A stretch of DNA of 64,000 bases from Catajapyx aquilonaris (lineage: Eukaryota). Shown here one piece after another: positions 1-64,000 of the stretch; position 1 is the first letter of the stretch; each line of letters opens with the position of its first letter. The notes below the pieces were generated by a model. That model was given only the letters and a program-made list of their open reading frames with translations, was not told the origin of the DNA and made no database searches. The translations under genes were made by a program, and so were the position numbers. Location of the stretch: contig KZ538386.1 of the NCBI GenBank assembly GCA_000934665.2, positions 1 to 64,000 on the forward strand, read 5' to 3'.

Positions 1-181
1 GCAAATGACGGTTGGCAGGCGGACAGACTGACAGAGACAACAGACTCACAAACGGCTTTATTTATACACTATAGATTTTTGTTGGTGTACCTGTTGATGA
101 CTTTGGAGAATAGTGTAGGAGAGGAGTGAGTTTTTCCAACAAATCAAGCTTAATGTAATATTTAATGCAGGTTATTACGCC

Positions 182-325
182 TTAACCCTGTAATGCCCAC
201 TGGGTCATATCTGGCACACCATTTAGTGCAATTTTCGCAATTTTTGCAATTTTTATATTTCCTGTAAGTGCCAAATTGCACTAAATGGTGTGCCAGATAT
301 GACCCAAGGGGCATTACAAGGTTAA
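182..325. mobile_element. piggyBac-like MITE
   Basis: About 50-bp near-perfect inverted arms starting CCCTGTAATGCCC, with TTAA at 182-185 and 322-325. Confidence 0.75.
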
Positions 326-1929
326 ATGGACCAAATTCGGTTACACTTACAGAATAGTCTTTTATGCATATGCCGATGAAAAATACATGGTAAGACGGGA
401 TTAGTATTTTAGTTGAAATGGAGACTGAAATGATGCCGCCGGTTTAATTCAAACTCCATTAATGTTATACCAGCATATTTGTAAAAAAAAAATGTCCTAC
501 GTAAATTTTTAAAATCTTATAACTTTAAAAAACGACATATTTCAACTGTGTGATGATGAATTTATTTATACCGAAGCCTCTCATAACTAGCATCAAAAGG
601 AACTAAAATCGTCCAGCTTCGGCCTACATTCCATTCAGGAATCCAAAAATTAATTAATTGTTAATCAAATTAAAATACATTTTCAAAATTGCAACCCACA
701 TTTTTGCTTCTATATTAGCTCTCTTTCTTAGTTTACAAAAGAGTATAACGCCTTCTTGGCTTCTCATCTGGGAATGAACGGAAACGTGGAGGCTGCACAT
801 TAAAAACAGCACTTGTTTTGTTGAGCGCCTTACCTATGAAACGAATGTTGTCCGGCTCCTGAGAATTTGCGGTTCCCACGAGACCATAAAATCCTAGAAA
901 ATTGTTGCTTTTGGCCGAGGCGTCGGGGAAAAATTCTTCAGCTATATCCCCGTTGGCTCCGTTCTTTTTAGGATGAGGAGACGAAAATAAAGGTAGCAAT
1001 TAATATTACTTGAGGGAATCAAATAGCCCTAAAAATAACGTGGTGATATCGTATGTCATCTTAATTGAACGATGGCTGAAGATTTCTAAAGACATCCGGT
1101 CTTAAAGCTAACTTTCAGGTATCCGTTACTTATTTAAAGTCGAATGGAAATCTATATAGGTTCAATGCCCATGGGGTCACCCGCAAGTCAATCCTCTTCA
1201 ATACCAGGTATCAAAGATCATGGACCGACAAATGTAGTGGAAGTAGGCCTACTAAAAAGCTTAATTTAATATCTGTGCTGGAACATTATTGGCTTCGACG
1301 ATCGTCAAAACGACAAAAAATATGGCGATGAAGGCTTAACTTAATATCCGTGGAAAGTTATCAGGGTTGACATTCTGCAAGGTTTTGTAGCCTGCCGGAA
1401 TTACAAATCTGGGCTATACCGTACAAGTAAGTATGTGCGTGATGGTTACAGTGGGCGTAACAAATCGTGTACCATAATAACTTATTTTTGAAGAGCTCGA
1501 AATATTGGTGTTTATTTTTGGGTTGAGGAAAATTCTGGCAAGAATTATTGTCAGCAGCTCAAGGAAGATGTGTCGGACAATGTTATCATGGCTATAATGA
1601 CAACCGTCAGTACTTCAGTATAAGGTTGAAGTTAATTGCATTTTTATTGCATGTTGATGGTTGTATAAAGCCAGGATACTAATAAGGTTTCTTCTATTTT
1701 CAATCTGATTGACTTTTTTAAATTTTTCTGAGAGTTATTTCGTGTCTAATTACCACGTGACATTTCGTAACTACAACAATTTCTTTTGGAAAATAGGCGC
1801 ACTTTACAACACCATAATATTGTAAATGATGCCTATTAATAATTCATACCCCGTTATCAGGCTATCGGCTCTATAGGGGGGAAGTTTTTTTTGCCTGGAA
1901 CTCTTTGCTTTCGTTTTACTGTGCTCTTT

Positions 1930-2116
1930 GGGATAGGATGGGGACGGAAGGAAGCGGCTGTGGCCTATTAATTACGGAAGCAACTCCGGAATTTTCCTGG
2001 AAGGACCGTGGGAAACCACAGAAAACCACGGTCAGAGTTGCCGGCTCCGGGATTTGATCCCAAGACCTCCCGATTAGCAGTCGGACACCATATCCCCTCC
2101 TCCAAACTGCTTCGGT
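1930..2116 (-). mobile_element. tRNA-derived SINE, copy 2
   Basis: Reverse complement starts ACCGAAGCAG, has a decayed B box GGATCAAATCC and shares the body and AGGCCACAGCCGCTTCC with the other copies. Confidence 0.85.
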
Positions 2117-2364
2117 AATGATGCCTATTGCGATTATGAAGGTTCATGACATTCATGTTATCATTGCATGACTGTTTTACTATACTTTGTTATAACAATA
2201 TATACAAGGGAAGTAACTGAGTTCCGCTGTAGACTGTCAGATTTCAACAACGGCCTAGAGGGATAGCGGAAAGGAATACGGATTGACACATCCGGTACTG
2301 TACAAAGGCACTCTCGACTTGAAAAGTAATCTTCCTGCATACGACACATAATTAGCAATTGTTG

Positions 2365-2421
2365 ATCGCTGACTACCCCTCATAGGGAAATGTCGTGATG
2401 TTGTTGTTGTTGTTGTTGTTG
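2365..2421 (+). repeat. Short retroposon-like 3' tail ending in (GTT)n
   Basis: ATCGCTGACTACCCCTCATAGGGAAATGTCGTGATGTTG followed by a microsatellite. An inverted copy lies at about 3427-3481. Confidence 0.55.
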
Positions 2422-3222
2422 ATCGCGTACGGGCTCGAAGACAATTTATTCACAACTCAAGTGCAAAGACCGATAAAACAGGTGACCTAAAAATAAGAAA
2501 AGGAACCCGGAAAAAAAAATATTGCTACACGACACAACTGCGTAGAGAAACCTCGCAATACATGACACCTTTTGAGTTAGTCCGGCTTCAGTTTGTGAAT
2601 TTCAAAACGACTCAATTCTGACCACATCTCTTCGTTCCTTGTGAAACTCACACCTACCAGTTTACCTATGTATAGACGCCTCCTGACTGCAATTCCAGGT
2701 TGGGCGTAATTTGATCATCGATCATAATGGGAAAAAAGGAATGATTGTTGGAAAGATCTCTCCCACACACAAGCGTAAAAGGGGGTCAAACTACGTAGAA
2801 AAGGGAATTCGCAAGGGAGAAGGAGGGGGCAGAGTAGGATGGAGGGGGCTGTCCCTTAGGAATATTCCAAGAACGTGAAATGGCAAGGGGGATGAAAAAC
2901 AAATGGAAGGTAGAGGGGGGGGAGGAGAAGATTTTGATAGCTTGGATCAAGTTCTGATCATCGCTTTGTCATTAAGGTCATGCTTTCAGACTTTTAAAGC
3001 AGTAGTTGCGTCATATCCTGGTTTAAATTAGGTCTAAGACTTGTTTTCTCACATTCAGATGTGATGTTTATTTCGGGAAAACTAGGAAGTGTACAGGCTC
3101 TTGAAAAGAAAATTGTCACATTGACACCGATAGAGAAATTACGAATTATTTTGATTGAGGAATTTCAATCTCGTAATGAAAGAAAGCCTTACTGTTGTGT
3201 AATGAGGCATGCTAAAAGTAAA

Positions 3223-3359
3223 GTACTATGGGGCTCATATTCTTATCCTGGTCTTGAAGCAACCCTTCGCGCACACACACTTCCTCACCGTGGGGCCTGT
3301 GTGAAGGGTTGCTTCAAGACCAGGATAAAGTGGCCAAAAGTATTTGAGCTCCATAGTAC
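3223..3359. mobile_element. MITE / fold-back element, TA-flanked
   Basis: Outer IR GTACTATGGGGCTCA/TGAGCTCCATAGTAC plus an inner 26-bp IR TTATCCTGGTCTTGAAGCAACCCTTC. Confidence 0.6.
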
Positions 3360-3426
3360 ATGAAACTATCGTATATATTCTTAACTGGCAAGGCAATCTG
3401 GTTTAATTATTTTAATTTGTATTTAT

Positions 3427-3481
3427 TCATCATCATCATCATCAACATCACGACATTTCCCTATGAGGGGTAGTCAGCGAT
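3427..3481 (-). repeat. Inverted copy of the 2365-2421 tail, ending in (GAT)n
   Basis: CAACATCACGACATTTCCCTATGAGGGGTAGTCAGCGAT is the exact reverse complement of 2365-2403. Confidence 0.6.
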
Positions 3482-5048
3482 GAAGGGAGACGCAAGCTAA
3501 AATATAACTTATATAATTTATATTTATTAATTTAATAAAAATAATCGTCGGATTTTCACGCAATAGTTGGGAAACAAATTGGTGATAAATATCTGAAAAT
3601 TAAACATTGCGACTGGGAATGTGATGATTAAAATATATATACATATACCCCATTGGAGTGAACGAAGCCCTTTTAGGGGGGTGGATTACCACCATTTGGG
3701 AATGTGATGATTTGACTAGTGTGCAAATGCACAAATGACTTTCACTCAAAACATCTCAAACTTTTTCAGATTTCAAATCAAAGAACAATCTGTACACATC
3801 AACAACCTTACAAAAATAGCATCCGACGTAGAATCGAAGGAAAGAGATGCTAGCATAGTAGTCTGAGCAGTTGGAATGAAACACATCAGATGCCACCAGC
3901 AGCACGACGCACCGCTGTAAAGGAGAAGCCAAGACAGTTCCCTAGATGGCAGGAAAGTAATAACATGGACCCAGCCCAACTCTTTTTTTATAATCATCAA
4001 CAGTACAATTCAAGGACGTCCGTAATCGTCCTTTAGGTTTAGATATCCTCAAGCACTGTAAAAAAAAAACGCAATTACCAAAAATTCAAACCTACTGATA
4101 ATCACATTTTTAAATAATATCCGATGTAGCTAATTGTCAACATCGCATTTACAACTGGTTGTTCGTGTGGTCAGGGGACTCTACCACAGCCATAAGATGT
4201 TCGAAAGAGAAGAAAAGGCGGCCTGACCCGAGGCGTAGACCCCCACCATCCCTTCGCCTTACTTCCAACCTCGAGCCTTCCTCTTTTCGGCGTAACACGG
4301 TAGCCAGCTTATCATCGGTGGTTGTCGAGGGTGGAGGGGGGATAGAGGGAAGATTTGTGGTCGGAGGAGTACAGGGGGGGTGGAAAGGTTGGAGAAAAAA
4401 AGGGAAGAAAAGAAGAGGAAAGATGTGGATGACCAATAAAAATGCTGTAGAGTCACAAAAAAAAACTGGTTGCAAAACTGCAACCAAAATCTTGTTAATG
4501 ATAACAATTTTTTTCAAGGCTCCATATGGTGCCTGTTAGTGGTAATGTATCTTGGTGTTTAGAGTTGAGTTATTTTGAGCTTGCATGTGCTGGAGTCTCG
4601 TGCTGTACACGTGCCTCGACCAAGAAAGAAGAGTCCTGAAAAGACGTTTTTGTGTGTGAAGAACAGCCCCCCCCNTACTTTCTATTTCGGGACCTAGTCC
4701 TATGGATCTCTCCCTCACACTTTCATTTCTTTAGAACCAAGGTCCAGGATTTCTTCCAAACTATGTTCTTAGTTCTGAGTAGGGATTGGGTTATGTTTAG
4801 TGGCCTTGGCCTCCAATCAGAACAGGGAGTTTTGCCAATTGTGGTATGGTCACGCTGCCAGTCTACCATACTGTGTCATGCAAAGTTGGTAACCAGACAA
4901 TAGAAATACTATTATTGGCATAGTCAAGCCTAACGCGCAATTTCAAGATAGCAACTACTTGAAAACTTGGATCGTATCAGCTGGTATCAGCAAGCCTTTG
5001 ATTTCACTTGCAAAGGCATATAAAGTACAATTTATTTACCAACAAGTA

Positions 5049-5112
5049 TTTATTTGGCAATAAAGCAATAATAACAGAAAAAATTGTTATTATTGTTTTA
5101 TTGCCAAATAAA
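5049..5112. repeat. Short AT-rich hairpin
   Basis: TTTATTTGGCAATAAAGCAATAATAACA / TGTTATTATTGTTTTATTGCCAAATAAA (28-bp arms, 1 mismatch). Confidence 0.7.
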
Positions 5113-6015
5113 ATCTCGAGCTATTTTGTGGAAGTTAATATGCTCCTTATTCTGCAATATGCCAGCCGATTGCACAACCAATATGGTTGCATCACTCCAA
5201 AGGATGTAGGACTCTTGTGTAGTATAATCTAAAATTATTATCCGAAATCACAGATGATTTTGACAGTCATCGTTACAAATTTTTTTTATTTTTTTTTACT
5301 CTCATGATAACTGTAGACATGACAAGAAGATAATTTTTCCTGCAGACATTGCAGGATCTGTTTACTGCAACGTAATGTATTCAGGCATTGAATTGCGAAA
5401 AGTGTCAAGTAAGGTGTCAAGGTACAGAGCATAGATATTAAAGGTTTAAGATCTATGGTACAGAGATAACTGACCGTATGTGTTTAAACTCGCATGCAAT
5501 TATTGCATATGTGTAGGAAGTAAATAATCATATATTTTACATACAACGAGTCCCAGAGCGTAATTTTTGTCAATTTCTGACTAATATTACAAGAGTTAAT
5601 TTACGAGGCTCGTTAGCCTCAACACGAGGGTGTTTTAATTATTTGGGGACTTCAATTTGTTTGTTTCTTGCTATGCAAAAATATGTTTGGCCCAACAGTA
5701 CCCCTCCACATATGAAGCACTATGATTACATTTTTATCAGTGTAAGTGTTACATGTAGTTTCTACATACTGATCCCCTTCGTAAAACTCGGTTTCCTTAT
5801 GATAATGAAACGCCCTTGTACTGAGAGAAAATTTCACTGAAATAGCAGCAGATACTAAATTTGAATCATACGACGTTATTAGTATGTTGTTCATGACATC
5901 AAAAAGTTCCTAATGTTTCATCAGTCGCAAACTCAATTTGTTAAGGCTGATAAATAATTTCACCATATCAGTCTGGATAACACAGGCCACTAGCCAAGCA
6001 AGTTATATCATGCTT

Positions 6016-6279
6016 TTAACCCTGGAACCGTGGCGTGGGGTCTTTTAGGACCCCAGAGGAATTAAAATGCTTTAAAATTATAATTACAGTGAACTTTTGC
6101 CATTTTTTAAAAGTATATAACAGGAAGTGGATGTTTATTTTGAATTAGCGATCATTTTAGACATTGTTCAAAGAATGATTGCATATAGTCGATACATTGA
6201 AAAGTTTTATATAAAAATTAATAAAAATTAAAATATGGATGGGGTCCTAAAAGACCCCACTTCACGGTTGCAGGGTTAA
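6016..6279. mobile_element. piggyBac-like MITE (second family)
   Basis: TTAA-CCCTGGAACCGTGGCGTGGGGTCTTTTAGGACCCCA ... TGGGGTCCTAAAAGACCCCACTTCACGGTTGCAGGG-TTAA with an AT-rich interior. Confidence 0.8.
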
Positions 6280-9200
6280 CGGGAATTCAGTGTATCTGAC
6301 CATCATAATAGTAGTAGGAAAAAATGTTTTCTGCCATTTAAAGTTTCCATTTTCATCGAGTATAATTAAATATGTATCACAAGTCCGGAGATACAGCTTT
6401 CTAAAATCAGCCAAATCCAACAATTCAGGATTCTGTTGCTACCCTGAAACTGTTACTATACTGCAGACCATAATACACTTCTAAATAAAAATATGTATTA
6501 TAATCCTAATACTGTCTTGTAATTACACTGTTGCTGTTTTTACATATTTTTTCACTTATTTCTACATACTAATCCGCTTACAAATAGCTCCCTCTAATGC
6601 CTGTATGTACGTAACCATCTTGCGTAAGTCACAACTTTAATTACAAATCCCAGTTTTCAGATGACGATAGTGCCAAAGCAATCCACAAAAATAGTACTTA
6701 GTCCTATGCAGTTAATGACCTTCATCCTAGAAGGATGCACATGCAACATATCCTGCACTCCAGTAGTGTTTGGTATCAGAATACCGGAATCGACATACGA
6801 TAGGGTCGACACCCTTGCATATCAACAGATAAGTGCAGCTGGCAAACTCGTAAATGTGAATTCCTCGCGTTCTGCCATTCGACACCAGGGTCAACCAACG
6901 AGGATGACAACATTCATTCTGCTCTCTGGCGGTTGTTGAGTAAAACGACACTCAGGCTGGAATCATCAACCCGGAACGCTAACAACACGTTCTTGCAGGA
7001 TTAACTTTAGCAGGTGATAAATTAAATGTGTTGTTTGTCACATAAAAATTTGCATCTTACGTGCAAAGGGGTAACAACTTCGTAAATATCCCTTCATATA
7101 TCTCTATATAAATCTAGTGTACACAGCGCTGATATAACTTTCATTTATACGGTAGGCATGGAACAATATTTTGATGTAACGTAATTACTTGCGAATATTT
7201 ATAAATAAATCAACTGCGCCATTATTTTCTCATGCCACATAAGGCGCTAATCTTATCATATACTGACACACAGGCTTGTCATGAAGGAACACAACTGATT
7301 CAGTTACATAAATCACACGGGATTAAGTAGCGAAAGTGAGAGATGGTGTCACTAACTTATAGTAAGATTCAACAGCGTATGACAGGGAGGTAAAGGGTAG
7401 AAAGTATTACCTCCCAAAAAAAAAGGACCGTGACTCTTTTTTTAGGGATGGTCTGGGAGAGTTGACACCCACGAAAAAGCAGCATACGAATATCACATTA
7501 CCCGTGTGACACCTGATATAATGTGTCGACAAAATAACGTGAAGCACCTTACTTCTAGTGGGCTTTAACATCAAAACAGGGTTGCCATTTCCAGTGTTGC
7601 CCAGAATTGACCACAGAAGTGATTTGCCCTTAACCCTTTAGGACCCTCCGCCCTCATCATGATAATTTGGAAGGCCCCTCCCTGGGCACTGGATTTCCTT
7701 GAGGTGTCACATCCAAATAGCTATCCAGGGAGAAGAAGAAAAAAAATTAGGAGGCAAGGGTGGTGATTGGCCCCTGGGTAGTACGTATAGTGCATATCTA
7801 ATGATTGCATACGCCTTAAACCGGGTTTAAAAAGTAGGCAACTGCCTCGTGGCAGGTAGACACTCTGTTTTTTTGTTTTTTATTTTGAAAAAAGTTCGGC
7901 AACCTGACCAAGGACACGGCCATTTTTGGCAACCCCACAGTACTTTAGGAGGCACGCCAGTTTTGCACCCAAAACAATGTGAGGGGTGGGTTATGTGTCG
8001 AAATTTGCGAGCTGGCAATATTTATGGCCCGTGACACCATAATATTACTGCTCATGTTCCAGATGCAACATAAAAATTTTAAGTTCGGCTACTGTTGGGC
8101 ACGCCCTTCCCCCCCCCCCCCCCCNCCCCCCCCACACTCCCCCTGTAAATACATGTCGCACCTGCTGCTACCAGCCTTGCGGGGTGCCCTTGGCCCAAAT
8201 CATCTAATCCTTAAAACCTGGATTGGTATAAGGAACCCTGCATCCTCCACTTTGCTACTGGGTGACCAGAACCAATTGGACGTCCAGCTCTTTCCATTAT
8301 GCAAATCACGCCCGTGGTACCTAATGGTGCCGCCCTCATTTTTTCTCATCCTCCTTTTTTTTGTTGTTGTTATGCATGAAGGGTGTACCCTTCCTAGTGG
8401 TTGGAGCCCTATGGGCCATCCGCCCAAACTGACATCCAGTGGGGCTTTAGAGGCAATCTCGGCTGCCAAACCGCGCCTTGTTCTCTTGAATCAACACAAC
8501 TCGCTGCTACTTGTCACGCTTTCAACTAAGACATATGACCAACGATTAGGATTTCAGTGGTTTTCACTCTTATTTATTGTTGAAAAACAACAGGGTATGT
8601 CGAAGCAATGAAATAGTACTGTCTATAATAATACCATATATATAAAAAATAATAGAGGACTGCCACGTGTTATGTATTTTTTTTTATTTAAATTTTTTTG
8701 TTTCGTGTCGTGCCAAGGTGTGGAGGTTAGGAGGGGACCCCTTTAGTCATGCACGAAAACTCGGAATGTGACATGTAACATTCCCAACCAAGCTAATCTG
8801 TCGCTGTTTTTGAGTTTAAGAATGTGCAAGAAACATTTTTTTCCCGCCATTTTAGAAAGTATGGTCGCACACCTGGGCTAAAGAATCAAAAACAGGCCTA
8901 GGGTCAAAATGAGGGGTAGGTCCCGCTAAGAATACGAGGACCTTCAGAAGCCTAGCCCCGGTCCAACAAAAGATTATGTGAAGCAAAGCTCTCCGAAGTT
9001 GCAGGTGTCCCCAGAAAAAGGTGGCAGTCATGTGTGCTTCACCGGACGGACGGACCGACGGACATTGTGCCCCGTTTGACAAAAGGGTGAGCTCCGTGTT
9101 CACAACTTGTAAAGACTCGGAGGGGGGGGGGGGNGACCGGTTTTTTTTCTTACTATATCCCCTCTCTCCTATATATTTTTTTACATGCTTACCTGGCCCC

Positions 9201-11435
9201 TCTAACCCACGATCCGTAGCCTACCGAAATTGTGCTCAGGTGTACGTTAGGTCCGCACTTTAGGCCTGGGGCTGGGATTGGTCGTAAATCAGTCCGTCAA
9301 AATCCTTGAAGAGCAGGCTTGAAACTGCACCCACACCTCTCCTTGTAAAGTCATCATGTCCTGACTGCCGATATCCATCTGGATCGTGATTTACATCCCT
9401 AGTTGTTGCCACTTGTATCTAAGGGATAATTGCATTGTCACTTCCTGGCACACGTGTAAGGCTACTTTCACATAGGATGCATTTGATTTATCGAGCACTC
9501 TAAACCTGTTTTGGGTTGTGTTGACTCCTACGTCTTTCAACCCTAAATAATATTTATTTGGTGGACAAACACCCAGGTAGGCTCCAAGAAGGCTGGATTA
9601 TTGTGCACTCTGGACTATCCCAGGCCTTGAGAGGGTAGAGAGTGAAGGTCCCCACGTGGTCCTGAACTCTGATATCAATCCGACCTTGTGTGGGTCAACG
9701 AACCAACAGCATCTTTCCTTCTTCGCCCACCTTTAGCTCCTCAAAATGATGCACCATTATATTCACCACCATACTCTCATGCAAATGCTGCTCCATACAC
9801 AAGAGACAACCAATACCAAAAAATTGATATTTTGATGATTATTATTTTAAATGCTTCAGACAGTAGTGTGGTGGTCTGAGCCTAATAGCCCTGAGATTAG
9901 TCTTCTTGCAGCACCTATACTGTAATTAACCTGCCTGATGTCAAGGCTGAAGTGCTCCAGAGGACTTCCATCTATCAGATACACACAAAAAAAAATGGGG
10001 GGAGGAAGAAGGTCCTCTTGTGAGAGACAGTTGAGAAGAGCAGTTGGGGGATCCACCTACAGCTAAAAGTGGCTTCCCAGCCTCAACCGGGCGTAACGAC
10101 CGACCAGCCACCAAACCCTGGGTTTTCTGTTGATAGGACAGGACGCTGTCCTTGGCCTTGTCTTGCCTTCACACCACCAGATTTTTAAAGCTCTGTTGCG
10201 TCTCTTTCTCCAGCCCTCCCCATCCGCTCATTTCCTATTCTAAAGGCCCACACCCACACCATCACTCACCTGGGCCAAATAAGTCATCTGCCCACAGAAT
10301 GAATCAAACACCCAACATACAGCCTACAATTATAAACCTTGAAGAGTACCGCAATGTACCAAGATTGAGCAAAATGCTCAGAAATGAAGAGACGCGGAAC
10401 GGTCCAAGATGGCGTGACCTAACTTCCTCAAACATCGTTGTTCATCCCAGATTTTGGCTTCCTGTCGCCAACTGATGCGAATCTCAGGTACGCTATGGGC
10501 GTTGGGTAAATTTAGCACGCGATGGTGGTGGAGGATGTGGCTCTTCCGCACGTGCCAGTGTCGCGCCTTTGACCACAGAGTGACTTGGAGGAACCCCAGA
10601 AGGAAACATTTTTATTGGAGTCACGAACACCGCTTTCTTCCCCTTGAGTTATCATTTATTCATTCCCACCTGGGTGCTGAGGAACCCTTTTCCTGGTCAC
10701 CCCCGCCCCCTTTACCAGAGAGCCAAAATAAACAAAACGAAAGGCGTCTTAGTGGTTACAGCCATGAGGCAATAAGAAAGAAGAGGATGGAGAGAGAGAG
10801 AAAGAGAGAGAAAAAAGAAGACCTACGAGTTTGGATTCTTTTGACTCCGAACCCTCATCAGCATCCGAAATGAACACCCATGCTTTACGAATTCACTCTC
10901 ACGTGATGTGCCTCAGAGCAAACAGTGATATAAAAAGGATAGGAGGGTCTGAACTTGCTCCAGACACTGGGATGCATACGTTATTGACATTAGCACCAGA
11001 AGAGATCATATCAGTGGTGGTCGAGATTTCGAAAGGTGGGCTTCTGGGTGGTATGGCCCCTTTTTTGGTCCGGGACAAAGCGTCAGTTGGTGGGCTATGA
11101 GACCCTGGTGTAATCGCCAGACGCATGTCAAACTTTCCCCCAGAGCCAGAAAGTCACTTGTCCAAACCGTCTCTTCTTATCTCTAGAGAGATGATTTTCA
11201 AGGAAACGCTGAAAGGGATTTGTGACTTGGCATTACCAGGTTTTTCCGCTGGATAGATACGCGGCCATAGATTATCCTGGATCGGTGGCAGCCTAGAGTG
11301 ACAGCTGCTCGCCACGTTACATAATGAGCAGGCGTTAGGAGCAATCCCATTAATATCTGATCATCTTCTGTGTCCAATCACAGGCGCTCTGAAACATTTT
11401 GATTGAAAACTTAGAGAGGGATTTTTTTTGTCCCT

Positions 11436-11600
11436 CTGCTAGTTACTGCTAACTTAGCAGTGGGTAGCAGTAACTAGCAGTGGGGAAAGAATTCGACATT
11501 TGGGGTCAAATTCGTCGCACTGCTAGTTTAATACTGTTAACTTCGCAGTACCAATGCACTACACTGGTACTGCTAAGTTAGCAGTAACTATAGCAGTGTA
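11436..11600. repeat. Palindromic repeat unit TACTGCTAA(C/G)TTAGCAGT in several copies
   Basis: CTGCTAGTTACTGCTA/TAGCAGTAACTAGCAG inverted pair and TACTGCTAAGTTAGCAGTA directly upstream of the SINE. Confidence 0.5.
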
Positions 11601-11602
11601 AC

Positions 11603-11786
11603 ACCGAAGCAGGTTGGTGTAGAGGATAAGGAGCCCGCCTGTTAATCGGGAGGTCCTGGGTTCGAATCCCGGGGCCGGCGACCCTGACCATGGTTTTCCA
11701 TGGTCCCCTCCAGGACAATTCCGGGGTCGTTTCCGTAAAAATAGGCCACAGCCGCTTCCATCCTTCCCTATCCCTGGTCCCATCCA
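11603..11786 (+). mobile_element. tRNA-derived SINE (Lm1-like body), copy 1
   Basis: Pol III A box TGGTGTAGAGG and B box GGTTCGAATCC, then body GGTTTTCC...CCAGG...AGGCCACAGCCGCTTCC. Homologous to the copies at about 1930-2116 and 32996-33186. Confidence 0.85.
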
Positions 11787-14700
11787 CTGGTGGTAATCCA
11801 CCCCCCTAAGGGAGCCAAAGGCTCTAGCACGGAGTGATATTTTTTTTTTAACTGGCAGTGTGACGAAAATTCCACACTTGCTCTTTAAAGCTCACATGTT
11901 TTTATAATTAGTACATGTTTAATATGACATGGTATCATACAGGCATTTCTACATTTCAAAATTATAACATTTTCCACATCTACTTTCTGAAGTGTTTGGA
12001 AGGCGTCTTCTGTTTCTGGGCTTTATCGCCGAGCCTTATAAGGCAAGTCTGAACAGGCAAGGAACAGGGGAGGGAGGGGGGAAAAAAGAAAAGAGGGAGG
12101 TAGGTGGGGGGAAGAGGTGAAGGGGAAAGCAGGGATTTTAGGTCGACAAAAATATGAGAGGAGCAGAGTTGCACCTGCCCCTGAGCTCCATGGGCAACGC
12201 GTTGCCAAATGCACGGATTTAGTCCCTACAACCAACCTGGAACCATATTTTCGCCATCATATAACCAAAACCGTACTTATAAGCACGGTCCATTTAAATA
12301 AATCCAATTTTTTTCCAGCCTCAGGCGTGGTCCCAGAGGCGTTCCCTAAGCACGTAAGCAATTAATAAACAGTAGCTGAAGACCAAGTGCTTGCCCCTCA
12401 TCCAAGCAGGCTACAAAAACCGCTTTTTTTCCATCCTCAACCCAACCCCACCCCGACCTGAAATGTGGGCCAGCTTCTGGAAAGCTCACCTTACATTTTA
12501 ATCGGCTACCGGGGAGGGCTGTCCATGGCCATCCTGCGAAAATGACCTTCCTCAAACATACCCTTTGAACCTGAAAGACAGCGTCGTCATGCGACCCGGT
12601 CCAGCATCCTGGTCATATTTCAACGACGCCATGAATAATATAGTGTGTCGTTGCATGGTAGCCTCGGGTGCCTCGTGTTGCTTGGGATGATGCCAAACAC
12701 AGGTCACTATACTGGTATATCCGATTAACGTACTATGAGATAGTACGATACTATCATATTATGCAATAGTATAGTCACCAATTTTTTTTAAGGGAGTTGG
12801 GGGGGTCCAACTTGGTTCCAAGGTTAGATGTACAACTCGGGAGTAAAAGTGTGGTCAAGGCTAGATAGTGGTGGCATTTTTCGAGTAAGAGGCGTGGATC
12901 CAAGAGGTTGCTGGACTCTGAGGTCTTCGTACCATCAGGGTTCCTTGCACCCACAAGAAGCTGCAAAACCAGCAGCTAGGATCCTGATTCCATGTCCCTG
13001 GCAACGATGGACGCCACTCCTGTTTACATTGGGGCGGCCATAGTTCTGGCATTGGAGATAGCTGAATTTGTAAACACAGACCAATTGCTAGATAAGGGCT
13101 GGAAAGTGCGATGTAAAACTAGTTGCTAGCCTCAAACCTGTTGCCATTAAATCCGCACCAAAAATCGGATAAGAAAATGTTTGCATTTGAATAATTTGTA
13201 ATTAGTGGAACCTGTACTAGAAGTTTTTGGGATGCTGGATGAGATGGCCTGTGAGCCCAGATCCTGCCTGCACAGAACATGGTTGGAGGTAGGTGAACCT
13301 GCTCGTGGCAATTATTTACGACCTGTTTACGGGCACGGCAAAAAGATCCTCCTTTTTTTGTACTAAAGGTACATGAGGAGGGGGGCGGATTCGAAAACCC
13401 GATGGAAAAACCGGACCTGACTCCCCGCTGGGCACCTCGCCCAGAACAACCAAAAGAGAGGATTGGAAGATGCAAGAGGCTGCGTTGTATGGCATCAATT
13501 CTGCAGGTCCTATCCTATCAGGCGAATGAAGAAGTAGAAAAAAATAAGGTATGCACCTGAGTCAATGCACCTGCGACGGCCATTTTATTCCAGCATTTCC
13601 AAGCTGGGAAGGTCAGGAGCGAAACACGAGTCTTTTCAACCCTGCATTAAATGTCTCTCAGGTGGTATGACCTGGCAACGTGGTCCACCTGAAATCAATG
13701 TCAGGAGAACCATTAGCATCAGAATTACGCTTGATCATGGCGGCAAGGACGCCAGCAGCTCGTGTCCTGAGAAGATAAGCCGGAGCACTTGCAGCATCGC
13801 TACCGATGGTATGACCCAATGTGAATTATGCACCAGCAGGCTTCCACCGGAATAACTGCTCCGTAGCAAATGTTTCCTGAGGAGTCAGCTTGTCTGTCGG
13901 GTATATATCGTATAGAGTGGTGTGTAGCTTACCACCTGTACCTTGGACTCCTGCCAGAGCTAATGCAGCACTATGTGACGTCATGAATTGCAAAGTGCAT
14001 CGGATAGGCCCCTGGAATTTGCGCAATCTGCTGCCTGATCCTGGATGGGGAAATTCTTCGCCGTGAACAACTTCCAGTCGAATTAGCAAACCGGTACCGT
14101 ACCCAGTGTCACTTTCTATTATTTTCCCCTACCAGTATTTCAACAAACCACAGGGTTTTAAAGGCCCCACTTTTTTTTTGTACCATATCCCGACAGAACT
14201 AATGGTATTTACCTTATGACTATAATCATCTCGCAAATGGAGTTACGGTCCATTCCGAACACTACTCGCATATTAAATCCATCCGTGCAAAACATGGGTG
14301 GGCAACCCCATCTGATGATACCACCCCCTCTCCCTCCACATTGTCTTGGGCATCCTGCTCCATGGATGGCCATGCAGGAATGAAGCGTCCATCGTAGGCA
14401 ACCAAAAACTTCATGCCTGTAAGGTTCAAGGCTTTCTGGCCAATCCCCCAAAGGGGGGGGGGGGGGGGGCAGNGGGGGGGAGGCAGGTAAGATGTACGTA
14501 TAGCGCACGGAGGGCAATCATCCATCCCGGGGTCGTGGTCCTCCTTCCAGCGGACATTGCTCCAGCATGATGGCCAAAAACGCCTCGGACAGGCAGGACA
14601 ACAAAGAGGGCGGTTCCGCTGCTAGATTTTTTTTTTTTTTGTGTCCTTCATTTTCCAGATCACCTGCTGGCTTAGAACCTGCACCAGGTAGCCCCTGATT

Positions 14701-17700
14701 CAGGTAGCAGCAAGCAGGACCTTCAGAATTATATCTGCTCCCCAACAGAAGCTGAGCTTTCACGCTGCGCTATGCACCTGCGCAATGGAGCCCACCCTGT
14801 TCCTCTCATCTTTTACTTTTCTTTTCTAGGTGTGTTTTTTTTTTAGGGGGGTTGTCCAGCGAAGGTTATTCCAGTAGCTGTTCAGGACACAGCTCGTGCC
14901 TTCTTATTACACACCATATACTTTTTCTAGGGAGCGAGGGTAAAAAAAATTGTGGATGAGTTCAGGACAAAAGATGATTGGTGGATCAAAATGTGTGTCG
15001 CATTGTGTTGAAACACTGGGGTGGCAGATTAATGGAAATGCCGGGTGTAATTTGTCGGGATGATTTATGCAGTGATTATTTTGAATGACACTGATTACCC
15101 GGTTTTTGTCCCTTTTGAATCAAAATACCTTCATGTACTCTAGGGTAATGATATATTATATTCCACGACCGGTATCACATAGACGAAGTAAGTGTTATTA
15201 ATGCTTGGTCCAGAACAACTGAGAGTGATGACAGAGACGACCGGCTTCAAGGATAAATGTAGGAAGACGAATAGAATCAGATATTGTATCTTATCCACAA
15301 GGTACTGTACGTATACGATTTTTTAAAAAAAAATTAGTCGGAAAACTGCTGATTAATGCAATAGCTGAAACATGCAGCACGAGTAGCACAGATGGCTCCG
15401 AGAAAATTACACATTTTTTTCTTATTATTAAAACCCTTTCCTAAAAATGGGCAGTGATTTGAGGCAAGAGTAGACACGGTAGTCATTAGCGCCCTGAGGT
15501 AAATGAACATGAGAAACTCCTGGTGAGAATACTCCCAGCCCAGCCAATCCGTGTGAGAAAAAATGTAGAAGATCCTCTGAGACAAAAGTCTCAGCACGCA
15601 TAATTAGATTGTTCAAGAAGGTCCCGGATTTGACCCTGACATTGAAAGGACGCTTTTGCAGTGGGTGCTTGAGCAGTCACCTGTGACCGTGGCTGGGAAA
15701 GGTGAACTGTTTGGTCATGGGAACCGACGAACCTTATGGTCACTGGAATCCACCTGAGCCCTGGATTTTTCTCTAGGTATCCCCCCTATCAAATCTGTCA
15801 AATATCTCACCCTCTCAAAATGGCCGCCACCATCAAAATGGCCTCCACATTGTTCACTTCCCTTTTGTCAACCCCTGCCAGAAACGCATTCCACTCCTCA
15901 CATTTGACCCCCCCTCCCTCAAGTGCATATAGCCACAAAAAAAAACCAGGTATGACTATTATAAGTATTAGAATAGGAAGTTTTTGCACTCTGGAATTTG
16001 TAAACAAGCCATGTTATGTGTAACATAACCCACTTGTATGCACTTGGGGGAGACTCAACCTTGCCATTGCCTTCACCCTCATTATGAAAGATAAGCACAG
16101 CAATTAACGCCGCACGCAAGTCGTAATCCTTGGTAAGGTCAAAGAGATTTGCGGTGGTGTATGCCAGTTCGTCGAAACCACCAAGTGCGCGTTTCTTTGC
16201 AACAACTCAAAATATCCTGTCAGACTCCCTAGGATATATTCCAAAAAAAACAAAAAAAAAACTGAAAATTACCATAACTCAGCGTGTCCAATTTGCATGG
16301 CAAATGGCGGCATAATAACGGGGTTGAATCTGTGGATTTTCTATCCAAAGTCTGGGCGGTGCCCCCCTCTTGCTCTGCCGTACATTGTACGACAGGTTTC
16401 GAGACAATTTTATGATGATGAGGGCCTGAAAAACCGATCCCTCCAGGCCTCTCAGCACTGTCATAGATCCTTTTAAATGTGGCTACTGGAACAACAATCA
16501 GAGTAGACCTGTGGCTGAGTGGCTCCCTACTTTCTCTTCAGGGGGATACCCCAAGGCCCACGCTAAGGTCCTTCGTTTTTTTTTTTTTACAACCAATTTT
16601 TTTTTACCAGTAAGTTTTTTGCCCTCTTCTCAAGCCGGATTTGTTCCCTTCGTAGACTTCTGCCAGAGCACGTGTGCCCACAGAAACTGATGGAAACCAT
16701 TCGTCCTCCAGACCAATGTTGCCACAATGGCGTGACGATCACAAAAATCACTGCATTTAGCTATTAGCTATCGATGGTGGTGTTGACTGTTTGTCATAAT
16801 TAATGATGCTGAGCACAGTGCAGGCGGGTTCAGCTTGTGAGTCATGGGCACGTATTTATACGTTCTACGTGTCACCAATGCGGGTAATCGTCACGTAACG
16901 CCCACAAAACCAGCACCCCTCGACGGCCTTTGCAAATCGCTACCATTTAGAGTGTCACCCCGCCCAAAAGCCAAGGAAGCGTTGCGTAATGGACACCAAC
17001 ACCTGTGCGCACCTGAAACGTCATTCGCCCACTGTTTCCAGGCCAGGAGTGGAAAGGAAGGGGGGGNATCCACAGGGTGCTTGCGAGGGTCATGGACAGA
17101 CGTCCCAACTTGTCCTTTTCTCAAATGGGGTCAACTAGCAGCCCTACCCCTATCCTGACAGCCCGACACATCAACCTATCAAGTATATTCTAAAGGTCTC
17201 AAGAGTCTTTTATAAAAACCAGTCACAAAAGAAACCTCTGACGAAATTAGGCCTGTTACTCAGAATTTGACTGCCATTCAACAAACTCTGGTCTTTTGTG
17301 CTAAAGAAGTGAGGTTCTTTCAGTGATGAAAAATTCTTGCCCGGATTTTCCTGCTTCTCAATTCACAACTAGAAGAAAAGAGTGAAGGGCACCATTCCTT
17401 TGGAGGCCTCTGGACAAATGAACAATTGTGGCCGATGGAATGTGGTTCACGTTGTGTTTACCCAGATGCTTTTCAGTGGCTAGTGGTCAATCAGTGTTTG
17501 ATGGACTTGCCTGTACTAGACCCTGGAAAAAAGGGCACAAAGATTGGAGCATTTTTGGCGCCAAGTTTGGGCCACCTGTGCTGGAGGGTGGGCCCAACCA
17601 ACAATGCGGGGCAAGCCTACCAGCTGACAATGGTCCAGCCATCTGCCGGTCAGCAAGGACGGCAACGGTGCTCCCAAAGAAGAAAAAATGTGCCAGCTGC

Positions 17701-19436
17701 TCCTTAGGTTTTGCCCCCCAGCCACTACCCCATCCCTGAAAAAGGCTCAAAGACCACTCGCCAGCTGACCCCATCACGACCATGGGTTGGAAGCTAGGTC
17801 CTCGGGCTACAAATGAGTCTTCCAGGTGTTCGGGGGTTCCTAAGAAGGAAAAGCTCTTCCTCGGTTCTGCTCTGATGCCATCAGCTGAGCTGACCATGTC
17901 TTCCTGACCTCCCCTGGCCCAGACGAACTTGCGACACGCAATAGGGAAATCAAAACAACAGGGTTTGTATTTTCTACCAATGTCTGTATTTACCACATAT
18001 CCATTTTCAATCTTACACCGTATACCACTCAATTTTTTTTTTTTACAAATTTTATTTTCTAGAACAAAATATTATTGCAAGTTCTCTGTGCGATATACAT
18101 AAAATCGATCTTAAAATGCCTTTCTTTACTATTGTTGATATGAACAACAATTCCATGAGATCAGGCAAATAATACATCACAGGTGTTAAGCAGTGGTGGA
18201 CCCAACACATGTTCTGGTCTGGGGTATCATCAATACAGGAAATAAACGAGCGATTCCACTCTGGAATAGAGGTAGACAACCTGACAATACCTACAAACCT
18301 CCACCCCGTTCCAGAGTCTTGGTTCCACCACTGGTTTTTGTTATGCATAGATTACAAACATTCTACCAGGAAATTGCCACCATGGTCAGTATTTAGTGAT
18401 ACTAACTGGTGAGGCTCGTGGAAAATAAAAGGCTGTGCCAGGTTTTTTTAGAGCAGCAACCCAGCTTGGATGAATGACAAAAATAATATAAATCATGGAA
18501 ATGACAATGCACACACATACTGTCTGATATCACACAGTTCAAAAATAGAAACAGTTCACAATAACATTTCGAGCTGCCGCATATATATGATGTTACATGA
18601 AAAATTGAAACCGGGGTTGCGCCTTTGGATACGACACAATTTCAGGTTCTTTTCTTTTTAATCTGAATAATGTGAATGCAGTTCCCGATCGGATGAGATT
18701 ACTTCGGGTCCTGATTCTAGTACACACACTCTAACCTAAGCCTTTTCAATTTCCACAAATTGCTGCTGGTTCATGAAAAAAAAAATGCTAATTCCTTTTT
18801 TGTACTTGTCAAGTCTTTGGATCTTCCAAACAAAAATAATCCACCCGATAGGCCTACAAATTCATCCAAAACCTAAGCCATCCTACACCCAAGTTGAGAC
18901 CACAATTAAGCAACTCTTTGGACACGAGCCTACACAAAAAAAGATGCAATTCCCAAATTCCACACCTGTTTCTCCAGCACCTTCAAGGCAAGCTTTATCA
19001 GAGGAAATTACTGATTATTGGTGGGGTTGAGGGGGGGGGTACCTATTATTATGAGAATCGTACTGATATATGTACATAACTCAAAAACTGTAAGCAATGG
19101 ATTAAATGTACTGTAAAATGAGAGAAAATAAAACCTGGTTTGTCATATTCATGATTGTCTTGCAAATTAAAAAAAGAGCTGTATCTCACCCGTAAGGAAA
19201 GTAGGGTGATATGACCATAGATTACCTGCCTCTGATTGGCCCAACTGCCCCTTAGTTTTTCAAACTAATCACCTTCTCGGTCTGTAAAAGCTCTCCTTCT
19301 ACTTGAGCATATGCAATTCAGGTGCAATGTCAGGAGAGACGGAGAAAAAAATAAATTATTCGATCGTGCGTTCCAGCACTAAGCGTTTCGACACCACCGA
19401 GACTTTCCTCAGCAGTTTGAAAGATGGCAAACATTA

Positions 19437-19912
<476 letters not shown>

Positions 19913-20184
19913 CTTACACCTCACATATCATTCCACCTCTTGACTGATAATATGCACCTTTCCGAGATCAATTTATGATTCTTTTTACAATTCTACAAGC
20001 AATAAATATTTACATCCGTTTAAAATACATCTAAACAAAAAAAACAACAAGTTTCATCAATCTTTGTCAAATACATGATTGCAATAAGTGCGATACCGAA
20101 TATATTCACCGGTCGCTCAACTGCCCCGCCGTCTCACTGGGAATTGAAGCGCCTTTTGGCCCACCCAATCAACGCCATATCTTC

Positions 20185-20231
20185 TTACCGCTTCTTGGCG
20201 CTGGGTATCCGCTTCTTCTGGTGCATAAAAT
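20185..20231 (-). CDS. dap: CKI-A coding exon 2 (completes the PIP degron; full protein 180 aa)
   Basis: Acceptor TTTTTTTTTATTACAG| on the minus strand. Splicing gives ...RQRQMT-D-FMHQKKRIPSAKKR*, which aligns with p21 QTSMTDFYHSKRR. Stop TAA at 20185-20187. Confidence 0.85.
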
Positions 20232-21425
20232 CTGTAATAAAAAAAAACATTTGGGATAAGTCCAAGTCACTCATTTGATTTTTTTTTGTGTGTGTGTGCC
20301 ACCACACCCCAATCATATAACAGCCATGTCAACAAACCATACATAATTTCTATGTTGCCCTTAATTAATTTTATTATTAACCCAAATATGTATTTGTTCA
20401 TTGAAATATTTATCAAAAATAATTCACGCATGTAATTAACTGGGGGTGTTTACATCCATTTTAATACTATTTTCGAGCATGAACCCGCGTGACATACAAC
20501 TCGGGAGTATAATCTCCACGTACTCCAGAAACGCCCTCGACAAATTGCAAGCTGCACTCAACTGGAGTAAACATTTAACTGCAATCCCTACACGCTAGAA
20601 TTGGCAGCGAGCCTATCGTGTCTAAGTAGGCCGGTCCCCAGTGTTGCCAAACCCTCCCACTATTTTTACTAGATTCCATATATTAAAAGGACGATTGCAA
20701 ACTAGTCCACAAAAAGGTCACCCTCCCTCTGTCAAGAGGAGTTCCGGGTGTCATCGTGTGTTCTCATTGACGTCACCATTTTTTGCACTTACTACACAAT
20801 ACTATGGCGTCTCACACATGGGGCGTTGAACTCCCTAGCTTCAATCTCGGCTCATAATTCACGCGCTTTTTTTTTTTTTTTTAAATAACCAAGCTTGGCC
20901 TCGGGTTCGTGGGGAGTGGGCCACAAATTGAACTTGTGATGTCACTAAAATGTAGGCCAAACCATAGGGTGAAGCCCATAAGATGTATCCTACGCATCCA
21001 AAAAAAAATGGGTTACAATTTTTCGTACAATTTCCTGGGTGCACAAAAAATTTATTATTAAAAAAAATTAAAAAGCTAGGGCTACTCTCGCACCCGCCTA
21101 CTCTCGATTACTCTCGCCGTGACCTCGCATTAAAAAAAAAAATAAAGACCGGGCCACTTCTCAACATACTCGGCCTACAACTCTCGGGCGTAACACAGTA
21201 GTAGCCCCATGAAGGACTTTAATAAAAAACGGAAAAGAAAAAAAAAAGAAGAAAAATATATGCGCTCCTTGCCCCCTAGACGTTGCCACATTTCCGGCTG
21301 CGAGGTTGCCAACACCTGGCGCCAAAACTATTCCGGGAACGACTCCTTATCAGGGCCGGCTTTTTAACAGCATTCCAGTGACCGGCCTTGCGAACCTGAC
21401 ACCACACAACACTGGGTCAACTTAC

Positions 21426-21921
21426 CGGTCATCTGCCTTTGCCTGCTAGCCGCCGTTGCCGGTCGGGTCCTCAAGCAGCTGGCGGGCGGTTTCGACTCAT
21501 CCGATGCCTCTTCAGGTGGTGGAGGACTGGACGTCGCCGTGGCCTCTACCTTCCGTTTTTTGGGCGGTGCCTCGCCCGACGTCCCTGCTTGACCTCCGGC
21601 CCCTAGAGCCATCCTCCTCAGCCCATAGCTAGGATGCACCTCTCCAGACTGTACCTCCTTCCACTTGTACCGTCCCTCTCTAGGCACACCCGTCTCAAAA
21701 TCAAAGTTGTACTGGTCCGAACTCTTGGCGGTCATCTCCTTCAGCTCCTTTTTGGCCTTCCGTACCGCCTCATCGTGGTCCACCGGGCCAAACAGACACT
21801 TCTTTGCGAGTGACCTCCTGACCCGTGTGTCCTCATCCTCTTCATCTTGTGCCACCTTGATGCTCTGCATCCGACGCATTTCGGCCATATGCACAAAAGG
21901 ATTATACACACGGGCGCTCAT
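21426..21921 (-). CDS. dap: Cip/Kip CDK inhibitor CKI-A (dacapo-like), coding exon 1
   Basis: ORF starts MSARVYNP (resembles the Dacapo N-terminus) in an ACCATG context. CDI domain: AKKCLFGPVDHDEA...YNFDFETGVPREGRYKWKEV...HPSY. NLS-like PPKKRKV. Ends at phase-1 donor ACCG|GTAAGT (exon end 21426). The ORF-track extension to 21364 is intronic. Confidence 0.9.
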
Positions 21922-22027
21922 GGTCGTTCTTACAGGTGGCTACAGTGTACCCAAGTGTTCTTCACAGGGTCAGCGATGACCTCATGGCCAAACTCCACTC
22001 ACAACACTACCACCTACTGTTTGGTGA

Positions 22028-22124
22028 TTCGCGCGTCTAACTGCAAGCGTCGGGGGCTCAACACTTTTCTTTTCAATCCCCCACCACGCCATCCCTCCCA
22101 CGTGACCTGGGAGGGAGAGCCAAT
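22028..22124 (-). promoter_or_regulatory. CKI-A proximal promoter (E2F-like, E-box, CCAAT)
   Basis: TTCGCGCG 22028-22035, CACGTGAC 22099-22106 and CCAAT 22120-22124, 105-205 bp upstream of the ATG. Confidence 0.5.
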
Positions 22125-23072
22125 AGGAGCAGGCCAACGTCACACCTTTTATCTCATCCGCTATGCCGCGCTGTGCTGCCATCTCTCGAAGGGGGCCTTA
22201 AATATATTCAAAAATCCAGGAGGCGTTGGATTGACCTGGACCGGCTATTTATAGGTAACGGCCGTTGCGAGGGCGTCGGGTTTCCTCAAAAGACAACCCG
22301 TGCTGGATGTAATCAGATCGGAAGAACCACAAAGGTGTGCGAAAGACTGGTCCAGCCATATTTCCGTAAGGGCAACGTCGGATATGACGTACGGTACTAT
22401 AGTATATTCACAACCTTGGATATAGCAGACCACTTGGTGGTAGCATATATTATGTATAGTCTATACGTCAAGCTCGGCATTACCTTCCCACTGCTTCCCA
22501 CGCTATAGAAGATACTATGCTATCAAGGACATATCCCATCTGTCACTATCTCTAAGCTTCCTAGGAAGTCGCAAGTTTTGCGCCTCAAAGTTGCTGAACA
22601 CGTGTGCTCAGTTTAATATACTCGAGTCTTAATGAACTGTCGGAATTTTGTTGGGTCACAGAGCTGACCTTGGTTCCCACCCGTACATCTGCCACACCTG
22701 AGTCAGGCAGTTGGGAGAGAAGCAACGACAGCTCCTTTACACTTGCCGAAAAGGTCAAACTAATCTTTTTCTGGTATATTTGCAGCAGATTACAGAATTA
22801 TCTGGTCACTGTGTAATTTACAGGCGAGCTAATTTTGCAATTTTGTGGATAGTTAGGGTCTACGCAGTAGTGTATATTAAATCCATGCGGCAGACAGAAA
22901 TTTTTGTGTATTGTTGCAAAAGTAGTGATTTAGATAATTATACAGGAAACCTCTGTCGTATAGGATGCTGATTTCCGCGGTCCCTTGCAGTTTCTTATAT
23001 CCGGAGTCGATTATGTAAGGTAAAATATGAAATTAAAGTACACCTGTTCATGGGTTTGATGTGGAGTATAGG

Positions 23073-23216
<144 letters not shown>

Positions 23217-26200
23217 TCTAGCTAGCATAAAACTACGCTATTTTACACAATGCCTGAATCAATGTGGGCAAAAATAAGACTCCTATTTTTTTCAGCTCAT
23301 ATTCGTACTGACATTGGGTCTTACTGATTAACCAAATGGGTCGATTTTTATCATAACGATGTTAAGCACGAGCTCTCAAACAGGCCGGAAAAATATTCAC
23401 ACGATATGCACTTCCACTTCGGAAACAACTTCAGGGTTGACCAAAAAAAGAAGAAGAAGAAGAAGAAGAAGAAGAAGAGAAGCGGCATAGTAGCTTTGAG
23501 GCAGGCCTGTATAGGAATTTGATGCGTCTTGGGCACTTCCGGCTCTTCACCCCGTGGGAATGGCTACCCCTCCCTCTGAAAACCCGCTGGGTGTAGGCTT
23601 GGGTTCAAGTATTTCCTAGCAAAAATCATTAATTCTCCAGGGTGACATTGCAACCATCTTAGTAATAAATTTGCATTTTTTCCCCCCATCCTTCAGTGTA
23701 AGTAAATAAAACGTGCAAGCTTTTTGGGTGTGATCCGTATGCAAATGCGTGAGAACTTCCGGTTTCCCTTTGGGCCTGCAACTCGATCCATACTGGTTTT
23801 TTGACATGGACCGATTTCTGGTTCAGAAATAAATGCATGGTAGATTTCTGCTATTTGTAGACTGGTATCATTCACATTTTCCTGTTTACCACATGTAAGT
23901 TAAATCGCAAAAATTATTATGGAAGGATGCTGTCATGAGGGTGTAACATCCTGATGGAAGTGTCAATAATATTATATAGGATTTTTGAGAATCATATGGG
24001 TTTGAATTTTTGAAGGATTTGAGTCGAACCTGAGGGTATTGCAAATTATGTGGAGATTTTTGAGTGACAATTCACCGGATATTCGTCTTGAGGATCCCAC
24101 GGGGGGAACTGCTGGAGGCAGGGGTGGTGGAGGGTAAGAAAAGTTCCTTCACACCTGCATTGAGTCGGTGGGAAACCGGAAGGAGGCTGCTTCCAGAAGG
24201 AAGTGGAAGAACGTTGAATGGCCCTCTCCAAGAAAAGAAAAAGAAGGCCAAGATTAGTGACCCCTCATGGTCAGGTCAACCTGTGACATCACAATTCAGG
24301 TTGGTTTCCGGCTAAACCTGTTCCAAAACCTACGAGACACCAGGTTTTCGCAATATGCGCTACGTAGCTATATGTGTATAGGATGTGAGGTGGTGACGAG
24401 TCAAAACATGTTCTAGCTTGCAGATATTTATTATCAGGTTGTGAGTGTTTATTTTTTTAAAGCTAGCCATGTCTTACAACGTTAATAAGTTTTGCGATAG
24501 TGCTATCGTTTGAGCAAAAATATCATAGATGTTACGCAACTAGTACTATTTTGCAACAGTGCTGACTGCGCTCATGATAGAGACATTACTGATACTATTT
24601 AGTATATTATTATGCTGATGAATACATCAAGCATCTGTTCCGAAATTTAATTGCCAACTAAAGGTCAATGGCACTTATGATTCATTGTTACTTGGCCGAA
24701 TTCGTCAGTGTAACGTAGGAAGAACGCCCACAAACCCTTCCTTCGTGTATAAATTTAATGCACATATGTCACATAACATATGGCCAAATTATTCAGAGGT
24801 GTAGGTGCATGCACTGAATCAGCTTGGCACAAATATGGACTCTCTTTAATCAAATTCTACAACTATAGCAACACCCCAATAAATATCAATCCAGTTAATA
24901 TGTACACCGGTCACGACGGCTAAGGCTTCGTATCGGGAGACCCTGCATGTATCTGCTGAAAGATAGGCGTCGTGTATATCCACCGCGCCGGGAAGGAAGG
25001 TTATTAGGTCATGGGGTAGGTTGGTGCAGCGTGCCCCTGCCACATTCGGTCTCCCATTACGAAAGTCCTTCCGCCACGACTTAATAGGCTCACTTTGACA
25101 ATATCAGTAATGGCTAAGCCTTTTTAAAAAACAACAAACAGCTTGTTGAATATGCGCGTAATGGATATATATATAGGAATTAAAAAGTGCAACCTGTCGT
25201 CTTTGGGTGACGTTTGCTACACAACTTGTGCGACCTTCATTGCACATTGCATTATTATCAGTGCTCGTGTGAGTAAGTCAAGCAATCTTACATCGCAGTG
25301 GTTTCCCCCTCATATCTACCGCTCGAAGAGAAAATATGCATCAAACTTCGTCATGTAGGGAAACATCAAGTTGAAGGTCTCACTTACAATTCAGCACTGA
25401 GTACTGTATATAAGTTATCAGTCTACTTTTTGTTTTGAAATCTTGCAAAAAATGAAACAGTCAGTTCCAAATTACGACTCTAAAATGTCTGAACTCTAAT
25501 AACGCAGGGTCATCAATCGCCAAAATAGTGTGGACTGGTTTTTTTTGGCAAAAATAAATTAGTTTCACAGCGTCATTGTATTGCAAGGTACAGTACGTGC
25601 CCTTGTGCTGAAAATCAAAACTGACGCCAAAATAACAGGCACGAATATGCTACATATTAATTGCTCTCTATATAGGCTACAGTGCAGTTGAGAAAGAGGG
25701 AAAATAAGGTCAAATAAGTTTCGCGCAACAGAGATTACAGTTTTGTGACAGTTAATTTTTTTTAAACGTATTAAACGTATAGTTCTGAAAGTGGTATAGT
25801 GTTGACTATTTATAATGTAGACAATATTTCAATAAGTGAAGACTTTGGAGAGTGAGTGTTGCCTACAGATGAATTGAAGTTAAGTGCAAATTACTGACAT
25901 GAAACGAAAATTATATATTGCTGAACCTAGAACTCGTGTTTTATTGTACATGGATTAATAATAAGTTATGAATGGTAGGAAGTGGCGCATCATTGATACT
26001 ACCCACTCTCAACGGACTAGAAAGGCTCTTGGTTCGATGCCAAACTCGGGTTTCCCCTTTTCATATGGTGATTTCCGGTCACGTTTCCGGTACACTAACC
26101 ACCCGGGCGAACGCTCTAAAATGGGCTTCTTCCGACAGTGCACTTGCACCTCCACCTCCCTTCCACATACTGCATGGTACATTTGCCCTGGCGTTACTCA

Positions 26201-26270
26201 GAAGATATTGTACCACGATGTAACATGTACACGATGGATACACCTCACAAATTGTCAAAACACTACCCGG

Positions 26271-26371
<101 letters not shown>

Positions 26372-26485
26372 GCAGGATTTAAGACGAACCTTAAAATATG
26401 AAATCGCCATATTAATAAAATGTGATTTAATAATTAATTTGCGCACAAAACCCCATTTGACCCCTGGGTGTACATCTGGCAATAA

Positions 26486-26640
26486 CACGTGGGAATCGGT
26501 GGGGCAAAAATTTATCATGTCGTCCCTTTTTCGCATGCGCTTTCTATTTATATCGATCCCAACCTCCTCTGCTCTTGCTCTCCCTCTCTCCCCAGCCCTC
26601 CCCCACACGACGCCCTTTCTGTGTGGCAGTCAGCCGGCAT
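26486..26640 (+). promoter_or_regulatory. Putative CKI-B promoter
   Basis: CACGTGGGAA (26486-26495), CGCATGCGC (NRF1/Ewg-like), TATTTATA next to TATCGATC (7/8 match to the DRE), and a pyrimidine tract, all upstream of the putative 5' UTR donor. Confidence 0.35.
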
Positions 26641-26672
26641 ACGCCAAGGAGAATAGCTGGATAGTTCATAAG

Positions 26673-27127
26673 GTATGTCTATCTGCATTTTGTTTCAACA
26701 TGTGTCCATGGTAACGTTTGACTTAATTGTCACATGTGTGGCGGAAGAGGCCAGGGGTGTTTATCCAAGTGGAAGGGGAAATCAGTGTGGTAGTACCTAG
26801 GACATGGGTTTATGTGCCAGGAAATCCGGATTTGGTGACAAAAATGGTTGTTCAAGAAGGAAGTATTGACATATTGGCAAGTGAGTCAGTATTACACTAC
26901 CTGGGTATAGCGGTCCGTTAAATATGACGTAACAAATCAAAATTCCGCATTTGCAAGCATTATAATATAATGCTTGCAAAATTATCCCAAATTATAAATT
27001 TAATTAGGCAAATGCGCCAATTTACTGGGGAAGGTATGCATCATTTTAATTGTGATATCGCGGATAGGCGCCAACTTTTCTCGTGATAGTCGACTGCCAC
27101 GTTTCAATCGTTATCACTATTTTGCAG
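26673..27127 (+). other. Probable 5' UTR intron of CKI-B
   Basis: Donor AAG|GTATGT at 26672/26673 and acceptor CACTATTTTGCAG| ending at 27127, 45 nt upstream of the ATG. An alternative donor GAAG|GTATGC lies near 27033. Confidence 0.5.
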
Positions 27128-27172
27128 GTGCGTAGTTGACTCAGTGGGTACTACACCCTGACTACACCAGGC

Positions 27173-27454
27173 ATGTCCAAGGACAGAGTTCGGCGGAACT
27201 TGTTTGGGTCCCCCAATCAGGAAGAATTGGCGAAAGAGCAGAAGGCCATTTTGGACAAAATGGCTGAGGAGGATATGAAACGGTGGAACTTTGATTTCAA
27301 AACAGAGACGCCATTGGAGGGGAACTGGCAGTGGGAAAGGGTCACCCCTGTCACCCCTGGGGTGACCCAAGAAGAGGAAGAGGTCAGGTTGCCACCAGAA
27401 CAAGGTGAAGACCAAGGTGAAGATGATGACAAAGAAAATGCAAGGCCTAAGTAA
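27173..27454 (+). CDS. Short Cip/Kip CDK inhibitor CKI-B (93 aa)
   Basis: VRRNLFGSPNQEEL...MKRWNFDFKTETPLEGNWQWERV is a clear CDI domain. An in-frame TGA upstream fixes the start. C-terminus DKENARPK. AATAAA at 27627-27632. Confidence 0.88.
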   Translation: MSKDRVRRNLFGSPNQEELAKEQKAILDKMAEEDMKRWNFDFKTETPLEGNWQWERVTPVTPGVTQEEEEVRLPPEQGEDQGEDDDKENARPK

Positions 27455-27626
27455 GACTGACCCCGACTGACCCAGTTTGTTTATGTCTGCTGGAAAGTAC
27501 GTTTCAGTGAATTCTACATTATATTCAATTTTTTTTACAAGATATTTACACTATACAGAGTGAAATAAGTACTGTGATTGCTAGTCGGAAAAAAATTATT
27601 TCGCAATGAATGTGAAATGTTGTGTA

Positions 27627-27632
27627 AATAAA
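27627..27632 (+). terminator. Polyadenylation signal of CKI-B
   Basis: AATAAA about 170 nt after the stop codon, in AT-rich, UTR-like sequence. Confidence 0.5.
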
Positions 27633-30343
27633 ATACAGTTTATACGGTTTCAGACATTTCATTAACATGTTGATATTGTGTCTGCAAATTTTCGGAAGGG
27701 TAGCAACGATACATGCTTATAATTTGACCTGGTCCACTGCAACATCTCGTGAGTAATCAATTTGCCAACAAAGAAAATGGTTGAAATAACATCAGGCTGT
27801 TGCACTGTAGTCAACTTTCTCACGCATATAAGCAACTTGGATTATTCGTTTTTCATAGCTGACTTGAGTGTGGGAGTTTTCGGTTGAGAGAGCACAGACT
27901 GCCCTAGAGCAACGATGTTCTGGTTTAATTAAGGCTTGCAGGGACAGAAGAAGAGCATACAAGAAAATACCTTGGGGAAAATTTACCTGGGGCAACGACG
28001 CCATAGCAGTGGCCATATTTGGATGGCCTTAGGTCAAAATTAAGACGTTGTAATCAGGACATTTATTTTCCCCTCTGTTTCCCACAGATAAGCCCCCAAC
28101 CTCCTACGGTGTTTTAAATGGCTCACACCATGAGAAAAAGCCGTATGTCAAAGGTGACGTGACTCAACTTGTGTGTCACTTTTTTTTACAATCTCAATGA
28201 AGCACGTTACATGGCAGGATTGTATCGCTTTTCAGGGAGCCGCTCGCATAGAGCGATTCATCGCTGTCGTGCAACTTGTGCTAAAGCGCTTCAAAACGAA
28301 GCGACGTTCGCTAGCGCCTTGAGATAAACTACTTTGTACAATCGATTCAAGGGATTAGAAGAGGGTTAAGCCTAATTGGACGACCCTTCAAGAGCGCATG
28401 TTATTTGCACTTGTCCGTATTTTTCAACAATGAGTGCTACATTTTCGGTCATTTTCCCACAATGTAAAAGACAGCTGATTACAACTCACGGCATATCCTT
28501 TTTTCTGTGACCTTATGACACCAAACTCACTGTGAGAACAACAGCCACCACAGTTCCAGCATGTCACACGTGCAAGGGATTAGAGGCCATATTGGTTGCA
28601 AATGTTGTTTTGGCGACATAACCTGACAACGCCGTTTTAGAGGCTGCCGCCATTCAGTCACTCGAGTGTTGTACTGTACAGTAGGAGGTGGTATTATAGT
28701 GTGTGCTGGTGTCCAAGTTAGGTCCGGTTGCGTCAACGCAAATTAAAGAGAAAATGTACTGTGAATGCATATATGCATAACAGGATATTTTCCCAAATTT
28801 GCTTTCACACAACTGGGCCCTTAGTGTTAAGGGATTTCCACTAATGGAAATGAAAGTGATTTTGCATGGAAACAATCCAGCAATCCATTCCAAGGCGAGC
28901 CATTCAGGAACACGTCAGGAGAAGGATTAGTCACTCGATTTGTAAGTTTTCCATTCCCTTTGTAAATTAACAGTGGAAAGTTTATTGTATTGGATATGGT
29001 CTTGCTTCATGAGAAGCAATCTGCATGAGACGTATATGTCCGCCGGCGGTTCACGTACATATTGGAAACAATTTGCTGAAGCATATGACCGGAAATTAAT
29101 TCAACGCATCTATGTAGACGTGAACAATACTATGACATAATTGGAGATTTCCTCCTTAATTTGACTTCATATAAGTCAAGTGGACAAAATGGACCGCCGG
29201 AACATTTGCCCTCCAAGAAGTAGACCTCTTCTAAAATTTGAGAATCACATAATTATTACATATAATCATGATTTTGTTATGAAGCCTGATCTCGCTACAG
29301 TACCACATTATACAAGTCGTAAAGGTACGCGCAAGTAATCATTTCAATATTTGCACAAATCTCTGGTCAATATTTGCACCATGCCATATCCGAACATAAG
29401 AACCCCCCACAATACGCAGGATCAGATTCCAGAAGCGGAAACTTCATTCAACAGCAAATCTCATTGAGGCTTGCTTGGCGCCAAGCTACCCCACCCCCTT
29501 TCCCATCGTTTGCGATAACACAAGAGGTCATAAACACCGCGACATTTTTCAATCTGCTATGAGCTGTTAATGTTCTGTTGACAATATGCAGAGCCGGATA
29601 CATTCACACATAAAGGTGCCGCTCTACCTTCATAATTCGACATGAACGTAATATTGTTTATGAAGTCGGAAGTATGACGCTTTATTTTAACGCATATTTG
29701 TACCAGGGTGCCTAATAATATCATATAAACTCCGAGCCAATAAAGGCCCTTTATAAGCTAATTATCCCCACCATTTTTTATTCGCATTAGCTGAAAAGGA
29801 CAACTGCAGCATAAAAAAGTCCCCCTTCCATCAGCCTCTTTTTGTTACACATAAGGACGCCCTAGCTGTTTGGCAACCACTCTTCTTTTCACACCACACC
29901 AAGTAACACTGCCGGAAGACACCCACGATAGCACCCTTTCTATTGTGCAACTTCCTACAATAATCAACTATTATTGACCATACTTAGCTTTAGGCCAGCA
30001 TGCGTCATTAGCACGTGTGAATCACACGTATCACCTGGCCATCCATCACTCCACAGGTCCAATCTATCTTCACGCATGTCTTGCTATACCTTTCACAAAC
30101 AGCTGTCCACGTGCTCTATTTTGGCCATTTTTTATAGTACCGGTACCCAGCATCTGGTTGGTTACATCTCGTTGTCCGAACCCATACTTTAGATTCCCAC
30201 AGCTGGGGTGTTCCCACTCTTAAATGGATGATAAAATTGCGGGCGTTCACAAATAGCCCCATTGGTAATCCCCAAATTCCTTAATAACACCACCTGGGAA
30301 GGGTAATACAAGTAGCTGCATCTTCATCCCATCCCCCCCCCCC

Positions 30344-30686
30344 NNNNNNNNNNNNNNNNNNNNNNNNNNNNNNNNNNNNNNNNNNNNNNNNNNNNNNNNN
30401 NNNNNNNNNNNNNNNNNNNNNNNNNNNNNNNNNNNNNNNNNNNNNNNNNNNNNNNNNNNNNNNNNNNNNNNNNNNNNNNNNNNNNNNNNNNNNNNNNNNN
30501 NNNNNNNNNNNNNNNNNNNNNNNNNNNNNNNNNNNNNNNNNNNNNNNNNNNNNNNNNNNNNNNNNNNNNNNNNNNNNNNNNNNNNNNNNNNNNNNNNNNN
30601 NNNNNNNNNNNNNNNNNNNNNNNNNNNNNNNNNNNNNNNNNNNNNNNNNNNNNNNNNNNNNNNNNNNNNNNNNNNNNNNNNNNNNN
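30344..30686. other. Assembly gap (N)
   Basis: N run flanked by poly-C on the left and poly-G on the right. Confidence 0.99.
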
Positions 30687-32995
30687 GGGGGGGGGGTAGG
30701 GGGGGGGGATCAGTGTCAATTGGATAGCATAAAATACTTAGGAGTCACTTAAATGTACAGTTTGGCGGTGGCGGGTAGAACAACCTGATTATTTGATGGT
30801 TGCAACACTGAATTGCGATAGTTTGGTGATTTCAGCGTTTAGGAAGTTACGTCACTTGTTAATCGTCACGTACATATCAGGATGTCACGACAAAAATGAT
30901 GTAATTGTCTTAATTTGTAAATCAAAATAAGGAAATTTCGGTAAGCGGATATGCATGTATGTAGTATATGCTGTAGAAGCATAACATTAGTTAATGGCCG
31001 GAAAGCAGCAATCAACCATGAATTTATTGTAAAGGTGCTTTATTAATTTATTTAATTATTATTATGAATTATTATGAATTATTATTTAATTTAATTTATT
31101 GTAAAGGGCTTTACTAACATGACCCTGGTCCTGGTGTATGATGTGGATGTGAGAGTTGACGGCAATACCCGGGTGCCAGCCATTGTGAATGTCCATGTAT
31201 CAGCTTTCTTCCATCCCTATGCTCCCAGCATCTGGAAAACTGGACGTTCCAGTGGTGAAAGGTCCGTCTGGGCGCGAAACACCTTATCCTCCTTTAAAAC
31301 CAACCAACCATTGTGTCATCAATCCTGTGTGAAACAGTCTCGGCCGCCTTTTTGGCAACTGACCGACCGTCCTACCAGGCGTCCATAAATTGAAAAAACT
31401 GTCAAATGCCAACTATCCAACGAACCTGAGCTGTAACCAGACTCGACCAGAAAAGGTCCAGAAATGGACACAGACGAATCTACAAAAGACCGTGACCCTT
31501 GAACTCGTTCTACCCAGTAAAACATGTCCCACTTGGAACAGCGTGGTATTATATAGTGTTTATGTAGGGTTAGAACAAGAGAACGACTAAAAACAGCAAT
31601 CATATTTAGGTCGGGAGAGAGCCACTTTGGGGAGGGGGGGGGGGGGATTTTAAAAATTTGTGTAAAATATACTATGTAAAATAGCAATTCCAGAATTTTA
31701 GTCGTGATTTGGTCAATTTGGCTAGAGTCGTATTTTCTGTTGAGGATGTGGCTGTAAGCTTCCGGTAATAAAGGCATAAATAACTGCGTGTTGACATTAT
31801 GTAATTTTTTTGGTAATATTTTTAGGTCCGTCCGTAGGGAAATCATAGTTTTCCTCCAGGATGTACGGTCACCCTTGCTATATATATTTTTTATTCGTAA
31901 CGACCACTAGAATGACATTCACGTGGAAACACCCCCAAATATATGTGACGCTTCTAATGAGCAAACGAAGCATACGCCATCCCAGATCCACATGAGATAA
32001 TGCAATTCTCACATATGGTCCCTGGTGCAAGTCTGCATTCACCCCAGCAGACTTGAACCCAAGGGAACGTGGCTGGCAGACGGTATGGGTTCCCCCGCTT
32101 CCCCCATCCCTCCTCTATCATCCAGTTTCCCCTCTAGGGCCACGTGCACACACGTGGTACACAGGCCCCCCATATCGCGTGACACCAACATACCCATGCC
32201 TTTCCTGGAGCTGAAGATGCTGGCCATCCAGTGCGCAAAGCATCCCAGCCGAATTGACGCTGATTAAATAACCCCCCAACAACCAGAGTGCGTGTCCATA
32301 AACCCGTCTGCGACTTGTTGTGGATAGTTGGATAGTCGAAAAGGGAAGCCACCCACAGATGACACCAGCGTCGTCACCCATCAGACACCAAGATGGCAGC
32401 ATCCGGATGGGATGAGGGGATAGACAGGAAGAAGATGGGTCCTTTTAGGAAACAGCTGTCGAGACTCTTCCTGGTGACAGTGACAAGTTGGCAAGCTGTC
32501 TGTGTCGGGGGGCACCCACCAGGAAATTCTAATTTGGCCATAGGCCCAACGGTGGAAGTGGGTAAATTGCACTCTTGCAGACACAGGACCCTTTAGCCCA
32601 GATCTAATGCCGCTTTATCTCCAGCTTCCTCTGGGAACCTGGCTCTGGACAATGCGTATATTGCCATTGTCGATCACGATTGATGATCCATTATTGGATC
32701 TACACACAGAATCGACGCTTATTCTGGAGTGGTCAATGTTATTATTACCTAATGCGGCAGTATATATATATATATATTTTTTTTAAATTACACCCTTGAA
32801 GCCTTCAGGCTTATGTAGGGGGGAGGTTTTTCGACCATTTTCTATCTCTCCGGTGCCAGGATGGAGGGGGGGACAGTGGTGCAAGTGCAATGTCTCATGG
32901 CGGAGGCCGTGTGCAGTCCCCCAGAGGGCTAGGTTGAAAGACGACCCTCTAGGTGCGGGTAAGAGACCTCCCACAAACGCCGCACCTCCTCCAGT

Positions 32996-33186
32996 ATGGG
33001 ACAGGGATAGGAAAGGTAGGAAGCGGCTGTGGCCTACGATTAGGAAACAACTCCGGTATTCACCTGGGGGTGACCGTGGGAAACCACAGAAAACCACGGT
33101 CAGAGTTGCCGGCCTGGGGATTTGATCCCTGGACCTCCCGATTTGCAGCCGGATACCAAATCCCCTCAGCTACTGCTGCTTCGGTT
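32996..33186 (-). mobile_element. tRNA-derived SINE, copy 3
   Basis: Shares long identical blocks with 1930-2116, e.g. GACCGTGGGAAACCACAGAAAACCACGGTCAGAGTTGCCGGC. Confidence 0.85.
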
Positions 33187-33214
33187 AATGCGGCAGTATA
33201 ATAATATGAAATAT

Positions 33215-33403
33215 AGATCACACCCACCGCCTTATCTGAATGCAACCCACTCCGGACAACCCACCGTTCTAACCGAGGGCAGTATGAGATTCGGAAAGAC
33301 GAGTTGTCATATGTCATGCATTTGACACAAGGTACCTCAGAAATTATCACATGCAAGAGTTGTCCTGAGTGGGTTGCAGTCAGATAAGGCGATAGGTGGA
33401 TCT
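33215..33403. mobile_element. MITE with about 45-bp imperfect TIRs
   Basis: CGCCTTATCTGAATGCAACCCACTCCGGACAAC ... GTTGTCCTGAGTGGGTTGCAGTCAGATAAGGCG. Confidence 0.6.
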
Positions 33404-34118
33404 GCCTTTTCATCTTGGTTCCACTATAGCATTTTTTGTCTCATCTTTCCACATCCTGGGTGGAAGAAGGCGACTGGCAATGTGGGTGTGGAATCATGCT
33501 GCTTAAATTCGGTTTGGTCGCTGTGATATCAAAGGAGGCGTGGTTTGGTATATGATACAGCATTTTAGAAAATCATAGGCTGTCAAGCATGCCACATGTG
33601 CATGGTCACCTGGGTATATATCCTTCTTGTCGCTACATGAAGAGCGGATGGTATTTCCGTTAGGCTTATACTAATACTATACATGCTTATCTGCGTAACA
33701 CTGTACTGGTTTCATGATACATTTGAACTAGAGCATGATACTATTTCATGGCCATCATAAGACACCCCTGCTTGGTGCGGACAGAATATATTGCGAATGT
33801 TATCTGAGAAAAATGTTGACATAGCCAAACATAAAATCAGCATAGATTATGGACTTCTAACAAAACTGGGACTAATATTATGATACATGCCCAAGGTTCT
33901 GTTTAGGCTTGTAATGCGTACCCAGACCTCATGTATGGGCATGTACGGTTTATGGCGTAGCTTAGTCGCTATCTGAATGTGACAAATAATGTACACACTG
34001 ACAAGCCACGTTACTGCTATCAGAACTATAAGTAATTGTACATGTACAATCATTGCAGAGTGAGTCAGTCATATTGATATGCTCTTCAGACAGCGTTTCA
34101 TGTAGTCTACCCTTTCTG

Positions 34119-34119
34119 C

Positions 34120-34167
<48 letters not shown>
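34119..34167. repeat. (AAT)n microsatellite
   Basis: Read directly. Confidence 0.95.
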
Positions 34168-37100
34168 CTGTATGTTTGGCTGAGAGAGCCTGGACTGTAC
34201 GCCGACTAATTAAATTGTTTCTGCCTCACAAGGCGTACTGACTGGCGGTGAAGCAGAAACAATAAAAATAGTGGTCTGCACGCTAACAATATATTGATGA
34301 CCTTTGGCGACCTTACTGATAGAGTCCACCACCGCAATTTCCCGGCGTAAGAGAACAGTTGGTGCATACTGTATATCAGTATAGAAACCGAACCCCCCAA
34401 GCAATGACCCAGATAGCACTCACCCGCTCATGCCAATCTCCATATGAATTCTGAAATATGCCCAGCAGCTGAAGGCATGCTCAGCACTTGTGACACACTC
34501 ATTCGACAATCCTGGGCTTCCATTTTTCCCATTTGAAGCAGAGGGCAATGACTGCTGCCGTCCTACGCCTAGAGCTAGTTTGTTCAAAGGAAGTCCGCCT
34601 TGGAGGTGGTGGAAGGGGAACAAGGCGCGGTAAAGCTAAAAAGGCAGGTAGGTAGGTCCTAGTCCCCCCCCCCCCTCCCATACCTCCAAATCACTCCTCC
34701 GACTTGTGAGGTCCAAAACAGAGCTCGTCCCTACAACAAATTACGGCCCTTAAAAATCCGGGTGGTCGGAGAAAGTGAAGCCAAAAGCCGCTTCTCAAGG
34801 AAATGAATATACACAAGCTGATGTGGTACAAAATAGAAGAAAACATTGCCTATTTTTTTAAATTCTCTCACGATCTGCGTATCTTGATCTGAATCAACAG
34901 AGAATATCGGCCAGTACATTTCCCAGAGATCCAGCAGCAAGAATCACGACAACATGTCTTTGATCCTACATTTACTCTGATTCCATGACTCACGATTCCG
35001 ATATTAGTCCAAGGTAGACCACGATCACTTGAATTTCCAAATTCTAAAATGATACACCCACCCTCTTTGATTCAGGGGCACGATTCATGATTCCGTGCTC
35101 TAAGTAATTGAAGCTAGTTTAGCTGATCAAAGGTTGTATTATGAGCCCACACACATGCGTGTTCGTTAGAAAAAGAAAGTCGACACGGCATCTTCAGGTG
35201 TTAATGTGACAGCGTCTCACCCCTCCCCTATGTATGTAAAAGGACCCTTGGCTCACCTGCACAGGGCGTATCCTTTAGGGATCAACTTTAAAGTATTGCG
35301 AACCCCCATTCTCTTCCGTCATGTAAGCTGAAAATCTGCATTTCAAAAGGCCAATGGGGGAAGCTGACCAAAAGAAACATCCCCCTATGTTTGCACCGTC
35401 TCACTCATGCATACCACACCATCGCCGCCTAAGAGGTATTAACCGCCATCTTTGTGACTCATTTGCCCACGACACGATGACCTCTACATGCGTGACTGCA
35501 TGTGTACAAAACCCATTTTGGGTCCAGGACCATTCTATTTCGCACCACATGATACCAAAAAAAAAGGCAATAAATTCGTGGCTCTATAGGGGACCCTGGG
35601 ACTTAATGTGTGCCCAACGTATCAAAACCCCACCCGTGGGATAAGCAAACGAAACTGAGGGGTCGTCTCCTGATAATCTTCAAGTTTCGACCATCTGATT
35701 CAGGTGACAGTGGCGGTTAAGCATCAACGGGTAATGACATCAATTATTCCATGTTTGGTCCGGTTGGGAGCAACCATTTTGGATCAATCCCAGTTGTAGT
35801 GTCTCAAAAAAAAAATGTTGGCCGCACTTGCATTAATTGAGTGAGCTGAAATCAAGTTCCCCCGCTGACTCAATGGGAGTAATCCCAAGCTTGGAGCGGC
35901 CTCCTTTCTCCGGATGACCTCTAACCTCAGACCATCCCAAAGCAAGATAAACGAGGCGGTGTGTACAGTACAGGAGCCGTCCAAACCGATCCAAATCTTC
36001 AGCATATATCTGACTTGACCATTTTAAAGAGGGTCTGAAGGACCCCCTATAAGGTGTGGACTTTCAACACCTTATGGTAGGGATGGCCAGCGGCAGATGC
36101 TCACCCTTTGACCTGATGGTCACACTGCGAGGGCGTTCCGAAGGATAATTGGGTACCGGGCTTTTGACCCCAACGGTGTAGAAAATTGGGAAGTTGGAAA
36201 ACTGAGCAGATGCACGACCCTAATAATTCCGTGGGAAATACTGTCACTTTTCAACCCCCTGAGGATTTAATGACCGTTTCCTATAGGTAGTATTGTGGTT
36301 CAAAATTTATTGCAAATTGTTCATATTGGCAGCTTGGATGACGTTGCTTCAAGAACCAAACCAAACCGAGTCAACTAATCCATCACCATCATACTGACAG
36401 CAACTGATGAGTTTAAGAAAAGCGTTGCCAAGCTTTGGAAGCCTGGACCTGCCCTGCACAATTGAAGCCTTCTCAACTTTAACAACCCTTAATGGCCTTG
36501 TTTTAATGCGCAATTTATGTGAGATTTTTTTTATGTCTGACTCTGGCGGGGGAGGAACACGGTCAAAGGCCAAAGACACTCCCAATTTAAAATAATAGAT
36601 ATAATAGATATAGTGAATAACATGGAAAAAAGCAACAAAAGGAGTAAGTTTTTTTCTACGACTGGGGCTCAAGCTTGGTCCTAAAAAAGAAGGATGGTAG
36701 GGTCCAAAGGTCACGAGGTCCCTCTTTCCGTATACTAGTGTAACCACATAAAAAAGAAGGGTCTCGGCAAGCTGGAGAGTTTTATTTGGACGAGGTGAAG
36801 ATTCTTTTACGAGGGACAGACCTGGGGCGTGCTTTATACCTATCGCCGCTCGGCACTACCAGAAAAAACTATATTTAAAAAATGGTGGGATGAAATTAAT
36901 TACCTCTCAACTTTTTACATGTCAGACGGAATATGATTATGAGGTGTTGTAAATAACAAAATATATTACATTTTAATGCATCTGTCAAATAAGTGTCAAC
37001 AACTGGCCTGATTGATCATAGATTATACTACTATCTATTCCATTGATGTAATGAAACATCTAGTTCTTCGGCGTGCGTTAGCGTGATAATAAAGTCCGTT

Positions 37101-39798
37101 GTAGTGTTCCGGTGTTAAGGCATTCGTAAAGGAAATTACATAATATCCGGAGTGATGTCAACACTCTCTTTTATTTCCGTCCAGAAACCTACCCACAACC
37201 AGAATAATTTAAAAACCCTCGTCCGCAGGATATCTACTCATATATCATTCTAGAAACACGTCAAGTGTCTGACATGTATTTTTTTTTGGACGAGTCCAAT
37301 AAGTCCTTCAACTTTTGTCGAAAGGAACCCCCTTCGACCCTTGGTCTCCTTCAGTCGGAAGAATGGAGTTAGCACATCTTTTCACCCTAAAGTGGTCGAG
37401 ATTCCTCATGTTGGGGAGGCACAAAAGAAGGCCTATCCTTCTCCTCGGCTTTCTTTTATGCTCCAATCCTTCATCCATTCACTTTTAATTCAATTTCACT
37501 CAAGGTATCCGGAGGGACGGACCAAGTGCACAGTTTCATTCTTCGTTCTATAATGACGGAACCGTTTTTTTTAGACGGGTTCCTATGGGTCGTCAGGTCA
37601 TTTAGGTCGACACATTTATCCTTTTCATGATGATGACATGAGTTCTGTTCAACTTGCTCGAACCGTCGGAATGTCTGGGACACTAAAAAATTAGGGGGGA
37701 TGCTAGCTGACAGTTTTTTTTTTTTAATTTTTAAAAAAGGAGAATGTGATGCAAATTTTTTTTGCTGACTATACACATGCTATTTGAAACAAGAAGTGGC
37801 ACCATTGAGCTCAAGCAGCGCAGGAAACGTCCGGTTTGGCAGCAGTTCCCACAAATGGTGCACTCTGATAACAAATGTACAGAACATATAGAATTTGTCT
37901 CGCAGTTTTTGTGGTCTTCCAAGAACGGAAAACCGCAGCGTTTTTTTTCTCTCTTTACAACAGTCAACGAAAGAGGTTTTAAAAGGCAACTGCGGATGGT
38001 CCCAGCAAATGAGCGTGGTCAGCAAAGCAGACGCGGCTTTTGTCAACACTAGGCCGGCATCCTAGGACACGTGGGAAGGCATCGTTGTCCCAAAAGTGGC
38101 CTACTACAGTGGATTCACACGTGGGTGCGGCTAGGTCCATTCAGCGCGACCAAATTAATGGGGGCCACCATGCGTGAACAACCAGCGCGCGTGATGAATC
38201 AGCCATTTTCACCCTCAATTTGAACCCCCCAACTGGATACCATAACCATCGATTCTTCCCAGTTATGATCTATGAGACGATTGATACCTGTTACGTATGA
38301 GACATATCGTGACTATAAATTGCACGCGGTTTAATGCTACAAATATATATAGGATATGCCATGTTTGCTGAAGTAGAAAGTGAATTGTGACAGGTTCAGT
38401 GAAGCTTTTCAGTTTTTTTTTTTTAAAGGCGGCTCCGATGCAAAGAAATCAAGAAGAACCATCCGCGTGTTTAACCGCATCCTCAAGTTTAACCGCACCT
38501 GCCCTGATGGTTGTGCATGATTAACTTTCATTCTCTGATTCGTTAGTGTACATTGTTACATCGCAAATTATATGTTCAACTCAGTTCAACAATAGGATAG
38601 AATGTCACATACTGTCACGTATGCAGGCGGCTACATATTTAACAATGACTCATAATAAATGTGTTACCGAATGGAAAATAGCAAAGCAGGTATCTGAATG
38701 ATTTTGTTTAATTTTTCAATATTTAATGATCAAATGAACATCTAACAGAACGACTTAAAATGTCACAAGGCGCATTTTGGTTAATTTTCAGTCGGAAAAG
38801 ACGATAATATATGTATATATTTTTAAATTAGGCCAAACTTCACTGGAGCATCACTGTGTCCAGTTTGTTACTGACATTTCCTCTGGGAGTCTGAAAATAC
38901 GACCTTTTCTGCTCTTCATCCTCTGCTGCTTCCCCCCAGCTTTTTCGCGAAACATTCAAAAAACCCACATCTGACCAAAATCCAAGGTCTGTCCCGGAGA
39001 AAACCGCGACCGTCCTTTTTTTCCGCTCAAATCACTGAGACAAAAATGTGCAAAAGCTGGACTTTTACACCTCGTTTTCTCTCGGTCTGTGGTTGGTTCT
39101 TCTCGAACCGAGATTTAATTGGTGAGCTTGGGCGTGGGAAACAAGGACCTGAACCACGGCTAGGCCTCTACAGGAGGTCTTCGAAGCACTTGAACCCTCT
39201 GTAAGCCTTATTCGATCCCACCTCCGTCAGGCCACATTGCTCATGCGTGGAGATATAATACCTTCAGTTTCTAACCACCCATATCATCACGTGGGAAAAG
39301 GCCAAACTCGATGCGGACATACAGCACAAAACTTATATCTGGAGGCTGTTTTGCGTGGTCAACTGGGTTTTAAAACCTGCTCGGAAATGTATACGATGAA
39401 ACGGTACGGTGGAGATGAGGGAAGGGTTGGGATTGGTTGCGACAGAAACCAAATTACAGACCTACGTGATATATGAATTAGTGGGGCGTGAAGGACAACA
39501 TTGTGGGGATCTAGGCTGTCATGCTTGGATTATTTTGCTGCCTTTGTCAATTTTTTAAAATTATATAGATTACCCCAAAAATTATATGAGGTTACGTTTA
39601 GTCTGTGAATGTCCAGCAAGAACCGGATTTATTATTACGCATTAATCAGGATGACAATGACAAGCATAAATCAGTGACACGTGTTGACAACTTGGATTAG
39701 TCAAAATTATTCATGAAGGGTACCGGTACTAGGGTAGATCATTTATCTTCAAGCCATAGATAAACGCCTATATTTTATAGGCTACACTCTAAGCGTCC

Positions 39799-39831
39799 AA
39801 GCTGTGGCTCTAAGGCTTAGAGCCACAGCTT
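39799..39831. repeat. Perfect 16-bp-arm palindrome next to a hAT-like end
   Basis: AAGCTGTGGCTCTAAG-G-CTTAGAGCCACAGCTT, followed at about 39854 by CAGTGCTGGTTCCCAACCTTTTT. Confidence 0.65.
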
Positions 39832-39946
39832 AGAGTCTAAGCAGTCTATAAGGCAGTGCTGGTTCCCAACCTTTTTCGGGTCGCGACCTCCTTTTATGAT
39901 AGTCAAGTAACCTGCGACACCCGGCAGCCTCCCCCCCCCCCCCCCC

Positions 39947-40077
39947 NNNNNNNNNNNNNNNNNNNNNNNNNNNNNNNNNNNNNNNNNNNNNNNNNNNNNN
40001 NNNNNNNNNNNNNNNNNNNNNNNNNNNNNNNNNNNNNNNNNNNNNNNNNNNNNNNNNNNNNNNNNNNNNNNNNNNNN
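39947..40077. other. Assembly gap (N)
   Basis: N run flanked by poly-C on the left and poly-G on the right. Confidence 0.99.
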
Positions 40078-43000
40078 GGGGGGGGGGGAATCGTATCGGG
40101 GTCGCTGAATGTACGGACCAGCTATACTTCCAGTGCCAATGCTGCCACCTATCTGTTTATGGCCGCATTTTCCTGAGTTGCATACAAAATAAGCAGCTAA
40201 CAATTTTTTTCTTGGAAGTGGACCACCTACAAACTTATCAGAAGAATTTGGGCCAGCTCCCGGAAACTGCATTGGTGACCTGCAGGTTCACTTTCGTACT
40301 TTGACAGACAGACAGACACGCAGACACGTATTAACTTCTTCCATCATGTCGGCTCCGACATACCACGGGTATCGCCCATCCATTGTTTACAGCCGAGGCC
40401 ATTTGCCCCTGAGACCCTGCTTCCATCATCAGCCCATTCCTGGAATATCTGGTGACAAACAATACCGAGCGTATCTCTGGAAGTGACCGCCGCGCCGTTT
40501 GGCCCCAGGGCAGACTCACTTTTCAGGCCCCGATTACTCACTGGAATTCACAACACTGTTACTCACTTCCTGACCTTATCGGACCACTTTTGGGAGTGGC
40601 CGAAGACAGAGGTCGAGAAACGTTTTTACCAGATTCACCTGTCCAAATAGTCAGGTGATATCATTCTACCATCACAAAGCACCACCTGCATGCATTCATT
40701 CATAATATGCGCATGATGAATAACATCTCCGATATGTACAAGTACATGTATACACGCATCAGTACCGACACTTTTTGTTTGAAGGGGGTGGGGTATGGCC
40801 AGTATATACCTATAACATTCCGCAAAACGGTTGGCTTACCAAGAAGAGAAACCAACTCTGCCCATTGGTCCAGTACTGTCCGAACCAATCCCAAAACCCT
40901 CGTACCACCCACTGGCCTTGTCTTCTAAATGAGGGCTTTCAGTAGGTGAGTGATCAAATAACAAAAAAATGGGTATCTGCCCATCCCATGTGACCATGAA
41001 TCAACTTAATTGCCAGTGTTGGTGGGTGCCTAACGTTCAGGATAAGCAATTACCCGTGACACTAAGCAATACCCCTGGCCTGGAACATATCCCACAAAAT
41101 GAATTCCACCTTCACACACATGCAGACATGCTTGAGTGGGCTCTTTCCCATCACAAGTGCCGCCTCACCCTTTTACAACATTTGCCCCCTGCAAGATCCC
41201 CTCCAATAATCCAAACGCAGCTGCAGGTTTCCCCAGACCACAATTGTGAAACCAGAGGATATGAAGCCGCAACAATCATAGTTTGCCCTCCGATATCCAA
41301 ACGGGAAGTATGGATTTCCAGCCTTTCCAGCGGGTTGTCCAGTAATTAAGGGGAGGGGACAAAGACATGGGACTTTTTCAGGCGTGACCCCAAGCGCTCG
41401 ATGACAAAATGTTAGCCGCTCTTTTGTGAAGGGTCACCCCCAACCAACTCTTGTGTACCGGGCATGATTGGCACAAAAGTGGTCGGGCGGGTCACCCATC
41501 GATCACCTGCTGATGGTTTGGCAACGTGCACTTCAACTACCCATATACACCACCGGAAATGCTTCTAGATTTTATGTGAATTGGGACAATGGACGTTTCA
41601 TGCATGGCCGATTTGCACTTGGGTCGAGACTCGCATCTTTTCTGCAGGTCAAATGCTCGGGAAACTATAAATCACCAGGCACACTTTCATCTAGTGGACG
41701 CTTACACCTGATTAGACGCTACTGTACGTTACACCCATAGGCAGCTCAACTGCCATGCTTTCAAGCTAAACCATAAATCGGGGTCTTATCATAACCATCC
41801 ACTTCTGAGCCGAACAAGAAATCTGTTCCTAAAGCTCTGGGAGCCCAAAACCAGTAAAACGCATCACCTGCCTTCACCTGACTTCTCAATCAGGTCCTTA
41901 GAGATATGATTTTTTTCCACCTTCTTTTCCTTCTGGGTTCCCCCTCTATTCGGCGCCTTATCTCTGTGGCAATTTCATGAGAACGTTCGGGGCGGAGTTG
42001 GTCTCACGTGTAAGGCCCCCCCATCCACACTAAAAACCATATATACCGGACTACAAGGCGTCCTATTGAACCCCTCACGTTTCGACCATTCAGCAGACAA
42101 GTGGGTCTGTTGAGGACAGAAAGCGGAAGGAAAAAGTCCGTTGCTTTCCATCACCATCTTAGATTATGATCCGGAGAGGGGAGCACTGGGAGGACGCCTT
42201 CCACAAACAATCCAGGACCAAGATGGCGGAGGATGATTTCGCTATGGGGTGTCCTTGCGGGGAACTAATGGTGTTAGAATGGGGCCGCAAGGAAACGAGA
42301 GTCTGGAGCACGCCTCTTCACACTGGAAAATGAGATTAAATGGAAGCCCACGGTACATGGTATTGTTGACGATTCTGTCGTGCCCCCCTGCAGTGGGATG
42401 CACTTGACCATTTTTTAGCCTGATTTTTTTTTTTTAAGCAGAGGGGGACGTGTGGTTTCTTCAGTTGAGCAGGCTAATTGGGACGGGACAATTGCTTGGA
42501 GTGGGTTTTATTTGCAATGGGTGAGTCAGGGGTGTACGCACTCAAATCTTGAAATCAGTTCATCCACAACATGATTGTGTACGTGGCATCAGTGATGACG
42601 AATTGGAATTCATTAGAAGTCACGCCATCTTATCTTCCACTTCCTTTTTGTGTCAGGTGCAACAACGTTCTGGTTGGGTCTTCCCAGTCATGTGTGTTTG
42701 TCTCGTGCTACGGACTTGTTATAGGACCAGAAACCACGAGGGTTGGTTGCAAGGCAGCAACTTGCATGTCTAGGTTGGGATAGTGCCAGGCACACGCTGA
42801 CAAGCAGATTGCACGCGGATATGGACAAGCTAATAGAGGAGGAAATGAGACCAAAACACATCCCGCACCTGCCTGGGGGTACCGCCTGCACGCATTCACA
42901 AACGCACTGGAGCTCTACTTGTTGGTTTGAATTATTTTATTGAACCGGAACATAGACGCGACAATACGTCGCTTCGGTGCTTATGCAAATGGGAATAAGA

Positions 43001-46000
43001 ATATCGAGGTTCCGGGAAATAAAAGTGTGATTGTAAATACCACAAGTTGCTGGGTTCGCAGTCACATCGACATCCTCATTGTTGGTGATAAAGGGAACTT
43101 CCAGGATGAAGTGATAAAATGAAGTCATGCACGCGTTTCTGTTGGCGAGGATGAGTTCGACGTAACATGTTGCTGACACCATGCCTCAACACCCATCACA
43201 TAGATGTTATTTTTAATCTCACGGGTTGTATTACGTATGAAGGATGAGATGCAGAACGTCCGAGTCATATTTTTGTCAGAGTTGAAATAGGTGGTGTTGT
43301 GTGAAATAGAGGCTCTTTCGTAATGAGTAAGACAAACTTGCAGGGTAACTCTTGGGTGCCATATGAGAAATTTGTATATAGGGGTATCATTCGGTCTCCG
43401 AATCCTCGTTACTGAGATAATTAGATTTATCTGAAAATGTACTCCCTTTCATTTTCTTATTAAAAATTAACATTCTGTAAAAAAATATAATAGTGGTGGT
43501 TATTCACACCCACTAGACGCTAGAGACTAGAATAACAAGCTTTCTCTAAATTATTTTCACTATATAGTTTTCTGCTGAAGCTAAATTGTGCGCTTGAAAT
43601 ATCACCAATTTTCGAGTGAAATGTTTCCCCCAACTGGCTCAGTCAATTAAACCATGTAACTAGTTTTCTCTCTTGAGTGATATATTGGTTCAAATCCACA
43701 CAAAAATCCCAAAGAATTGAGTAATTGGGTCAGTTGAAAGAGAAAGGGCGTAAGTTACTTTCTGGGATGTTTTTGCTGTGGCACATCACGATAATTTTTA
43801 GCGAATGTGATTTCTAATACAGCAATGTTAGGAAAAGAGTGAAACCAGTTTTTCCCTTTTATTTTGTACCACAAAATCCTGGATTTTAACGTTGCTTTCC
43901 AAATTTGCTATTTAAAATTATCACAGAAGACACCAAAAACTTCCGGCCAATAATTTTCACTATTACAGAAATGGCACATGGAACACAATTTCGCCAAACA
44001 GGCACATTTTTGTGAACATACTCCACCAAACACCCAATCGAAATCTAGATACAACCAAGAAAAAAAATGAGTTACACCTTAGCCCTATTATTATCTGTTC
44101 GGCCTTTACAGCAACTGTCTACCACTAATGAAGCCACATGGACTTTCGACCCAACTACCAAGTAGAGTGGTGAATCATATTATGAGGAAAGCCTGAGTTG
44201 AGGGGGGGGGAGACAAATAGACCTTTCTGCACACATAACTCCAACAAATACACATTACATTGCCATTAACCCTGTATAGCGACCCAGATATTCATCAGAC
44301 CCAGGACTAAAATATTCAATTATCAAATAATTAAAATCAACAGCAATTATCACGTGAACTTTTCCGACTGAATAGCATTAATATAATATGCAACTTGTGC
44401 CCTAGAATGAGGTAACGTAAATAAATCAATAAATAAATAATATGCAACCTGGCCTGTAGTTTCAGACCAATTATTATCCGATACTTTCAGGTAATCACAA
44501 GCTCAAGCATCCTCAACACCCAATAACATTCATCCCATCACTGCACTGGTACGCCCTACATTTAAAACCGAATTGGACTCAACAGAGCACAAAATGAGTA
44601 CCAAACCCCGCCTGTAATTTTGTCACCCATTTTCCATGGTCACCCCTAGAAATAAGTAGAAACAAGGGTTAGTCCAGGTCACGGTGTGTAGCTGAGCGAG
44701 AAGAAAAGCGAAGATGAGATAGGTACGGATGAAAGGGGATAAAAACCACCATAAAAGGAGACTCGGATGATGGCTACTGCTTCCGAGGAGTTCTGCATGG
44801 TTCCTCTTCCACGACGGCTTGGAGCAGGTGCATGCAGGGATGGATGGATGCTGCTTGTTTTAAAGAGGGGGAGTCCTAGAAGGAATCGTGCAAGATTGGT
44901 CCTGCACAAGCATACGCCCTTCATTTGCACTTGAAAAGGATGCGGGGGGGATACACGCGTTAGTTGCACTTCATCCTGTTTCTTGACAACCGGGAGGAAT
45001 ATTTTTACCAAGATTCTTCTTCTGTTCCAAAGAAGGCAAGCGAGTCGTGTTGACAACCGAGAAACAATTAGGGGCTGATTTGAGAAATGGCGTGGAAATT
45101 CAATCTTCATACGGCAAGCTGGCACAAATGTATTGCTCGGCAGGAGCAGTCATGATGTGTAACAGAGGGAAGCCCATTTGAGATAACAATAGGGATGGAG
45201 AATTCACCGGAATTCAGCTGAAAGCAAGAAATCAGATTGGTTGATATTTTAAATACACTCCTCTATTTTCATCCAGCTGTAATAGTGTGTCTTCATGTCA
45301 TAATCAGTTGGAAAAATTTGAACCAGGTTCGTGCAGGACATCATCTGTGAATAAAATAGAAAAACTGGTTCCTCAGCTGTGATTACGGTTACTTCATTTC
45401 AAACTAATCCATACGTTTTCAGTTGGTCTATTTCGGAATGGGCAAGGTGAGTGACCCCCAAGATTCGTGTTTAGTCTCAACTTGTGAGGAATTTTTGGGA
45501 GCACCAGTGGGAGAGAAATCCAGACATCCTTCTGACGCCTGTCTACCTGGCAGGCACCAATTGGGGTGTGGAAGAAGGAAGGGGATGAATCACCCAATGG
45601 GCCTAAGTTTTTCCCGTAAATGGACTCCCACTGGGTTTGGAAAGTCAAGTGGAAATGACGGTTACCACCAAAAAATATTTTCAAATCAAGAACCTGCAGT
45701 GCAAAACAATCAGAGGCACAATATGGTTGAAATTGAGTTAAGCATACTTTCTCATAAGTTAAGTCTGGTACAACCATAGAAATATTGAACAAAAGGAATT
45801 CCATGAGGATGATGCAACTATAAATTACTGATACCCCAGTGTGCTATCAATATCAGAACTGATGGGAAAAAAAATTTAAAATCAGGTAATAACAGGTCAT
45901 GTGCAAAGTAATTCGGAAGTGAGGTCAGAGTGCAAATGTGCAGATTAAAACGTTAACTGCAGTGAAGCGAAGGGAGGTTCTTGGAAAGGGAAAAACTGGC

Positions 46001-47485
46001 CTAGGGTAGCTTCGGGCAATCCAGACCGGTAATTTAACCGAAGCATGGGAATTTCGTCTGGGCGAAATGGCCTGATGCAACTCGGAGGTCAGTGGTGGTA
46101 TTTCCGATGCACGTGGTCACGCTGAGTTGCTGGGACTTGATTGGGATACTAAGTAGTTTACAAAACACGCCATGGTTAAAAATTGATATATATTTTTTAT
46201 TGCTATCGTCACCGATTTTTATCGTGTCATTACACACTACAGAGTGCGTACATAATACTTTTTTATGGGATAAATAGCTCTAATAACATGTTTAAGTGCA
46301 CTTATACATTGCTGATCTGCTGTCAAGACTGGACGAGATCATTTGCAAGACTAGAGCGATGTAATATTATCTGTTAGTACAAGCGATAGTATAGTTCTAC
46401 AATGATTGAGAGGTTACATTTTGAGTTATAATGAGAACAAAATGATACTCTAACATGATAGTCATCAATATATGTATATGGCACTTCATATTGCTCAATG
46501 ACTTCATATGCAAGCATGTACAATATGGAATTAACTCTGGTGCCACGCAATGCACAGGAACATAATGTCCTGCACATCCCAGTGATTATAAGGATTATGT
46601 ATGAAAATATTCTAATCTCACTACATGATAAATGAATTGGCAGGAACAAGTCTCATCCTATATGAGGTAGCCATTCCTTAGGGCGACAACTGTTTCTCAG
46701 TCGATTACAAAATACAGTAGCAGGTGATATTTCCCCTTTGAGCCCGAGTGTCCCTAACAAGCAAGGCCATTTTACAACGGTTGGAACATTATGCATCCTC
46801 CAGCTGCTATTTCCATGCCAGGACCTTGAGAAGGTTGCTCCAAAGGCGACCCACGTCACTCTTTTTCACGCTGCTGCTTATTCCATATCACGTCTGTTGG
46901 AGGGTGACCCCCACCCCCCTTCTAACCCTCCCTCAAAAACCTCTAATGTCTTCTCAGGAAACGATAGTGTTGCTTGAAAAAATAAAATAAAAAAATAATG
47001 CTAGGCACCACCAGAGACCTTCAACTTTTCGCGCCAAACCGTGTCCTTCATAAAACCGGCCCTCTGTCTCTAGACCAGGTCACACCTGCCGGAATTGCTG
47101 AATGTGATGCAACGCCATACACCCTACTACATGCCAAAAAACTCTGAAAATTACGACATATTCAGCTTACTTTTCATGAAAAATGAGACAAAGCTGTACG
47201 CTTGCTGTGTGTCATTACGACAAAGTCAAGACTGTACAGCTTAGCACTATATACATTAATGAATGGTCAAGTAACAATTGTATTGACTATTCTATTGTTT
47301 GAGCTTTTTCCTTAACAATTTAGCTTGAGCTCACGACCAAAATAGCACAACATAAAACGAAGCTTAAAGCTTACATCCGAAGTCAGTCAACGGACTTTAA
47401 GATCACTGGATCACCATTTTTATGCAACTTTTCATAATAAATAAATAAGTCGAGTCTCCTCTTTGGCGCGGGTGCAGCTGCATTC

Positions 47486-47604
47486 TCACGACGATTGTCT
47501 TGGGTTCGACCTTTCTTCCTCCTCCTCCTCCTCCTCAGAACTGCTTCCTGGAGAGGCAGATGGTCTAGAGAGCAGACCAGCTGGTTTCCGGATTCTCATC
47601 AAGT
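47486..47604 (-). CDS. CKI-C coding exon 2 (full protein 145 aa)
   Basis: Acceptor TTGCTGTTTTTTGCAG|. Splicing gives ...YTHT-D-LMRIRKPAGLLSRPSASPGSSSEEEEEEEERSNPRQSS*, restoring T-D-x-M-x-x-basic-basic as in CKI-A. Followed by AU-rich, UTR-like sequence. Confidence 0.72.
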
Positions 47605-49248
47605 CTGCAAAAAACAGCAAAAAAATAATCCCATATGTCCAGTCCAACCATTATTTGCACTTAATCCAAGACCAGTAGCCATGGATGACCTTGCACCTCC
47701 GCAACAATTGGGATCAGGGTCGAACAGCTAATATGGCAAAAGGCAAGGGGGTGGTTTTTGCGAATTGTCCCCACCCTACTGCTACTAACCCCCAGCATCC
47801 ACTTGTTGTCCTTGGCACAGCTACCACTAAGATCTACATATTATCCCTGTCAAGGCCGGGAGTCTATAACACTCTTTCTTTGGTACACACTCATACCCCG
47901 TTATTGGCGGGAACACACACTCACCTGTCTGGTATATTCAAAAAAAGGTGATACCGGTACCTCAAATTCAAAACGCGGAAGTCCGTTAAAACTGAACAAA
48001 GGTCCGGATTTACTTTCAAAATTCGTTTCTTGTTATCATCCATGTTTTTTTTTCGTTTTTTTTTTTTGGAAGGGGGGGAGGGGGGTGTTGTTAAGACAGG
48101 TGCCCAAGCCGGCTTGGCCTTCTCCTTTATGCACCTCCCGGAAATAACAGGAGATGACGCAATGTTCCGGCCCAAAAAACACGTTTCTTCCTACCCTGCC
48201 CCTTATTATTTTCTTTGTCAATGACGTCAGGGGGACTAGTCAAAAGGGGGAAGGGAGAAAGAGGAGTCACCCAAGGAGATTTTGCGCGCGAAAAAGTACC
48301 GTGACCGCTGCTTGTTGAATCATACACATGAGTCTAGGAATATTTCCCGCCACTATGACCAAGAGAAGGAAAAAAATAATAATAATAGATTTTCCTGTTG
48401 AAATATGACAAAGAGTCCACTCGACTTTGGTGGGACAAAAAGGTCAAACAACATCTATTTTATCAGAGATTTTTCTACCGCAAACATCCGATTAAACGCT
48501 CGAGTCCTGGACAGAAAGGCAATTGAGACTGTAGATTAGAGGTTGAAAAAGTTGACAAGTGATCATGAGTAATAAGGAGTCAATGACTTACAAAGTGACT
48601 GGGCTGATAAGCCACCCCCCTGGACATACACTCATTAGGGGGCGACATGATAGATGGATCAATGGGTGGGATAGCAAGAGTGGCGCAATTTACGGGCTGC
48701 TGACCTGCCAATTTTTTTTTAAAGTAATATATCAGTTACAAGGTAAACAACATATGTCCAAACAAACAGCCACATAAGCACGGCCGTTTGTAATATCCCA
48801 ACATTTTCACCCGTTATTTTCAAAAAGGGTCATGCCACACTCACTACCAACTTCCCATCAGCTTTCGACCAATAGCACGTTACGTAGGCAGCATGTGAAC
48901 CGGTGGGGGGGAAAAAAAATTCAAAATTCGAATCTGGTTAACGGCTTCTTAGCCTCCATACCACGCCGGATTGTAGGCTTGTCCAGGTAGCAACTACATA
49001 CATATTTACTGTCAGTACAGTACTGAACGTGCGTCCAAATATTTATGCAATAATATTCATAAATATGCATTATACCGGTACCGGTATATATAATATCTAT
49101 ACATATCTAATACCGTATTGTATATATAATAAAACGGAGCGACTTCAGTATATTATGTAGCAATTAGCTGGCGCAACTACTCCGATGTAACTAATATTAC
49201 TGCTCCGTCAGCAAAATATATTTAAAAAAAAATAGCAATGAACCTTAC

Positions 49249-49567
49249 CGGTATGCGTGTATGGCAATGTGGATTCCCTGGACTCTCGGCTTCTGCGACT
49301 CTTGATCGGTCCGCACGAATCATCCTTGACCGGTGCCTCAACGCCGTACCAGTCGTACCGTCCAGGCAGCACCTTTTCCTTTTCCGGGTCAAAATTCCAC
49401 CTCTTGGTAAACTCCTCCCACGAGTCCAGGTGTGCTTCGGTAGCCAGCTCCTCCGCCTCCTTCATATCCACCGGTCCGAATAGGCACCTTCGTGTGTTCC
49501 GGTACCGCATTCGCAATACCATATCCACCTCTCGTAGATCCAACAACACCACGGACTTTCCCAGCAT
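49249..49567 (-). CDS. Cip/Kip CDK inhibitor CKI-C, coding exon 1
   Basis: TRRCLFGPVDMKEA...FTKRWNFDPEKEKVLPGRYDWYGV CDI domain. Phase-1 donor ACCG|GTAAGG at the same T-(D) position as in CKI-A. Confidence 0.87.
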
Positions 49568-49650
49568 CGTGACCGTTACAAGTTCAAACCTTGGGTCCCG
49601 CCAGCAGTCTAGTGACTAACGTCTCCCGCGCCTGACGATTATGAACTGGT

Positions 49651-49730
49651 TTCAAATATAGCGGGAACCAATCAGAGCGTCTGGTTGGCAAGTCACGTGA
49701 CCAAGTCCGTTGGCAGCCCAAGCCCCGCCC
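49651..49730 (-). promoter_or_regulatory. CKI-C proximal promoter (GC box, E-box, CCAAT, E2F-N4-CHR)
   Basis: Minus strand TTCCCGC-TATA-TTTGAA (49667-49651), CCAATCA 49668-49674, palindromic GTCACGTGAC 49692-49701 and CCCCGCCC 49723-49730, all 85-165 bp upstream of the ATG. Confidence 0.65.
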
Positions 49731-50261
49731 AGTCATCATCAAGCTCATGCCTTGCCGCCTTTCATTATCCCCCCTCACTTTACAAAGGCCGCTTTCTCCA
49801 TGTGCCCCCCCCCCCATGCCACCCTCTACGGAACCCCCCTCTTCTAAATAACTAATAAAAAAAAATATTCCAGACAGTTGATACCCACACGGGTTTGCGC
49901 CTACCTGGTCTAGGGGTAAATATTGAGGAGTGAGTCACTGCTGGAGTGGAGTTAATAGTGCGGTACATGAATAATCACATACATACACACACACAAAAAA
50001 GAGGTGGTGCGAGTCATTGCTCAGTGCAAAGTGCATACCTTTTTCAAGGGCTGAATGTCAAAGGGGACTCATTTTTTTGCGACGTGACTGGTAGTAAACA
50101 ACGTCGGATAGTAATGCACGGGAAGGCGAAATAATCGGCGAGGCATGCGGGTATGAGCGTGTTATTCATGCCAACTATGCACTTACTGGGTGTGTCACTA
50201 GCCTAGGTAGCGTCCTCTCATGATCGGAATAAAATAGCACTGCAAATTGGTCAGCATGCAG

Positions 50262-50262
<1 letters not shown>

Positions 50263-50323
<61 letters not shown>
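50263..50323. repeat. (GAT)n microsatellite
   Basis: Read directly; source of the poly-His ORF. Confidence 0.95.
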
Positions 50324-50325
<2 letters not shown>

Positions 50326-50515
50326 ACCTTTTCCCATTCAGGTAATGAGATTGCAGATTAAAACACTGGACTGGAGTTGCATTATTCGTATGGACAAATT
50401 GAAATGCTAGAATACCAAAATAGGCATTCGCCTCCTCTTCACAAATCGCTCTTCTGCACACGCCTACCAGGTGAGTCATGACATTATTTTTGTTACTGTC
50501 GTTCCGTAATTAATA

Positions 50516-50612
50516 AAGCAATCAAAACTAAAAGCAAAACGGATTGTGAATTATAATGATGATTATAATTATTATAATTCACAATACGTGCTGCTTTTAG
50601 TTTTGATTGCTT
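50516..50612. repeat. Fold-back palindrome 1
   Basis: AAGCAATCAAAACTAAAAGCA...ATTGTGAATTATAAT / ATTATAATTCACAAT...TGCTTTTAGTTTTGATTGCTT. Confidence 0.8.
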
Positions 50613-50613
50613 A

Positions 50614-50768
50614 ATTCCCGCCTCAGTGGCCTAGGCTACTTTGTTACGTAATGCACCAGAGTCTTCAAATTTATATAAACATGATGATTATAATTATGTT
50701 TGTATAAATTTGAAGACTCTGGCGTATTACATAACAAGTAGGCCTCTACACACCACTGAGGCGGGAAT
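50614..50768. repeat. Fold-back palindrome 2
   Basis: ATTCCCGCCTCAGTGG...CCAGAGTCTTCAAATTTATA / TATAAATTTGAAGACTCTGG...CCACTGAGGCGGGAAT. Confidence 0.8.
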
Positions 50769-53097
50769 ACAGGTGAGACTACCTGATAATAATATGCAAT
50801 TCCCTATGTGCCTTGCATAAAATATGACAATAACACCGCCGCGTATAGATGTCTAGCATAGATACATTCAGTTAGATAATTGCCGTATTAAAATATACCA
50901 GCTAACTGTAAGTCATTTTAAAGACGATTTAGAAACGACGAACCATCCTGGTCGCCAAGATATGCATCTAGCCACAAAAACCGTGCCAGATGACCTCTAA
51001 CTCCCTTTGTTCCCTGCATGGTTCTACTTCGAGCCTCAATCTGCATGATCGACTTGCCGATTATAATGCAAATCCTGCCTTTGGTAAGGACCTCTACAGC
51101 CCCATAGCTTATAGATATTCTTCAGCATACACAATAATTTTGTTCCCCCAGGAGACCATCCACAGGTAGCAAGGATAAATAGGAAATTATTGTTAATTTT
51201 ATCTATATATCTATATACTAGTTCCCCCTTCCCCCCACCAGAGGCGCTGCCTACACCCATTGCGCATGCGTAGAACGCGGGCCGATAGGAAACGTCGTCG
51301 CAACAACATGCGGCGGGCTTATACAAACATCATGAATATGATTATAATATTATAGAGTATATAATAATATTACGGTATATTAGTTATATATAATAGTTTG
51401 CATATATGCCAAATGGGAGGTCACCATCCGAAACTGCCATCCATCCTCTGGGTTGGACCCAGCTAGCACCGGAAGGAAGTGAGGGAAGTGGGGTCATCCT
51501 GGTTGCACCCAACAGGTCATGCTTGGGGGGGAATATAATTATGCCCGCTCTTCTCTCCGCCAGTGCTTTATGGCTCTCACGAACAAAATACGGCGTCCCC
51601 CTCTACTAAACTCCCCCACCCATGCTTGCAACAAGACAGATGGGGGAGGCCTTGGACATTTTTGCTCAAAGTCTCACATTTCTTGGGTGAAAAATGAGAC
51701 GTCCTTGGTAAACTCTTTTACCATTTTTGGGGGGGTAAAAAGGTTCACATTTCCTTGGAGATGTTCCTTTATAGTTGCTTCGTTTCCCACGAGTGCTAAA
51801 TTTTCTAGAAAAATTATATTGGCAAAACGCACCAGATTGCTGTCATATTCGTTCTTGTCTGAAAAGTACGTTAAGCTATCTTAGAAGTTCTAAACCGATT
51901 TTCATTACTTACGGTTGTGTAGTTCTGAGAAAGTTTGAGAGGCCTAACTTAATATTTTTATCGCAGGATTATAAAGCCTATCGGTGAAGTGCACGTGTCA
52001 AAAAATGTTTATTTGACAACCGATAACATTGGCAGTGTGTACATATCATGGAATTGTAGTGAAATACCTTACAGGAATTTGGTTATCTCACTCGATAACC
52101 GAGGGTTTTTGTGGCACTTAATCATCCAGACAAGACCTGCCTTGAAATTTTTAATATTTCAATTTATATCAAGGACAACTAAAACTGTCTTTGGGCTCGT
52201 AAGAATAATTCCAGTCCATTGATACAACAAACACACCCCCTTCCCCCCAATATTAACTTGCATCAAAGCATTTTGCTGACTTTACTGCAATATGGACGAA
52301 AATACGTCGGTCATGTAACACATTGACAGCAAATGACTTTTTTTTGTGCGAGTTTTTGTCGCATTTTAGTGTTGCATTCAGGTCACGTTCCAAAATTCAA
52401 ATCAAATTCGACAACAGAAGTTACTTGTACAAACAACTTCTGAGATAAAGAATTAAGACAGTTGACCCTGTACTTAACCACAATTCACCTCACATTATCA
52501 GAACAGTCATGTCCTCCTGAGATATCGTGCAATGATCCACATTATCGTCCTAAAAATTCCAAAAATTAGCTTATCTGACCCATTTCTCTCTATAAACCAC
52601 CAAACTCAACAAAATCCTCCAACATGCGAACCCCCCAAAAAACGTCAAAAAAAGACAGTATTATAGCACCCGGGGTGAAAAATACGCGGAATTTCCTGTC
52701 CATCTCTCGTTTCATCCCAGGACCTCATTTCCTCCATGTGTGTAGACTAGAAGAAAAAGCGCAGCACATGTAATCGAACTGCTGCCGCCCATCTTTCTTC
52801 TTCGTCCGGAACCCCTCCGGAAATCCTCCTCCGGATCTGATTTTAGTGGGAGGCAGAGAGGTGACACCCTCTGGGTTTTCCACGTGGGATAAAAGAAGGG
52901 CATTGTAGAGCACCCCCCAGCTTTCGACAAACACTTTTTTTCTCCGTCATCCCCCAAGCATCCACCTGTCGGACGAATCACATTTCGTGGGACCCACTAA
53001 AATGTGTATGTCCTGGGTACCATCCGATTAAAATGATCCTGAGTGGCTACGTCGAAAAAGCAGACAGTGTTAGATATGTTGCATCTCGGTTTGTACA

Positions 53098-53305
53098 GTC
53101 ATACTGCTTGCGACATTTGCTGATGCGGCAGACGTGCAAATCGAAGTGATAGAGTGTGAGCCGTGCGAGTAAGAAGAGGTAGGCCTTGAGTGACGCCCAG
53201 TCAGAGACGTCACCCAAGGGCTACCATTTCTTACTCGCACGGCTCGCACTCTATCACTTCCATTTACAAGTCTGCCGCATCGGAAGATGTCGCTAGCAGT
53301 ATGAC
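53098..53305. repeat. Long fold-back element (about 98-bp arms), MITE-like
   Basis: GTCATACTGC...GAGCCGTGCGAGTAAGAA...GTGACG mirrored by CGTCAC...TTCTTACTCGCACGGCTC...GCAGTATGAC with a short loop. Confidence 0.8.
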
Positions 53306-53340
53306 GGAATCAGCCCCCGGACACTTGCCCTACAATCTTA

Positions 53341-53630
53341 TCTTATCGCCTGCCGGGGCGTTTTGCATGAGGTGCTCACCTCACCTGAGAGCGCCAGGAG
53401 ACAGCTTTTCATTGTGCTATCATGTGGCGACCCTACCGGACTACGCTGAACTTTATAGGTACAAAAGGGAAGCGCTACATTGGGGGACCCAACATGGTCG
53501 CCTGCGGCCATGTAGTGGCTTCTCTTCTACCTTAGTTCAGCGTAGTCCAGTAGGGTCGCCACATAATAGCAAGCTGTCTCATGGCGCTCTCAAGTGAGCA
53601 CCTCATGCAAACGCCCCGGCAGGCGATAAG
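53341..53630. repeat. Long fold-back element, MITE-like
   Basis: TCTTATCGCCTGCCGGGGCGTTTTGCATGAGGTGCTCAC... mirrored by ...GTGAGCACCTCATGCAAACGCCCCGGCAGGCGATAAGA. The inner arms (GACTACGCTGAACT/AGTTCAGCGTAGTC) also pair. Confidence 0.8.
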
Positions 53631-56600
53631 AGGGAGTGTCCAGACCTTAGTATTCTAAGACCATGGACGGAATTAATGCCTAGCACTGAGTACGTTAGGG
53701 TTATAATAATTTAACATTGGGGGAATCCCGAGCATGCACGGTTGGGTGCACTGGGCGTCCCTAAAAATGCATTTAAAAGGGCAATGGAAGCGGCACCACG
53801 CTCTCTTTGCCGCCAGAGCCATAAGGCACGTTCGTCCTGTCCACCGACACAGACATCCTTTTCCGCCCTTGCAAAAACCTCCACCCATCCTCCCCTTTTC
53901 CTTTTGGCGGCCAGTGACGCGTGGATGGGCCCCTTCATCCATCCTATACGATCCCCTCTTCCACAGACTGTCTGTCGGTGGGTCGTTTCCACAACCCTAC
54001 CTGTGCCCCAGGCTGACCGTACTTTTAAAAGGAACCCGTCTTCCGGATTCCGTTTCCTTATCAACGATTGACGTTTTTTTTTTATTTCAGGATAATGTCG
54101 CAACAATGACTCTGACCCCTTGAGGTCACCGTAGGGTCGGGACCCATCGATGATATACCCTTTGGAGTATTTTATTATTTGATTATAGTATTAAAATGTT
54201 TATCTGCATAAAAGTGCTTCTGTGTGAGGATGCACGTTGCGTCTGCTATAGAGGTACGCAAGAGGACTCTGGTCATCTGCCGTGGCCTGAACAATTTCAA
54301 ATAATTCCACACTTACAAAATGACTGATATTTATGTGACTGTTCCCGCTAAAATATGTCTTCAGGCTGGGTTGAAAGTTACATTACTGGAATCTCATTAA
54401 GTCATTATTGACGAAATGACAACTTTTCCTATGTTGACTCTGGGCCAAACCAAACACCAGTTCTGGTACGTTTCCCACGAAACGTCGTCGCACTTTGAAC
54501 TCCTTTATCGGTCAGTCAATTTGGGATGTTCTCCGAGCAAGATAGCAAGATGACGTCTACAGCGCACCCCAAGCTGATAATAATCGCTCTACTGGCTATA
54601 TTCACACGCGGCTTGATCAGGTTTTTATAATGTTAACTTCGCACACAAACCAGCTATCAATCCGAACCGGATGATATACCATGTATTTCAAGTCATGTTG
54701 TTGCAAGTTGACTTGTCGGGGGGTAGAAACGGAAATGGGCGGAGGAAGGTCATGGAAAAAAAAAGGGATAGCTAGTCTTTCCAAACAGGATACGAAGCAA
54801 CGGGTCATTCATTAGAGCCTATGTTTACCTCCCAGGGAAAAATACCTGGAGTAAACACCTCGGGCCACAAATGTATGCTTTTGGGGGAAGGAAAAGGGCC
54901 CGATATAGCCGCTTGTTTTTATGCCGGTTCTAAACCCAAATCGTGGTAGTCCCATCTTGATGAGATACCGCCCCTTTCACGGTCCATTTGTGACAATTTT
55001 GGGGTGAGATGGTCGGATATGCCTTGGTGTCAATCACACATACATATCCGACAAAAGTATTTGTTGTTGATAACAGGTTCTATAGACTCGTGGCTTGTTT
55101 TTATGTCCGATGTTATTATAAGAAATAGTTCCCATTCACCAACCTCTGCAATCAAACAATGCAGCTATAATATGAGTTCGTCACTGTCAACAACATTGGG
55201 CTACGACCCCTTCGCGTGACAGCAGCTTATTATGCATTGTTTGCAAATGCCTGTCGCTCGTGCAGGACTCTCAATAATAATAATACCGTCACGCATCAAA
55301 ACCACGCGTGAGTGATGCGCACGTGGACTAAGCTACATAAATTATTCAGTATTTATGGGAGCATTCGAGAAGACACTGCCACGTAAGACACTGCCACTCT
55401 TAAGCTGAACAAATCTGCAAAAAAAAATTTGGCATCCGGTTTCTATTGAGATCAACAAGAGTCTAATAGCCTCGACTATAAAGGAAATGCAAAAAAGGAG
55501 GTTGCGATAGTCGACAGATTTTATGTGACCTTGTGGAGCTTCAGATTATGGTTGTAATGCAAGTTTGCTTTTCATTTGCGTCTTTTTGCAATTAGAACAT
55601 CCTTGGCAAGGATGACGTGCTATCATGAGTTATGCCACACACCTAATATGATGTAAACATATGTCGACGTTCCCAGAATATCAAGTTCTGCATGAGAGTC
55701 TGAATGAATTCCCAACTCGCAAGCACCCACGTTGTGGGAGGTGTCACAATGCATATAGGAACACAACGCGACATGTAAACCATGAGTTGTCACTTCCTTC
55801 CCTGATGCAACGTGACCTTCCATTACATTGGCATCAGCCTCCGTATTCCATATCATTATGACACATGCTTTATGGATGATCACTTTTTAGTGCAATCAAA
55901 GAATATTTTTCGACAATATTGGTGTACTGGGCCCAGAAAACTTTTACGACACGTACCTTTTCTTACAGGTCACACACCACCATGGAAGTCTCTTCCACGA
56001 GTATGGTCAGCCGTCAGCATTGCCCTTCCCCACCAGCAAGTCATCATCTCGACTTTTCTTCAAGTCGATGGGCTCTGCATCTCCTCCGTCAACACCTGGG
56101 CAGTCCTCGGAGAACATGGTCTCGATGAAGCTGTGGGCCGAGCACTGGTCAGGTAGCATTGTCCTGCCGAAACTGACCCTCAAGGAAGGGATCCGCATCA
56201 TAACTCGGGGCCAACCCTGGGTCACCACTTGAGTAGCCCCAGGGGGAAAAAAAAAACGTTTTCGTGGGTTTTGTGAAGTGGAGTACGCCATACTCTCGTT
56301 GAAAATGAAAAAGAAAACACCTTGGCATATCTGTACGTTTCTTCAGTGGTCAACATCTTTGGTCAACATGGTGCATGTTTTTCACCCCCGAAATATTAAT
56401 TGGTTTAAAAAACTGGCTCATTGTTAATTGAAAGAAGGTGTTATTGTAAATTAAATACGGTGTAATATTTAAATAAGTGCAAAAGTGGTAGATGCAAAAG
56501 TTTGGCGTGTGCTTTGCGCATGCGTAGAAGCGTGCTCTCTCGGACCGAGTTTCGGACTGTTTATTCCCGAAATTCAATGAATAAATGCTAGAAAATCATA

Positions 56601-57595
56601 ATAATTATGTGTCTTAATAGTAACACATTATATTTCATAAACAAATGCAGCACAGGATGGTGAAAAATAGCTCTCAGAAGTATCAGTTGCTTATATTAAG
56701 TTACATATGTACCCGTCCGTTGTAAAGCCTTCAAGGGGGTCTGGTTTGCACAAAGTGGGTTCTGTCATTGACATGAGGTGCCAAGTGTTCCAATGGTCAA
56801 TTCCTAATCGGAAACACTTTGCAGTTCAGAGCTTGAATGGACGATTCAATTAGGCATAATATTAGCAGCTAATTCTTTTGATAACCATTGAAGAATGCCT
56901 TGGCAAAAGTGACTGCTTAAAAATAAGCAGATTATTGCAAAAACAAAAACAAAATAATAATAATAATAATAATAACAATCGGACCAGCATTTCGGATTAC
57001 CCTGCATTTTTTCAAAGCGAGTCCGTTAATATATCGTATCAGTGTTGCCATCTTTAACTTTTCCACCATCAGTCACCTTAAATGAGATGGCGACAAGTAA
57101 TTTTTGATAAAAGAGGAATTATTCAGGTTAAAATATTGTAAATATTACTTTCAGTGAGAAATATTTGTTTCCTAGTTATTTTTTCGGCCGATACTTGGCC
57201 GATATCATCATCCGATACACAATCTGATATATCGTGTGCCAAAAAGCCGGAAGCATTTCCGGATGTTGACCGAAGTTTTCACGTGGGCGACTTATAGCTC
57301 ATTACATCAGCCTGTCTTGGCAGCCCAGATGGGATAACAAGGGCCAACATGCCATTTGATCTGATCTCAAAATAATCAGCGAAGACATCGCTGATTATTT
57401 TGAGATCAGATCCCGAAGGATCACGGTGTGTGAGACCAGGGCCACACCTGCAATACCCTTGCGGTTGCTGTACTGATGATCGGTGGATGGTACTCCTACG
57501 GATTTTCACCAGATAAAATGGTACCTTCTGTTCCTGCAGGTAAAGAACGTTAAGGAAGCGTGTGAAATGAAGCCATCATATTAGCTTCTGCCAAT

Positions 57596-57608
57596 GTGGT
57601 GGTGGTGG

Positions 57609-57676
<68 letters not shown>

Positions 57677-57684
57677 TAATAATA
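57596..57684. repeat. (GGT)n(AAT)n microsatellite abutting the maT TIR
   Basis: Read directly. Confidence 0.9.
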
Positions 57685-58625
57685 CACAGTCCTGCCATAA
57701 ATACCGTACATTTACTAGCATATTTAACTTACGTACCGTATATTAAGATGAATAATAGTCTGAGGAATTCTAACATATGTTAGTTTATTTACCAATGGAT
57801 ATGGAAGGCAAAACGACTATCATAATTTATTTTGTGTACACCTATGATGTGGTCATTCATTATTGATAGCAGTATGCACCACATCTACAGAGATCAACTG
57901 GCTACTGCTTTCACCAAAGGCCATATTTAGAGTGTTTTGTCACACAAGCTATCCTTTCTAAGTCTGACCACAATTTGTAATCCAAAGGATTTAGATCAAG
58001 ACTTCATGGAGGCCAATCTCTGGGACTTGAAGAGATCAGGCAAATTCTCATTGTTAGATAGCAAGGGCTTCATTATCAGGTGCTAAGTCTTACTGAAATG
58101 TCCAACTCTAATTTCCATGAAACAGAATGGGTGAGAGGTGTCACAGGTTTTTCTAACTAAAGCATGGTTCCTGTAAACATTTGCTGTTGTTTTGACCCCC
58201 TGTTCACAGAAATGCAAGTTACTGACCCCTTCATAACTCACTCCCCACCAAACCACGATCAATGTAGCTGGATGAAGTCCTCTTGGAATGTTACGAACAA
58301 CCTCTGATACTTCTTTGGAAGTGTGGGCATGGTTGAACGTCCCTTCAATTGTGAAACTTTCTTGTCTGTGAACATGACCTTTCTCTGACCATTATTCCGA
58401 ATTTCCGAATAAGCAAAGTCTTTGATTTTTAACCGCTCCTTTATTTCATTAGGGCTGGAGTTTATAGCTGCCCTTTTTTTCTATGGTAAACTGGCATCCC
58501 TACTTGATCAGATTTGATTAGTCGTGGCATAGATCTGGGTCACATATTCATTTGTCTGCCCATGATTTTCAGTTTTCTTAGTAGGTTTCTTCTAATTCTG
58601 TTTGTCACTGCTTTATAAATTCCCT
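57685..58625 (-). mobile_element. Decayed Tc1/mariner-superfamily transposon, maT/DD37D (Bmmar1-like), 5'-truncated
   Basis: Hand translation of the minus strand gives KAVTNRIRRNLLRKLKIMGRQM, FTIEGTFN, RGLHPATLIVVWWGVSYEGVSNLHFCEQGVKTTANVY, WTFQ*DLAP and DWPP*SLDLNPLDYKLWSDLERIAC, with stops and frameshifts. Putative TIR TA|CACAGTCCTGCCATAAATAC at 57685. Confidence 0.88.
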
Positions 58626-61600
58626 GGACAGTATTTCCAAAAAAAACAAAAGTTTAGTGCAAATATAGGACATGCGGGCTAAATTTTGACATCACTTCTA
58701 TGCTGTAGGCCTTACACAGCGGGAGGAATCGCCATCACAGTAGGGTATTAATAATATTGATATCATTTAAAATTATGCTTTCGCATGACTAATAATCGGT
58801 TTCTCCCACATTTTAAATGAACCATTAAAAGCTGAAGGCACCTCAATAATTTACTCAGATTTTGTCACAAAACGGACCTATATACAATGACTGTAACCAT
58901 CCCACGTTTGAATCGATCAAAATAACCGATTGCACAAGCATTGAAACGTCAGCATTGACGTGCTTTCAACAAAGCAAATCCGGATTCTGCAATATGATAA
59001 AGCCTTGCTATAATCAGGCATAGCCAAGTGCGCAACAATGAATCACGCTGATTCCACACTTTGTGAACCTGGCCAAAGGGGTTAACGTCCCGTCTTTTAT
59101 TCAGTAGGCGTAAACCCTGCTGCTGACCACGTAGATTCCAATCAATGCTAATAACTGCCGAAGGACTGAATAGACTAAATTTCCACACAGCGCCTTTTGA
59201 ATAGAGGTTATACACTTCTGGGCCCAACATGCGTCCAGGGTTATAGGGTTTTTCAAAAGTGACAGACAGACAAACGGGCTGAGGGGGTTCGGGCCCCAAA
59301 AACACGTCCAGCGTCCAAAAAGCCATAGATAACATCGGCAGGCAGATGCTTAGGCTCCAGCCCCTCCATCCTCAACCCACCCTCCTCCCTTACTCCTAGT
59401 TTGTGGCCTCGTGATGAGCTGAGATAATCCATTTAAAACACCTTTTGTCCCAGGCCTTGTGGGGAAAAAAGTGGGGGATGATCATTCGCGTTTACACACC
59501 ATTATTTTCACCGACACAAAATAAATCACTCCAAAAGTTGATCTAACTGGATATGGTCTATTTGGAGGGGGAGCCTCAGAAAATTGGCCTAACTTTGATA
59601 CCGGTACATAAAAACATTACATAGATCGGCGATGACAAACAAATTATGTGAGCAAGGCCACCAGGCTATACATATATGAATAGGGTCCTACTCGTTGCAT
59701 AATATCAGAATGATTGACGTCACTATTTATGATGCCATGGAAGGCGAAAGTGATGGAACACGCGAGATACAACATTCCTCCTGGCTCATAGAAACCCAAT
59801 GGATATAAATAGCATGTGATTCAGCCTCTGACCGTTCATCCGTAATGAAATATCACAATCAGTAATTTGGGCACTTCATCCATCCCGATCTAGAGATAAA
59901 CCTATTTTGTTGTCTGCCCCCAAGGGAGCCATTTTTCCCAATCACCTGGACGTCCAGATGCAAGAAATCCTATGATCATATATATATTTTTTTGTGTCCC
60001 TCCCTGAGTAAGGCCTAGTGATGGAAGGGGTCTGCACCCCTGCAGGATCCACCCCCGACTCATCCCCACCTACATCTCCACTTCCTCGCCCCTGGAGCTA
60101 TTAATTAACCAGGAAGCATCCATAAATAACCGCACGCATCATTTGGGACAAGCCCACAATTGTTTGGAAGCAGTGTTGCCAAAAGAAAATGCCATGTGCA
60201 GTCTCCAGGTGGGAGAACTTCACCTGACCATCCACATATGCTTGTAATAAACATCTTATTAGCATTATTTTCTGCAATACAATTGCGTCATTGTCCCGTG
60301 CCATCCGGAAGAATAATTTTCACCATCAGCTGCTATAGGTACGGGTTTCCGGTAGCGTCTTCCATCTTTTAGAGGGGGGCGATATATGATGGAACTTATC
60401 TGAATACCAGATCCATGCACATCTGCTCCATTAGAGATTAATTAGAGCGTTTTGCAGCAACGATGCATATCCGTGACGTCACTTGTGGGGAGATGCGTAT
60501 TCATGTGGAAAATGGGGGTGTGCTCTCATGCGTCAGTACCACCTTATATACGTCCATATTGCTCATATTTCAGAAGCATAGGAAATAAACAGTTAGTCAC
60601 TCGAGCGTTTTTAAAAGGCATGTTTCAAAACACGAATGTTTTGCGGTTACGTGTGGAGAGCCCTGAAAATAGGCAATGTACAGATAGCCCCCCCTAGTGT
60701 GCTTTTCAAGCACATGTTGCGGTCACCCCAATTTTGGGGACCTGCGTTCGCTTACACATGATGACAGATGTTGAAAACTGGAATTAAATTTGTGTAGGGG
60801 GACACTACATAATTTGTCATGTTCACGCGGTCGCTTCTAATAATTAAAAAAAGTGGTTTTTTTTCATGATTAGTACAATAATTTGCACATTATTCGGTGG
60901 TTGAGTCAGGAGGCCTGTAATTGACGGTTGGAGTAGAATCCTTCCTGTGAAAATTGCAGCATTTTTCCTCTTAATGAAAATGACCACCTGCATACTCGCA
61001 GATGCACCCTGACGTCACTCGTGCAGTGATGTCACATATGGGCTTCGCCAAAATAAAGAAAACAGGCAAATCGACATTGGAAAATGGCTATGGAGTGACG
61101 TCCTAATGACAGGTTAGCTTGATCCAGCACCAAAGCCGCTCTAAATGGAAGATGACAGAGCCCACATCCCCGCTAATACACCCCTCCTATTATTATAACC
61201 CTCCCCAGTTATAGTCAGGACCAGGTGCGCCCACAAATAGAATAGAAAAAAAAAATTAGAAAAACCTGGCCAAATTGGATTCTGGCATTTGGCATGACAA
61301 ATTCAAGAGCATATGGTCCATTCTGTGGGGGCGCACATGGACATCAATCTGGACATTCCCTGATGAGCGTCCTAGTGAGTGATTACCCTGGCAGGTGAAG
61401 GAGTACTTACCACCACACTGATTTCCGATGGAGGGAAATGCGGTGTAAAACAGCGGTGAAAGGGTTAGGCAAATAAATGGCCTGTATTTCCAAACAAGGT
61501 GGGAAGTTTATAATGGATCAGTTGTCATCGACGACTCCATTAACCTGGGGGTCGACACACCTGACCGGAAGAACCGGCCAGTAAATCGGACCACAAAGTA

Positions 61601-64000
61601 CAATAGACTTCCATGTAAAATCAGTATACGATTAGTACCGGTACTCGTGTAGATGTTCATACTTGGACGGAAATGGACAGGGGTTGGGAGAAAGGGCAAA
61701 TAGGTGTTGAACCCACACCATGTGGGTACGGATGTGACGGATTACGCACATAATACAGTACGATTGTACTTAGCAGGAGACATATTGGGTAAAAAAGTAC
61801 AGCTGATAGGATTCGAAGAATGGTGCAAATTGTAGTTTCCAAACGGAAGAGTCATTGCGTGATGGTAGGCTCGTGTGTGTCACGTGCAGGTCAAAAAATA
61901 AAGCAAATAGGGGTCTTAAAAACAAAACAAAAAATGAGTACAGAAGCATCACGTACGAGTGCTCAGCATGCATCCCCAAATGGTAGGATGATGGTGATGA
62001 TATGCGAGTGATACCGTCGGTGCGTGACTCTATTTTGGCTTCCTCGGAACAGATGTGCCGGAATCAGCCAAGCTCATCTTGTGACATTAGGTTTGCCTCT
62101 TGCCTTGGGTGCAGGTGTGTTACGTAACACTGTTGCTGTGGTATAATTCGTGTAACGACATAAAGTGCAATTATTATGCAGTAAGAATCATAGAAAAGTG
62201 GAGCAAACCCAAATATGCCTAGTGTCCTGTATGTAGGACACTGCAGTTAGATTTTTAGTTATTGTGTTAGTTCAGACCATTTAACAATATGTAATTCAGG
62301 GATGATGGTCATAAGGTGCTTAGTTTTGCCACGCAGGTGAATCCTTTCATTAGCCATCTTATCACACTACAAGCCTGATAGCAAGTCTAAAGGTTACCGC
62401 TGCAGTGTGAATCACTTCAAAGATATTATTATCCAGCTTATTTGATAATAATGATACCGTATTTATTTATCATTGAGACAGCATATTATGATCAGCTTAT
62501 TTTTTCCGCTTTTGATGAGCAAGATAAACTGCTTATACATGTTAACTGATAATGTCATTTAATAAACACTAGTTGAGTTTAGGCGCCTCTATGGCTTTTT
62601 ATGCCCCGAAAAAGTGACTTTTTAACTTGCTTAACTCGTGGTTCTCATAATCAAGGTATAAAAAACCGTTTGTTGTTTTAAGACACAACCGGGTTACTAC
62701 GCCTAGAGACAAAACGACGGTGGGATTTTTCGTCCTATTTTGGTCCATCACACTCGTGAGAACCTACCTTTAGTCTGTCGGGTATAGGACTGAAGAGAAA
62801 TAGATTTTTGGAGAGCAGAAAAGGCGGGAGAATACCGAGTAAACCCCCGCGAGCACATATAGGATTTTGCAAACCTATTTCCACATGAGCCTCTAAACTA
62901 TAAAGTTACCGGATTTGTGTTTTACCAGTTTGCTTGATGCATTTTCATTAATTCTCATGGGTGCAACCAAGAGTAAATTATTTACTCTTGGTGCAACTCG
63001 TGAATCAGTGCCATTCTTATCTATGCACCAAGATGCACCCGTAGGCTATAGTGTCATATTTATTAAAATACGTAATAAATAAGTAATATTATTTGCAACA
63101 TTGGCCATTTACCTGATGAACTACCACTGGACAAATCACTCGTGTGGGAAAGCTAAATGTGCCATTTAAGGTAGACTATTAGAATCAACACCTTGCGTGA
63201 GGAGGGGGGGGGGATACTCATTAGAAACATCCATTTCGCTAAAATTGCTCATAGTGTGAAGTAAATCAAGTAATTTAACTAGGATGGTTCATAGCCATTT
63301 ATCCCGTAATCATTCATTGTCGCAGGCCTTTGGGATATGCTTTCCATCTACCGGCGTGTAGCTGCAACTATGAACCAGTTGTTGGATTGTCAGTGCTCTC
63401 TCTCGACACAGTTTTGTACTCTCCTTTTCAGAGGGACGTTCAAAAATATTTTTTGAGACGTATTTTGCTTTTCACCATGTTTAAGAAAGACTTGAAAATA
63501 TTAACTTTGTCCAAGTGGGTTAGTTGCTACATATTTATGAGTGCTCGTAAAATTTGTGACGTGGACACTGAAATGGGCAAAATTAAGTGGTGGAGTTGGA
63601 GAAGACCTTGTCCCACTTTCACACTGGCCTTCGCTAAGAAAGTTGAGAGGTGGGCGACACTCATTTTGCATTTGGCACACCTGTGGAAATGCACAGAATC
63701 ACTCGCAAGAAGTCGCCTTTCAACTATGGTACAATCGGTACAGAGCAGGCGGAATATTTTCTTCAACCTTAAGCATATATTAGTGTGAAACGTTGTGCAG
63801 GGACAACGGAGGTGGTCTGTCATTCGGTGCAATATATTAAATCATTTCAATAAAATACGCGACATAAAGTATGTCATACCTTTTCAAATGCCAAATTCAC
63901 CGCCGTGCTCAGTACACTTATTCTGCGATAATGTACTAGTACAAGGTCTTGCAAACTGAATGGTTATCCTGGTGTCATATGATTTCTTGAGCCAAAGCTA

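Follow-up and report, generated by a model that had tools for sequence, protein, structure and literature searches.

Drosophila has one Cip/Kip gene, dacapo. Vertebrates have three, encoding p21Cip1, p27Kip1 and p57Kip2 (CDKN1A/B/C), and these genes are unlinked. The closest precedent for a local cluster of Cip/Kip genes is found in an ecdysozoan genome: cki-1 and cki-2 of Caenorhabditis elegans adjoin each other as T05A6.1 and T05A6.2 (PMC1482691). They form a pair rather than a triple, and the likeness to the present locus is one of arrangement. For many crustaceans and chelicerates, more than one Cdkn1 entry per species is recorded in Table S5b of PMC11555623: two each in six species of Daphnia, three to five in Penaeus, two each in Procambarus and Cherax, four in Pollicipes, 12 in Amphibalanus, two to three in spiders, four in Limulus, and two to four over spiders, mites and Limulus as a whole. 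The table comes from a survey of presence and consists of accessions only, giving no arrangement, gene structure or motifs, and isoforms may be among its entries.

Against the single gene of Drosophila, three genes with CDI domains (PF02234), here called A, B and C, are seen in the stretch of 64,000 nucleotides from Catajapyx aquilonaris analysed here (the window; Table 1). Exactly three CDI domains are detected by Pfam in the window. Each scores above the curated cut-off of 25 bits in its stop-to-stop ORF: 66.2 bits for A (E 2.8e-18, profile 1–49 of 49), 62.5 bits for B (E 3.8e-17, 1–49 of 49), and 49.7 bits for C (E 4e-13, 1–47 of 49). A purpose-built CDI profile, run on all six-frame ORFs of at least 20 aa in the window, gives no match below E 4 beyond these three. 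The start codons of A and B are 5,252 bp apart in head-to-head orientation, and the stop codons of B and C are 20,032 bp apart. The preliminary description gave three CDI genes, intact and strongly diverged, in the order A(−), B(+), C(−). It agrees with the Pfam matches, strands and spacing, and its outer limits are exact: 20185 is the last base of the A stop codon and 49567 is the first base of the C start codon.

Table 1. Positions of the three genes and associated features in the window (a slash marks a splice site).
Feature	Position	Strand	Remarks
Gene A	20185–21921	−	two exons
A exon 1	21426–21921	−	ATG at 21921; 165 codons + 1 base; donor G/GTAAG
A CDI domain	21652–21798	−	protein residues 42–90; Pfam, alignment
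A exon 2	20185–20231	−	acceptor ...ttacag/AT; 15 codons + stop TAA at 20185–20187
A–B spacer	21922–27172	.	head-to-head; 5,251 bp, gap-free
Gene B	27173–27454	+	single coding exon
B CDI domain	27197–27343	+	protein residues 9–57; Pfam
AATAAA, candidate polyadenylation signal	27627–27632	+	172 bases past B stop; pattern only
Scaffold gap between B and C	30344–30686	.	343 N; C-run left, G-run right
Scaffold gap between B and C	39947–40077	.	131 N; C-run left, G-run right, as at the other gap
Gene C	47486–49567	−	two exons
C exon 1	49249–49567	−	ATG at 49567; 106 codons + 1 base; donor G/GTAAGG
C CDI domain	49346–49486	−	protein residues 28–74; Pfam
C exon 2	47486–47604	−	acceptor ttttttgcag/AC; stop TGA

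The reading frames of A, B and C are open far beyond chance. In 20,000 mononucleotide shuffles each, the frame stays open 30 times for A exon 1, 89 times for B and 102 times for C exon 1. The coding GC content of the three genes is 50–58% and GC3 is 58–68%, versus about 42% GC for the window. Another 169 ORFs of at least 75 aa contain no Pfam family above its cut-off, in line with the earlier statement that no other clear gene is present, within a scan that short exons and lineage-specific genes would escape. The Pfam scan took in all of the 175 ORFs but three alternative frames over C exon 1. The spacer between A and B includes two repeats, (TAT)47 at 23074–23215 and (ATT)22 at 26271–26336.

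Gene A encodes a protein of 180 aa. Its first exon, as translated, codes for the motif MSARV at the N-terminus, for the kinase-inhibitory domain and for a nuclear signal, PPKKRKV. The CDI domain contains the cyclin-docking motif KCLFG, the hairpin YNFDF and the strand GRYKWKEV. It matches p27 in PDB at 1.1e-12 over p27 residues 28–88. The tyrosine aligned to Y88 of p27 sits just past the CDI domain, and another tyrosine is found at the position of Y74. The end of exon 1 and exon 2 together encode a putative, near-canonical PIP degron, QRQMTDFMHQKK, followed by a basic tail. This sequence, Q-R-Q-M-T-D-F-M-H-Q-K-K, fits the signature Q/N-x-x-psi-T-D-theta-theta-x-x-x-R/K (PMC3973308) at every specified position but the second aromatic, which is Met; crustacean homologs likewise show F-L or F-M. 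The spliced end of A matches the protein P0001 (ending in ...RQAQMTEFLVQKKK...) with 50% identity over 190 columns, up to the last residues, and this match of the spliced C-terminus supports the splice model. Judged from its sequence, A is a complete Dacapo/p27-type gene. In its tyrosines at the positions of Y74 and Y88 it is like p27, and in its putative C-terminal PIP degron it is like p21.

Relatives of A are seen among malacostracan crustaceans. Of 12 A-like matches looked up, five are named proteins, and all five are malacostracan (one-way matching). The malacostracan homologs, which include the "Cyclin-dependent kinase inhibitor 1B" of Armadillidium and CDI proteins of krill, lobster, shrimp and mantis shrimp, share with A the N-terminal MS[AT]RV..P, the CDI core, P-x-[AS]-Y at the position of p27 Y88, and a PIP-type end [TD/TG/TA]-F-[LM]-x-x-[KR] followed by basic residues. 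Their identity to A is 33–35% over 108–152 residues, and they are longer, with 257–304 aa. A is a putative ortholog of Drosophila Dacapo itself.

Gene B encodes 93 aa followed by the stop codon TAA, a minimal inhibitor with an acidic tail. An in-frame stop is located 33 bases upstream of its ATG, and the ORF starts at 27140. The protein contains the RNLFG motif and the WNFDFKTETPLEGNWQWERV core, and its D2 is WNFDF...GNWQWERV. Downstream of the core there is no aromatic residue, and neither a PIP box nor a basic cluster is seen in the protein. The best PDB match of B is p21 (6p8h_C, 7.2e-12), so its core is nearer to p21 than to p27 (7.2e-10, covering p27 residues 28–80). B is far smaller than any vertebrate CDKN1, and it has no nuclear signal. 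No C-terminal exon for the PIP region like those of A and C is found on the strand of B. A second exon of B may have escaped detection: two CAAG/GTGAAG sequences and a GTAAG over the stop codon are possible donors.

Gene C encodes 145 aa. Its first exon contains RCLFG, WNFDP and GRYDWYGV, and the match to p27 in PDB (3.6e-07) covers residues 29–81. The second exon codes for a decayed PIP-like TDLMRIRK, a Ser/Pro stretch and a run of eight Glu. In the PIP region, P-Y-T-H-T-D-L-M-R-I-R-K, the only residues that fit the PIP-degron signature are T, D and the +4 Lys. On the minus strand, just two PIP-like matches lie behind a canonical acceptor, and this exon is one of them. It is similar to ...TAFMRIRKSKRP of lobster and ...TGFMKIRKRPAS of mantis shrimp. 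Both the donor and the acceptor of C retain the consensus.

Protein identity among A, B and C is 35–47% and is confined to the domain, and no similarity is found between the three loci at the DNA level. The earlier wording "strongly diverged" is thus appropriate, and the copies are either old or fast-evolving. The conserved parts are those of the vertebrate proteins, with the same domain of D1 (xLFG), linker helix and D2. The [RK]-x-L-F-G motif of all three is aligned to RNLFG of p27 or RRLFG of p21. The D2 hairpin and strand (W-N-F-D-F...G-x-Y-x-W-x-x-V) are also found in all three, with Pro replacing the second Phe in C. The columns that do not vary, L-F-G, N-F-D, G, W and V, fall on the contact motifs. 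In both A and C, a phase-1 intron lies directly ahead of the C-terminal [DE]-[FY] of the PIP region (ACC G/gtaag...ag/AT TTT in A, ACC G/gtaagg...ag/AC TTG in C). The same phase and site fit a duplication at the DNA level. This site is the usual one in the family: P0010 continues through it unspliced, reading ...MTGKLIF, and P0153, from the same 90% cluster, has the spliced form ...MTEFYSSKKK. The aromatic residue of the Y88 type is present in A and absent from B and C within the 15 residues after the end of the p27 match, whereas vertebrate p21, p27 and p57 all keep it. Among 154 library proteins of the family that could be placed by regular expression, 52 lack an aromatic residue in this region. 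The residue is therefore not family-defining, and its absence is no special mark of B and C.

It is fairly probable that A, B and C are three real paralogous Cip/Kip (CDKN1/Dacapo-type) inhibitor genes, locally duplicated and long diverged, with an inferred division of strength and stability. A local duplication at the DNA level, with one copy inverted, would have been followed by long divergence outside the cyclin- and CDK-binding core. The preliminary description went further and proposed an old, independent local triplication within a putative shared regulatory region. The age of the triplication and its origin by local duplication are compatible with the divergence and with the shared intron, but independence does not follow from the phylogeny. 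Based on the domain tree, A is grouped with P0001 (99/92) and this pair does not join the malacostracan group, B is placed beside vertebrate p21 in the best tree (86/80, not starred), and the branch of C is very long. A, B and C stay apart in the free tree; a single clade of A, B, C and P0001 is not the best tree, yet it is not rejected by the AU test (p 0.216).

The three genes might instead be older paralog lines shared with crustaceans, with arthropods or from still earlier, in which case the cluster would be the local remnant of a multi-copy Cdkn1 condition found widely. This is a real possibility that falls somewhat short of probable. The separation of the three in the free tree is consistent with it, as is the 60% domain identity of A and P0001, higher than that among A, B and C. 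For the domain of B, the nearest sequences are vertebrate p21 and a protein from a hemichordate: among the top 12 matches that prefer B, eight are named, seven from vertebrates and one from a hemichordate. The several entries of crustaceans and chelicerates in Table S5b also point in this direction, although some may be isoforms, and the Cdkn1 accessions of Daphnia galeata and D. sinensis are consecutive, suggesting neighbouring genes (PMC11555623). On the other hand, the AU test retains a clade of B and C (p 0.251) as well as that of all three with P0001, and physical clustering favours a local origin. Among the best 150 library matches, only one has C, rather than A or B, as its higher-scoring partner, and no arthropod protein prefers B or C in the manner of an ortholog.

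The searches for homologous proteins with B and C as queries give no relatives. This would fit if B, C or both were unexpressed or decaying duplicates with frames open by chance, leaving A alone to work as the Dacapo of the animal. The divergence of C, with its long branch, Phe-to-Pro change in the hairpin, decayed PIP box and run of eight Glu, and the complete absence of a second exon from B could be taken in the same sense. Such decay is improbable, however, since B is open for 93 codons and C for 106, which occurs in less than 0.6% of the shuffles, and the Pfam profile is covered almost fully in both without frame breaks. Conservation at 35–47% identity is limited to the contact motifs, the splice sites of C match the consensus, and an AATAAA follows the stop codon of B. 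It is very unlikely that the cluster is partly an assembly artefact, with C or a block right of a gap misplaced beside A and B: the B–C interval does include two N gaps, and their C-run and G-run flanks look like homopolymer contig ends rather than read-through sequence, but the copies are far too different for haplotigs or collapsed duplicates, no other sign of a misjoin is seen, and 5.25 kb of gap-free sequence joins A and B, so that at least this pair is solid.

For three real, locally duplicated paralogs, the observed domains, motifs, gene structures and arrangement allow predictions of binding, inhibition, degradation and expression. Judged from the alignments with the p27 and p21 chains of solved complexes, all three proteins would dock on the cyclin via [KR]-x-L-F-G and on the N-lobe of the CDK via the hairpin W/Y-N-F-D together with the strand G-x-[YW]-x-W. 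A would be a full inhibitor of the ancestral type, with a classical nuclear signal and with the counterpart of Y88, the residue by which p27 plugs the ATP pocket of the CDK. Its putative PIP degron would lead, through PCNA and CRL4-Cdt2, to destruction in S phase. This fate is reported for Dacapo, by way of its own PIP degron (PMC5586379), and for p21. B and C would bind the same complexes. As they have no segment of the Y88 type and no working PIP degron, they would inhibit less completely and escape destruction in S phase. Inhibitors of different strength and stability would probably be used in different tissues or stages.

Human p27 provides, by extrapolation, the model for what the absent aromatic residue would mean in B and C. 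A p27 without residues 80–94 (p27-KID-deltaC) mimics pY88-p27, staying bound with about 20% of Cdk2 activity left (PMC6459857). The p27 match of B and C likewise ends at residues 80–81. The human proteins are engineered or phosphorylated, whereas B and C are natural, and similar behaviour is supposed by analogy. One could speculate, at low probability, that B and C amount to naturally occurring kinase-inhibitory domains of the "delta-C" type: tight but incomplete inhibitors or assembly factors, competing with A for the same cyclin-CDK and immune to S-phase destruction by PCNA/CRL4-Cdt2. If so, CDK thresholds would be set by the ratio of three clustered genes, and gene duplication would do here what tyrosine phosphorylation does for vertebrate p27. 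In B, the segment T-P-V-T-P-G-V-T, at the position of the ATP-pocket segment, and the terminal K-E-N could then serve as a phospho-degron and an APC/C-type degron of its own.

The finding is modest, because multi-copy sets of Cdkn1 are already recorded for crustaceans and chelicerates (PMC11555623). With these entries and the neighbouring cki-1 and cki-2, the contrast drawn earlier with single-copy Drosophila was overstated. Like CDKN1A/B/C of vertebrates, the cluster contains three paralogs with differing C-terminal regulatory modules. Cip/Kip inhibitors decide the timing of cell-cycle exit, and invertebrate work on them mostly rests on the single gene of Drosophila and the pair of C. elegans. 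The cluster is a natural dissection of such an inhibitor: A keeps the ATP-pocket tyrosine, the nuclear signal and the near-canonical PIP degron, and B and C have each lost different modules. It provides a case for studying the division of labour among CKI paralogs outside vertebrates.

Gene A, gene B and gene C, three Cip/Kip (CDKN1/Dacapo-type) CDK-inhibitor genes, form a real cluster of old paralogs, of which one is of the full Dacapo/p27-p21 type and two are derived. The CDI domain (PF02234) is complete in each of the three ORFs. In the Pfam search of stop-to-stop ORFs, the scores are 66.2 bits for gene A (E 2.8e-18), 62.5 bits for gene B (E 3.8e-17), and 49.7 bits for gene C (E 4e-13). All are above the cut-off of 25 bits. 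The coordinates, the strands, and the spacings agree with the layout A(-), B(+), C(-) of the preliminary description, which is thereby confirmed, with 20,032 bp between the stop codons of B (27454) and C (47486). A purpose-built CDI profile, run with filters off on all six-frame ORFs of at least 20 aa, retrieves the same three genes, and no fourth CDI domain is seen in the window below E 4. Of the 175 non-repetitive ORFs of at least 75 aa in the window, the scan covered, besides the three genes, 169 others, which is all but three alternative frames over exon 1 of C; none of the 169 matches a Pfam family above the cut-off. No RNA family of Rfam is found in the window.

Coordinates of the three CDI-domain genes
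Feature	Position	Strand	Remarks
Gene A start	ATG 21921	-	sequence/translation
Gene A coding exons	21921-21426 + 20231-20185	-	donor G/GTAAG, phase 1; acceptor with pyrimidine tract
Gene B start	ATG 27173	+	head-to-head with A, 5,252 bp between ATGs
Gene B	27173-27454	+	single frame, 93 codons
Gene C start	ATG 49567	-	sequence/translation
Gene C coding exons	49567-49249 + 47604-47486	-	donor G/GTAAGG, phase 1

The DNA of the window is eukaryotic, with about 42% G+C, microsatellites, and two scaffold gaps. Both N gaps (30344-30686 and 39947-40077) have the same unusual flanks, a left-hand run of 11-16 C and a right-hand run of 10-11 G, which suggest contig ends from homopolymer reads, not ordinary gaps. 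At five places, an AT-rich trinucleotide is repeated 16-47 times, perfectly or almost so, as a microsatellite (23074-23215, 26271-26336, 34120-34167, 50263-50324, and 57612-57684), two of them in the spacer between A and B. A dispersed sequence of about 190 bases, possibly a SINE, has three copies 75-83% identical (1929-2120, 11603-11793 on the minus strand, and 32988-33190) and is the sole repeat family of any size in the window. G+C is raised to 46-48% at 8000-18000. This block contains ORFs of up to 220 aa without a Pfam match, such as 7949-8608 (+) and 17490-18071 (-), and may consist of repeats or belong to a gene that escaped recognition.

The product of gene A has 180 residues. The only close relative found is P0001, a CDI-family library protein of 188 aa, whose 50% identity to A extends from the first residues to the last; it is the one match of A in the word-indexed protein search. 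A similar terminal motif in P0001 supports the splice of A. In the PDB search, A aligns to residues 28-88 of p27 (1.1e-12). A alone extends into the ATP-pocket segment, and Tyr stands where human p27 has Y74 and also where it has Y88. The sequence PPKKRKV in A is a classical nuclear signal. The C-terminus, Q-R-Q-M-T-D-F-M-H-Q-K-K, matches the signature of the PIP degron, the PCNA/CRL4-Cdt2 destruction signal, save that its second aromatic is replaced by Met. The variants F-L or F-M at these aromatics are likewise present in crustacean homologs of A. The signature is given in PMC3973308 as Q/N-x-x-psi-T-D-theta-theta-x-x-x-R/K, and PMC5586379, with reference to Swanson et al. 2015, reports S-phase degradation of Dacapo via its PIP degron.

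About 275 bases past the stop codon of A lies a perfect homopolymer of 472 A (19438-19909; poly-T on the sense strand of A). This run may be genuine, may be the tail of a plus-strand retroposed element, or may come from an error of assembly. As patterns only, ATTGG (inverted CCAAT) and a CACGTG E-box are found within 30 bases of each other upstream of A (22100-22260 on the minus strand, 183-203 bases before the ATG) and upstream of C (49650-49700 on the minus strand, 105-132 bases before the ATG). TATAAAT is seen, also as a pattern only, at -332 of A and -180 of B.

Gene C encodes 145 residues, and its product aligns to residues 29-81 of p27 (3.6e-07 in the PDB search). In its hairpin, Pro replaces the second Phe. 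The Y74-type Tyr is kept, with no aromatic residue within the next 15 residues. Exon 2 of C retains T-D and the +4 Lys, and is close to the ends of the lobster and mantis-shrimp proteins (...FMRIRK... and ...FMKIRK...). Other residues stand in for the Gln, for the hydrophobic residue, and for the aromatics of the PIP signature, and the sequence continues with a Ser/Pro stretch and eight Glu.

The product of gene B aligns to p21 (6p8h_C, 7.2e-12) and to residues 28-80 of p27 in the PDB search. Trp occupies the Y74 position; past it, the protein contains no further aromatic residue, and its C-terminal part is just an acidic tail. An in-frame stop codon lies 33 bases 5' of the ATG, and the pattern AATAAA is seen 172 bases 3' of the stop codon. 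A scan of all frames for phase-1 acceptors and a PIP-like pattern reveals no PIP-like exon on the same strand downstream of B. Two weak candidates for a second exon, at 27542 (DIY...) and on the plus strand at 48159 inside the intron of C, are rejected as chance, because six of eight matches to the PIP-like pattern fall outside genes. Possible internal donors in B may lead to a further exon. A retrocopy origin of B is rejected, since an in-frame fusion to the PIP part of exon 2 would then be expected and is missing, and since B is 5 kb from A. In the tail of B (27340-27451, plus strand), T-P-V-T-P-G-V-T and then acidic residues stand where the ATP-pocket segment of p27 would be, and the protein ends in ...K-E-N-A-R-P-K. 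We take T-P-V-T-P-G-V-T and K-E-N to resemble a CDK/Fbw7-type phosphodegron and a KEN box, possibly by chance.

The position of the C intron relative to T-D of the C-terminal motif is that in A, and this phase-1 site is the usual one for the CDI family. Many library CDI proteins end in ...IT-G-x, which corresponds to read-through of the intron. The library proteins P0010 (...MTGKLIF, unspliced) and P0153 (...MTEFYSSKKK, spliced) fall into one 90% cluster and represent one gene. CDI predictions from public assemblies often end in ...IT-G-x or ...MT-G-x, with the conserved phase-1 intron read through. C-terminal PIP boxes are thus systematically lost from predicted proteins of the CDI family through annotation.

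G+C is elevated in the coding sequences of all three genes, with GC3 of 58-68%. Shuffled sequences stay open in only 89 (B) and 102 (C) of 20,000 trials. The rarity of open shuffles, the end-to-end Pfam coverage, the restriction of the surviving residues to contact residues, the consensus splice sites of C, and the raised coding G+C and GC3 argue that B and C are alive, but the failure to find their relatives in protein searches argues against it.

A profile search of 1.84 billion representatives yields 1392 CDI proteins at E <=0.001. P0001 alone stands out, and no close relatives of B or C are seen among these family members. B and C as queries of the word-indexed protein search give no match at E <=0.01, and the ESM Atlas gives generic CDI clusters only, with Arthropoda or Chordata commonest. 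Twelve A-like matches were looked up; five are named, all from Malacostraca (krill, Halocaridina, Homarus, Oratosquilla, and Armadillidium), and seven are unnamed. The N-terminal motif MS[AT]RV..P, common to A and its crustacean homologs, may be ancestral rather than crustacean, because the unnamed p27-like library protein P0078 carries it too. The window probably derives from a crustacean. Among the 150 best library matches, 37 prefer B over A and C, and only one prefers C. Eight of the top 12 B-preferring matches are named: one hemichordate and seven vertebrate proteins (five as cyclin-dependent kinase inhibitor 1, 1A or 1-like, two as CDK inhibitor or CDI-domain protein). The p21-like B is 36-57% identical to these 12 matches over the aligned part, and an origin from vertebrate contamination is rejected on this ground.

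The identity among A, B, and C is 35-47% over 55-66 residues, and elsewhere they are unalignable. At this identity, a haplotig or collapsed-duplicate artefact is rejected. No DNA similarity is detected between the three loci. These facts indicate that the duplications are old, or that B and C are fast-evolving. The clustering, the intron position that A has in common with C, and the inversion of B fit a local DNA-level duplication. Neither of two CDI-domain trees, with 155 and 26 rows, is resolved. The 26-row tree supports only A with P0001 (99/92); it sets B next to vertebrate p21 (86/80, not starred) and gives C a branch length of 5.3. Forcing A, B, C, and P0001 into a clade lowers the log-likelihood by 12.7 units (AU p 0.216), and forcing B and C together lowers it by 10.3 (AU p 0.251). 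The interpretation proposed earlier is thus supported in part: an independent local triplication is possible, the AU tests neither favouring nor rejecting one clade.

Multiple Cip/Kip genes are reported elsewhere, and the A-B-C cluster is not a novel kind of system. In C. elegans, cki-1 and cki-2 adjoin (T05A6.1 and T05A6.2; PMC1482691). CKI-a and CKI-b are described in ascidians (PMC3946487), and a second cki in cestodes (PMC12693960). Table S5b of PMC11555623, in which isoforms are possibly included in the counts, gives two Cdkn1 entries per species in six Daphnia (with consecutive accessions in two of the six), 3-5 in four Penaeus species, two in two crayfish, four in Pollicipes, 12 in Amphibalanus, 2-3 in spiders, four in Limulus, and one each in Hyalella, two crabs, and two copepods. 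The main text of the same paper reports at least one Cdkn1 in nearly all phyla. This accession table is the only item bearing on such a cluster in the literature consulted, where no description of an arthropod Cip/Kip cluster, its arrangement, or its motif make-up was found.

All three proteins retain the cyclin-docking x-L-F-G, the CDK-binding W/Y-N-F-D hairpin, and the G-x-[YW]-x-W strand. When not in a complex, the proteins are disordered. In human p27, according to PMC6459857, residues 83-89 are ejected on phosphorylation of Y88, and with the inhibitor still bound about 20% of Cdk2 activity remains; deletion of residues 80-94 mimics this phosphorylation. Because p27 without the Y88-type segment stays bound with residual Cdk2 activity, B and C are predicted, by analogy, to be bound but incomplete CDK inhibitors. 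A strong caveat comes from the family itself: of the 154 members in the library that a pattern could place, 52 have no aromatic residue in the Y88 region. The trait is therefore common in the family, and its effect may differ between lineages.
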